In this document: positions 1 through 64,000 of the stretch, in pieces
How positions within the stretch are numbered: position 1 is the stretch's first letter
Layout of the letters: every line of letters begins with the position of its first letter
The notes under the pieces: generated by a model
Databases searched by the model: none
What the model was told of the DNA's origin: nothing
Seen by the model: the letters and a program-made list of their open reading frames with translations, nothing else
NCBI GenBank assembly: GCA_009914755.4
Contig: CP086569.2
Location: forward strand, 8,096,001-8,160,000
Length of the DNA stretch: 64,000 nucleotides
Direction of reading: 5' to 3'
DNA from: the human T2T-CHM13v2.0 reference genome, Homo sapiens
Position numbers and translations under genes: made by a program

Positions 1-3000
1 CAAAATTTCTTTATTGTGGGCATGGTTTGGGTAAAAGGGGAGAGTCACATATCCTAAGTGCTGGGCTCAACAATATGCCAAAATCCTCCTATTGTGGATA
101 CCCAGGCAGGAAGGGAGAGTCACATCACTTAGGTCATGGGCTCAGAGATATGTCCCAACGTCCCAAGTAGGCAGGGTTCAGGTAGAAGAGGAGAGGCATA
201 TCATGTATGTGCTTCCCTAGGAATATGTCACAATGTAACATGTGGGCAAAAACCAGGCAGAAGAGCCACATCATTTGGGTGCTTGATCCCTAGATATGTC
301 AAAGGTGCTCTTAATGCAGCACCCAGCCAAGAGAGAAACATCATACTAGGTACAGATTCTCTGATTATGCCACAATGCTCTATTTGTGTAGGGTTCAAGG
401 AGGGAGTCGCTTAACTGAGATTATAGGCCCAGAGATATATCACAATGTCCACTATGAAGTAGATCTCTGGCAAAAGAATGCTATAACCTATGTGCCTGGC
501 CTAGAAATATGTCACTCTCAAGGTTGGAAGGGCCTAAGCAGCAGAGCAATATAACCTAGGTGATAGGCCCAGAGATATGTCATAATGCCCTCTTTTGGGG
601 ATCCTCTGGCAAAGGAATACCCTTGCCTGTGTGACTTTTCTTGCAATATGTCACTATCCTTCTTTCGTAATATTCTCATTTCAGAGAGAAGACTTACATC
701 AGCTGTGAGGTGGGTGCAGAAACATGTCACAATAATTTTGGCGGGCCTGGCACAGAAAAGTATGTAACATCACCAGGGTGCTAGATCCAGTGATATGTCA
801 CAATCTTTACTGAAAGATATGATCAGGCAGAAGAGTCATATCACCTTGACGTTGGCCTTGGTAGGTATCATAATCCCATATGTGGGCTGGAACAAGTCTG
901 GTGAGTCAAATTACACAGGTGATTGGCAAAGATTTATATCACAATCACACAGCCAGAGCATTTCAAAGATAAGATTTATGATACCACACATGTCCTGTTT
1001 TCATGTGTGACAGTTGCCTTCATTCATGTGAGATTGTAACAGTCCTTACTTTCAGTGTGGTGTGCATACAAGACTCACAATTTTGCCTGGGTGCTGAGCC
1101 CTGCTTTGACTCAGTCTACATAGTCCAAAGACTTTCTAAAATATACGTGAATGTTGTAATCCTTTGTGACCTTTGCACAAGAAGGAGATGCAGGACATGT
1201 CCCTAAACTTAACAATAGGGGTCAAAATATTCCCTATTTTCTAAGTCCACATATGAGAGTCATTATCATGCCCGTGAGCCATGTCTAGGTATATGTTAGA
1301 ATTCCATCTGTGGTTCTGAAGTAGGCAGAACAGCCACATCACCTAAATGCTGAGCTAGAAGCTAGAAGTATTTTGATTTTTTTTTTGTAGGCAGGGTCTT
1401 ATCAGAAATCTCACAAAACTTGTGTGCTAAATTCAGCTTTGTGGAACAATGTGCTTTGTGGCACAATGTCCTTTGTGGGCAGTGTCCAGGAAGGACAGGA
1501 GAGTAATATCACCTAAATGATGGCCTGAAAATATGTGAAAATACCAACTGCTGATAGCACCTAGGAAAGGAGTGATATCATTTGGATGTAGTGTTTAGAA
1601 AAGCTAGAATTACCAAAGGAAGCAGGGTACAGGCAAAAGAGGAGAGTAATGTAACCTAGATGAAGAGTCCAGGAATATGTTACAATCTCCCCTGAGGACA
1701 TTTTTAAGACACCTCAGTCAAACCACCAAGGTGCTTGGCCAATGTATCTGTCAAAAACTCATTTATGAGGTATACTTAGGCAGAACTATTAAATCACTCA
1801 GTAGTTGGGCAAAGGTATATGTCACAATTACCCTTGTGGAAAGGCTTAAGACTAAGAGCCACCATCTTGCGCAAATCCTAGGCTCCAGGCATGTGAGTTG
1901 TTATTAGGCTTCTGTTATAATCTCTGGTATGTGGCATTATATCACTTGTGGCAAGAGGAAAGAAAAAAAAAGAAAGAAAGAAATTCCCACCACCTATGAG
2001 GGTGCAGTTCCAGTGAGATGTTACAATCCACCTTGTGGGAAGGACCCTGGTGGAAGAGTCACATCACCTGGATACTAATTTCAGTGACATATCAAAACCC
2101 CCTCTCTGGGCAGGATTTTGGTAAGAGAGGAGCCTCACTTCACCAAGGCAATTGACCTAGATATATGTCACAATATTTTTTCCGTGCAGTAACAGAGCCG
2201 GAGAGTGGCATCACACTGTTGCTGAGTGTAGCTTTATTTCATAATCACCCTGTGGTCAAGGTACAGGCAAAAGCCAAGAAACATCACCTAGGTGCTGAGC
2301 CAAGTGATATGTTACCATGCTTCCTGTTGTCAGAACCCATAAAGTAGAATCACATCACCTTGGTTCAGTACATAGTTGTGTGTCACAATGCACTGTAAGT
2401 GAAGGGTCAAAGCAGTAGCAGGGAGCCATAATACTTACGTGATAGACCTAGATATAACACAGAATTCTTTTTGTAGGCAGATTTAATGCAGATAACTCAC
2501 ATCACCTGGGTGATGGTTCCAGTGATATATAGAAGTTCCCATTGTAAGCAGAGCCATGAAAGAGGTGATCTATTTCTTAGTTGCTTGTTCCACAGATGGC
2601 ACAATTTCTTCTGTGGTCTGGGCCTAGAAAAGAGAGTCAAATTGCTGATGCACTGGGCAAAGTTACCTTGTCCCAATCACACTCTCAGAAAGGTTCAGAA
2701 ATAAGTTTCACATCACACACAAGTCCTGGTTTTGTTTATGTGAGTCAACTCTTTCTATGAGTTGGGTTGAAGTAAAGAAGTCACAATCTCAACATTGAGG
2801 CAGATCCATGTATAAGATCCCCAATCCCACTTGAAGACTGTGTTCCAGTAGGAGAGTCAGAGCACAACAGTGTGCTGAATCATGGTTCAAATGTTACAAA
2901 ACCATCTGTGAATCAGATTCCTGAATGAGAGTAATTATTTCAACCTTCGACTGCTTTTTATCCGTGAGATTTAGTACCTCATTCCTAGGCCCTGTTCTGT

Positions 3001-5249
3001 GTGAGAATGACAATCATGTCAGCTAGGTGTGCATACAAGGGTCTCATTCGTGCCTCGTTGTTGTTCTTGCTTATGATCCTCTTTGTAACATTAAGACTTT
3101 ATATGATGTACCTGAGTGTTATAATCCTTTGTGAACTTTATAACATTGAAAAACCCAGGACTTTACCCAATGGCTGTGAGACTGGTTCTGAGAGCCAAAG
3201 TATCTCTACTGTCTAAGTCCAGGTATGAGAGTTATTATTATGCATCTGTGCTTAACCAAGCTACATGTTACAATTTCACCTGAGAGCAGGGAAAAGGCAG
3301 GAGAGTCTCATCACCTGGGTGCTGAGCCAGTGATACAGCATAATCTCATTCATAGGCTAGACCTATTCAGAAGAGTCACGTCACCTGGGTATAGCATCAA
3401 ATAATATGTCACCAACCCCACTATAGACAAGGGAGAAGAAAAAGATGAGTCACTCCCCATGGATGCTGTGCTGTGCAATATGTAATAATCCCCTTGCTGG
3501 CAAGCATCTAGAATATGAAGGAGAGTCCCTTCACCTAGGTTTTGCAGTCAGTGGAATGTCAGAACTTTTTTGGTAAGCAGGACCCTGTCAGGAGAGGAGA
3601 TCACATAATCTAGATGTTAAGCCAATCAATATTTCACGGTCTTCTGATGGCAGTGCACAGGCAGGGGCCACAAATTACCTAGCTTACAGGTCCAGAGATA
3701 TGGGATAATTTCCCCTGTTGGCAGGTCCCAGGCAGAACAGTCACATTATTATAATTCTAAACCAGCGGCATATCACAAGACACCCATGTGAAAAAAATTT
3801 AATCCAAAAAGTCACAACACCTGGGTACTAGGCCAAAACCTTTTGTCTCTGATGTTGACACCATTAAATATAAGCTGGGTGTGTATAACAGAGCCACACT
3901 TTTGCATGTTTCCTACCTTTTTTTATGACACTCTACAACATTTGAAGGCTTTATACAGCATCCATGAGAGTGGCAAACCACTCTGACCCCTACTTGCTAG
4001 TATGGATTCACGATCTTACACATTGCCCTAAAACCCAGGTTTTATGTCTTCTGTAGGCTGGATTAAGGATGAGATCCATTATTACTTTTGTGAGCTGGAT
4101 GTAAAAATGGGTCACCATCCCACCTGTGGTGAGATACACATAGGAAGGTCAAATTCCAACTTTGTACTGTAGTTACTTTTTGGAATCAGGACCTTAACAG
4201 TGGGCTTTGGCCATGTGGGATGGAAACATTTGCTTTCATTTAGGTGCATAATCAAGAATCCCAATCTGAACATTTTGCTGGTCCTTGTCTTGAAACTCTC
4301 TGCATCTCCCAAGGAAGGTGTTATAAGTAAGTGTTTTAATGTTCTGTAAGCTTTGTACAAATATGCAACCGAGGACCTTTCATATTGCCCTGAGCCTAGT
4401 GACGAAAGGCAAAATATCTCCTATTGGTTGAATTTCAATATAAGTTTGACCATCATGCCTGTGATCTCAAGTAATGTGTATGTCACAGTCCCATTTGTGA
4501 GCAAAAACTATGCAGCAGGGTAACATCTCTTTGGTGCTGTGCCAAGCAACATGTCACAATACCCTCCCTAGGCAGGGTACAGGAATTAGAGTCACATTAA
4601 ATTGGTGCTGGACTCAGCAATACAAAACCATCTTACCTGTGAAAGAGACCCAGCCAAAAGATAAGAATCAGAACACCTACATGATGGGCCCAGGACATGT
4701 CAAAATACGTTCCGTGGCTCCAGGACAGTCATGAGTCATGATATAATGTCCTCCTCTGGACAGTAAATTAACAGGGTTTGGCCCCAGCAATATACCATAC
4801 CTCTCTGTGTTTGCAGGACTTAGGCAAAAGAGGAACGTAACCTGGGTGCTGGGCCCTGCAATAGGCCAACAATTCTGATTGTGGGAATGGTTTCAGAAAA
4901 TAAGGAGAGTCAAACAACCTGAGTTCTGGGCTCTGCAATCCATTCATTGTAAAAATCAGACAGAAGATGAGTCACTTCACTTTAGTCTTGGGCTCAGAGA
5001 TATATCCCAATGTTCCCAGTATGCAGGTCCCATGAAGAAAAGGACAGTCATATCACTTAGGTGCTTCCGTAGTTGTATGTCACAATCTAACATGTGGGCA
5101 GAAACCAGGCAGAAGAGCCACACCACCTGGGTATGGCCTCAAGCAATATGTCACCATGCCCAATGTAGACAGTTTGCAGAAAATAAAGAAAATCACACCA
5201 CCTGGGTGCTGGGCTCAGAAATATGTAATAATTTCCTTTATTGGTACAA

Positions 5250-5338
5250 TTCAGGACAAAGAGAACATTAATGTCACCTAGGTTTTGCACTCAGTTCAGG
5301 ACAAAGAGAACATTAATGTCACCAAGTTTTGCACTCAC
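5250..5338. repeat. Tandem duplication of 44-45 bp within the satellite
   Basis: ttcaggacaaagagaacattaatgtcacc(t)aggttttgcactca(g/c) occurs twice back to back, differing by one indel. Confidence 0.85.
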
Positions 5339-5908
5339 AATTTCTTCAGTGGACAGGATCCAGGCAGGAGAGCAGAGTCACCTTAGCTATATGCTATATC
5401 TAGCAATATGTTACAGAGTTCCCTATGGAAAAGGCACTGACAGGAGAGACATCTTACCTAGCCAACAGGCACAGAGATATGTGAAAATATCCCCTGTTTG
5501 CAGAGCCCAGGCAGAAGAGTCACAGTATTATGTTCTGATCCATTGATATGTAACATGCCCTTCTGGAAAATAATTTGAACCAAAAAGTCTCAACACTGGG
5601 GTACCAGGTCAAGGATATGACACAATCTCCTCAACTTTAAGGGTGACACCATTAACTGTTACCTAGTTGTGCATATGTCAGTCACAAACTCACGTGGGTG
5701 CTGGCCATTGTGTGACACTCTATACAACCTCTGAGAACTTTAAACAACATCCATGAGAGTTGAAAACTCACTGAGGCCTACATGCTTATATGGACTCATG
5801 ATCTTACATATTTCACTAAGCTCAGATATGACAGTCAACATCTCTCTTACACATGCTGGCTTCAGGGAGGAGACCATTATTAGCCCTGTGAGCTGGGTCC
5901 AGAATTGA

Positions 5909-6335
<427 letters not shown>

Positions 6336-9300
6336 GGTAATAACTTTTACTTTCACCTGAATGTGTTGTGGAGAGTCACAATACTAATATTTTTCTGGAC
6401 CCTCTTATGAAATTGTCTGTACCACCCAAGAAGGTTTTGTAATATAAGTTAGTGTTGTAAAATTCTGTAAGCTTGTTCAACTAAGCAATGAAGGACTTTA
6501 CCTACTGACCTAAACCTAGTGGTGAAAGGCAAAATATATCCAATTGGCTGAATCCCAATAGAAGCATGATCGTCATGCTTTTGAACTGAAGAAATGTATA
6601 TGTCATAACAATTTGTGGACAAAAATCTAGACAGAAGGTTGACATCACTTAGGTGCTACGGCAAGAAACATGATACAATACCTTGTGTAGGGGGGTCATA
6701 GGAAACAGGGTCACATTAACTGGGCTCTGGAGCCAGCAATATGGCACAACCTCACATGGAAGAAATCTAGCAAAGTGAGGAGACCCAAAACACATATGGA
6801 GTGGGCCAAAGATATATAAAAATAGCTTCTGTGGCTCTGGCACAGGCAGGAGAGTCACATCATTAGCATGCTAGGCCCAGCAATATGCTGAAATTCCTTC
6901 TTTATGCATGGCCCATGCATAAGTGTAACATAATCCAGGTGGGGGGACCTGAACTACAGCAAAATTCCTGTTTGTGAGCATTGTTTGGCAACATGATGAG
7001 AGTCACGTTTCCTAAGTACTGGACTCATCAGCATGTCACAATCTTCCCATTGTAAAAGCTTAGACAGAATAAGAAACTCACATCACTTAGGCCATGGGGT
7101 CAAAGATATGACCCAATAACACAAGTAGGCAGTGCTCAGGCGGAAATAGACAGTCATAACACCTAGATGCTTTTTTAGGTATATGTCACAATTTCATCCA
7201 TGTCCAGTCCTTTCATTCAGTTCTTTCTTTCTATCAGCTGGGTGTGCATACAAGACTCACAATTTCACCTGTATGCTGAGCCCTTCTTTGATTCTGCATG
7301 TATAACCCAAAGACTGTAAAATATGTGTGAGTGTTGTAATATTTTGTGACCTTTGTAGAAGAAGGTGATATGGGATATCACACATGTCCCTAAATGTAGT
7401 TATAATAGTCAAAATATCCTCTATTGTCTGAGTACACATGTAAGAGTCATTATCATTTCTGAGAGCCATGCCTAGGTATCAGTTACAACATTCTCTGTGG
7501 TTATAAAGCAGGCTGAATAGTCATATCGCCTAAATTCTGGACCAAACATATTCCAATATTCTCTTTGGAGGCAGGGTCGTGTCAGAAATGTCACATAACT
7601 TGTGTGCTAGATACAGCTCTGTGGCACAATGTTATTTGCGGGCAGTGTCCAGGCAGAAGAGGAGAGTCATATCACCTAAATGTTGAGCCCCAAAATATGT
7701 CACAATGTCTCCTATTGGCAGGACACAGACAAAATTGTCATATCATTTGGATATAGTGTTTAGAAATGCTACAATTACCAAAGCGAGCTGGGTACAGGCA
7801 GGAGAGGGGAGCCATGTAACCTAGGTGATGTGTCCAGAAATATGTTACAAAATCCCCTGAGGACATTGTTAAGATAGCAAGAGTCAAATCACCAAGGTGC
7901 TTGACCCAGGTGTTTGTCAAGATCTCATTTGTGGGTGATACCTAGGCAGAATTATTAAATCTCTCAGGAGCTGGGCAAAGGTACATGTCACAATTACACC
8001 TGTGGAAAAGTTTAAGAGTCACCATACTGCACATGTCTTGGCTCCAGGCGTATTAGCTGTTATTAGGCTTTTGTTATGGTCTCAGGTATATGGCACAATA
8101 TCACCTCTGGTCAGAGAGAATGCAAGAAAGTCACATCACCTACATGGGTGTGGCTCCATTGAGATATCACAATCCACCCTGTGGGCAGAACCTTGGCAGA
8201 AAAGTCACATCACCTGGCTGCTGGTTTGAGTGACATCAAAGCCCCATTGTGAACATGACTTTGGAAAGAGGGGAGACTCAGTTAACCTAGGCAATTGACC
8301 TAGGTATATGTCACAATGGCCCTTATGTGCAGTACCAAGGCTGGAGAGTGACCTCACATTGGCCCGTTGGTTCAGCAATATGTCACAATCGGCCTGTGGT
8401 GAGGGCACAGGCAAAAGTGAAGAAATATCACCTTAGGTTCTGAGCTGAGTGATATGTTACAATGCTTCCTGCTAGAAGAATGCAAAAAAGAGTATCTCAA
8501 CACCTGGATGAAGTGCCCAGTTAAGTGTCACAATTCACTGTAACTGAAGGGCCAAGGCAGTACAAAGGAGTCACATCACTTATGTGATGGACCTAGATAT
8601 AGGACACAATTTTCTTTGTAGTCAGGCTTCAGGCAGATAATTTACATCACCTTGGTGATGGTACCAGTAATATATAAAAGTACCCTTTTTAGGCAGACTC
8701 AAGGAACATGTTATATATTGCTTAGGTGCCTGTTCCACATATGGCACAATTTCATTGTGGTCTGAGCCTAGAAAAGAGAGTCAGATTATTTATGTGCTGG
8801 GCAAAGTTACCTGCCCCAATCACATGCTAAGAAAGGTTCAGAAATAATTTTCACAACCCACACAAGTCCTGGTTTCATGTATGTGAATCAATCCTGTCTA
8901 TGACTTAGGCCAAAGTAGAGGAGTCACAATCTGAACAATGGGCAAGATCCATGTATAAGAGCCCCAATGACTTATTGTGTCAATGAGATTGTGTCATATC
9001 ACTGGGCTTAGTAGCCCATTGTTAGAACTTTTGTTTAAATTGTTTCCCATGTGTGCATTATAACACTCTTCTGCCTGGGTACTGCAAACAAGAAATATTG
9101 TCACATGTCTCTGAGCCTATCTGCTAGGTGATTTGTCTGTTTTAGCTGTGCTTTGCTCCCAGGGAACATTGTGACATCTTTTAATGTGGCACCTAGGAAA
9201 TGTGACTTCTCTTTTCTGCCTAGGTCCTGTGCACTAAAGAAATATGTACATAGTGCTGAATGCAAAACTTAAATAATGCAACTCTCCTCTTTTTTTCTGG

Positions 9301-10688
9301 AGTCTGAAAAAAGAGGGCATTATTAAATATTGCTGAGGCTAGCACCTTAATGCTGTATCCAGATGATATAACTCTTCTGACTTGGCACTGTCTGCAAAAG
9401 AGATTATAATGTATTCTGAGCTCAAAATCCTGGTGATGAGACTCTTCTTCCTTAGTTCTGCCCACAGGAGAAATAGTGACATATACATGAGTTCAGCTCA
9501 CATGTACAAATATAGCTATCATACCTGGACCCATAAAGAAGAGACATTTGGACTCTCAAAACTGGTCGTATGTCCATAAGTAAAGCAATGGGTCTACTAA
9601 TTTTATAAAGTTCACAGAGGACTATGACACTCAGGCATATGATATAAATCCTGAGTGAGTCAGGATTTATACTCAATGTGACTACTATTGAGTATAAAAC
9701 CTAGGTGATATATCCACAGGGACAGCAAGCCATTGCTATTGTGACTCTTGGATAAACACTCAGCTGGCACATTTATGTATCACTGGGACCAGCATCCAGG
9801 TGATGTGAATTCTTTGCCTGAGTGCTGCCTAAAAAGAGCATTTTGGCTTATATCTAGATCAATCAAGTAAGTGATGTGACTCTCTTCTACTGCCTTCACC
9901 CTGCACTTATGGTGCATTGAACACATAACTGGGTTCTGCACCCAGGTGATGTGACTCTCCCTTTTGGGTTCTGCCAACAAGAAGCTTTGTAACATATCAC
10001 TTTGCTCAGCACCTAAGTCATGTTTCTTCTATCTTATCTCGACCTGATCACAGGGGAGACTGTGACATATTGATAAGTCCAGCACCAAGGCGTGGTCACT
10101 TTCACACCTTGGTTTTGCACATAGCAGCCATTGTGATGTGTATCTATTCCAATTGCCTAGGTTACATGAGCCTCCTCTCTTTCTTAATCCTTGCCAACAG
10201 GTGGAATTTTGATATATCACTAAAACCAGCATCCAGATGATATGATTCTTCTTCCAGGGTCCTGCCCACAGATGGATTGTGACATCTCACTGGACCAGCA
10301 CCCACCCAGGTGTGGTGACCTTCCCACTTGCTTGCCACCCACAGGTGATATTGTGCCATGTACTTAAGATGAGATAAGAGGACTAATGATGACTCTTAAA
10401 TCCGGAGACAGGTCATATGCAAGATGGTGACTCCCAATCCTGAAGCATTTCACTAGTGTGATTGTGACATATACATTTGCCCAGCTTCTGAGTGATTTCA
10501 TAATCCTGCCTAGGTGTAGTCCACAGGTGAGATTCACACATATACTTCAGCTGGTCACCACGGTGATTTGACTCACCTGTCTTAACAATATCCTCAGAAA
10601 GTATTGTAATATGTCTCTGAATCCATCATCTAGGTTACCTGTCTCTCCTCCTCTGCCTGGACCCTGCTTCCATTGGGGATTGTAGCAA

Positions 10689-10774
10689 TATTTTTCCTTT
10701 TTCTTTTTTCTTTTTGTCACCTAGGTTGGAGTGCAGTGGTGCAATCTCAGCTCACTGCAACCACCGCCTTGGAG
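10689..10774 (-). mobile_element. Short Alu-derived fragment (right-arm piece plus T-rich tail)
   Basis: gtcacctaggttggagtgcagtggtgcaatctcagctcactgcaaccaccgcc resembles the Alu core gtcgcccaggctggagtgcagtgg...ctcactgcaagctccgcc. Flanked by a ttgtagca duplication (10680-10687 and about 10777-10784). The homologous site at about 20680-20700 lacks it. Confidence 0.55.
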
Positions 10775-12599
10775 GTTGTAGCATTTTTAAGCACTGCATG
10801 CAAATGACATGACTCTCTTTCCTCATCCTTTCAAGCAACTTTTCTTCCCGGAAATTGCCTACAAGGAGAATATTTGAAAATTCCTGATTCAGCATGTAGG
10901 TGTCTTGGCTATCACACCTGTTTCATTACCACAGAGAAAACTGACATATAACTAGGCACAACTCATAGGCATAATAATGACTCATACCTCACAAATAGGA
11001 GTAATTTTTGACTCTCGTTATGGGCTTTAGAAATATAAGTGATTAATACTCTCAGCTAAAAAAAAAAAGGTCTGAGATTATAATGGCCTCAGAAATTTTA
11101 TAAAGCCTTTGGCTTGTGCAGAGAGTTTAATGACAGAACACAGAAGAAAGATAAAATTCTGAGTCTCATACACACATCCAGCTGATAGTAAAGACCGTCA
11201 CCATCTCATATATATGAAGCCAGATGTCACTACTGAAAACAAGATATGTGCGGTATTGTAAATCTTATCCAGGAAATTTTCTGCCAGTGTGGCTGTGACA
11301 TAAATATTTGCCAAGCACCTCTGTGATTTGACTCTCCAGACTGGTTTCATCCCACATATGTTATTGTGATATGTACCTAGGCCAACCTCTAGGTGAGGTA
11401 ATTCTCCTGCCTGGGCCTTGCTGTCAGTGAGAATCATAACATATCAGTAGATTCAGCACCCTAGTCATGTTATGTTTTTGCCTGAGCCCTGCCTACAGAA
11501 ATCACTGTGACATATCACTAGGTCAACAACTTACGTGATGTAAGTCTCCTCATTTTAATGGGCCCTGTGCATTGTGGGGGATAGTGACATATGGCTGGGC
11601 TAGAAACAAAGCTGATGGTACTCTTTTGTGAGGGCCATGTCCTAAAAAGGGCATTATGACAAATCTCTGGGTCTTCACCTAGGTGATTTTGCTCTCCTAC
11701 TTGGGTCATGTTTACCTGTATAGTGACATGTTGCTAGGCTAAGTACAAATGTAATGCTACACTTTCACCAGGGCCATGCTTCAGGGGGACATTGTGACAT
11801 ATCTCTGGGCCTATCACTTAGGTGATATGACTCCCTGCTTGGGTCCTGCCCACATAGAGCATTGAAACATAAGGGCAAAAACTGCACCAGTTTGCTGTCT
11901 CTTGCTTGGGTCCTGTCCTAAGGGAGCCTTGTGACATAGCTCAGGATCCAGCATCAAGGTGATGTGGCTCTTTTGCCTGTTTTCACCTAACATGTAAGAT
12001 TGTGTCATGTATCTAGGGAAGCAACTACCTGATATGTGATATGAGTCTTCTGTTCTGTTTGAGCCCTGCCTACTTGGGATATTTGGCCATATATCTGAGC
12101 TCATGTCCTAAGTGATGTGACCCTGTTTTTCCACCAGAGACTTTATAATGGGTTAATGTGAACTATTTCTAAGTCCAATACTTAGATAATATAACTCTTC
12201 ATTTTTTCCTGAACTTTTCCCTAAGAAGAGGAATTGTGACATATTACTGGGCTGAGCACACAGATGATGCTTCTCTGCTGCCTGGGTCATTCATAAAGAG
12301 AGAATTATGGCATATATTTGGGCCCCCAACCCTGATGATGTAAGTCTCCTGCCTGTGACATAGCAACAGAAAGTATTTTAACATACCTTGGGCCCATGTT
12401 GTAGGTGTGTTTGCTCTCATCATTTGTCTATTTTTCTTCCAAATTTGGGATTGTGTTATATTGCTGGTTCCAGCAGCCCAGTTAATGTAACCTTCATTTC
12501 TACATCCTGCTTAGAGGGCATTGTGACATATTGCTTGGCAGAACACCTAAGTTGTGCTACCCTCTTGCCAAGTTTTTTCCTACAAATTGGATTATTAAA

Positions 12600-13319
12600 T
12601 TTACATTGCTTCTATTCAGAGGGATGATGATCAAATTTAAATTGTGATTACACCAATAGTTCATATTTTGCCTCTCGTCGCTATGTATATGGCAATAGGT
12701 AATGTTATGAGTTGTATATTTGTACAAAACTTAGAGAATGTTACAACTCTAACTCAGATTCTATAAACTTACTGGGTGGTACACAGAGTTTTATAACAGG
12801 GTCCAGCAAAAGATTAAGATTGTGATTCTTGATTACATATGCAGATGAGAACAAATGTTGTCATCATCCCACATTTACAAAAGCCACTGTTGAATTCCTG
12901 AATCTAACAAGTAAATAAGGTACAAAGATGGAATTTTGACTTTCATATGTGGATCTTGCTACAGATGAGATGGTGACTTATTTCTGGACACAGATCACAG
13001 GCATAATAATGAGTCTCCCATCTCAACCCAGCCTATAAGGGAGATGTTGACTCATAGCTGGGTTTAAAGCAATATATAAGATTGTGAGTCACTATGAGCA
13101 TGTATGCCTCAGAGTGGATTGCTACTCTTATGTATGTTGCATAAAGCTTTCCAATGTTGTAGAATGTGTCATACGGTGAGCCAGAAAACACATGAGATTG
13201 TCACTCTCATATACACATCAAGCTAGAAGTTAAAGATGTCACACTAAAAAATGAAGAGATTGTGTCCTATCTCTAGGCCTAGTACTCCTAGGCGTTGAGA
13301 ATTTTTTGCTTAAATTCTC
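12600..13319 (-). repeat. HOR block A (representative copy, ~700 bp non-monomeric block)
   Basis: Recurs as described above. It is the reverse complement of 3850-4470 (aggcaaaatatctcctattgg...catcatgcctgtgatc versus cacaggcatgatgatcaaac...gccaataggagatattttgcct). Confidence 0.55.
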
Positions 13320-14526
13320 TTTTTTTTTTTTTTTACTGAAAATATTATGTTTATTTATTTATTTATTTATTAGTATTATTATACTTTAAGTTTTAGGGTA
13401 CATGTGCACAATGTGCAGGTTAGTTACATATGTATACATGTGCCATGCTGGTGTGATGCACCCATTAACTCATCATTTAGCAGTAGGTATATCTCCTAAT
13501 GCTATCCCTCCCTCCTCCGTCCACCCCACAACACTCCCCAGAGTGTGATGTTCCCCTTTCTATGTCCATGTGTTCTCACTGTTCAATTCCCACCTATGAG
13601 TGAGAATATGCAATGTTTGGTTTTTTGTCCTTGTGATACTTTACTGAGAATAATGATTTCCAATTTCATCCATGTCCCTACAAAGGACATGAACTCATAA
13701 TTTTTATATGGCTGCATAGTATTCCATGGTATATATGTGCCACATTTTCTTAATCCAGTCTATCAGTGTTGGACATTTGGGTTGGTTCCAAGTCTTTGCT
13801 ATTGTGAATAGTGCCGCAATAAACATATGTGTTCATGTGTCTTTATAGCAGCATGATTTATAGTCCTTTGGGTATATACCCAGTAATGGGATGGCTGGGT
13901 CAAATGATATTTCAAGTTCTAGATCCCTGAGGAATCGCCACACTGACTTCCACAGTGGTTGAACTGGTTTACAGTCCCACCAACAGTGTAAAAGTGTTCC
14001 AATTTCTCTACATCCTCTCCAGCACCTGTTGTTTCCTGATTTTTTAGTAATTGCCATTCTAACTGTGTGAGATGGTATCTCATTGTGGTTTTGATTTGCA
14101 TTTCTCTGATGGTCAGTGATGGTGAGCATTTTTTCATGTGTTTTTTGGCTGCATAAATGTCTTCTTTTGAGAAGTGTCTGTTCATGTCCCTCACCCACAT
14201 TTTGATGGGTTTGTTTGTTTTTTTCTTGTAAATTTGAGTTCATTGTAGATTCTGGATATTAGCCCTTTGTCAGACGAGTAGGTTACAAAAATTTTCTCCC
14301 ATTCTGTAGGTTGCCTGTTCACTCTGATGGTAGTTTCTTTTGCTGTGCAGAAGCTCGTTAGTTTAACTAGATCCCATTTGTCAATTTTGGCTTTTGTTGT
14401 CATTGCTTTTGGTGTTTTAGACATGAAGTCCTTGCCCATGACTATGTCCTGAATGGTAATGCCTAGGTTTTCTTCTAGGGTTTTTATAGTTTTACATCTA
14501 ACATTTAAGACTTTAATCCATCTTTA

Positions 14527-14709
<183 letters not shown>

Positions 14710-14712
14710 CTA

Positions 14713-14820
<108 letters not shown>

Positions 14821-14934
14821 TTAGGATTGACTTGGAGATGTAGGCTCTTTTTTGGTTCCATATGAACTTTAAAGTAGTTTTTGCAATTCTGTGAAGAAAG
14901 TCATTGGTAGCTTGATGGGGAGGGCATTGAATCT

Positions 14935-15977
<1,043 letters not shown>

Positions 15978-16840
15978 TCAGTCCTGTCCTGGACTCTTTT
16001 TGGTTGGTAAGCTATTGATTATGGCCAAAATTTCAGATCCTGTTATTGGTCTATTCAGAGATTCAATTTCTTCCTGGTTTAGTCTTGGGAGGGTGTATGT
16101 GTCGAGAAATTTATCTATTTCTTCTAGATTTTCTAGTTTATTTACGTAGAGGTGTTTGTAGTATTCTCTGGTGGTAGCTTGTATTTCTGTGGGATCGGTG
16201 GTGATATCCCCTTTATTATTTTTTATTGCGTCTATTTGATTCTTCTCTCTTTTTTTCTTTATTAGTCTTGCTAGCGGTCTATCAATTTTGTTGATCCTTT
16301 CAAAAAACCAGCTCCTGGTTTCATTAATTTTTTGAAGGGTTTTTAGTGTCTCTGTTTCCTTCAGTTATGCTCTGATTTTAGTTATTTCTTGCCTTCTGCT
16401 AGATTTTGAATGTGTTTGCTCTTGCTTCTCTAGTTCTTTTAATTGTGATGTTAGGATGTCAATTTTGGATCTTTCCTGCTTTCTCTTGTGGGCATTTAGT
16501 GCTATAAATTTCTCTCTACATACTGGTTTGAATGTGTCCCAGAGATTCTTGTATGTTGTGTCTTTGTTCTCGTTGGTTTCAAAGAACATCTTTATTTCTG
16601 CCTTCATTTCATTATTTACCCAGTAGTAATTCAGGAGCAGGTTGTTCAGTTTCCATGTAGTTTGGCGGTTTTGAGTGAGTTTCTTAATCCTGATTTCCAG
16701 TTTGATTGCACTGTGGTCTGAGAGATAGTTTGTTGTAATTTCTGATCTTTTACATTTGCTGAGGAGAGCTTCACTTCCAACTATGTGGTCAATTTTGGAA
16801 TAGGTGTGGTGTGGTGTTGAAAAGAATGTATCTGTCTAAT

Positions 16841-16930
16841 GTTGACAGTGGGATGATGACAGTGGGGTGTTGACAGTGGGGTGTTCACAGTGAGGTGTTA
16901 AACAGAGGGGTGTTGACAGTGGGGTGTTAA
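16841..16930. repeat. Minisatellite inside the L1 ORF2 endonuclease region (about 13-bp unit (a)cagtggggtgttg, about 7 copies)
   Basis: gttgacagtgggatgatgacagtggggtgttgacagtggggtgttcacagtgaggtgttaaacagaggggtgttgacagtggggtgttaaag. The canonical L1, as I remember it, has a single gttgacagtggggtgttaaag here. A neighbouring ~100 bp of L1 sequence appears deleted. Confidence 0.6.
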
Positions 16931-17693
16931 AGTCTCCCATTATTATTGTGTGGGAGTCTAAGTCTGTTTGTAGATCACTCAGGACTTGCTTTGTGAATCT
17001 GGGTGCTCCTGTATTGGGTGCATATATATTTAGGATAGTTAGCTCTTCTTGTTGAATTGATGACTTTACCATTATGTAATGGCCTTCTTTGTCTCTTTTT
17101 ATCTTTGTTGGTTTAAAGTCTGTTTTATCAGAGACTAGGATTGCAACCCCTGCCCTTTTTTGTTTCCATTTGCTGGTAGATCTTCCTCCATCCTTTTATT
17201 TTGAGCCTGTGTGTCTCTGCATGTGAGATGGGTTTCCTGAATACAGCACACTGATGGGTCTTGACTCTGTGTCCAATTTGCCTGTCTGTGTCATTTAATT
17301 GGAGCATTTAGTCCTTTTACATTTAAAGTTAGTATTGTTATGTGTGAATTGATCCTGTCGTTGTGATGTTAGCTGGTTATTTTGTTCGTTAGTTGATGCA
17401 GTTTCTTCCCAGACTTGATGTCGTTACAATTTGGCATGATTTTGCAGTGGTTGGTACTGGTTGTTCCTTTCCATGTTTAGTGCTTCCTTCAGGAGCTCTT
17501 TTAGGGGAGGCCTGGTGGTGACAAAATCTCTCAGCATTTGCTTGTCTGTAAAGTATTTTATTTCTCCTTCACTTATGAAGCTTAGTTTGGCTGGATATGA
17601 AATTCTGGGTTGAAAATTCTTTTCTTTAAAAATGTTGAATATTGGTCCCCACTCTCTTCTGCCTTGTAGAGTTTCTGCTGAGAAATCCACTGT

Positions 17694-17830
17694 TTTTACT
17701 ATACTGCATAGGTCATACAGAAAAAGAAAATTATAGCATATAGCTGCACCCAGCTCCCTAATGATATGACTCTTCTGCCTATGCCAGAGCCACAGAAGGT
17801 ATTTTGACACATCCATTGTTTAGATGAATG
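17694..17830. repeat. 137-bp satellite-derived spacer between the two L1 pieces of the composite insertion
   Basis: tactgcataggtcatacagaaaaagaaaattatagcatatagctgcacccagctccctaatgatatgactcttctgcctatgccagagccacagaaggtattttgacacatccattgtttag is nearly identical to 22195-22320, a different position in the HOR. Confidence 0.7.
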
Positions 17831-17873
17831 TATAACTAGAATAACCAATGCAGAGACCTCCTTAAAGGAGCTG

Positions 17874-18502
17874 GTGAAGCTGAAAGCCAAGGCTCGAGAA
17901 CTGCGTGAAGAATGCAGAAGCCTCAGGAGCCGATGCAATCAACTGGAAGAAAGAATGTCAATGATGGAAGATGAAACGAATGAAATGAAGCAGGAAGGGA
18001 AGTTTAGAGAAAAAAGAATAAAAAGAAAGGAGCAAAACCTCCAAGAAATATGGGACTATGTGAAAAGACCAACTCTACGTCTGATTGGTGTACCTGAAAG
18101 TGACGGGGAGAATGGAACCAAGTTGGAAAACACTCTGCAGGATATTATCCAGGAGAACTTCCCCAACCTAGAAAGGCAGGCCAACATTCAAATTCAGGAA
18201 ATACAGAGAACACCACAAAGATACTCCTCCAGAAGAGCAACTCCAAGACACATAATTGTCAGATTCACCAAAGTTGAAATGAAGGAAAAAATGTTAAGGG
18301 CAGCCAGAGAGAAAGGTCGGGTTACCCACAAAGGGAAGCCCATCAGACTAACAGCGGATCTCTCAGCAGAAACTCTACAAGCCAGAAGAGAGTGGGGGCC
18401 AATATTTAACATTCTTAAAGAAATGAATTTTCAACCCAGAATTTCAGATCCAGCCAAACTAAGCTTCATAGGTGAAGGAGAAATAAAATACTTTACAGAC
18501 AC
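17874..18502 (+). pseudogene. LINE-1 ORF1p fragment (coiled-coil end, RRM and most of the CTD; covers roughly aa 94-312 of the 338-aa human L1 ORF1p as I remember it), inverted relative to the rest of the insertion
   Basis: ORF track 17874..18533 translates to MKLKAKARELREECRSLRSRC...KGKPIRLTADLSAETLQARREWGPIFNILKEMNFQPRISDPAKLSFIGEGEIKYFTD, a close match to human L1 ORF1p. The last 10 codons read into satellite. About 44 codons (SAETLQ...KYFTD) are also present in the minus-strand piece at 17424-17693, so this stretch is duplicated. Confidence 0.85.
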
Positions 18503-21500
18503 GCTTAAATTCTTTACCATGGGTGCGTTGTGAGGCATCGCTGGGTTAGAGTGATAAAAAGATGACTCTTGCTTGGACCCCAGCACCATGGGATATTACC
18601 ACATATCTCTGGGCCTATCAGGTAGGTGATGTGTCTCTCCTCCCAATGTCATATCCACAGGGGACACTGTGACATATTGCTGGATATAGCATCTAGATAA
18701 TGTGAATCTCCTCTGCTGCCTGGATCCTGCCCACTGAACAATTTGTGACTACCAATGAGTATAAAACCTAGGTGATGTGACTCTAACTTTGTTCTGTACT
18801 CTGTCATGAGAGGGAATTATAACATATTGCTGAGCATGGCACCTAGGGGTGTGACTATCCACTATTTTTTCAACGATGTATACAGTGGGCATGATGACAT
18901 ATTATTGGAGATTGTACCCAGGTGATATGAGCCTTCTGACTGGGTTCTGCCTACAGAGGAGATTATAATGTATGCCTGGCTAAGGACCCAGATGATGTGA
19001 CTCTTCTGTCTGGTCTCTGCCCAAAGGTAAAATTGGACTTATTTGTGAAATCAGTTCATATGCACAACAATAACTTTCATAGATTGTCCAAGCCAGGGGG
19101 GATATTTTGAGTCTCATTGCTAGTCTTATGGCCATGGGTAAAGTCCTAGACTCCCACCTATGAGAATTCACAGAAAAGTGTGCTACTCAGGTATATCACA
19201 TAAAGCATGAGTGGTACAAAGAGTTTCCTGACAGGCACCAACAAACATGTGCTACTTTGAATCTTGGATGCATACCCAGCTGACACAATTTTCATTCTCA
19301 TACATAAGCTGAGCCTACAAATGAGGTACTAAGTCTCACACACATCAGCAGTCAAATCTTAAAATTGTAATTCTTATACATGAATCTGATCCACAGGTGG
19401 TTTGGTGACATTTGAACCTCGATTCAGCAAACCCGTGGTGCTTCGACTCTATTAATGGAGCACAATCTTCAAGTGGGATTGGGGCTGTTATGCATGCATC
19501 TTGCCCATTGTTGAGATTGTGACTGCTGTACTTTGATCCAACTCATAGGAGATGTTGACTCTCACACCCTAAGCCAGTACTTGTGTGTGACTGTGAAATG
19601 TATTTCTGAACATTTTTGAGTGTGTGATTAAAAAGTATAACTTTGACCAGCATCTGAATGTTTTGACTCTCCTTTCTAGGCCCAGAGCACAGTTCAAGCT
19701 GTGACATATGTGCGCCAATCACCTATGCAATATATAGCACCTTCTTTGGCAATAGGACAAAGGGCAATTTACATATCCCTGAAAGCAGCACCCAGCTGAT
19801 GTAAAATCTTGGCCTGAACCCTGCCTACAGACAGCATTGTGGCTTTTATCAAGGTCCATCATATAAGTGATGTGACTTCCTTCTACTGCCTTGGCCTTGA
19901 ACTTCTGGTGCATTGTTACACATAACTGGGTACTGCACCCATGTGATGTGACCCTTCGTTTGGTGGGGGGAGGTTGTACTAATACAAAAACTATGTAACA
20001 TATCATGTGGCTCAGCACCTAGGTGATGTTTCTTCTCTCTTGACTGAGCGCTGACCACCAGAGAGATGGTGACATATAGGTGAAACTAGCACAAGGTAAT
20101 TTCACTCTCCTGCCTTGGTCCTAAATATAGGGGCCATTGTGACATATACCCAGGCCAATTGCCCGGGTGAGGTTTGTGTCCTCTCCAGCTTAAGCCCTGC
20201 CCACAAGAGGGGTTTAGATATATGATTGAAACTAGCATCCTGATGATGGGACTCTTCTTCTAGAGGTCTGTCCACAACAAGGATTGTGACATTCAACTAG
20301 GCCAGCATCCACTCAGGTGATAAAAATTTCCTTTTTTCTCCATGTTCACAGGTTATATTGTGCCATATATGTGAGACCAGATCAAAGGCCTGATAATGAC
20401 CCTTGTACCTGAAGCCAGGATGTGCAGAATGGTGACTCTCATCCCTGAAACTTTTTATAGGTGTTATTGTGACATTTTTGTTTGCCAATCTCCTGAATGA
20501 TTTAATAATCCGACTTAGTTATAGCTGAGTTGACATTTTGACTTATGTCTGGGCAAAACCTTGATGATTTGACTCTTGTGTCTAAACTGTGTCTTCAAAA
20601 GGGATCATAACATATTGCTGGATTCATCTTCTAGGTTCTGTGTCTCTCCTCTCCTGCATGAACCTGATTCCAGTGCAGACTGTAGCATTTTTATGCACTG
20701 AATTCAAATGACACAATTCTATTGCCTGGGCCCTTTTCAACAGGAGTCATTGTGACATATCTCTGGGGCCATGGTTTAGGTAATATGACTCCACTCTCCT
20801 TCCTGGACATTCTCCACAAGGGGCATTATGCCATGGAGCTTTGCCTAGCATGCAAAGTTTGTGAATTTTCTGTTAGAGTCTTGCTTTCAAAGAGTATATT
20901 GGAATAATTCTGGATGAAAATTTAGGTGACGTGATTGTCCTGTCTGTTTAGTAAGCACAGAGGAAATGGTGACATTTACCAAGGCACAGCTAACAGCCAT
21001 GATCATGAGTCTAATATGGAGACCCAGCCAATAAGATAAAGTTGACTTTTGTCACAAGATTTTGGGACATGAGTGATGTCAATGATCTTCTTTTGGTAAA
21101 AAGCCACAAAAAATTATAACTAACACATGTATTTTGTAACACCCTTGGATACAGAGTGTCATAATGCCTAGCACACAGAGAAAATTATGAGTCTCATATG
21201 CAAACTAAATAACAGCAAGGACTTTCAACATCAAAGAGGAATGAAAGCAACTGTCCTACATAAAAAGAGGACATGTGTGGTATTGTAAATCTAATCCTTA
21301 GAATTTAATTCCATTGTGAATATGATATAAATCTTTCCCAAACACCTGTGTGATTTCACTCTTCAGATTGTTTTCAGCCTATTTATGGAATTTTGATATC
21401 TATCTGGGCCCATTTTGAAGTGATGTGACTCCTCTGCCTGGGCTCTGCTCTCAATAAGAATTATGACATCACTGGATCTAGCACCCAGGTGATGTTACAT

Positions 21501-24500
21501 TCTTGCCTCCCACAGACATCATTGTGATGTATCACTGTATCCATCACTTAGAAGAGGACGCCAGGGCCATGCCCAAAAGAGGGCATTTTGACCTATCAGA
21601 AGTCTATCATGTAGGTGATATGGCTCTTCTTGGGTCCTGCCCACTTGAATAATGATACATTGCCAGGCCGGGCACAAAGGTAACTGTACTCTTTTGCCAG
21701 GGCTATGCTTTAAAGAAGTTTTTGTGACATATCTCTGAGCCTATCACCTAGGTGATGTTACTCCCTGCTTGGCCCTGTCCAATGTAGCTCTGTGATATAA
21801 GGGTGGAACCTGCACCTAGGTGATGTAAGTATTTTGCCTGGGTCCTATTCTAAGAAGGACTTGTTTTCATCTCAGGACCCAGGACCAGTTGACATGGCTC
21901 TTGAGTCTGGTTTCCACCCACATATTAATTTGTGATATATACCAAAAGAAACACCTGTGTAATATGACTTCCTTTTTCTGCCTGAACCTTGGCTACTGGT
22001 GACATTGGGCCATATCTCTGAGCCCAGGACCTAATTGATGTGAGTCTCTACTTCTCTCTGGGCCTTTACAGTAGGAGGATTGTGACATATTGATGAGTAA
22101 AGTACTTAGGTAATGTGACGCTCATCTTGTTGCTGAATAATGCCCATGAAATGGACTTTTGTTATATTTCAGGGCCCAGCACCACATGTTGTTACTACAC
22201 CGCATAGATCATACATAAAGAGAAAATTATAGCATATAGCTGCACCCAGCTCCCTAATGATGTGACTCTTCTGCCTATGCCAGAGCCACAGAAGGAATTT
22301 TGACGTATCCATTGTTTATTCTGCAGGTTCTTTTGGCTCTCATCACTTTACTGGGTTTCTTCCATGTGTGGATGTATCGCTTTGCTTTCTCCTGCCGTCT
22401 GTTAATGTAACCCTATTTCCTAGGTCCTGCCTAAATAGAGCACTATGGCATATTGCTTGGCACAGCACCTAAGTGATGTTAATCTTCAGCCTAGTTTTTT
22501 GCCCACAAATGGGATTATGACATATACCTGTCTTCAGTTCAAAGACATGTTGATCAAGCCTATATTTGGATTCAGCCAATAGGAGATATGTTGCCTCTCA
22601 CCACTAGGTTGTTGTCAATAGGCAAGGTCCTCCATTGTATATTTGTACAAATCTCACAGAAGCTTACAACATTAACTCATATCATAAAAACTTCTTGTGT
22701 GGTACAGAAAGGTTCATAGTGGGGTCTGAAAAAGTTAAAATTGTGACTTTCATCTAGATACTCAGTTGAAAGTAAGAGTTGTTACCATCCTACATTTACA
22801 AAACATTGCTGAGGTCCTGAGTCTAAAAAGTCAATACAGAACTAAGTTGGCATTGTGACTTTCCTAAACGAATCTGGTCACGGGCAGAATGGTGAGTAAT
22901 TTCTGGACCCAGCTCACAGACATAATAGTGGTCTCATCCCTGAAACCAGCATATAGGAGAGATGTTGACTGTCATACCTGAGTTTAGGGCAATATGTAAG
23001 GTCCTGAGTCCCTACAAGCATGTAGGCCTCAGAGAGTTTTGCAACTCTGATGTATGTTGTATAAACATCTCAGGTGTTGTAAAGAGTGCCAGGCAACAAA
23101 CAGCATACACGTGAGATTGTGACTATCATACACAACTCTATAACAGTTAATGGTGTCACCCTTAATAATGAGGTGATTGTGTTACCTCCCTTGGCAAAGT
23201 AAACCAATGTTGACTTTTTGGTTAAAATTCGTTTCCGTAAGGGCTTTGCTAAATATCACTGGTCAGAATATTGATACAGTTACTCTTCTGTCTGAGTCCT
23301 GCAAACAGAGAATATTCTCATTTATCTCCAGGCCTATTGGCTAGGTGATTTATCTCTCCAGCCAGTGCCCTGCCCAAACAGGACACTGTGACATATTGAT
23401 AGATACAACATCTAGGTAATGTGAATTATCACTCCTGCCTGGATCCTGCCCACTGAAAAAATTTTGATATACCACTGAGTGCAAAACCTAAGTGACATGA
23501 CTCTTTTTTGTTTTCCTGGACCCTGCAAAGTGAGGTAATTATTATACTTTACTGATCCCAGCCCCCAATGGTGTGACTTCCTTTTTTTTTTCTTCTTTAA
23601 ACCTCTCTTCATTGGGCATGGTGACATATCACTTGAGGCAGTACCCAGATAGTGTGACTCTTCTGCCTGTTTTCTGCCCACTTCTTAGATTGGGATGCAT
23701 AATGAAGGAAGCAGCTGGGTGATATGACTCTCCTTTTCTTTCTGGGCCCTGACTACTGGGGACAGTGGGATATATCTCTGAGGCCATGATCTCAGTGAAT
23801 TGACTCTCTTCTTCTACCTGGTCTTTACAATGGGGGAGATGGTGATATATTGCTGAGCCCAGGACTCAGGTTATTTCACTCTCATTTTTCTCTTGAACCA
23901 TGGCCATAAACAGATATTTTGACATATTGCAGAGTCCAACACCTAGATAATGTTACTCTTTTACCTGGGTCATCTATATACAGAATATTATGGCATAATG
24001 CTTGGCCCAGAACCCTGATGATGTGACTTTCATGAGGATGCCAGAACACCAGAAGGTATTTTGACATACTCTGGGCCCACTATGTAGGTGTTTTGACTCT
24101 CACTTTTTGGCTTTTTATTCTTCCACATGTGGGATTGTGCTGTATTGCTGAGTTCAGCACCCAATAAATATGACTCTAATTCCTACACCCTGCCTAGAGA
24201 GGGTATTGTGACATGTTGCTTGTCACAGCACCTAAGTGATATTACCCTGTGGCATAGATTTTTTTGCCCACAAATGGGACTATGATATACACTTTACTTC
24301 AGTTTACAGGCATGATTGACAAACTTATATTTGAATTTAGCCAATAGGAGATATTTTGCCTTTCATCGCTAGGCCTAGGGAAATAGGTAAGGTCCTGGGT
24401 TGCATATTTATACCAAGCTCAAAGACCTTTACAACATTCACTCATAATGTATCATCTCCTTCAGTTATACAGAGAGTTTCATGACAGAGTCCACCAAAAG

Positions 24501-25350
24501 TTCAGACTTGGACTCTCAATTACACACCCAGGTGAAAGCAGATGTTGTCACCACCCTATATGTCCAAAGCCCACTGTTAGGGTCCTGAGTCTAACAAGTG
24601 AATGCAGTACAACATTGGAGCTGTTACTTTTATATGTGGATCTGACCACAAGTGAGAGGGTGAGTCATTAATGGATCCAGCTCACAAACATAAAAATGGG
24701 TCTCATTCCTGACCCCAGCTTACAGAAGAAATGTTGACTATTACACCTTGTTTTAGGGAAATATATACGTAAGATTGTGAATCTATAGGAACATGTAAGT
24801 CTCACAGTGGTTTGCAACTCTCATGCATGCTGTATAAAGCCTTCAAATGTAGGTAAAGTGTTATACAATGGTCCAGGAAACACAGGAGACTGTGAATCTC
24901 ATACACACCCAGATCACAGTTAGTAGGGTTACTCTCAAAGACAAGGAGATTTGGTATCTTACTAGGCCTAGTATCCAGGTGTTGAGACATTTTGGATTAA
25001 ATTTCTTTTCACGGGTGCATTGCTCCATATTGCTGGGTTAGAATCATAAAAATGTGACTCTTCTGCCTGGACCTGGCAACAGGGGCTATTATCACATATC
25101 TCTTGGCCTATAAGCTAGGTGATTTGTCTCTTCTCCTTGTGTCATGCCCCCAGCAGGCATTGTGAAATATTGTTTGGCATAACATTTAGGTAATATATCT
25201 CTCCTCTCCTGCCACATCCTGCTCACCAAAGAAATTGTGACATACCGCTGACTTCAAAACCTAAATAATGTAACTCTCCTTCATATTCTAGACTCTGCTC
25301 AGAGAGGTGGTGATTACATATTGCAGAGCCCAGCACCTAGGTTAAGTGAC

Positions 25351-25502
25351 CTTCTTCTTCTTCTTTCTTCTTCTTCTTCTTCTTCTTCTTCTTCTTCTTC
25401 TTCTTCTTCTTCTTCTTCTTCTTCTTCTTCTTCTTCTTCTTCTTCTTCTTCTCCTCCTCCTTCTCCTTCTTCTTCTCCTTCTCCTTCTCCTTCTCCTTCT
25501 CC

Positions 25503-25534
<32 letters not shown>

Positions 25535-25600
25535 CTTCTTCTTCTTCTTCTTCTTCTTCTTCTTCTTCTTCTTCTTCTCCTCCTTCTTCTTTATTCTTCT
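25351..25600 (-). repeat. (GAA)n on the minus strand, read as (CTT)n on +; about 250 bp with an interior (GGAGAA)n-like segment; expanded from the adjacent Alu poly-A tail
   Basis: Uninterrupted cttcttctt... from 25351, a ctcctccttctccttct...ctccttctcct segment at about 25450-25505, then (ctt)n again to about 25600. Directly abuts the tail of the minus-strand Alu. The ORFs at 25314..25673, 25321..25704 and 25346..25654 are its poly-E, poly-S and poly-L translations. Confidence 0.9.
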
Positions 25601-25897
25601 GTCTTTGTTTTTGTTTTGAGACAGAGTCTTGCACTGTTGCTCGGGCTGGAGTGAAGAGATACAATGACAGCATACTTCAACCTCCGCCTTTAGGGGTCAT
25701 GTGATTCTCATTTATCAGGTTCCTGAGTAGTTGGCATTACAGGCACTTGCCACCAGGCCTGGCTAATTTTCTTTTTTAGTAAAGACTGTGTTTTACTATA
25801 TTGGCCAGGCTGGTCTCAAACTCTTGACTTCATGATCTGCCTGCCTTTGCTTCCCAAAATGATGCAATTACAGGTGAGAGCCACAGCACCCAGTGGA
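25601..25897 (-). mobile_element. Alu (older, diverged S/J-like) whose A-tail has expanded into the (GAA)n tract
   Basis: ttttgagacagagtcttgcactgttgctcgggctggagtgaagag ... ggtgagagccacagcacccagtg is the reverse complement of an Alu. It is inserted inside a satellite monomer: gttaagtgac | insert | gactctcctc. Confidence 0.85.
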
Positions 25898-26099
25898 CTC
25901 TCCTCTCTTTCTTCTACCCTATCTATAGTGGGCTTGGTGACTTAACTATTTGAGGCTTTATCTATGTGATGTGACTCTTCTGACTAGGCTCAGACTACAA
26001 ATGAGATTATACTGTATCATTGGATTAGCACCAAGGTGATGAGCCTCTCCTGCCTTGTCTCTGCTCACAGCAGAAATTGTGACATATACCAGGGTTAAG

Positions 26100-26700
26100 T
26101 AAACATGTGCAATAAAAGTCTTATTACTGGACCTAGTCAGTAGAGATATTTTGACTTTCATAACCAGTCTCACAGCCATGGGTAAAGTCCTGGGTTATTC
26201 ACAATTATAAATTTTTAGAAAAATTATAACTCTAAAGTATATCATATAAATCTCAATGGTAGAAAGAGTTTCATAACACAATCCATCAACGACATGAGAA
26301 TGTGACCCTTGTATGCCCACTTAGCTGATATGATTGTCATCACACATGAAGAGAGTTAAACATGAGGTACTAAATCTCACACATAAAAAGCAGTCAAAGT
26401 TTGAAATAATTACTTTCATACATGGCTTTGATTCACAAGTGATTTGGTAACATTTGAACCATGATTCATCACACTTCTGGGGCTGTGACTCCTTTCCTGA
26501 AAACAATCTTAAAGTGAAATCGGGGCTCTTATACATGGATCTTGTCCATTGTTGAGGATGGGACTCCTCTACTTTGACCCAACTTATAGAAAGGGTTGAC
26601 TCACATACACGAATCCAACAATTGTGTGGGATGTGAAACTTATTTCCGAGAGTGTAATTTCCCAGCACAGGAATAATTGGACTCATTTTCTAGGCCCAGA
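26100..26700 (-). repeat. HOR block B (representative copy)
   Basis: gccatgggtaaagtcctgg ... cagtcaaagtttgaaat ... attgttgag ... recurs at 19040-19700, 29830-30110 (partial), 51150-51770 and 57560-58200. It is the reverse complement of 2700-3290. Confidence 0.55.
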
Positions 26701-27984
26701 CCACAGATAAAATTGTGCCCTATGTGGAACAAACACCTAAGCAATAGATAACACATTCCTCTTCTCTGCCTACAAAGGATACTTTATAAATTACTGGGAC
26801 CATCAACCAGGTGTTGTGAATTATCTGCCTGGAACCTGCCTACAAAGAAAAGTGTGTCTTATATCTAGGTTCATCACCTAAGTGATGTCATTCCCTTCTA
26901 CTGCCTTGGCCCTGAACTTACATGAATTGTGACACATAATTGGAAACTGCACCCAGGTGATGTTTTTGTTACTGCTTAAAGGAAGCTTGTAACATGTCAC
27001 TTGGCTCAGCATCTAGGTGATGTTTTCTTGCTTTTGCCTGGGTCCTGACCACAGAGATATTCTGAGATATTGCTTGAGCCAGCAGAAAGTTGAGTTCACT
27101 CTCCTGCCTTGGTACTGAACATTACAGACACTGTGAGTTGTATCTAGCTCAATTGCCTAGGTGAAGTAAGCCTTCTCTCTTGCTGAAGTCCCACACACAG
27201 AGGGGGTTTAGATATATCACTAAAACCGACATCCAGGTAATGTGACTCTTCTTCCAGGGTTTGGCCCACAAGGTGGTTTGTGACATCTCCTGGACCCATA
27301 CCCATGTAGGTTATGTGACTTTCTTACCCTCTTTCTGGCCACAGGTGATATTATGTCATATACCTGAGACCATAAGAAAAGTCTATTAACAACAAATATG
27401 CTAACATCCTGCACAAGTGCCGGGTGGTGACTCTTATTACTAAACCTTTCCATGAGTGTAATTGTGACATGTACCTTTGTCCATTTCCTGAGTGATTTAA
27501 TAATTCTGCCTAGGTATAGCCCAAAAAAGAGATTTTGACAAATACCTGGGGCAAGCACCTGGGTGATTTGAGCTTGCTAACTTAACAGTGTCCTCATGAG
27601 GCTTGTAACATATTTCTGGAGTAATTTTCTAGGTTACATGACTCTCCACTCCTGCCTGGACTCTAATTCTTCTGGTAATTGAAGCATTTCTAAACGTGGC
27701 ATCCAAATGATATGACTCTCTTGCCTGTGCCCTGTTAACAGGAGGCATTGTTTCATGTTTTGGGACCCATCATTTAGGTAATATGACAGTCCTCTCCTGC
27801 CTGGACACTGCCAACAGGGACATTGTGCCACAGAGCTGGACCTAGTGTAGAGGTCAAGTGACATTTCTGACAGAACCTTGCCTACAAAAAGATTACGGGA
27901 AAATTTCTGGCCCAGCATTTAGGTGATGTGACAGTTCTGCCTGCTTCAAAACTGGAGAGGGAATTGTAACATATAACTAGGAAT

Positions 27985-28400
27985 GGCTCACAGGCATGAT
28001 AATAGCTCTCATATGTGGACTCAGCCAATAGAGGTTATTTTGATTCATAACTAGGTTTATGGACTTGCTTGATGTCCTAAATTACCTTCTTGTACAAAGG
28101 TTACAAAAGATTACAACACTCATACATATTATACAAAGTCTTTGAGTTATACAGACAGAGTAAAAGCAGAACTCAAGACACAGGTGAAATTGTGAGTCTT
28201 GTGTGCACACCCAGGTGACAGTATGAACTGTCATCATGTTACACAGATGAAGCCAAATATCAACCAGAAAACAAGACATGTGTGGTATTGTAAATCTCAT
28301 CTTTGGCATTTTCTGACAGTGTGATTGTGATATTAATTGCCAAGCACATGAGTAATTTGACTCTCCACACTTGTTCTAGCCATATATAAGATCATGATAT
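27985..28400 (-). repeat. HOR block C (representative copy)
   Basis: ...caagacatgtgtggtattgtaaatct... recurs at 11100-11330, 21150-21400, 31500-31800, 48420-48800, 53160-53440 and 59330-59460 (truncated). Its reverse complement matches 940-1345 and 7230-7560. The chance ORFs 28082..28309(-) and 1003..1206(+) translate to near-identical peptides, confirming the match. Confidence 0.55.
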
Positions 28401-31400
28401 CTACCTACGCCAACCTCAAAGTGAGGTGACTCTGCTGCCTGGGCCCTTGTGTAAGTAAGTGTTGTGATATGTCACTGGATCTGACATCCACATGATGTTA
28501 CAATCTTGCCAGTGTCACCTGCGCCAAAATCATTGTAAAATTTTTTTGTGTCCATCTCATGGGTGATGTAGCTAATATCTCTGAAATACGCCCTGTAGAA
28601 AGAAAGGATAGTGACATAATCAAAGGCCAGGCACACAGGTGATGGTACCCTGTTGCCAGAGCCATGCTCAAAGGAGGACATTTTGATAAATCTCTGGGTC
28701 TATCACCTAGGCAATGTGGCTCTCCTGCTTGGGCCCTGCCAACCTGGAGATTGACATGTTTCTAATCCAGGCACACAGTTGATGGGTCTCTCTTGCCAGA
28801 GTTATGCTGTATAGATGACTTTTTGACTGACATATCTCTGGGCCTATATATCACTTAGGTGAAGTGACTCTCTTCTTGGGCCACGCCACATGAAGCATTG
28901 TGGCATAAGCAGAGAACATACACCTTCATGACATAAATCTCTAATTTGGGTGGTGTCCTAAGAGAGCCTGTGACATATCTCCGAACTCAGCACCCAAGTA
29001 ATGTGGCTCTTTTGCCTGGCGTCTGCCCACATGTTACCTTGTGACATATTCCAAAGGAAGCACCTAGGTGATATGACTCTCCTCATCTACCTGAGCCCTG
29101 CCTACTGGAGACATTTGAAGATATCTCTGAGACCATGACCTAACTGATGTGACTCTCTTTTTCTGTCTGGGCCTTCACAGTAGGAGGATTTTCATACGTT
29201 GCTGAGCCTAGCACTCAGGATATGTCACTCTCCTCTTTTATTGAACCGTTTCCACAGAAAAGGAATTTTGACCTTTTGCAGGGCCCATATCCCAGATGTC
29301 ATTCTTCTGTCTTGGTTCTGAATAAAGAGGAAATTATGACATATTGCATATTGCTAGGCCCATCACCCCTATGATGTGACTCTCTTGCCCGTGTTTGAGC
29401 CAATAAAGGTATTTTGACATATCTTGGGCTCATTATGTAGGTGTTTTGGCTATCACAACTTGGCTGGGTTTTTTCCCACATCTGGCATGGTGTCATATTG
29501 TTGGGTCAGCACCCGATTAATGTGATCCAATTTCTTATACTATATCTAGAGAAGGTATTGTGATGTAATGTATGGCACAGTAACTAAGTGATGTTACCCT
29601 CTTGCCTAGTTTGTTGTCCACTTATGAGATTATGACATATACCTTTCTTCAGTTCACAGGCATGATGATCAAACTTATACTTGGATTCAGCCAATAGGAT
29701 ACATTTTGCTTCGCAATGTTAGTCTTAGGGGAATAGGTAATGTCCTAGGTTGCATATTTTTACCAAGCTCATAGAAGGTTAAAACACTAACCCATATTGT
29801 ATAAACTGTTTGGTGGTAGAAAGTTTCATGGGTCTTTTGGTGATGTATGATTCAGCATACCCATGAGGCTGTGACTACCCTACTGGAACACAATCTTCAA
29901 GTGGGATTGGGCCTCTTATTCATGGGTCTTGCCCATTGTTGTGACTGTGACTCAAATACTTTGACCAAACTCATAGAAAGTGTTGACTCCACATACACAA
30001 AACCAGGACTTGTGTGCGATGTGAAACTTATTCCCAAACATTTCTGAGAGTGTGATTAGGACAGGTAACTTTGCCCTGCAAATGAATAATTTGACTGTTT
30101 GTTCTAGGACGAGACCATAGAAGAAATTGTGTTGTGAACAAGCAACCTAGCAATATATTACACATTTCATGGTTCTGCCTACAAAAGGCAATTTTATATA
30201 TCATTAAGAACATCACCCAGGTGATGTGAAATATCTGCTTGAAACCTGCTTATAAAGAGAATTGTGTTTTATATCTAGGCCCATCATGTAAGTGATGTGA
30301 ATTCCTTCTACTGCCTTGGCTCTTCACTTACAGTGTACTGTGACACATAACTGGGTAGTGCACACAGGTGACATGATTCTCACTTTTGGGTTCTGCCAAC
30401 AGGAAGTGATGTAACATATCACTTGTCTCAGCACCTAAGTGATGTTTCTTCACTTTTGCTTGGGCCCTGACCACAGGGAGATTGTGACACATTGCTAGTC
30501 CCAGAAAAAATGTGAGGGCACTCTCCAGCATTGGTACTGCACATCGAAGACGTTGTGAGATATATCTAGGCAAATTGCTTAGGTAAATAAGTCTCCTCTC
30601 TTGCTACAGTCCTGCCTACAGAGGCAGTTTGGATATGTCACTGCAATCAGCATACAAGTGATGTGACTTTTATGCCAGGGTCCTGCCCTTCAAAGGTGAA
30701 TTGTGACATCTCACTGGAGCCACCACCACATAGGTGATGTGACTTTCTTGCCTTCTCTATGGTCAGTTGATATTGTGCAATATGCCAGAGATAATAACAG
30801 AAGTCTAATAACAACTCCTATGCCTGGCTTCAGGAGAGGGGCAGGAAGCTGACTCTTATTCTTAACCTTTCCACAAGAGTAACTGTGACATGTACTTTTG
30901 CCCAGATCCTGAATGACTTAATATTTCTGGCTAGGTATAGCCCATAAATGAGATTTTGACAAGTAGCTGTGACACATATATTAGTGATTGGCCTTTGCTA
31001 TCTTAACAAAGTCACCAGGAGGGAATCATAACATATTTCTGGACCCATATTCTAGGATACATGCCTTTCCCCTCCTGCCTGGATCCTGCTTTTTTTGGTA
31101 ATTGTAGCTTTTCTAAACACTACGTCCAAATGATATGAATTTCTTACTTGGACCCTGCCAACAGGAGGCATTCTGACATATGTTAGGGCCCAACATTTAG
31201 GTTATATGACTCTCCCCTCCTGCCTGGACATTGCCCACAAAGGACATTTTACCAGAGAGGTGGATCTAGAACACAAGTTATGTAAAATTTCTGACAGTAT
31301 CCTGCCCACTAAGAGAATGTGGCAATATTTCTAGCCCAGAATTCAGGTGATGTGGCTGTTCCATCTGCTTCATAACCACAGAGGGAATTGTAACATATAC

Positions 31401-33469
31401 CTAGGCACAGCTCACAGGAATGATAATGACTCTCATATGTGAACTCAGCCAATAGAGAATATTTTGACTCATAAGTAACTTTAGGGACATGCATGATGTC
31501 TTGAATCACCTTCTTCTGCAAAGGTCACAAAAGATTACAACATTCACACATATTTTACCCAGTCTTTAGATTCAGACAGCATCAAAGCAAGGCTCAGCAC
31601 ACAGGTGAAATTGTGAGTCCTGTATGTGCACTGAGCTGTGAGTAAGGACTGTCATTATCTCACATGGATTAAGCCAACTGTCACATATAAAAGCAAGATG
31701 GGTGGTATTTTAAATCTCACCTTTGGAATTTTCTGAAAATGTGATTGTGATAAAAATTTTTGCCAGGCTCCTGTGTAATTTGACTCTCCAGAATGTTTCT
31801 AACCCAGGATTGTGATATCTGTTTAGGCCAAACTCTAGGTGATATGACTCTCCTGCCTGGATCCTTCTCTCAGTAAGGATTGTAATATATCCCTGGATCT
31901 AGCATCCAGATGATGTTACATTCTTGCATGTGCCATGCCCATGCAAATTATTGTGACATATTTCTGTGTCCACATCACTCGTGTTGTAACTCTTTTCTCT
32001 GGAATGGGCTGTACACAAAGAAAGGATAGTGACATATTGGAAGGCCAGGTCTGCAGGCAAGAATACTCTTTTGCCAGAGCCATGACCAAAGGAGGACATT
32101 ATGACATATCTCTGGATCTATCAACTAGGAGATGTGGCTCTCCTGCTTAGGCCCTGCCAACCTTGAGAGTGAAATATTTCTTGGTCAGGCACACAAGTAG
32201 TGGTACTCCTTTGCCAGGGCTATGCTTCGTAGAGGACATTGTGACATATCTCTGGACCCATCTCCCAAGCGAAGTGATCCCATATTTGGGCCTTACCCAC
32301 ATGGGATATTTTGGCATACGCAGAGAAACTGCACCTAGGTGGTGTAACTTTCTCTGCTGGGGGCTGTTTTAAGAGAGTCTTGTGCCATATCTCAGGACCC
32401 AGCAGCCAAGTAATATGGCTCTTCTGCTGGGTTCTGACCACGTGTTACCTTATGATGTATTCCATGGGAAGCACGTAAGTAATATCTCTGTCTTTTTCTG
32501 CCTGAACCCTGCATGCTAGGGATATTGTGACATATCTTTGAGCCCATGACTTCAGTGCTGTGACTCTCTTTTTCTGTCTGGGCCTTCAAAATAGGAGGAT
32601 TTTGGAACATTACTGAGCCCAGCACTCACAATATGTGACTCTCCATTTTTTTCCTGAATTATGCCACAATAAAAGGAATTTTGAAATATTGCAGGGCCTA
32701 TAACCCAGATGATGTCACTCTACAACCTTGGTTCTGCATAAAGAGAAAATTATGACATAACACATATTGCTGGGCCCAGCAACCTTATGATGTGACTCTC
32801 CTGCCCGTGCTTCAGCCAATGAAGGTATTTTGACAACGGTAGCCCATTATGTAGCTGTTTTGGCTCTCATATTTTGGCATGTTTTTTTTCCATATGTGGG
32901 ATGGTGTCATATTGATGGGTCCAGCACCCAGTTAATTTGACCCAATTTCTTATACCATGCCTAGAAAAGGCATTGTTACTTATTGCCTGGCACAGTATCT
33001 AAGTGATGTTATCCTTATGCCCAGTTTTTTGCTCATATATGGGATTATGACATACAATTTTCTTCAGTTCACAGGCATGATGATCAAACTTAGACTGAGA
33101 TTCAGCCAATAAAAATATATTTCACCTCTCAGTGTTATCCTTAGGGCAATAGGTAAGGTCCTGGGTTGCATATTTTTTCCAAGTTCACAGAAGTTTACAA
33201 CATTAAATTATATTGCGAAAACTCTGGTGGTAGGGAATTTTATAACAGGGCCCAGCAAAAAGTTCAGATTGGGGCTCTCATTTACACACCCAGATGAAAT
33301 TAAAAATTGTCACCATCCCACGTTTACACTGCCCAGTGTAGAAGTTCTGAGTCTAACCAAGGAATACATCACAAAGTTGGAATTGGGACTTTTCTATGTG
33401 GATCTGGACACAGGTGTCACGGTGACTTATTTCTGAACAGAGACCACAGGCATAATAATGGGTGTTCCT

Positions 33470-33785
<316 letters not shown>

Positions 33786-34592
33786 AAAATAAAATGGGTC
33801 TTCTCTTTTAACCCTGCCTATAGGAGACATGTTGAGCGTCGTAACTCGGTTTAAGGCAATATGTAAGATTGTGAGTCCATATGAGCACACAGGCCTCAGA
33901 GAAGTTTGAACATCTCATGCAGGATTTTTAAGGCCCTTGGATGTTTTTGAGAGTGTCATTCGTTGGTCCAGCACACACGTGAGATTGTGATGAGTGCATT
34001 GTTACATATCACTAGGTCAGGATCATAATAACATGCCTCTCCTGCCTGGGCCTTTTTAACAGGGGATATATCACATGTATCTGGTTCTATCAGCTAGGTG
34101 ACTTGTCTCTGCTGCCTATGCCCTGCTTCCAGAGAACATTTTGAAATATCACTGAAAGTAGCATCTAGGTAATGTAATTCTTCTCTCCTGTCTGGGTCCT
34201 AAGCCCATAGGAATTGTGACATATGGCTGATTGTAAAAGCTAGGTGGTATGTCTCTCCCCTTTATTCAAGAATATATGTCTGTGTTGCATTCTATTTCAT
34301 TACTTTTGGTATTCTACCTTTATACCAGTATCAAAGTGCTTTGATTACTGTAGTACTTTGTGTGTGTTTGAAATTTGTTATGTGTAATGCTTCTAATATT
34401 TTTCTGCTTTTTAAAGCTTGTTGTGGTCTCAAGGTCTTATGTAATTTTGTGATTATTTTTCTATTATTGGAAAATTCAAATTTAAAATTTAAAACGGGTG
34501 TGTTTTATATGTGGGTTACACTAAGCAGCATGGACACATCATAATATTATATCTTCAAACCCTTAAAAGGAACATGCTCAAAATATGTTGTT

Positions 34593-34728
34593 GGCCAGGC
34601 ATGATGGCTCATGCCAGTAATCTCAGTACTTTGGGATGCTGAGGAGGGTGCATGCAGAGGTCAGGATGCTGAGGCCATCCTGGACAACCTGAAGAAACCA
34701 CGTCTCTACTAAAAAATAAAAAAAAAAT
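34593..34728 (+). mobile_element. Free left Alu monomer (FLAM/FRAM-like)
   Basis: ggccaggcatgatggctcatgccagtaatctcagtactttgggatgctgaggagggtgcatgcagaggtcaggat...cgtctctactaaaaaataaaaaaaaaa. Only about 135 bp, with no right arm. Confidence 0.6.
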
Positions 34729-35504
34729 TGTAATTTATGGTTGTTTGTGTGACCATATTGCAGGATCTTGCCAGCAGCCCACAATGCAATGGGGCTCTCT
34801 CTTTGTTCCCAGGCAGATCAGCAGGTTGAGAAATAATAGACACACACAAGGTAGTGAAAGCTGGGTCCAGGGGGGTCACTGCCTTCTGGTCCCACGGTGT
34901 AAACAATGCACTGGATATACCAGCATTTATTATTAAGTTTAGTGAGGGTGGGGGTAGGTTAGTGAGGGATTTAGGGTCATTTGATTATGAGGTGAGATGG
35001 TCGCATGGGGATGAAGTAATTCTTTAACATAACATCTGTATGCAGGAGTACAGTATACAGAGATAAGAATTTACAATATAGTGTGTGCATCAGTAATTTA
35101 TAACAGAGCCTTAAAACAGAAACACAGTCTTTCCATAACCTGTGATTAGCAAAATATTAATCAGCAGTAACAGTTGCAGCAAAAGCTGGTTATAAACAAT
35201 CCATAGAAACAGGATGTGAAGCTAGACAACTGGTTAGACCAGAAATTCTCAGAAGGGAGTATACCTTAACCCTAAAGAGGCCTAGAAGAGCCATGGCAAG
35301 ATGTGGGCATTGGTAGCCCTATCTTATCCATATAGACAAGCATCCCCCATGTATCCATTTATAGGCTCTCCACAAGGGTCGCATTCCATTCCCAGAGGTA
35401 TGAACATCTGCTTTTGCATGCAATTTTGTATTTACAATAATCAGGAGTATTTCATCTTTTATTCTGTAGCAATAGTTTCAGGGAGTCTTCCTACATGACT
35501 GTAT

Positions 35505-35700
35505 TCTCAGCTACTCAGGAATCATGGCGGTTTGTGCACCTATATTCCCAGCTACTAGAAAGGGTGAGTCCACGGAATCGCTTGAACCCAGGAGTTGGAG
35601 GTTGCAGTTAGCCATCACTGTGACACTGCACTCCAGCCTAGGGACAGAGCAATACCCCATCTCAGAAAGAAAGAAACAAACAACAACAACAAAACTTTTT
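35505..35700 (+). mobile_element. Alu right-arm fragment with a (CAAA/AAC)-type tail
   Basis: tattcccagctactagaaagggtgagtccacggaatcgcttgaacccaggagttggaggttgcagttagccatcactgtgacactgcactccagcctagggacagagcaa... Confidence 0.7.
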
Positions 35701-35838
35701 TTTCTGTTACCAATTTCTAGTTTTATTCCTTTGGGCTATAAATAATTGAAAATTTTAACTTAAAAAATGTTAAGTCTTCTTTTGTGGTGTCACACGTGGT
35801 CCATCTAGGAAAATATTTTGTTAGCTATTGAAAATAAT

Positions 35839-41390
<5,552 letters not shown>

Positions 41391-42621
41391 TACAGACTAG
41401 CTGCTTCTAGTCTTATAATAGGAACCTACTTCTTTATATTAAAATAATTTAATATTTTTTCAAAAGTAAATATTGATGTAATTTAACTCTTACATTTGTT
41501 GCTATGTCTTCATTTCTAGAATTTATGTAAAAGAACATAGACAATGGTCGCTTCACCAGAGTTATGAGAGCTTCTTCTATATTAGATGGACAGATTTATA
41601 TATTTTGCGATGGAACATTAAGAAAACTGAAATCTAAGATACATGAAGAATTTCTAAGTGAAAAGGCCAATTACTGGTTGGCTTATAACAGTATCATAGT
41701 GATAGGATAATAGGAGTGTGGTAAGTGATCAGGATAATATTATACATAGTAACTGCAACAATTTGAATTTTAGAGGAAAACTGCTTTACCATTTGTAAAT
41801 TAATGTAATTAAAATACAGTGAATTTCAAAATACCTTTTTAATGACAATGTGTAGATTTAATTTTTTCTAGTTAACCAAAATTGTTGTTATTAATGCTAT
41901 TTTACATTGAATGTATGTCTTGCCACTGATATTGACATATCCTATCTTACTCAAGTTTGTAGGTAACAGATGGTAACAATATACTATTGGGTGACAGTAA
42001 AATAAAATCTCTACTGATTCTTTTGTCAGTGGCCTTTAACTTAAAATAATTTAGAAAATATAGTTTTTATAATTTACATTCATGTTTTTCTTGTAACTAA
42101 AGGTTATTATAATGGTTTTAATGGAGATTATGAGTATAATGGAGCTACATTCTTCTGAATTCTGAACAACTATTTACAAAATTTTATCTTACTTTTTTCT
42201 GTTAAACATATGACTTCTCTGGTCTGCTGAACATGCAAAGATGTTTAGTTTTAATTTATATGAATTTAAATATAGGAGATACATTATTGTGAGATAAACT
42301 TTAGGTTTGCAACAGATCTATAGCAAGGAATCATAGTTATTTATGGCTGTGTACCTATTTTGAGAAGCAAATAAAATATTAGAATGAAACGGATAATTTT
42401 ACAAGTGTTGATAACTTACCATCAAATAAGAAACTTCAAAGATTTTGAAAGCAAATCTATTTTCTCAGCTTTGTATCAAACTTATTTATTTAAAATATTA
42501 CTGCTCCTGGCTTAGAATCATTTTGTGGAAATTCTGCTTTATTTGTTTCTTTGTTTGCCTGTTGCTAATTGTAGACAAAATATATAATAATCTTTTCAGA
42601 AAATTTCATAAAACATTCTTT

Positions 42622-42852
42622 GGTTCAGATGTGGTGGCTCACATCTGAAATCTCAGCACTTTGGAAGCCTGAGGCAGGTGGATCACCAGAAACCAGGGAT
42701 TTGAGACCAGACAGGCCAACATACTGAAACCCACCTCTACTACAAATCCAAAAATTATCTGGGCTTTGTGGTGGGAGCCTGTAATCCCAGCTACTTGGGA
42801 GGCTGAGGCAGGAGAATCATTTGAAACCTGGAGGGGGAGGTTGCAATGTACC
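42622..42852 (+). mobile_element. Alu, 3'-truncated
   Basis: ggttcagatgtggtggctcacatctgaaatctcagcactttggaagcctgaggcaggtggatcacc...ggaggctgaggcaggagaatcatttgaaacctggagggggaggttgcaatg. Confidence 0.8.
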
Positions 42853-45800
42853 TTCAGTTCTGGGTAGATTTGGGACATTTGAGTGATATATAAACAGTGG
42901 TTATGTTGCATCAAGTTCTATGAAAACACAACTTCTGCAAGTAGTAAAACCCAATAAGATTAGAAATATTTTTTCAGATATTGAAAGACAAAGAACAAGT
43001 AAATAATCTTTTGAGTTTCGGTGGTTAATGCAGTCAGTAAATTTAATCTCATTTCTATAATCTTTAAATTTTACTACTGAAGACCACAATAGACTTTTTT
43101 CTCCTAAATTTTTGCAACTATGTAAGCATGTTCATAATGTCACTTCCATAAATAATATGAATATCAATTGGCAGGTGTATTAATTGCTAAAATAAAATAT
43201 TTGAGAATTGTATTACTTACCATGTACAATAAAATGTTTTTAAGTTGCCTAATTAAAAAATCTGTCAACTGAATTACATGTCTAGGCAATTTTTTAAATT
43301 GAGAATAAGATGTAAAATAATTTATACAAGTAACATAAACTAAGTTTATGGAAATTGTTTACTCATTTAAGAAATCATATTACATTTTAAATAAATTGCT
43401 ATGACCTGTTAATATTTGTGTAGCATATTATTTTATTTAAATTTTGCTTCTAAAACAAGTAACAATTTAAACAAAGAAGGAAACAACAATTCAATGATTG
43501 GCCTGAAAATAAATTTCAGGAAAATAAAAGGTTTGTATGATGACTTAATTAAAATAATGTGAAGAGTAAAAATCTTAATATATGTTTTTGTACATTTTTA
43601 AGCAAAAGTGACTCTGAGATAGAAATGGTCAGAAAATATTATAATTATATTTTTTATACTCTCTTGCTGACTTTTGCACTTAGAAAACCTCCAAAACAGA
43701 CCCAGGATTCCCTAGACATTTCTTCCAGGAGAACAACCAATGGAAATGAAGCAGAAGGCCATATTCACAAAGACAAATTGATGCTCACCTCCTAGATGCC
43801 AGTGGGTGCAGGTTGCTGAAAGAGTTGTACAGTCTTGGAGGTCCAGCAAGGGGCTCTGTGCATCAACCTAGAAAAAGAGCCTGGAAATCCACTGAGATCT
43901 CCTGCCTGCAGAGGTCTCAGAAAGCCCTGAGGGAGGCCAGCCTAGGTGTTCTGACCTGTTCCTGTCCGTTGAGTCCTGCCTCACCTGATAGTTTTTCCAC
44001 AAATAAATCAGGATGGCACCCACCAATGCCACCCCACTAGAGGAAGGAGATGAAGTGTGTCAAGGCACACACCCAGTTTGAAACATTAAGTGAATTATTG
44101 ATTAATTAGTCAATAAGTTAGAGCAGAATGTGCCACTGTGACCCCCTGAAATCACATTTTAGGAGGAAATCTGGGTGGCACCTGACTGACACTTTGTATT
44201 GGAGGTAGGATCAACAGGCTACCTGGGTTTCAGTGAGCATGTGCTCCTAGCCAACACGGGGAGACATGGGCTTGGCAAGAGCCGGCAATATGGATGACAT
44301 ACAGCACACATGCTGAGCTGTCAGGTGGGCACTAATGGGTAGGCATGAGGGTTCCCTGAGTAGGAGAAACCTCTCAGGGCTCTGAACTCAGCCCAGAGAT
44401 CCCCCAGGCTTTTGAAGCACAGGATGTACCTGGAGCTGGAGGGTGGGCACTTTGCAGTGGCTTGGTAAAAGTGGGGTGAGCAGCCTGTCACTGAGGGGCT
44501 TTCATTGCCAATTTTTCTAATGAGCAAATTGAGCCCCTAAAGCTATAATCCAGGAGGGGCAAAAGCAAGTGTCTGAGGCATCAGTTTTTTTCTTTACTGG
44601 CTCCCTTAAGCCTCAGACTTCCCTGGGCTTGCTTGAATCCTCTCTGGGCTTGCCTTGAGAAAAAGGATTCTTATTCCTTGTGAATGTAGGCAGAGAAGCA
44701 ACTGGTCATTTGTAGTAGGCCCAATCACAGCTTCTTTTGCGGGCTGACCTGGGCCTCTACATTTCACTGGACTGTGAAACTGGAATTCCAGAGTCCAGAA
44801 TTCACATTTTGTTCTAGAACCAAAGAATTAAGTGCCAAGACCAGATCAGTCAGGGAGATCCTTACCCAGGGGCACTACAGGGATTATAGACACACATATG
44901 TAAATATAGAGGTGTGGAGTGGGAAATAAGGGTTCTCACAGCCTTCAGAGCTGAGAGTCTCGAACAGAGATTTACTCACGTATTATTAACAGCAAGCCAG
45001 TGATAAGCATTGTTTCTATAGATTATAGATTAACTAAAAGTATTCCTTATGGGAAACAAAGGGATGGGCTGCAATGAAGGAATGTGTTTAGCTAGCTATC
45101 TGCAACAGGAGCATGTCCTTAAGGCACGGATCCTCATGCTATTGTTTGTGGTTTAAGAATGACTTTAAGTGGTTTTCCACCCTGGGTGGGCCAGGTGTTC
45201 CTTGCCCTCATTCTGGTAAACCCACAACCTTCCGGTGTGGGCGTAATGGCCAATATGAACATGTCACAGTGCTGCAGAGATTTTGTTTATGGCCAGTTTT
45301 GGGACCAGTTTATGGTCAGATTTTGGGGGGGCCTCTTCCCAGAATTTAAGCATCCAGGCCAGAGCAGAAATGGGCCTGTTAATTCCATGGCACAAGGACG
45401 AAATCAGAGAACTGGCTTGACTGTTCAGCTACATCCAGGCCGGGTTTGTACTGTTTCAAGCAGGTCCCATTCTCTTCCTGCCTTCCATTAGCTCACCTGC
45501 AACTTGTCATCTGTACCAGACCTTTCTCTACCTGCCATATCCTATAATTTTTGAAATCCCTTCATGACTGCATGAGCCAAGCATCAAGGGTCAGAGAGCT
45601 CTAGCCTACTCAGGCTGTGCCAGGAATGGAAATCTCAAAAATTACCTCGACAATTAAGAATCATGTATAAATAGTACCAACTCTAGGAGGGGGGCTGTCA
45701 CATACTTAGATTCTTTTCTGGTCTCCACAACAAAAGATATGTTAGAAGGAGAAGGATAATAAGACACAACTCTGGCAGTTCTCTCTTTTAAAAGGCAACC

Positions 45801-46242
45801 TCAGCCTGGTCATTCTGGACCACAATTCTAAGGTTTGTTTCAGCATGTCCCACCTTGTAAAATAGTGTAACTGGGGCCCAGAATGTCATGGTCAAATGAG
45901 AAGCTGGAGAAGGAGCACCTTAGCAGCCTGAACACACCCATAACAGGAACAGACCCTACCAACTAAGAAGCCATCTTATTAACTTAGATATCCACACCAT
46001 CAATGTGCACACACAAGAGTCCTCTTAGATAAAATCCTGTCAACCCAGTGATTAAAAAAAAAAAAAAGCAAAAAAAGAATTTGAATCTAGAGTTTCAGGA
46101 AGAAGAATCTCTGTTGCCTGAAGCATACTGTATGATGGATGCAACTGACCATGTTAACTTTACTTGGAAATAACTGGTGACTAACCCTACATTAAAAGGG
46201 CTTCTGAGTGTTAAAACTTCCAAGTGAGAAAAATTGAGTTGT

Positions 46243-46506
46243 GGCCTGGCTGGGCACCGTGACTAATGCCTGTAACCCCAGAACTTACATAGTCTGAGCC
46301 AGGTGTATCACCAGAGGTCAGGAGTTCAATATCAGCCTGATCAACATGGAGAAACTTTCTACCTACTAAAAATAGAAAATTAGCCAGGCATGGTGGCACT
46401 TGCCTGTAATCCCAACTACATGGGAGGCTGAGGCAGGAGAAGATCATGCCATTGCACTCCAGTCTGGTCAATAGGAGTGAGGTTTTTGTCTCAAAGAAAA
46501 ACAAAT
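46243..46506 (+). mobile_element. Alu (old, J-like, with an internal deletion)
   Basis: ggcctggctgggcaccgtgactaatgcctgtaaccccag...ttagccaggcatggtggcacttgcctgtaatcccaactacatgggaggctgaggcaggagaagatcatgccattgcactccagtctgg. Confidence 0.8.
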
Positions 46507-48419
46507 AGTAGTGGCCAACCAGGAAATTATTATTTATCTTTGATGAACATCTGAGCCCCTGGTGTGTCGTATTCTGTGGCATGGAACACAGGCCACACAG
46601 GAGATTGAAACCCTTTTTTTGTTGTTAAATAAAGGCTGACAGGTGAAAGATTGTTCCGAAAAAATGTGCTAAATAAAAATACTATACAAACTGCAGGATT
46701 TTTGAAAGTGGGTGTAGTTATCCTACTAAGCCCACTGACACTGGACTTTCTCTCTTTTATGTAAGCCCCCAGTAAAACACCATATCTCATTCACTGGTTC
46801 TGAGTCTATTCTTTGACATCTTGAACTTGGTGCCATTTACACGGGAGTTGAATTTGACACAAATTACCCCATATTGAGGAAGGATTTCAGTCTCTGCTCA
46901 ATGTGCTTCAAAGCTCACCAAGGTATCAGCTTGGTGATAGAAGGATGCGGTTGTTCCCTTTATCACTGTGATTCAAGCCTCTTTTTTCAGATGAACCTTC
47001 AGTGGAATACCAAGAAAGATGAACATGAAGCACACCATACTCAGAAGCAACATTGATGCCAGAACAGGCAGTGACCAATTTCAAAGCAAAAGAGAGAATT
47101 TTCCTTCCTTTGTGAGCAACTTTCAACTTCTCTCATCACTTTCTGGCTTCAGTAATGGTTTCATCCTGGGTCTGGAGGAACCATAGGTCCTGGGTAGTAA
47201 AAACCTTCACTTTATCCTGCTGCAAAAAATCTTTCTTTTGACAAATATGTCCTCTATGATCATGAGCTTCTAAGCAATCTGGACAAAGCACAACCTAAAA
47301 CACCTATGAAAGAGAGATAAATAGGTGTTAGGGAAACAATCTCCCACTTTTTTCCTTGTCAAATTCAAACAACTTTGATGGTAGACAAATGTTCAGAAGA
47401 GGACAGCATAGTATAACTCCTCATCATGAGAGTTTGTAACCAAAGTTTTCAATCCTAACTGTGAGAGCTCCAAATAAAAACCAGAAGTTACTTCACTGTG
47501 CATCTATCAATGTCTCAGTGAACCACATTTTATTTGTAACACTGAGGAGCCTTCACTGAGGATCTATTTTTCAAATTCTGGAGAACCCCTGCAGAGAAAG
47601 ACAAACATGATCCAAATTGTGTACACAGGAGTACACCTTACTCACATATTAAAGGCTGTAAATGTCTCAAGATGTTTCCTTGACTCTGGTAAACTATACA
47701 AGTAGTAGTAATGTTTCAAGCTAAAGTCAGAAAGATTACTTCAGTTTTCTGTTAGTCCAGTCCATTCAGTTAACTCTTCTTTTGTTTGATATTCATGAAT
47801 ATTTTAGCTCTTTAAGAGTCCTCTAAGTTTTTCTTGTATTCCAATGTAACAAGCTCCAAAGTTATCACAAACCTGCAATTGAGAGCATTTTTCAAAGATC
47901 TGTAGCTGATTGAAAATGCTTTATAAAAAACATCAAAACAGGACAACATTTATCTGTGTATAACAAAATGTCCAGGGTAGTTACAGTCAGAAACATGGCA
48001 AAAATTTTCGTTATTTCTATGGTTTACAACAACTTAACATAACAAACTTAAGTAGGGATTATAGCATATACTTCAGACACTAGAATTTTAGAAATCTCAC
48101 TAAATTTTGGAACGTGTATTAGTATTAGTCACCAAAATATAATCTAAATAATATTAAACGCCATTTTGGCAATCCCATGTAATTAATCCTGTCATATAAT
48201 CCTGTTTATCTCTCTTGTGGATATACCAGGGACCCTCTGTAGCATCTAAAATCCAGAAATTAAGAAAGATAATTTTGTAGATAAAGTTTAACCAAAATGG
48301 TGGCTTAGAAATGTAAAAAGCAAAAAACTTCTTATAATTCTTTATGAATTTTGGCAAAGAACAGATTAGCGCCTTAGCAGTAACTTGTTGAGCTTTTATT
48401 TCAATGCCCAATTTACAAG

Positions 48420-51400
48420 CATCTCACAGGCATGATAATGACTGCCAAATGTGGACCTCACAAATTGAAGTAATTTTGACTTTTATAACTTGCTGTTGAA
48501 ATATGAGTGATTAAATGTATTTCTGGTAATAAAAAATGTCAAAGAAGATTTTAACAGCCTCAAGTATTTTACAATGTACTCAGCTTCTACAGAGTTTTAT
48601 GACATAACCTATCAGGAAGGTGAAGTTGTGAGTATCATATGCACTCCCAGCTGACAGTGTAAGGAATGTCACTATCTTAAACATATGAAGACAACTGTCA
48701 CTCATAAGAACAAGTAATATGTGGTATTGCAAATCTTATCCTGGGAATTTTCTTCCTGTGTTCTTGTGATTTAAATTTTTTTGAAGCACCTGTGTGATTT
48801 GACACTCTAGTCTGGTTTCAGCCCACATATGTTATTATGGTATCTACCTGGGTCAACCTCTAGGTGATGTAACTCTCCTGCCTGGGCCCTGCTGTCAGTA
48901 AAAATCATGTCAATTCACTACGTTCAAGCACCCAGGTCATGTTGCATTTTTGACTAAGCCATGCCCACAGAAATTATTGTGACATATCACTGTGTCAGCC
49001 ACTTAGGTGATGTAACTCTCCTCATTAGATTGGGCTGTGCACAGATGATGGAACTCCTTTGCTAGGACCTTGTCCTAAAGAGGACATTGTGACAAATCTC
49101 TTGGCCTGTCCCCTAGGTGATGTAAATCCCTGCTTGAGTCCTGCCCACATGGAGTATTGTGACATAAGTGTGAAACCTGTAACTATTTGTTGTAACTCTC
49201 TTAACTGGATTTTGTCCTAAGGGAGCATTGTGACATATCTCAGGAACCAGCATAAAGGTGATGTGTCTCTTCTGCCTGACTTCAACTCACATGTTAGACT
49301 GTGTTATATACCTAGGGAAGCACCTAGGTGATATGACTCTTCTGCCTCAGCCTTGCCTACTTGGGACATTGGGCCATATGTCTGAGCCTGTGTCCTAAGT
49401 GTTGTGTCTCTTTTCTTCTGCCTGAGCCCTTACAATACAATGATGTGACATATTACTAAGCCCAATACTTAGATAAAATGACTCTTTTTTTCCCTGAACC
49501 ATGCCAATGAAAATAAATTTTGAGGTATTGCAGGGTACAGCACCCAGGTGATGTCACTTTTCTACCTGGGTCCTGAAGAAAGAGATAATTATGGCACATT
49601 GCTGGTCCCCTCACTCTGATGATGTAACTTTCCTGCTTGTACCAGAGCAACTGAAAGTATTTTTATATATATTGGGCCCATCCTGTAGGTGTTTTTACTC
49701 TCTTCATTTGTTTGGGCTTGTTTTTCCACATTTGGTATCATGTCATATTGCTAGGTCCAGCCTTCCAGCTCCCAGTTAATGTAACCCTCATTTCTAAACC
49801 CTGCCTAGATAGGGTATTATGACATATTGCTGGCCACAGCACCTAAGTTGTGCTACCCTTCCACCAAGTTTTTTTCTAAAACTGAGATTATAATATTTAC
49901 ATTGCTTCAAGTCAGTGGCATGATGATCAAACATAATTGGCATTCCACCAATAGCTATGTTTTATCTTTCATCGCTACACTTAGAACAATAATTATGGTT
50001 ATGAGTTGCATATTTGTACTAAGACCACAGAAGGTTACAACGCTATCTCACATTCTATCAAACTGGGTGGTTCACAGAGTTTTATAGAGCCCAGCAAAAG
50101 ATTAAAATCATGACCCTTGATTACAAATGCAGGTGAGAGCAAGTTTTTAGCATCTCATATTTACAAAGCCCACTATAGAATTTCTGACTCTAAAAAGTGA
50201 ACAAGGTATAACGATGGAATTGTGACTTTTATATGTAGATCTTGCAGCATATGAGATGGTGACTCATTTCTGGACTCAGATCAGAGGCATAATAATGGGT
50301 TTCCTGTCTGAATCCAGCCTGAAAGAGAGCTGTTGATTATCATAACAGGGTTTATATCAATCTGTATGTTTTCAGTCAAATAAGCATGTATGCTTCAGAG
50401 CGGTTTGTACCTCTAAGGTATTTTGCATAAAGCCTTCAGATGTTGTAGAGTGTCTCATAAGATGACCTAGAACACATGTGAGATTGTGAGACTTATACAT
50501 ACCAAAGTAACAGTTAAAGCTGTCATCTAAAAGATGAAGTAATTATATCTTATCACAAAGCCTAACACCCTAGTGCTGAGACTCTTGGCTTAGATTCTTT
50601 CCCATGGGTGATTTGTGAAATACTGCTGGGTTATAATCATAAAAAGGTGACTCTTCTGCATGGATCCAGCCAAAGGGGATATTATCACATATCTCTGGGC
50701 CTATCGGCTAGGTGATGTGTCTCTCCCCTCACAGTGTCCTCTCACAGGGGACACTGTGATATTTCCCTGGATATAACATCTAGATAATGTGACTTTCCTC
50801 TCCTGCCTGGATCTCACCTAATGAAGAAACTGTGACATACCACTGAGTGCAAAACTAGGTGGTGTGACTCTCCTCTTTGTGCTGGAATCTGCCTAAGAAT
50901 AAATTATAACATATTGCTGAGCCCAGCACCTAGGGAATGGGACTACCCACTATTTTTTCAACCCTGTATACGGTTGTCAAGATGATACGTTATTTGAGAT
51001 TGTGCACAGGTGATATGACTCTTTAGACTGGATCCTGCCTAAACAGAAAATATAATGTATTTCTGACTCAGGACACAGACGATGTGACTTTTCTTTCTTG
51101 TCTCTGTCCAAAGAGGAAATTCTAACATACACCTGGATTCAGCTGATATGCACAATAATAACTCTAATGCATAGACACTGCCAAGGGGGACACTTTGACT
51201 CTCATAGCCAGTTTATAGCCATGACTAAAGTCCTAGATCTGCCCCCGTGAGAATTCAGACAAAAGTATCCTAGTCAGGTGTATCATATAAAGCTGCATGG
51301 TACAAAGAGTGTCCTAACAGGCACCAGCAACCAAGTGTTATGCACATCCAGCTGACACAGTTGTCATTTTCACACATGAACAGAGCCTATGAATGAGTTC

Positions 51401-54400
51401 CAAAATCTCACACGCATAAGCAGTCAAAGCTTGAAATTGTTACTGTCATACATGAATCTGATCCACAGACGGTTTGGTAACATTTAAACTGTGATTTTCC
51501 AGATCTGTGGTGCTTTGCCTGTCCTACTGGAACACAACCTTCAATGTGACTGGGGCTCTTACACATGTATCTTGCCATTGTTGAGATTATGACTCCTTTA
51601 CTTCGACCCAACTCAAAGGAGATGTTGACTCTCATACCCGAAGCCAGAAGTTGTGTGAGAGTGTAAAATTTATTTCTGAACATTTTTGAATGTGTGATTG
51701 TGAAGTTTGACTTTCTCCAGCATCTGAGTATTTTGACTCTCCTTTCTAGGCCCAGAGCCTATAAATTGTGACATAAGTGCACCAGCACCTAAGCAATGTA
51801 TAACAACTTTTTGGCAATGCAACTAGGGGCACTTTTACATATCACTGGTACCAGCAACCAGCTGATGTGAAATCTTGGACTAAACCCTGCCTACAAAGAG
51901 GATTATGGCTTTTATCTAGATCCATCATGTAAATGGATGTGAGTTCCTTCTACTGCCTTGGCCCTGCACTTATGGTGTATTGTGATGTATAACTAGGTAC
52001 TGCACTTAGGTGATGAGAGACTTTTTTTGAGGGGAGTTCTGCTATTAAAAAGCTATGTAACATATCACTTGACTCAGGCCCTAGGTGATGTTTCTTCTCT
52101 CCTGCCTTGGCCCTGACCACCAGAGAGATTTTGACATATTATTGAACCCAGCACCAAGGTGAGGTCACTCTCCTGCCTTGATCTTGCACAGAAGGGCCAT
52201 TGTGACATATGTCAAGGCAAATTGCCTTTGTGTGATCTGTTTTCTCTCCTGCCTAAGCCCTGCCAGGAGGGAGGATTTAAATATTTCACTTAAACCAGAA
52301 TCTAGGTGATTGACTCTTCTCCAAGAGTCCCACCCACAAAGAGAATTGTGACATTTCACAGGACATGCATCCACATGTGATTTTCCTTTCCTTTCTTCTC
52401 CCTCCCCACAGGTGATATTGTGCCATATACTTGAGAGAAGATAAAAGGCCTAATAGTGACTCTTGTACCAGGAACCAGGACACTTGCCAGATTGTGACTC
52501 TCAACCCAAGCCTGAGCCTTTCTACAGGTGTTATTGTGACATTTGCTTTTGCCAAGCTCCTGAGTGATTTACTAATCCTATTTATAGCCCAGATATGACA
52601 TTTTTACATATAACTGGGACAAAACCTTGGTGATTTGACTTTTGTCTTAATAGGATCATCCAAAGGGGTCATATCTCTGGACCTATCATCTAGGTTTTGT
52701 GACTTTCCCGACTGAACCCTGATTAAAATGAAGAGTTTAGCATTTCTATGCACTACATCCAAATGATATGACCCTTGTGCCTGGGCTGTTACAACAGGAG
52801 GCATTGTGATGTATCTCTGGACCCATCATTTAGGTGATATGACTCTCCTCTCCTGCCTGGACACAGTACACAAGGGACATTATGCGATAGAGCTGGGCAT
52901 AACACCCAAGTTCTGTGACTTCTCTGCTAGGGCCTTGGCTACAAAGAGAATATTGGAATATTTCTGGCTTAGGATTTATGCGATGTGTCATCCTGCCTGT
53001 TTAGTAACCACAGAGGGCATGGTGACATACATACCTAGGTATAGCTAGCAGGCTTGATAATGACTCTCATATGTGGACACAGCCAACAGGAGAAATTTTG
53101 ACTCTTACAACTAAGTTTAGAGACATGAGTGAAGCAAAGCATCTCTTACTGTTAACAAAGTCACATAAGATTACAACACTCACACATTCTTTATAACACC
53201 TTTATGTTGTACAGAGAGTGTCATAAAAGGGCCTAGCACAAAGAGCAAATTGTGAGTCTCATATAACCACCCAGCTGACTGTAAATACTTTCACCATCAC
53301 AGATGGATAAAGTCTACTGTTCTACATGAAAACAAGACACATGTGGTATTGTAAATCTAATCCCTAGAATTTTATTTTATCATGACTGTGATATAAAACT
53401 TTTCAGTGCACTTTTTTGATTTCACTCTTCAGACTGGTTACAGCCTACATATGGGATTTTGATATCTACCTGGACCAACGTTGAAGTTTTGTGACTGTTC
53501 TGCCTGGGTCCTGCTGTCAGTAAGAATTGTGACATCATTGGATCCAGTACTTAGGTGATGTTACATTCTTGCCTGACCCATGCCCCCAGACATCCTTTTG
53601 ACATATTATGTTGTCCATCACGGAGATTATGTAATTTTCCCCACTGGAATGGTTCCTGCACACAGGGCAAGGGAGTGACATATGCATAGATCAGGTAAAC
53701 CGGTAATGATACTTTTTTTTTGCCTAGGCCATGCACAAAAGACAAGATTATGACATATTACAGGACCTGTTATATAGGTGATATGGCTCTTCTGCTTGAA
53801 ACATGCCCACTTGAATAGTGACATATTTCTAGACCAGGAACAAATGTGATGGTATTCTTTTGCCAAGGCCATGCTTTCAGGAAGGTTATGTTACATATCT
53901 CTGGGACTATCACCTAGGTGATGTGAATTCCTTCATGGGCTTCCCACATGGAGCATTTTATCATAAGGGTGGAACCTGCTCCTAGGTGATATAACTCTCT
54001 GGTCTTGGTCCATTACTAAAGGGGACTTGTGGATATCTCAGGACCCAGGAAAGGTGATGTGCCTCTTCAGCCTGGTTTTTTCCCACATATTAAATTTTGA
54101 CCTATACCTAAAGAAGAACCTAGGTGATATGGCTCACTTTTTTTTTTTAATTTTTTAATTTTCTTGCCTGAGCCCTGCCTATTAATGACATTGGGTCATA
54201 TCTTTGAGTCCACGACCTAAGTAATTTGACTCACTTCTTCTGTCTGGACTTTTACAGTGGGAGAATTGTGACATATTGAGAAGCCCTGTACTTAGGTCAT
54301 GTGACCCATCTTCTTGCTAAAGAGTGCCCAGGAATAGGACTTTTGCTCTATTTCAGGACCCAACACCCAGATAATGTTACTCTTCTGCCTAGGTCATATA

Positions 54401-57400
54401 TAAAGAGGAAATTTTGGCATATTGCTTTGCCCAGCACCCTAAGGATATGACTCTGCTCTCTATGCCAGGGCTACAGAAGGTACTTTGACATATCTTTGGC
54501 TTATTCTGTAGGTGTTTTGGCACTAATCAGTTTGCTAGGTTTCTTCCATGTGTTTTTGTGTAATATTGTAGGTTCCAGCCCTAGTTAATGTGACCTCATT
54601 TCTTAGGCCCTGCTTAGATAGGGCACTGTGATATATTGCTTGGCACAGCACCTTAATGATATTAATCTTGGGCCTAGATTTTTGCCCACAAATGGGATTA
54701 TGACATGTAACTTGCTTCAGTTCAAAGGCAGGATGATCAAGCTTATTGTGGGATTAAGCCAATAGGATATATTTTGCTTCTCACCCCTAGGTTTAAATCA
54801 ATATTTAAGGTCCTCCATTTCATGTTTGTTCAAAGATCACAGAATTTTACAACACTAACTTATATCCAGCATTTACAAAGCTTAGTTTTGAGGTTTTGAA
54901 TCGAACAAGTCAATACAACCCAAAGTTTGAATTGTGACTCTCATAAGTGAATCTGACTAAAGGTGAGATGGTGAATCATTTCTGCACCCAGCTCACAGAT
55001 CTAATAATGATTTCAACCCTGATGCCAGCCTATAGAAGACATGTTTTCTGACATACCTTGGTTAGGGCAATATGTAAGATTATGAGTCCATATAAGTATA
55101 TAGGCCTCAGAAAGTTTTCAACTCTCATGCATGTTGTATAAAGTTTTCAAATGTTGCAGAAAGTATCATACAATGGCAAGCACACTCAGGGGTTTGTGAC
55201 TGTCATATACACAACTAGAAAACAGATAATGGTGTCAAAGGTAAGATCACGAGATTATGTCATAACAGCAGATATTTTCACCTCTTGCTGAGCCTATTGG
55301 CTAGGTGACATTTCTCTCCTGCCAGTGCCTTGCTCACAGGTGACACTGTGACATATTGCTGGATTTAGCAACTAGGTAATGTGACTCTCCTCTTGTGCAT
55401 GGATCCTGTTCACTGAAGAAATTGTGACATACCACTGAGCACAAATTTTAGGTAACATGGCTCCCTTCTTTGTCGTGGGCTCTGCCAAAAGAGGGACTTA
55501 TTACATATTATTGAGCTCAGCATGCTTGTGGTGTAATTCTTTTTTTTTTTCTTTGAACATGTTTACATTGGGCATGGTGACATATTACCTGAGGCTGTAC
55601 TCAGGTGATGTCGGTGTGGGGGTCTTCTTCCTGGTTTTTCTACCCACATGTTAGATTGTGACATATAACTAGAAAAGTACATAGGTGATATGACTCTTCT
55701 TTTCTACCTGAGCCCTGCATAAAGGAGACTGTGGACAGTGGGTTATATCTCTGAGCCCAAGACCTGAGTGAAGTGACTCTTTTCTCCTGCCTAGTCTTTA
55801 CAATGGGATGATTGTGACATATTGCTGACCCCAGCACTCAGGTTATTAGACAAACAAAAATTTTGACGTATTGCAGGGCCCAGCATGCAGATAACATTAC
55901 TATTTTGCCTCTGTCCTGCATATATGAAGAATTATGGCATATTGCTGGGTACAGCACCCTAATAATGTGACTCTCATGCCTGTCCCAAAGCCATAGAAGA
56001 TATTTTGACATATCCTGGGCTCATTCTGTTGGCATTTTGGTTCTCACTTCTAGGTTTTTTCTTTTTTCACATATGGGATTTTGTCATATTGCAGGGTCCA
56101 AAACTCAGTTAACGTGACCCTAATTCCTATATCCTTCTTAGAGAGGACATTATGACATGATGCTTGACACAGAACTTAAGTGATGTTATCCTCCTGCCTA
56201 CTTTTTTGATCACAAATGGGACTCTGTCATATACCTTACTTCAGCTCACAGGTAGGATGGTCAAACTTATCCTGGGATTCAGCCAATAGGAGATATTTTG
56301 CCTTTCATCACTAGGCTTAGGGCAATAGATGAGGTCCTGTGTTTGTTTCATATTTGTATCAAGCTCAAAAACTTTACAACAGTAACTCATAATGAATACA
56401 CTTCTTGGGTTGTGCAGAGACTTTTATGACAGAGATCAGCAAAAGTTTAGATTGGGACTCTCCATTAGACACCCAGGTGAAAGCAAATATTGTCACCATC
56501 TCACATGTATAAAGACCACTATTACATTCCTGAGTCTGAAAGTCAATAGAGCACAAAGTCAGAATTGTGATCTTCATGTGTGGATCTGGCCACAAATGGG
56601 ATGGTGACTCATTTCTGGATCCAGCTCACAGGCAAAATAACAGGTCTAATCCCTAAACCCAGCCTAAAGAAGATATGTTGACTATTATATCTGTGTTTAG
56701 GACAATATGTAAAAATTCATACAAGCATGTAAGCCTCAGAATGGCTTGCAACTCTCATGAATACTGTATAAAGCCTTCAAAGGTTGTAGAGTGTCACACA
56801 TACAGTGTGATCTAGGAAACATGTGAGCTTGTGATTCTCCTATTCACACCCAGCTCACAGTGAATCTTGGAGTTCTGAAAGACCAGGAGTTCTGCATATT
56901 ACTAGGCCTAGTACCCAAATGTTGAGACTTTTAGGCTTAAATTCCTTCCTATAGATTAACCATGACATATCACCTGGTTAAAATCATAATAATGTGACTC
57001 TTCTGCATGGACCCTGAAAACAGGGAATATTTTTGCATATCTCTGGGCCTTTAAGCTCGGTCATTTGTCTCTCTTATTCATGCCCTGCCCCCAGAGGACA
57101 CTGTGAAATATCGTTTTACTTAATATTTAGAAAATGTGACTATCCTCTCCTGCCTGGGCCCTGCTCACCATAGAAGATGTGATATACTGCTGACTGCAAA
57201 ACCTAGGTGATGTGGGTCTCCTGCATATTGTAGACTCTTCCAAGATAAGAAATTAATACATATTGTAGAGCTGAAAAGAATTGGTGGAACCCTCTCTTTT
57301 TCTTCTTTCCTGTCCATGTGGGCTTCGTGACATACTATTTGAAGCTGTACCCAAGTAATATGACTCTTCTGAGTAGGCCCATCCAAAAAATGAGTATATA

Positions 57401-60400
57401 CTGTATCACTGGTTTGGCACCCAGATGATGTGATATGACTCTTCTGATTAGCCCCAGCCTACAGGTAAGACTATACTACATAACTGGCTCAGCACCCAGG
57501 TGATGTGACTCTCCTGGCTTTTTTCTGCTCACAGGTCAAGTTGTGACATATACCAGGTTTAAGCACACATGCACAATAATAATTCTCATACCTGGACCCA
57601 TCCAGTGGAGACAACTGACTCTCACAGCCTGTCTCATGGCCATTGGTAAAGTCCTGTGTTTTTCACTTGTATAAATTTCACGAACGATTATAACACTCAA
57701 GTATATCATATAAAGCCTTAATGATACAAAGATTGTAATAACAGAAACCAGCAACGAAGTGAGAATGTGACCCTTCAATGCACACCTAGCTGACATCATT
57801 GACATTCTCACACATGAACAGGGCCTAGGAATGAGGTAATAAATCTCACACACAAAAAGCAGTCAAAGGTTGAAATAATTACTCTCATAAATGGATCTGA
57901 TTTATGAGTGGTTTGGTAACATGAACCATGATTCAACATGCCTGTAGTGCTGTGACTCCCCTACTGGAAAATGATGTTCAAGTGGTATTGGCACTCTTAT
58001 ACATGGATCTTGCTTATTGTGGAGATTGTGACTGCTCTACTTCAACCCAACTCACAGAAAAAAATTTCATCACATTCACAAAAGAAAGACTTGTGTAAGT
58101 TGTGAAAGTTATCTCCAAATCTTTCTGAGAGTATAAAAAGGAGAGGTAACTTTGCTCAGCACATGAATAATCTGACTCTCTTTTCTAGTCCCAGACCACA
58201 GATTAAATTGTGCGATATGTGAAACAAGCACCTAAGCAATGTATAATTGCTTCCAGAGCCCCCACTGCAAAGGGCCCTTTTATGTATCACTGGGACAATC
58301 ACCCAGGTGATGTAAATTATCTGCCTGAAAACTGCCTACAAGGAGAATTGTGTCTTAAATCTACCCTGACCACAGGGAAATTGTGACACATTACTGCACC
58401 CAGCACTAATTTGAGGTCTCTCTCCAGCCTTGGTACTGAACATTAGGGTCATTGTGACATATACCTGGGCCAGTTGCCTAGGCTAAGTGAGTCTCCTCTC
58501 TTGCCAAAGTCCTGAACACATACTGGATTTTAATATGTCACTGAAAGCAGCATCCAGGTGATGTGACACTTCTGCCAGGGTCCTGCCCACAAAGTGTACT
58601 TTGACATTTTACTGGACCCACACCCACATAGTTGATGTGAAATTCTTGCCCTCTCTGGCCACAGGTGATATTGTGCCATACATTTGAGAATATAACACAA
58701 CCTAATGTTCAGGATGGTGACTCTTATTCTTAAACCTTTCAACAAGCCTAATTGTGACCTAAACCTTTGACCAGCTTCTGAGTGATTTAATAATTCTTCC
58801 TAGGTATAGTCCACAGATGAGGTTTTCACAAATACCTGAGCCAAGTATCTTGGTGATATGAATGTTCTATCTTAAAAATGTCCTTGGGGGAATTTTAACA
58901 TATTTCTGGATCTATTATCTAGATAACATTACTCTCCCTTCTGCTTTTACCCTGCTTAATTGTAGTTTTTCTAAACACTGCATCCAAATGATATTAATAC
59001 CTTGCTTGTTGGCTTTCCCAAAGGGAAGCATTGTGACTTATTTTGGAGCCCATCATTTAGGTGATATGACTCTCCTCTTCTCTCTGGACACTGCCCACAA
59101 GGGAAATTATGCCACAGAGCTGGACACAACACAGAAGTTATGTGACATTTCTAACAGGATACTTACTACAAAGAGAATACTGGAATATTTCTAGCCCAGC
59201 ATTTAGGTGATGTGGCCATTCTTCCTGCTTCATAACCACAGAGGAAATTGTAACATATATTTAGGCACAGGTCACAGGAGTGATAATGACTCTCATATGT
59301 GAACTCAGCCAATAGGGGATATTTTGACTCTTATAACTATGTTTGGAGACATGCATGACGTCCTACATCAGCTGCTTGTACAAACATCACAAAAGTTCAT
59401 AACACTCACATATATTTTGCTAAGTCTTTGGGTTATACAGACGCAGTCAAAACAGGGCTCAGCACGTAGCTGATGTGACTTTCTGCTTGGCCCTGCCCAC
59501 AGGGAGCATTGTGACATAAGTGTGGAACTTGCACAGGGAGCATTGTGACATAAGTGTGGAACTTGCACCTAGGTGATGTAACTCTCTTGACTGGGTACTT
59601 TTCTAAAGAGGGCTTGTGAATATCTCAGGACCTAGGACCAGGTGATGTGGTTCTTCAGCCTGGATTCTGCCCACATGTTAAATTGTCTAGGTATATGTAA
59701 TATACCTAAACAATAGGCATATTGTGACATATTGAGCCCAACACTTAGGTAATGTGACTTTCAACTTGTTGCTGAACAATGCCCATGAACAGACATTTTG
59801 CCATATTTTATGGCTCTGCAACCAGATAATGTTACTCTTCTGCCTAGGTCATGTATAAAGAGGGAGTTATGGCATATTATTGGCACAGCACCCTAATGAC
59901 ATGATCTCCTACCTGTGCCAGAGCCATAGAAAGTGTATTGACATATTTTTGGCCCAATCTATAGGTGTTTTTTCTTTCATCACTTTGCTTGCTTTCTTCC
60001 ACATGTGGTTGTTTCATTTACTAAGCTCCATCCCCCAGTTAATGTGACCCTCTTTACTAGCCCCTGCCTAATGAGGGCATTATTGTTCTGCACAGAACCT
60101 AAGTGATGTTAATGTTCTGCCTAGGTATTGCACACACAAAAAAATGAATTATGACACGTACCTTCCTTCAGTTCAAAGACAAAATGATCAAGCTTATAAT
60201 GGGATTCAGCCAATAGGAGACATTTTTCCTCTCATGAGTAGGTTTAGGTCAATAGGTAAGGTCTTTCATTGGATATTTATACAAAGCTCACAGAAGTTTA
60301 TAGAGCTAACTCATATCATAAATACTTCTTGTGTGGTACAGAGAGTTTCATAACATGACCCATCAAAATGTTAAGATTGTGACTCTCAACTACACATTGA

Positions 60401-61251
60401 GGTGAAAGGAAAAGTTGTGTCCATCTTATATTCACAATGCCTTTTGTTGAGGTCCTGATACTAACAAGTGAATACAGTAAAAAATTTGAGCTGTAACTTT
60501 CATAAGTGAATCTGGCCACAGGTGGGATGGTGACATTTCTAGACCCAGCTCATAGGCATAATAATAATCTCATCCCTGAAACCAGCATATAGGAGAGATG
60601 TTGACGGTCATGCCTTGGTTTAGTAAAATATGGAATATCATGATTCTATAGCAGCATATATGCCTCAGAGTGGTTTGCAACTCTCATTCATGAAGTATAA
60701 AGCCTTCAAATGTTGTAAAGGGTCATGCAGTGGCCCAGGAAACATGTGAGATTGTGACTCTCATATACACAGCCTTTGTATGTGTCTTTGAGTGTCACAC
60801 TCAAAGACAAGGAGACTTGGCATATTACTAGGCATAGTGCCCAGGTGTTAAGACATTTTGGCTTAAATTTCTTCCCATGGGTGCATTGTGACATATTGCT
60901 GGGTTAGAATCATAAAAATTTGACTCTTCTGCTTGGACCCTGCCAAAAGAGGATAGTGTTACATATCTCTGGGCCTATAAGCTTGGTGATTTTTCTCTCT
61001 TGCCTGGGCCCTGCCCCCATGAGACATTGTAAAATATCGTTTGGCTTAACATCCAGATCATGTTACCCACCTCTCCTGTCTGTTTTCTTCTCACCAAATA
61101 AATTGTAACATACCGCTGATTGCAAAATCTCGGTAATGTGACTCTCCTTTATATTCTAGACTTTGTCAAGAGGGGACTATTACATATTGCAGAGCCCAGC
61201 ACCTAGGTTGAGGTACTCTCCTCGTATTATCTTTTTCTATCAATAGCAGTC
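48420..61251 (-). repeat. Second block of the same satellite with the same higher-order structure, inverted orientation
   Basis: 48560-50600 aligns by eye to 11150-13320 at about 85-90% identity over 2 kb. Contains blocks C (48420-48800), A (49900-50600), B (51150-51770), C (53160-53440), A (54700-55250, with a ~130 bp internal deletion), A (56200-56950), B (57560-58200), truncated C (59330-59460) and A (60160-60870). Array ends at the L1 tail at 61252. Confidence 0.6.
59501..59568. repeat. Perfect 34-bp tandem duplication inside a truncated C block
   Basis: agggagcattgtgacataagtgtggaacttgcac occurs twice back to back. Confidence 0.9.
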
Positions 61252-63897
61252 TTTATTATTATTATTATTATTATTATTTAATTTTTATGGTACATATGCA
61301 CAAAGTGCAGGTTTGTTACATATGTATACATCTGTCATTTTGGAGTGCTGCACTCATTAAGCAGTCATTTAACATTAGGTATATCTCCCAATGTTATCCC
61401 TCCCCCATCTGCCCACCCCACAACAGGCCCCAGTGTGAGAATGTTCCCCTTTCTGTGTCTATGTGTTCTCATTATTCAATTCCCACTTATGAGTGAGAAT
61501 ATGCGGTGTTTGGTTTTTTGTCCTTGAGATAGTTTGCTGAGAATGATGGTTTTCAGCTTCATCCATGTCCCTACAAAGGACATGAACTCATCACTTTTTA
61601 TGGCTGCAAGGTAGTCCATGGTGTATATGTGCCACATTTTCTTAATTAAGTCTATAATTGTTGGACATTTGGTTTGGTTCCTAGTCTTTGCTATTGTGAA
61701 TAGTGCTGCAATAAACTTATGTGTGCATGTGTCTGTATAGCAGCATGATATATAATCCTTTGTGTATATACCCAGTAATGGAATGGCTGGGTCAAATGGT
61801 ATTTCTAGTTCTAGATCCCTGAGGAATCGCCACACAGACTTCCACAGTGGTTGAACTAGTTTACAGTCCCACCAACAGTGTAAAAGTGTTCCTATTTCTC
61901 CACATCCTCTCAGCACCTGTTTTTTCCTGACTTTTTAATGATTGCCATTTGAACTGGTGTGAGATGGTATCTCATTGTGATTTTGATTTGCATTTATCTG
62001 ATGACCAGTGATGATGAGCATTTTTTCATGTGTCCTTTGGCTGCATAAATGTCTTCTTTTGAGATGTGTCTGTTCATATCCTTCACCCACTTTTTTATGG
62101 GGTTGTTTTTTTCTTGTAAATTTGTTTGAGTTCATTGTAGATTCTGGATATTAGCCCTTTGTCAGATGAGCAGATTGCAAAAATTTTCTCCCATTCTGTA
62201 GGTTGCCTGTTCACTCTGATGGTGGTTTCTTTTGCTGTGCAGAAACTCTTCAGTTTAATTAGATCCCATTTGTCAATTTTGGCTTTTGTTGCCATTGCTT
62301 TTGGTGTTTTAGACGTGAAGTCCTTGCCCACGCCTATGTCCCAAATGGTATTGCCTAGCTTTTTTCTAGGGTTTTTATAGTTTTAGATCTAACATTTAAG
62401 CTTTACTCCATCTTGAAATAATTTCTGTATAAGGTGTAAGGAAGGGATCCAATTTCACCTTTCTACAAATGACTAGCCAGTTTTCCCAGCACCATGTATT
62501 AAATGGGGAATTGTTTCCCCATTTCTTGTTTTTGTCAGGTTTGTCAAATCTCAGATGGTTGTAGACATGTGGCATTATTTCTGAGGGCTCTGTTCTGTTC
62601 CATTGATCTATATCTCTGTTTTGGTACCAGTACCATGCTGTTTTGGTTACTGTAGCCTTGTAGTATAGTTTGAAGTCAGGTAGCATGATGCCTCCAGCTT
62701 TGTTCTTTTGGCTTAGGATTGACTTAGCAATGCGGGCTCTTTTTTGGTTCCATATGAACTTTAAAGCAGTTTTTTCCAATTCTATGAAGAAAGTCTTTGG
62801 TAGCTTGATGGGGATGACATTGAATCTAGAAATTACCTTTGGCAGTGTGGCCATTTTCACAATATTGGATATTGATTCTTCCTACCCATGAGCATGGAAT
62901 GTTCTTCCATTGTTTGTATCCTCTTTTATTTCATTGAGCAGTGGTTTGTAGTTCTCCTTGAAGAGGTCCTTCCCATCTCTTGTAAGTTGGATTCCTAGGT
63001 ATTTTATTCTCTTTGTAGCAATTGTGAATGGGAGTTCACTCATGATTTAGCTCTGTTTGTCTGTTATTGGTGTATAGGAATACTTGTGATTTTTGCACAT
63101 TGATTTGGTATCGTGAGAATTTGCTGAAGTTGCTTACTAGCTTAAGGAGATTTGGGGCTGAGCGGATGGGGTTTTCTAGATATACAATCATGTCATCTGC
63201 AAACAGGGAAAACTTGACTTCTTCGTTTCCTAATTGAATACCCTTTATTTCTTTCTCCTGCCTGATTGCCATGGCCAGAACTTCCAACACTATGTTGAAT
63301 AGGAGTGGTGAGAGAGGGCATCCCTGCCTTGTGCCAATTTTCAAAGGGAATGTTTCCAGTTTTTTTCCTTTCAGTATGATATTGGCTGTGGTTTTGCCAT
63401 AGATAGTTCTTATTATTGTGAGATACATCCCATCAATACCTAATATATTAAAAGTTTTTAGCATAAATGGTTGTTGAATATTGTCAAGGCCTTTTCTGCA
63501 TCTATTGAGATAATCATGTGGTTTTTGTCATTGGTTCTGTTTATATGCTGGTTTACATTTATTGATTTACATATGTTGAACCAGCCTTGCATCCCAGGGA
63601 TGAAGCCCAGTTGATCATGATGCACAAGCTTTTTGATGTGCTGCTGGATTTGGTTTTCAAGTATTTTATTGAGGATTTTTGCATCAATGTTCATCAGGGA
63701 TAGTGGTCTAAAATTCTCTTCTTTTGTGTGTCTCTGCCAGGCATAGGCATCAGGATGATGCTGGCCTCATAAAATGAGTTAGGGAGTATTCCCTCTTTTT
63801 CTATTGATGGGAATAGTTTCAGAAGGAATGATCCCAGCTCCTTTTACCTCTGGTAGAATTCGGCTGTGAATCCACCTGGTCCTGGACATTTTTTGGC
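61252..63897 (-). mobile_element. LINE-1, 5'-truncated (ORF2 C-terminal half plus 3'UTR) with a (TAA)n tail (as (tta)n, 61252-61280); no TSD found
   Basis: The tail tttattattattattattattattattt is followed by the L1 3' end aatttttatggtacatatgcacaaagtgcaggtttgttacatatgtatacat. ORFs 61476..61916, 62396..62860, 63036..63464 and 63458..63694 (all minus) are ORF2 C-terminal and RT pieces. L1 homology stops at about 63897 (...cctggacattttttgg); 63898-64000 is neither L1 nor satellite. Confidence 0.85.
63036..63464 (-). pseudogene. LINE-1 ORF2 RT fragment
   Basis: ...[83 protein letters not shown]... Confidence 0.85.
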
Positions 63898-64000
63898 CAT
63901 CCAGATTCTGATATCTCAATAATGCTTATGTGCAAGACATTCTTACTGCTTATATGAAGATTTAAAAGAACTGCAAGAGCATTTAGCAGAAAATCAGTCA

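What the first reader, a model, noticed from the sequence alone, without database searches (positions are those of the whole stretch)
1..61251. Composite higher-order repeat of about 6.0-6.4 kb built from 68-bp monomers plus three conserved non-monomeric blocks in fixed order C-B-A-A'-C
Three long blocks recur in the same order and spacing in both orientations. In the + part the order is C 940, B 2700, A 3850, A' 5620, C 7230, B 8850. In the inverted part the order is C 21150, A 22540, A 24270, B 26100, C 27985, then C 48420, A 49900, B 51150, C 53160, A 54700, A 56200, B 57560, C (truncated) 59330. Block-to-block distances give a period of about 6.2 kb in the + part, about 6.4 kb at 21150-27985 after removing the 547-bp (GAA)n and Alu insertion, and about 6.0 kb at 53160-59330. 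One unit, 48420-53160, is only about 4.7 kb and lacks the second A, a unit-length variant. The blocks still carry degraded satellite motifs such as atgtcacag and gtcaccatcc. They look like ancient monomers that are no longer homogenised at monomer level but are conserved at HOR level. I do not recall this particular HOR architecture from the classic beta-satellite descriptions, so it may be a less-characterised subfamily, or simply a pericentromeric or acrocentric array only recently assembled.
Basis: partly seen in the sequence, partly recalled or inferred. Interest (0 to 1): 0.55.

Follow-up and report, generated by a model that had tools for sequence, protein, structure and literature searches.

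The report
Old decayed beta-satellite higher-order repeat
The window holds a real but very old, no longer homogenised multi-kilobase repeat built from degenerate beta-satellite-like 70-bp units, broken up by an inversion and by L1 and Alu insertions. It is most likely one of the beta-satellite blocks long known in the human 19p12 zinc-finger gene cluster, so it is ordinary rather than new.

Summary

- **Monomers.** About 40 kb of the window is diverged ~72-bp beta-satellite-like monomers. They run on + at 1-8968, and on - at 9065-34263 and 48421-61251.
- **Blocks.** Blocks A, B and C are not three unrelated sequences. All carry one 257-bp module, which I call X. X is made of degenerate monomer and half-monomer pieces with a 38-bp period.
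- **Module types.** The 36 X copies fall cleanly into four position-specific types: XC, XB, XA1 and XA2. Identity is about 70% within a type and about 56% between types.
- **Unit.** The order is XC-XB-XA1/XA2-XA1/XA2-XC. A full unit is about 6.2-6.6 kb, with 3.4, 4.6 and 4.85 kb variants.
- **HOR signature.** Random or adjacent monomers are 56% identical. Each monomer's best partner is 81% identical and lies more than 1.5 kb away.
- **No special conservation.** Between units, monomer runs (73%) and X modules (71%) are equally conserved, so the blocks are not specially conserved.
- **Age.** Units differ by K80 0.23-0.28, CpG is depleted (o/e 0.11), and L1s and Alus with target-site duplications interrupt the array. 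This is a fossil array, not an active or newly assembled one.
- **Other loci.** Paralogous units exist at other loci, up to 88% identical.

The best fit is the 19p12 KRAB-ZNF cluster beta-satellite blocks (Eichler 1998). The map position could not be tested. Interest is low.

The parts
1..8968 (+). Array I: beta-satellite-like monomers in + orientation. It holds one complete unit (XC 1032 to XC 7226) and is cut by the window start.
   Evidence: Monomer profile coverage, tiling, unit painting.
8969..9064 (.). Orientation-switch (inversion) junction. Block B is cut at about its base 125 and followed by monomers in - orientation.
   Evidence: B query 1-125 ends at 8978. First confident - monomer at 9065. 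Sequence.
9065..13323 (-). Array II, left part, - orientation (XB 9494, XC 10960, XA2 12616, XA1 12991).
13324..18502 (-). L1 insertion into array II, with target-site duplication GCTTAAATTCT and an inverted 5' segment. Not part of the repeat, but it dates the repeat.
   Evidence: ORF2 and ORF1 fragments. TSD read. Satellite homology is continuous across it: 13318|18503 matches 50598|50588.
18503..34263 (-). Array II, right part, - orientation: a full unit, 3.4-kb variants and the end of the array.
25351..25891 (-). (CTT)84 tract plus antisense Alu, inserted between XA1 24678 and XB 26104. Absent from paralogous units.
   Evidence: TRF, sequence, painting.
6032..6335 (-). Young AluY-lineage insertion with 13-bp TSD GGTAATAACTTTT, between XA1 5640 and XA2 6336.
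   Evidence: Sequence, Alu matches.
33470..33779 (-). Older Alu in the XA2-XA1 spacer of the last unit of array II.
48421..61251 (-). Array III, - orientation: one 4.6-kb unit, one 6.2-kb unit and a partial unit. It is paralogous to 10960-28237 of array II.
1032..1279 (+). X module, type C
2717..3002 (+). B-specific 5' part (about 285 bp of very degenerate monomers), upstream of XB.
3003..3251 (+). X module, type B
3851..4097 (+). X module, type A1 (block A)
4224..4467 (+). X module, type A2 (block A)
5640..5895 (+). X module, type A1 (block A')
6336..6588 (+). X module, type A2 (block A')
7226..7466 (+). X module, type C
9494..9769 (-). X module, type B
10960..11205 (-). X module, type C
12616..12868 (-). 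X module, type A2
12991..13243 (-). X module, type A1
19052..19298 (-). X module, type B
20987..21232 (-). X module, type C
22535..22789 (-). X module, type A2
22910..23162 (-). X module, type A1
24300..24553 (-). X module, type A2
24678..24936 (-). X module, type A1
26104..26341 (-). X module, type B
27986..28237 (-). X module, type C
29650..30015 (-). Hybrid module: the B-specific 5' part (29841-30015) joined to an A2-type X (29650-29881). This is the junction of the 3.4-kb tandem duplication 26461-29819 / 29847-33233.
31408..31659 (-). X module, type C
33065..33317 (-). X module, type A2
33791..33990 (-). X module, type A1
48421..48676 (-). X module, type C (edge of array III)
49912..50153 (-). 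X module, type A2
50277..50527 (-). X module, type A1
51140..51370 (-). X module, type B
53044..53298 (-). X module, type C
54718..54966 (-). X module, type A2
54989..55237 (-). X module, type A1
56242..56500 (-). X module, type A2
56622..56865 (-). X module, type A1
57563..57797 (-). X module, type B
59268..59483 (-). X module, type C
60169..60425 (-). X module, type A2
60546..60774 (-). X module, type A1

Best explanation
**What it is.** This is a fossil higher-order repeat array of a highly diverged beta-satellite (Sau3A/BSR-like) sequence in a hominid, probably human, genome. It is most likely one of the beta-satellite blocks that lie between KRAB zinc-finger genes in 19p12.

**Inferred history, from the hierarchy of identities.**
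1. A ~70-bp monomer, itself two ~35-bp halves, formed tandem arrays.
2. A stretch of about 3.6 monomer-equivalents was remodelled into a 257-bp variant module (X) with a 38-bp period.
3. Duplication of X-bearing segments produced four diverged versions (XC, XB, XA1, XA2). These became fixed positions of a ~6.6-kb unit of roughly 75 monomer-equivalents.
4. That unit was amplified by unequal exchange in register at the multi-kb scale.
5. Out-of-register exchange between paralogous modules gave the 3.4, 4.6 and 4.85 kb unit variants. The B5'/XA2 hybrid and the collapse of A/A' to a single A are examples.
6. A two-unit, ~11-kb segment was duplicated, giving array II and array III.
7. One end was inverted. 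Homogenisation stopped and all parts decayed equally.
8. L1s and Alus then inserted, and whole blocks were copied to other loci.

**Shown here:** the anatomy, the module types, equal decay of all parts, the insertions with target-site duplications, and paralogues elsewhere.

**Inferred only:** the order of events, the mechanism (unequal crossing-over or NAHR), the 19p12 location, and any role. A role as a heterochromatic spacer or recombination substrate for ZNF-cluster expansion is Eichler's model and was not tested here.
For: - **Monomers.** Profile consensus ATATGTCACAATTCCCTCTGTGGGCAGGGCCCAGGCAGGAGAGTCACATCACCTAGGTGCTGGGCCCAG. There are 281 near-full monomers with a median spacing of 72 bp.
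- **HOR signature.** All-pairs identity is 0.562 and adjacent-pair identity 0.556. The best partner is 0.814 identical and lies more than 1.5 kb away in 99% of cases.
- **Multi-kb self-similarity.** 67-80% identity on both strands. Painting with a reference unit gives collinear units.
- **X modules.** 36 full copies cluster into exactly four position-specific types. Identity is 0.69-0.72 within a type and 0.55-0.59 between types. Order and spacings are regular.
- **X derives from monomers.** It scores 36.5 bits against at most 3.9 in shuffles, and has a 38/77/115 periodicity.
- **Equal decay.** Monomer runs 0.729, X modules 0.714.
- **Old age.**
  - K80 is 0.23-0.28 for the closest units and 0.33-0.36 for A vs A', against 0.10-0.13 among the three L1s.
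  - GC is 0.413 and CpG o/e 0.11.
  - TRF finds no monomer array.
- **Later insertions.** L1 with a TSD, AluY with a TSD, Alu+(CTT)n.
- **Unequal-exchange junction.** 29650-30015.
- **Paralogous units at other loci.** 11 metagenome-borne contigs are 73-88% identical and none is identical.
- **Literature.** The 19p12 ZNF cluster is interspersed with beta-satellite blocks (PMC3018141; bioRxiv 10.1101/589531; PMC2671837). My own recollection of the Eichler 1998 abstract is of ~25-kb inverted beta-satellite blocks with a symmetrical higher-order structure, arising about 50 Myr ago.
Against: - The map position was not testable. No human reference was available, and exact-ORF look-ups found nothing.
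- No ZNF exon or zinc-finger motif lies in the window.
- The canonical beta-satellite consensus used for comparison comes from memory.
- The Sau3A site (GATC) is present in only 34 of 281 monomers, and the conserved GATCAGTGC block (within 2 mismatches) in 21 of 281.
- The period is 72 bp, not 68.
- Eichler 1998 could not be read, so how much of this anatomy it already describes is unknown.
- With nine XC copies and variable unit lengths, 'satellite-type HOR amplification' and 'a few stepwise segmental duplications' cannot be cleanly separated.
Confidence: 0.75

Rival explanations
1. It is a few stepwise segmental (tandem and inverted) duplications of an already dead, monomeric beta-satellite tract. 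On this view the multi-kb periodicity is a by-product of ordinary duplication and not satellite-type higher-order amplification.
For: - There are only 9 XC copies in 40 kb, and unit lengths vary from 3.4 to 6.5 kb.
- The closest pairs all have similar K80 of 0.23-0.28, compatible with a handful of events.
- One duplication junction can be seen directly at 29819/29847.
- An ~11-kb two-unit segment is duplicated as a whole.
Against: - The same four module types recur in the same order in three arrays and in contigs from other loci.
- A and A' are an older tandem pair inside every full unit (K80 0.33-0.36).
- This nesting of periods is what repeated unequal exchange produces.
- The distinction is partly semantic.
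Confidence: 0.15
2. It is a composite satellite in which foreign DNA, such as an LSau element (as in LSAU-BETA composites) or an ancient transposon fragment, is interspersed with beta-satellite monomers.
For: - Beta-composite arrays with LSau are a known class, and beta-satellite units can include ancient TE fragments (bioRxiv 10.1101/2021.07.12.452052; 10.1101/2021.07.12.451456).
- Parts of X (consensus positions about 76-128 and 162-196) do not align to the monomer profile.
Against: - The X consensus aligns to the monomer profile at three places, scoring 36.5 bits against at most 3.9 in 200 shuffles.
- X has a 38-bp period equal to half a monomer.
- X decays at the same rate as the monomers.
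- X is not GC-rich. This rests on my reading of the consensus and was not computed. LSau is, as I recall, GC-rich.
- No LSau or Dfam reference was available, so identity with LSau was not directly tested.
Confidence: 0.07
3. It is an active or recently homogenised pericentromeric or acrocentric beta-satellite HOR of a poorly characterised subfamily, visible only in new complete assemblies.
For: [quoted passage not shown] The window has an orientation switch.
Against: - Units are only 68-80% identical.
- There is no TRF-detectable monomer array.
- GC is 41% against about 52% reported for beta satellite, and CpG o/e is 0.11.
- Old L1s and Alus and a 14-kb TE nest lie inside the region.
Confidence: 0.03

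Closest known systems
Beta-satellite blocks of the 19p12 KRAB-ZNF gene cluster (Eichler et al., Genome Res 1998;8:791)
   Same: - Highly diverged beta-satellite embedded among euchromatic TEs.
- Tens-of-kb blocks with both orientations present.
- A complex higher-order structure.
- Early-primate age. K80 of about 0.24 here fits the ~50 Myr I recall from that abstract.
- Many paralogous blocks in the genome.
   Different: No difference has been demonstrated. The location is unverified and no ZNF gene lies in the window. The paper could not be read, so I cannot say whether it describes the 257-bp X module, the four module types or the 6.6-kb unit.
Canonical beta satellite (Sau3A family; pB3/pB4 HORs on chr9 and the acrocentrics; Waye & Willard 1989)
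   Same: - Related monomer sequence: the ATATGTCACAAT and ACATCACCT(R)GGTG motifs, and 55 of 72 positions matching the recalled consensus.
- Multimeric higher-order organisation.
   Different: - Period about 72 bp, not 68.
- Sau3A site in 12% of monomers instead of nearly all.
- GC 41% against 47-52%, and CpG almost gone.
- HOR copies are 68-80% identical rather than near-identical.
- Interrupted by TEs.
LSAU-BETA / beta-composite arrays (T2T annotation; Hoyt et al., Altemose et al.)
   Same: Beta-satellite monomers alternate with longer non-monomeric blocks in a fixed multi-kb unit.
   Different: Here the blocks are themselves degenerate beta-satellite half-monomers. They do not appear to be GC-rich LSau/D4Z4 sequence, and no DUX4-like ORF is present.
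Divergent or monomeric alpha-satellite layers flanking active centromeres
   Same: - The same life-cycle stage: a former HOR array that is no longer homogenised.
- Riddled with inversions and TE insertions, and decaying uniformly (for the alpha-satellite description).
   Different: A different satellite family, and probably a location in a gene cluster rather than a centromere flank.

Membership tests
Beta satellite (Sau3A / BSR) | Tandem monomers of about 68 bp | tested here: met
   281 near-full monomers tile about half of the satellite part. Median start-to-start spacing is 72 bp, range about 64-79. This is slightly longer than 68.
Beta satellite (Sau3A / BSR) | Monomer sequence homologous to the canonical consensus | tested here: inconclusive
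   55 of 72 aligned positions are identical. However, the reference consensus was written from memory, and no Dfam/Repbase copy was available.
Beta satellite (Sau3A / BSR) | Sau3A site (GATC) in nearly every monomer, and the conserved GATCAGTGC block (10.1101/589531; PMC2671837) | tested here: not met
   GATC occurs in 34 of 281 monomers. GATCAGTGC within 2 mismatches occurs in 21 of 281. The local consensus reads GCTGGGCCC at that place.
Beta satellite (Sau3A / BSR) | GC-rich (47-52%) with dense CpG | tested here: not met
   GC is 0.413 and CpG o/e 0.11 over 40.6 kb. This is compatible with long decay of a once CpG-rich sequence, which is an inference.
Satellite higher-order repeat (HOR) organisation | Monomers resemble their positional counterparts in other units more than their neighbours | tested here: met
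   Adjacent monomers 0.556. Best partner 0.814, lying more than 1.5 kb away in 99% of cases. Four position-specific X types.
Homogenised (active) HOR array | Unit copies near-identical (about 95-100%) | tested here: not met
   Unit pairs are 67-80% identical, and the closest K80 is 0.23.
LSAU-BETA composite | LSau / D4Z4 elements interspersed with beta-satellite | not testable with these tools
   No LSau reference was available. Indirectly, the interspersed X module is monomer-derived, and no long ORF other than L1 fragments is present.
19p12 ZNF-cluster beta-satellite block (Eichler 1998) | Large block with beta-satellite arrays in inverted orientation and a higher-order structure | tested here: met
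   The + arm is 1-8968 and the - arm 9065-34263, which is about 19.2 kb after removing the L1, two Alus and the (CTT)n tract. The same unit occurs on both arms. The symmetry is imperfect: the junction cuts block B.
19p12 ZNF-cluster beta-satellite block (Eichler 1998) | Lies in chr19p12, next to the 3' end of a KRAB-ZNF gene | not testable with these tools
   No human reference could be searched. There is no zinc-finger motif in the 64-kb window, and four exact-ORF look-ups found nothing.

The most novel reading that the evidence does not exclude
The detailed anatomy may not be captured by existing descriptions or repeat libraries. That anatomy is a 257-bp, 38-bp-period 'X' module derived from half-monomers, fixed as four diverged position-specific types that punctuate a ~6.6-kb unit and act as the substrates of unequal exchange. 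If so, the module types would be a ready-made set of markers for reconstructing, block by block, the order of duplications that built the primate 19p12 KRAB-ZNF cluster.
Probability: 0.25. Interest if true: 0.3.

Novelty: already known. Interest (0 to 1): 0.15.

Why it matters
As a discovery it matters little. It is an old, decaying satellite block of a kind published in 1998 and routinely masked as diverged beta satellite.

It has some practical value.
- The four X-module types and the unit variants give a compact way to align and date such blocks. Those blocks are thought to have mediated the expansion of the largest human KRAB-ZNF cluster.
- The window also shows how a former higher-order array looks after roughly 50-80 Myr without homogenisation. 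All parts have decayed equally, and the periodicity is visible only at the multi-kb scale.

Tried and rejected
- **TRF** at score >=200 found only the (CTT)n tract, so the monomers are too diverged for it.
- **Rfam:** no RNA family in the window.
- **Eichler 1998, Waye & Willard 1989, Cardone 2004 and the published Altemose 2022** are not held in the library. The preprints of the T2T papers were read instead.
- **Full-text search for a printed beta-satellite consensus** (GATCAGTGC / ATGTCACAAT) returned only unrelated primer sequences.
- **Two malformed calls** returned errors.
- **Locating the window through exact ORF products** (four ORFs) found nothing on record.
- **A degenerate family-level DNA pattern for X or the monomer** failed, because the copies share too few exact words. 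An exact XC 20-mer was used instead. It gave 12 metagenome contigs (one a chance hit, L006) and nothing in bacterial or archaeal genomes.
The stop-free stretches look non-coding and I did not pursue them.
- **A perfect palindrome around ~9226:** considered and rejected. The arms are not mirror images, and the junction simply truncates block B.
- **The L1s at 13.3 kb and 61.25 kb as one duplicated insertion:** considered and rejected. They sit about 345 bp apart in the homologous frames and are far less diverged than the satellite.

Full report
**What is in the window**

The window is primate DNA. It contains L1 ORF1 and ORF2 fragments and several Alus. A monomer profile was built from anchor-delimited seeds and refined twice. 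Its consensus is ATATGTCACAATTCCCTCTGTGGGCAGGGCCCAGGCAGGAGAGTCACATCACCTAGGTGCTGGGCCCAG.

The profile tiles the following stretches:
- 1-8968 on the + strand
- 9065-13323 on the - strand
- 18503-34263 on the - strand
- 48421-61251 on the - strand

The interruptions are:
- An L1 at 13324-18502, flanked by the target-site duplication GCTTAAATTCT. Satellite homology runs straight across it: 13318|18503 corresponds to 50598|50588.
- A (CTT)84 tract plus antisense Alu at 25351-25891.
- A young AluY-lineage element at 6032-6335 with a 13-bp target-site duplication.
- An older Alu at 33470-33779.
- A 14-kb nest of L1, Alu and LTR-like sequence at 34264-48420.
- An L1 from 61252 to the window end.

**Checking the observation**

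TRF finds no 68-bp array, and the autocorrelation signal at lag about 71 is weak. The monomers are therefore very diverged. Self-BLAST nevertheless gives many collinear matches of 1-3.5 kb at 67-80% identity on both strands.

Painting the window with the unit 1045-7224 as reference recovers the following:
- Full units at 21924-28211 and 54089-59465.
- Units lacking the second A at 11957-13361+18503-21205 and at 49256-53259.
- A 3.4-kb tandem pair, 26461-29819 / 29847-33233.

The gaps in the monomer tiling of the + part lie at 931-1290, 2717-3264, 3835-4478, 5633-6597, 7208-7481 and from 8807.

**What the blocks are**

Searching each block against the window showed that C, B and A hit one another. 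The shared part is a 257-bp module, X. An iterated profile finds 36 full copies with E-values of 1e-36 to 1e-61.
- Average-linkage clustering splits them cleanly into four groups that correspond to position in the unit: XC (9), XB (6), XA1 (10) and XA2 (11).
- Mean identity is 0.69-0.72 within a type and 0.55-0.59 between types.
- Block A is XA1, a ~122-bp spacer, then XA2.
- Block B is a ~285-bp B-specific part followed by XB.
- Block C is XC with a short leader that resembles the B-specific part.

X is not foreign DNA.
- Its consensus aligns to the monomer profile at three places, for a summed score of 36.5 bits. The maximum in 200 dinucleotide-preserving shuffles was 3.9.
- Its autocorrelation peaks at 38, 77 and 115 bp, which is half a monomer.
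- By inspection, the monomer consensus itself reads as two ~35-bp halves (xxxxGTCACAxx...GGGCCCAG). This would explain the 35-38-bp lags seen.

**The unit**

In satellite orientation the order and spacings are regular. All spacings below are edge-to-edge gaps between X modules.
- XC to XB: about 1.65-1.7 kb, with 15-17 recognisable monomers plus the B-specific part.
- XB to XA1: about 0.6-0.7 kb, with 8 monomers.
- XA1 to XA2: about 122 bp.
- XA2 to the second XA1: about 1.15 kb, with 13-14 monomers.
- XA1 to XA2: about 122 bp.
- XA2 to the next XC: about 1.3-1.4 kb, with 15-17 monomers.

A full unit is therefore about 6.6 kb.

| XC-to-XC interval | Observed (bp) | Corrected for insertions | Note |
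|---|---|---|---|
| 1032 to 7226 | 6194 | 5.9 kb without the AluY | A2-to-C spacer shortened to 637 bp |
| 10960 to 20987 | 10027 | 4848 without the 5179-bp L1 | single A |
| 20987 to 27986 | 6999 | 6458 without the (CTT)n+Alu | full unit |
| 27986 to 31408 | 3422 | – | 3.4-kb variant |
| 48421 to 53044 | 4623 | – | single A |
| 53044 to 59268 | 6224 | – | full unit |

Together with the following long unit, it forms a two-unit segment of about 11 kb present in both arrays II and III. The best-partner pairs are X10960/X48421, X12616/X49912, X19052/X51140 and X20987/X53044.

At 29650-30015 the B-specific part is joined to an A2-type X. This is the junction of the 3.4-kb tandem duplication. It shows directly that the paralogous X modules served as sites of out-of-register exchange.

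**Is it a higher-order repeat, and are the blocks conserved?**

Across 281 near-full monomers:
- All-pairs identity is 0.562 and adjacent-pair identity 0.556.
- Each monomer's best partner is on average 0.814 identical.
- That partner lies more than 1.5 kb away in 99% of cases.

This is the higher-order signature. However, in alignments between paralogous units the monomer stretches are 72.9% identical and the X modules 71.4%. The blocks are not preferentially conserved. They only stand out because they lack the monomer motif.

**Age and state**

- The closest unit pairs have K80 of 0.23-0.28.
- A against A' inside a unit gives 0.33-0.36.
- The three L1s differ from one another by 0.10-0.13.
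- The satellite part has GC 0.413 and CpG o/e 0.11.

The amplification is therefore roughly two to two-and-a-half times older than the L1 insertions. With commonly used primate neutral rates (my assumption: 1.5-2.2e-9 per site per year) it falls at some 55-80 Myr. This is the same order as the ~50 Myr I recall from the abstract of Eichler et al. 1998. Nothing suggests ongoing homogenisation.

**The orientation switch**

The switch at 8969-9064 cuts block B at about its base 125 and joins it to inverted monomers. It is a simple inversion breakpoint, not the centre of a perfect palindrome.

**Relatives elsewhere**

An exact 20-mer from XC occurs at 4 sites in the window, or 6 with up to 2 mismatches, against 0 expected. 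It found 12 contigs in public metagenome assemblies and none in bacterial or archaeal genomes.
- Eleven of the twelve are collinear with window units at 73-88% identity. None is identical, and L006 is a chance hit.
- They are presumably host contamination.
- They show that the unit exists at other loci, with its own unit variants.
- Some outside copies are closer to a window unit than any two window units are to each other: L004 at 87.6% over 1.1 kb and L012 at 86.9%, against about 80% at most within the window.

This is what is expected if whole blocks were copied to new loci after the internal amplification, as in the model of co-duplication with ZNF gene cassettes.

**Comparison with what is known**

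The monomer consensus matches the canonical beta-satellite monomer, as I remember it, at 55 of 72 positions. The two textbook hallmarks are largely lost:
- A Sau3A site in nearly every unit (bioRxiv 10.1101/589531): present in only 34 of 281 monomers.
- The conserved GATCAGTGC block (PMC2671837): present in 21 of 281 monomers.

GC is well below the 47-52% reported.

The T2T papers describe simple beta-satellite arrays and beta-composite arrays with LSau. I could not test identity of X with LSau, but its monomer-derived structure argues against it.

The best match in the literature is the set of beta-satellite blocks interspersed in the 19p12 KRAB-ZNF cluster. These come from Eichler et al. 1998, as cited in PMC3018141, PMC2671837, bioRxiv 10.1101/589531 and PMC8125562. 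That paper is not in the library. The window holds no zinc-finger motif, and the map position could not be obtained. The 19p12 assignment is therefore an inference, which I put at about 0.65-0.7.

**Verdict**

- It is wrong in suggesting conservation of the blocks, and wrong in suggesting a newly assembled or poorly characterised active array.
- It is a fossil array of a type known for decades.
- Interest is low. The only mildly new element is the explicit X-module anatomy, which may or may not already be described.

Noticed in passing
window 25351-25891: A (CTT)84 tract (255 bp, 90% matches), which is (GAA)n on the other strand, abuts the T-rich tail end of an old antisense Alu. It looks like an A-tail-derived GAA expansion of the kind known from other Alu tails. 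It is absent from all paralogous units.
   Followed up: partly
window 6032-6335 and 33470-33779: A young AluY-lineage element has intact CpGs and a 13-bp target-site duplication GGTAATAACTTTT. It lies between XA1 and XA2 of block A', immediately upstream of XA2. An older, unrelated Alu lies between XA2 and XA1 of another unit. This suggests a preferred L1-endonuclease target there. The young Alu may be polymorphic.
   Followed up: partly
window 13324-18502: An L1 insertion with target-site duplication GCTTAAATTCT. ORF2 fragments lie on the - strand, but an ORF1 fragment lies on the + strand at 17874-18500. This is a 5'-inverted (twin-priming type) insertion.
   Followed up: partly
window 13362-16831, 35840-37879, 61252-63896: Three L1 copies of similar age (K80 0.10-0.13 to one another) lie in or beside the arrays. 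The copies at 13.3 kb and 61.25 kb sit about 345 bp apart in homologous unit frames, so they are independent insertions and not a duplicated one.
   Followed up: yes
window 34264-48420: A 14-kb nest of transposable elements (L1, at least three Alus, LTR-like GC-richer sequence at about 43.8-46 kb, and an AT-rich stretch at 41.4-43.8 kb) separates arrays II and III. The satellite does not resume in register: an A block lies on the left and an XC on the right. About 2-3 kb of unit is therefore missing or replaced.
   Followed up: partly
monomer consensus (whole satellite part) and X consensus: The ~70-bp monomer reads as two ~35-bp halves sharing GTCACA...GGGCCCAG. The X module has a 38/77/115-bp periodicity. 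I do not know whether an internal dimeric structure of the beta-satellite monomer has been described.
   Followed up: partly
unit alignments, e.g. 7227-8968 vs 31646-29906: Transitions and transversions are about equally frequent between paralogous units (for example 0.107 against 0.096), and also in one L1 pair. An excess of transitions would be expected in CpG-decayed DNA. This may be an alignment artefact at about 75% identity.
   Followed up: no
L006 (Ga0114905_1062146): This contig matched the XC 20-mer exactly but has no other similarity to the window. It is a chance match in an unrelated metagenome.
   Followed up: yes

What the first reader, a model, noticed from the sequence alone, without database searches (positions are those of the whole stretch)
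8940..9000. Abrupt head-to-head orientation switch inside the satellite array at 8968/8969
Up to 8968 every monomer and every HOR block is in + orientation. From 8969 to 34262, and again from 48420 to 61251, everything is the reverse complement. The switch falls inside a B block: at 2700-2830 the B block continues ...gatccccaat-cccacttgaagactgtg..., whereas the copy at 8850-8968 reads ...gagccccaat and then immediately gacttattgtgtcaatgagattgtgtcatatcactgggc, which is inverted satellite. There is no transposable element, TSD or simple repeat at the junction. It therefore looks like an inversion or inverted-duplication breakpoint, or the natural boundary between two oppositely oriented arrays. 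Such breakpoints are sites of past rearrangement and potential hairpin or cruciform formation. The same pattern could also be an assembly mis-join.
Basis: seen in the sequence. Interest (0 to 1): 0.6.

Follow-up and report, generated by a model that had tools for sequence, protein, structure and literature searches.

The report
Old inversion scar in decayed satellite
The strand flip at 8968/8969 is real: it is a clean, old breakpoint where part of an ancient, decayed primate tandem-repeat array was turned around. This kind of scar is common in diverged satellites, and this one cannot form a hairpin.

Summary
A monomer profile built from the window finds 433 copies of a ~75-bp unit: 95 in one orientation up to 8962 and 338 in the other from 8983 to 61208. 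That is a single switch. Six paralogous blocks align with the left side up to ...AGAGCCCCAAT (8968) and then continue together, while the window turns into inverted array. Three paralogues of the right side also continue upstream of ~8970-8984, so both sides are truncated. An A-type block (~3.4 kb unit) is broken ~640 bp from its end and joined to the last ~400 bp of a C-type block (~1.7 kb). The monomer phases differ, 0-15 nt are unassigned, and there is no TE, TSD or simple repeat.

Left-arm and right-arm blocks belong to the same higher-order family (K2P 0.23-0.30 across arms, 0.21-0.30 within the right arm). The two arms are therefore not independently grown arrays. The blocks flanking the junction are not each other's closest relatives (K2P 0.35), so this is not a young fold-back. 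There is no excess hairpin potential (z = -0.38).

The best reading is a non-homologous inversion or inverted-duplication breakpoint in an old array. An assembly error is unlikely but cannot be tested here. This is an ordinary, known kind of feature.

The parts
1..8968 (-). Left arm. About 75-bp monomers, all in the orientation opposite to the rest of the window. It is the mirror image of the block order A - C - C' - A1 and is colinear with 19478-29270. It runs off the window start, so the inverted segment is at least 8,968 bp.
   Evidence: 95 of 95 nhmmer monomer hits are on the minus strand. Inverted blastn chains are 1-3470/29270-25882, 3434-5295/25364-23474, 5335-6034/23467-22774, 6336-7197/22786-21924 and 7234-8968/28218-26519.
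7234..8968 (-). Truncated A-type block abutting the junction. It stops at the position equivalent to 2825, 26519, 29906, 19478, 57987 and 51551 in its paralogues, all of which continue.
   Evidence: Alignment A1. Blastn alignments end exactly at 8968.
8966..8984 (.). The junction itself. Left homology ends at ...CCCCAAT (8968). Right homology is firm from about 8984 and plausible from 8972. Between 0-3 nt (GAC) and 15 nt are unassigned. There is no TE, TSD or simple repeat.
   Evidence: Alignments A1 and A2; TRF; Alu/L1 motif scan.
8969..9347 (+). Truncated tail (about the last 400 bp) of a C'-type block in the majority orientation. Its paralogues (24900-25338, 23130-23544 and rc 5337-5680) continue upstream of the break.
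   Evidence: Alignment A2; blastn of 8969-9468; monomer hits 8983-9015 and 9065-9505, all on the plus strand.
9348..13320 (+). Proximal right arm: a divergent A block (9766-10687 and following) and a C block, ending at an L1 insertion.
   Evidence: blastn; K2P matrix; monomer hits.
18563..34251 (+). Main body of the array in the majority orientation: A2, C, C', (CTT)n, A1, A1.
   Evidence: blastn; nhmmer; TRF.
48455..61251 (+). Second stretch of the same array in the majority orientation.
   Evidence: blastn; nhmmer.

Best explanation
The junction at 8968/8969 is one breakpoint of an inversion-type rearrangement inside a single, ancient, decayed tandem array of a catarrhine primate genome. The rearrangement was either a balanced inversion or an inverted duplication of array DNA.

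The array is built from ~75-bp monomers, each a dimer of ~37-bp sub-repeats. These are organised in ~3.4-kb (A) and ~1.7-kb (C) higher-order blocks.

Shown: an A block broken about 640 bp from its end is joined head-to-head to the last ~400 bp of a C' block. The two sides are at different monomer phases, and at most a few unassigned bases lie between them.

Inferred: a head-to-tail array offers no inverted homology, and the two sides are non-equivalent positions. The join was therefore made by a non-homologous route, either end joining of two breaks or a replication template switch, not by homologous recombination. It is a passive scar and has no present-day structural activity such as a hairpin or cruciform. 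If it arose by duplication, it dates from the amplification epoch (about 9-12% private change per copy, tens of millions of years). If it was a balanced inversion, it could have happened at any time after the blocks formed.
For: A single clean orientation switch, 95 versus 338 monomers. All inverted self-matches pair 1-8968 with >=9065, and six alignments end at 8968. The left block is truncated relative to six paralogues. The right block is truncated relative to three paralogues. Block order in the left arm mirrors that of 19478-29270. Left-right K2P distances of 0.23-0.30 equal right-right distances of 0.21-0.30, and left copies interleave with right copies in the NJ trees. Private substitutions per copy are alike in both arms, 8.8-11.7%. 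The monomer phase differs on the two sides: profile position ~1 on the left and ~18-20 on the right. There is no TE, TSD, simple repeat or N at the join. The array is old: CpG o/e is 0.08-0.15, and it carries a later AluY insertion with a 13-bp TSD and an empty paralogous site and L1 insertions. Strand switches are documented as inversion breakpoints that accumulate, together with TE insertions, in divergent satellites (Altemose et al. preprint, doi 10.1101/2021.07.12.452052).
Against: The second breakpoint is not in the window, so a balanced inversion cannot be told from an inverted duplication. No read-level data or second assembly could be reached: the junction 28-mer is absent from the two collections scanned, and ORFs next to the junction are not in the protein or contig collections. 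With about 25% divergence between copies, the exact breakpoint, and any microhomology or filler, is uncertain by up to 15 nt. The event could not be dated, because the substitution spectra show no strand asymmetry to exploit.
Confidence: 0.8

Rival explanations
1. Assembly mis-join: two real pieces of the array were wrongly joined in opposite orientation by the assembler or by a chimeric read.
For: It cannot be excluded without reads, and repeat arrays in general are error-prone. No independent copy of the junction was found, but those collections essentially lack primate DNA, so this carries little weight.
Against: The flanks are effectively unique. The best other copy of the left 500 bp is 81.7% identical, and of the right 500 bp about 72-79% over parts, so repeat-induced confusion is not expected. 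Fold-back chimeric reads give perfect palindromes, whereas here the arms nearest the junction differ at K2P 0.35 and start at different block positions. There is no N gap.
Confidence: 0.08
2. Natural boundary between two arrays that expanded independently in opposite orientations from separate seeds.
For: Head-to-head arrays exist in many genomes. The window shows only one switch.
Against: Both arms have the same multi-kb block types in mirrored order. Cross-arm distances equal within-arm distances, and trees interleave left and right copies. The boundary cuts through a block and through a monomer on both sides. Independently amplified arrays would each have their own block structure and would cluster by arm.
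Confidence: 0.03
3. Young fold-back inverted duplication (palindrome) of the kind produced by breakage-fusion-bridge or hairpin-capped breaks, still able to form hairpins or cruciforms.
For: The geometry is head-to-head. Reading outward, both arms pass through A-block sequence within about 1.7 kb (7767-8684 versus 9766-10687).
Against: That arm pair is only 73.6% identical (K2P 0.35), worse than its match to distant copies (0.23-0.26), and has a 1,081-bp spacer. The arms start at different block and monomer positions. The fold z-score is -0.38, and the longest perfect inverted repeat near the junction is 10 nt.
Confidence: 0.02
4. Inversion by homologous recombination between pre-existing inverted copies (NAHR), or a TE-mediated event such as L1 twin priming or TE insertion.
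For: An L1 elsewhere in the window does show a twin-priming-type 5' inversion. Once one inverted segment exists, further NAHR between the arms becomes possible.
Against: The two sides of the join are non-homologous positions: an A block against a C' block, with different monomer phase. There is no TE sequence, poly-A or TSD at the junction.
Confidence: 0.04

Closest known systems
Strand switches (inversion breakpoints) in divergent satellite arrays, as catalogued genome-wide in T2T-CHM13 (Altemose et al., 'Complete genomic and epigenetic maps of human centromeres', doi 10.1101/2021.07.12.452052)
   Same: An abrupt change of monomer strand inside one repeat family, in a diverged array that has also accumulated L1 and Alu insertions. 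[quoted passage not shown]
   Different: This is not alpha, beta or HSat satellite. The monomer is ~75 bp (2 x ~37 bp), the blocks are only 70-80% identical, and I could not name the family. It looks like a fossil array in ordinary AT-rich DNA rather than a pericentromeric satellite. Its chromosomal position is unknown.
Non-homologous (NHEJ or template-switch) inversion junctions of structural variants
   Same: A blunt or near-blunt join of non-equivalent sequences with 0-15 nt unassigned and no long homology at the breakpoint.
   Different: The mechanism is inferred from one old junction whose fine detail is blurred by about 25% divergence. The partner junction was not seen.
Large palindromes and fold-back inverted duplications (for example sex-chromosome ampliconic palindromes, or BFB products)
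   Same: Head-to-head arrangement of related sequence.
   Different: The arms are not mirror images from the centre and are not kept similar by gene conversion (73.6% identity, offset start points), and there is no short spacer.

Membership tests
Inversion breakpoint (strand switch) within a satellite or tandem array | Tandem monomers of one family on both sides, on opposite strands | tested here: met
   95 minus-strand monomers up to 8962 and 338 plus-strand monomers from 8983, all found with one profile.
Inversion breakpoint (strand switch) within a satellite or tandem array | Both arms derive from the same array (shared higher-order blocks, no clustering by arm) | tested here: met
   Mirrored block order. 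Cross-arm K2P of 0.23-0.30 is about equal to within-arm 0.21-0.30, and the trees are interleaved.
Inversion breakpoint (strand switch) within a satellite or tandem array | Repeat units are interrupted at the switch, so it is a breakpoint and not a unit boundary | tested here: met
   Six paralogues continue past 8968. Three paralogues continue upstream of about 8970-8984.
Balanced inversion | A reciprocal second junction: a majority-orientation A block ending at the equivalent of 26518, abutting an inverted C' block ending at the equivalent of about 24944 | not testable with these tools
   The left arm runs off the window start, and there is only one switch in the window.
Real genomic junction (as opposed to an assembly artefact) | Spanned by independent reads, assemblies or haplotypes | not testable with these tools
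   The junction 28-mer is not in metagenome contigs or genome contigs. Neighbouring ORFs are absent from the contig and protein collections. These collections are not primate genome resources.
Fold-back inverted duplication / palindrome | The arms mirror each other outward from the junction with a short spacer and are each other's closest relatives | tested here: not met
   The nearest mirrored pair, 7767-8684/9766-10687, is 73.6% identical with a 1,081-bp spacer. Its K2P of 0.35 compares with 0.23-0.26 to distant copies.
Cruciform or hairpin-prone inverted repeat | Long, near-perfect arms with a short spacer, and a folding energy beyond shuffled controls | tested here: not met
   z = -0.38 for 300 nt folded as DNA. 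The longest perfect inverted repeat is 10 nt with a 70-nt spacer.
NAHR-mediated inversion | The junction lies within homologous sequence shared by both parental sites | tested here: not met
   An A block is joined to a C' block, at monomer profile positions ~1 and ~18-20.
TE-associated junction (insertion, or L1 twin priming) | TE sequence, a poly-A tail or a target-site duplication at the join | tested here: not met
   No Alu or L1 motif lies near the junction, and array homology reaches to within 0-15 nt on both sides.

The most novel reading that the evidence does not exclude
The head-to-head switch might not be a neutral scar. It could be the conserved centre of a functional, divergently organised ancient tandem array, such as a bidirectionally transcribed non-coding or small-RNA cluster, or an array of factor-binding sites whose polarity matters (each monomer carries a palindromic CACCTAGGTG-like core). 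Alternatively, it could be a polymorphic inversion segregating among haplotypes. Nothing I could run excludes either reading, but nothing supports them. There is no CpG island (CpG o/e is 0 in 8469-9468), no Rfam family and no CTCF core motif.
Probability: 0.04. Interest if true: 0.5.

Novelty: new member of a known kind. Interest (0 to 1): 0.15.

Why it matters
It matters little beyond annotation. The junction marks where an old tandem array was rearranged by a non-homologous event. It shows that the rearrangement happened after the block structure was established, and it creates inverted homology that could in principle mediate later inversions between the arms. At 70-80% identity that risk is low. 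The junction is a useful landmark for checking assemblies and for comparing haplotypes or species at this locus. It does not open a new biological question.

Tried and rejected
1. Independent confirmation of the junction failed. An exact 28-mer across the join was scanned in metagenome contigs and genome contigs with 0 hits. No ORF spans the junction; the longest stop-free frame across it is 31 codons. Exact look-ups of the neighbouring ORFs 9220-9465(-) and 8002-8229(+), and of the L1 ORF1 at 17874-18533(+), found nothing. A homology search with the 81-aa ORF 250 bp from the junction found nothing. These resources do not cover primate genomes, so the negatives say nothing about whether the junction is real.

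2. Dating the inversion from strand-asymmetric substitution spectra gave no answer. I polarised private substitutions in five A1-type copies (two left, three right). Neither arm shows a significant complementary asymmetry (all p > 0.06), so the test is uninformative.

3. Naming the repeat family failed. Rfam gave 0 matches at gathering thresholds. The CTCF core motif CCASYAGRKGGC has 0 sites. A literature search for a 75-bp primate satellite returned only alpha-satellite papers. TRF (period up to 500) does not detect the array at all, because the copies are too diverged.

4. A hairpin or cruciform was rejected.

5. A large ancient palindrome with arms 1-8968 and 19478-29270 was rejected. The inner ends (7234-8968 versus 21120-19478) are only 71.8% identical, worse than the match to non-mirrored copies at 78.4-78.8%. 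The apparent mirror colinearity is simply the periodic block order.

6. The 10-nt perfect inverted repeat AACAATGGGC/GCCCATTGTT (8934-8943/9014-9023) flanking the join is explained by homology between half-monomers. It is not a palindromic centre.

Full report
WHAT THE WINDOW IS. The window has no Ns. It carries Alu elements at 6041-6335(-), 33470-33763(+), ~42633-42845 and ~46248-46441, and L1 3' ends near 13476 and 61369. It also carries L1 ORF1/ORF2 remnants. The Alu at 6041-6335 is 98.2% identical to the AluY consensus as I recall it (the consensus is from memory). This points to a catarrhine primate genome.

Most of the window is a diverged tandem array. K-mer spacing peaks at 71-76 and about 146 bp. 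An nhmmer profile iterated from one monomer converges on 433 hits and a 75-nt consensus, TGTGACTCTTCTGCCTGGGCCCTGCCCACAGAGGAAATTGTGACATATTTCTGGGCCCAGCACCTAGGTGATGTG. Its two halves resemble each other, so it reads as a ~37-bp sub-repeat dimer.

TRF does not report the array, because the copies are too diverged. Self-blastn shows multi-kb blocks only 70-80% identical. The blocks are:
- A-type, ~3.4 kb, for example 26461-29819 and 29847-33233 (76.6% identical).
- C-type, ~1.7 kb, for example 21560-23500 and 23650-25340.

CpG o/e is 0.08-0.15. The array is interrupted by L1 (13358-18533), a 14-kb non-array stretch (34262-48420) and a (CTT)n tract (25351-25605).

THE OBSERVATION. All 95 monomer hits in 1-8962 are on one strand. 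All 338 hits in 8983-61208 are on the other. That is one switch in 64 kb. Every inverted self-alignment pairs 1-8968 with coordinates >=9065, and every direct alignment stays on one side. Six alignments end exactly at 8968.

In alignment A1 the junction copy follows six paralogues up to ...AGAGCCCCAAT (8968). The paralogues then continue together (CCCACTTGAAGATTGTG...), while the window reads GACTTATTGTGTCAATGAGATTGTGTCATAT.

In alignment A2 that sequence aligns with three majority-orientation paralogues: rc5290-5680, 24900-25300 and 23130-23510. The match is firm from GAGATTGTGTCATAT (~8984). It plausibly begins at TTATTGTGTCA (8972) if an 8-12 nt deletion is allowed. Those paralogues share further sequence upstream that the window lacks.

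Both sides are therefore truncated. No TE, TSD, simple repeat or gap sits at the join.

ANATOMY OF THE JOIN. The left side is an A block cut at the equivalent of 26519, about 640 bp from the A-block end at 25882. The right side starts about 400 bp before the end of a C' block, at the equivalent of about 24945. In profile coordinates, the left monomer reaches the junction at about position 1 and the right monomer starts at about position 18-20. The join therefore links non-equivalent positions of two different block types, with between 0-3 and 15 unassigned bases.

From this I infer a non-homologous mechanism, either end joining or template switching. Homologous recombination is unlikely, because a purely head-to-tail array offers no inverted substrate for it.

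ONE ARRAY OR TWO? Read backwards, the left arm has the same block order as 19478-29270. K2P distances between left-arm blocks and their best right-arm paralogues are 0.23-0.30. This is the same range as right-right pairs (0.21-0.30). In neighbour-joining trees the two left A copies interleave with the right copies 26780, 30192 and 58364. The right copies 19768 and 51828 form a separate A2 subtype. Private substitutions per copy are 8.8-11.7% in both arms. The arms are therefore parts of one amplified array, and the strand flip post-dates the formation of the block structure. This argues against two independently grown arrays.

PALINDROME OR HAIRPIN? The blocks closest to the junction that mirror each other are 7767-8684 and 9766-10687. 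They are 73.6% identical (K2P 0.35), which is worse than their match to distant copies, and they are separated by 1,081 bp. A 300-nt DNA fold centred on the junction is no more stable than shuffles (z = -0.38). The longest perfect inverted repeat is 10 nt, and half-monomer similarity explains it. A young fold-back, and any cruciform or hairpin propensity, are therefore not supported.

From established knowledge of inverted-repeat instability, near-identical arms and short spacers are needed (for example the work on inverted Alu pairs in yeast, recalled and not checked here). This locus should not be fragile.

ASSEMBLY ARTEFACT? I could not test this directly. The flanks are effectively unique: the best other copy is 81.7% identical over 450 bp on the left, and 72-79% over parts on the right. 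There is no perfect palindrome and no gap. The usual causes of inverted mis-joins are therefore absent. Attempts to find the junction, or ORFs next to it, in the available public collections returned nothing. Those collections hold essentially no primate genomic DNA, so the negatives are uninformative.

AGE. The array is old. It has about 10% private change per copy, strong CpG decay, and an AluY insertion that post-dates block duplication. That Alu has a 13-bp TSD (GGTAATAACTTTT), with an empty site at the paralogue 22774-22786. If the left arm arose by inverted duplication, the event is as old as the amplification. If it was a balanced inversion, it could be any age since. I tried to date it from strand-asymmetric substitution patterns, but neither arm shows any asymmetry.

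COMPARISON WITH WHAT IS KNOWN. Strand switches inside satellite arrays are a documented class. Altemose et al. counted inversion breakpoints per megabase by satellite family in T2T-CHM13. [quoted passage not shown] The present junction fits that description in a different, unnamed and much more decayed repeat family.

VERDICT. The interpretation as a rearrangement breakpoint is supported. The 'natural boundary' and 'hairpin/cruciform' options are not supported. A mis-join is unlikely but untested. The feature is an ordinary instance of a known kind, so interest is low (0.15).

Noticed in passing
window 13358-18533: There is an L1 on the minus strand, with its 3' end near 13358, RT at 14935-15567(-) and the ORF1 dsRBD at 17424-17816(-). 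Its 5' part is inverted: ORF1 trimerisation, RBD and partial dsRBD domains lie on the plus strand at 17874-18533. The dsRBD is partly present on both strands. This is the pattern expected from twin priming, and it is unrelated to the satellite strand switch.
   Followed up: partly
window 6041-6335: A young AluY (98.2% identical to the recalled consensus) is inserted in a C block of the left arm, with a 13-bp target-site duplication GGTAATAACTTTT. The paralogous site at 22774-22786 is empty, so the Alu post-dates block duplication.
   Followed up: yes
window 58363/58364: This is a second discontinuity in the array, without a strand change. Five self-alignments end at this position, and about 190-210 bp of the A block (the equivalent of 8405-8594) is missing. 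It looks like a simple internal deletion.
   Followed up: partly
window 25351-25605: An (CTT)n tract of about 84 units lies between a C' block and an A block, followed by about 280-540 bp that has no counterpart at the corresponding place in the left arm (3434-3470).
   Followed up: no
window 13358-16003 and 61252-63896 (also 35840-37879): Two L1 3' portions are 89.6% identical over 2.6 kb. Both are on the minus strand and both directly abut the end of an array stretch. The flanking array positions seem to differ by about 330 bp in block coordinates, so they are probably independent insertions of one subfamily, but this was not resolved.
   Followed up: no
whole array (monomer consensus): The ~75-bp monomer is a dimer of ~37-bp sub-repeats and contains a palindromic CACCTAGGTG core. 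The family could not be named: Rfam gave 0 hits, there are no CTCF core motifs, and TRF is blind to it. Blocks adjacent to the junction on the right (9766-10687) are unusually divergent (K2P 0.34-0.40 to all others).
   Followed up: partly
window 34262-48420: A 14-kb non-array stretch separates the two majority-orientation array segments. It contains an L1 fragment (35840-37879), old Alus (~42633-42845 and ~46248-46441) and two relatively GC-rich patches (~39-41 kb and ~44-46 kb, GC 0.46). It was not characterised.
   Followed up: no
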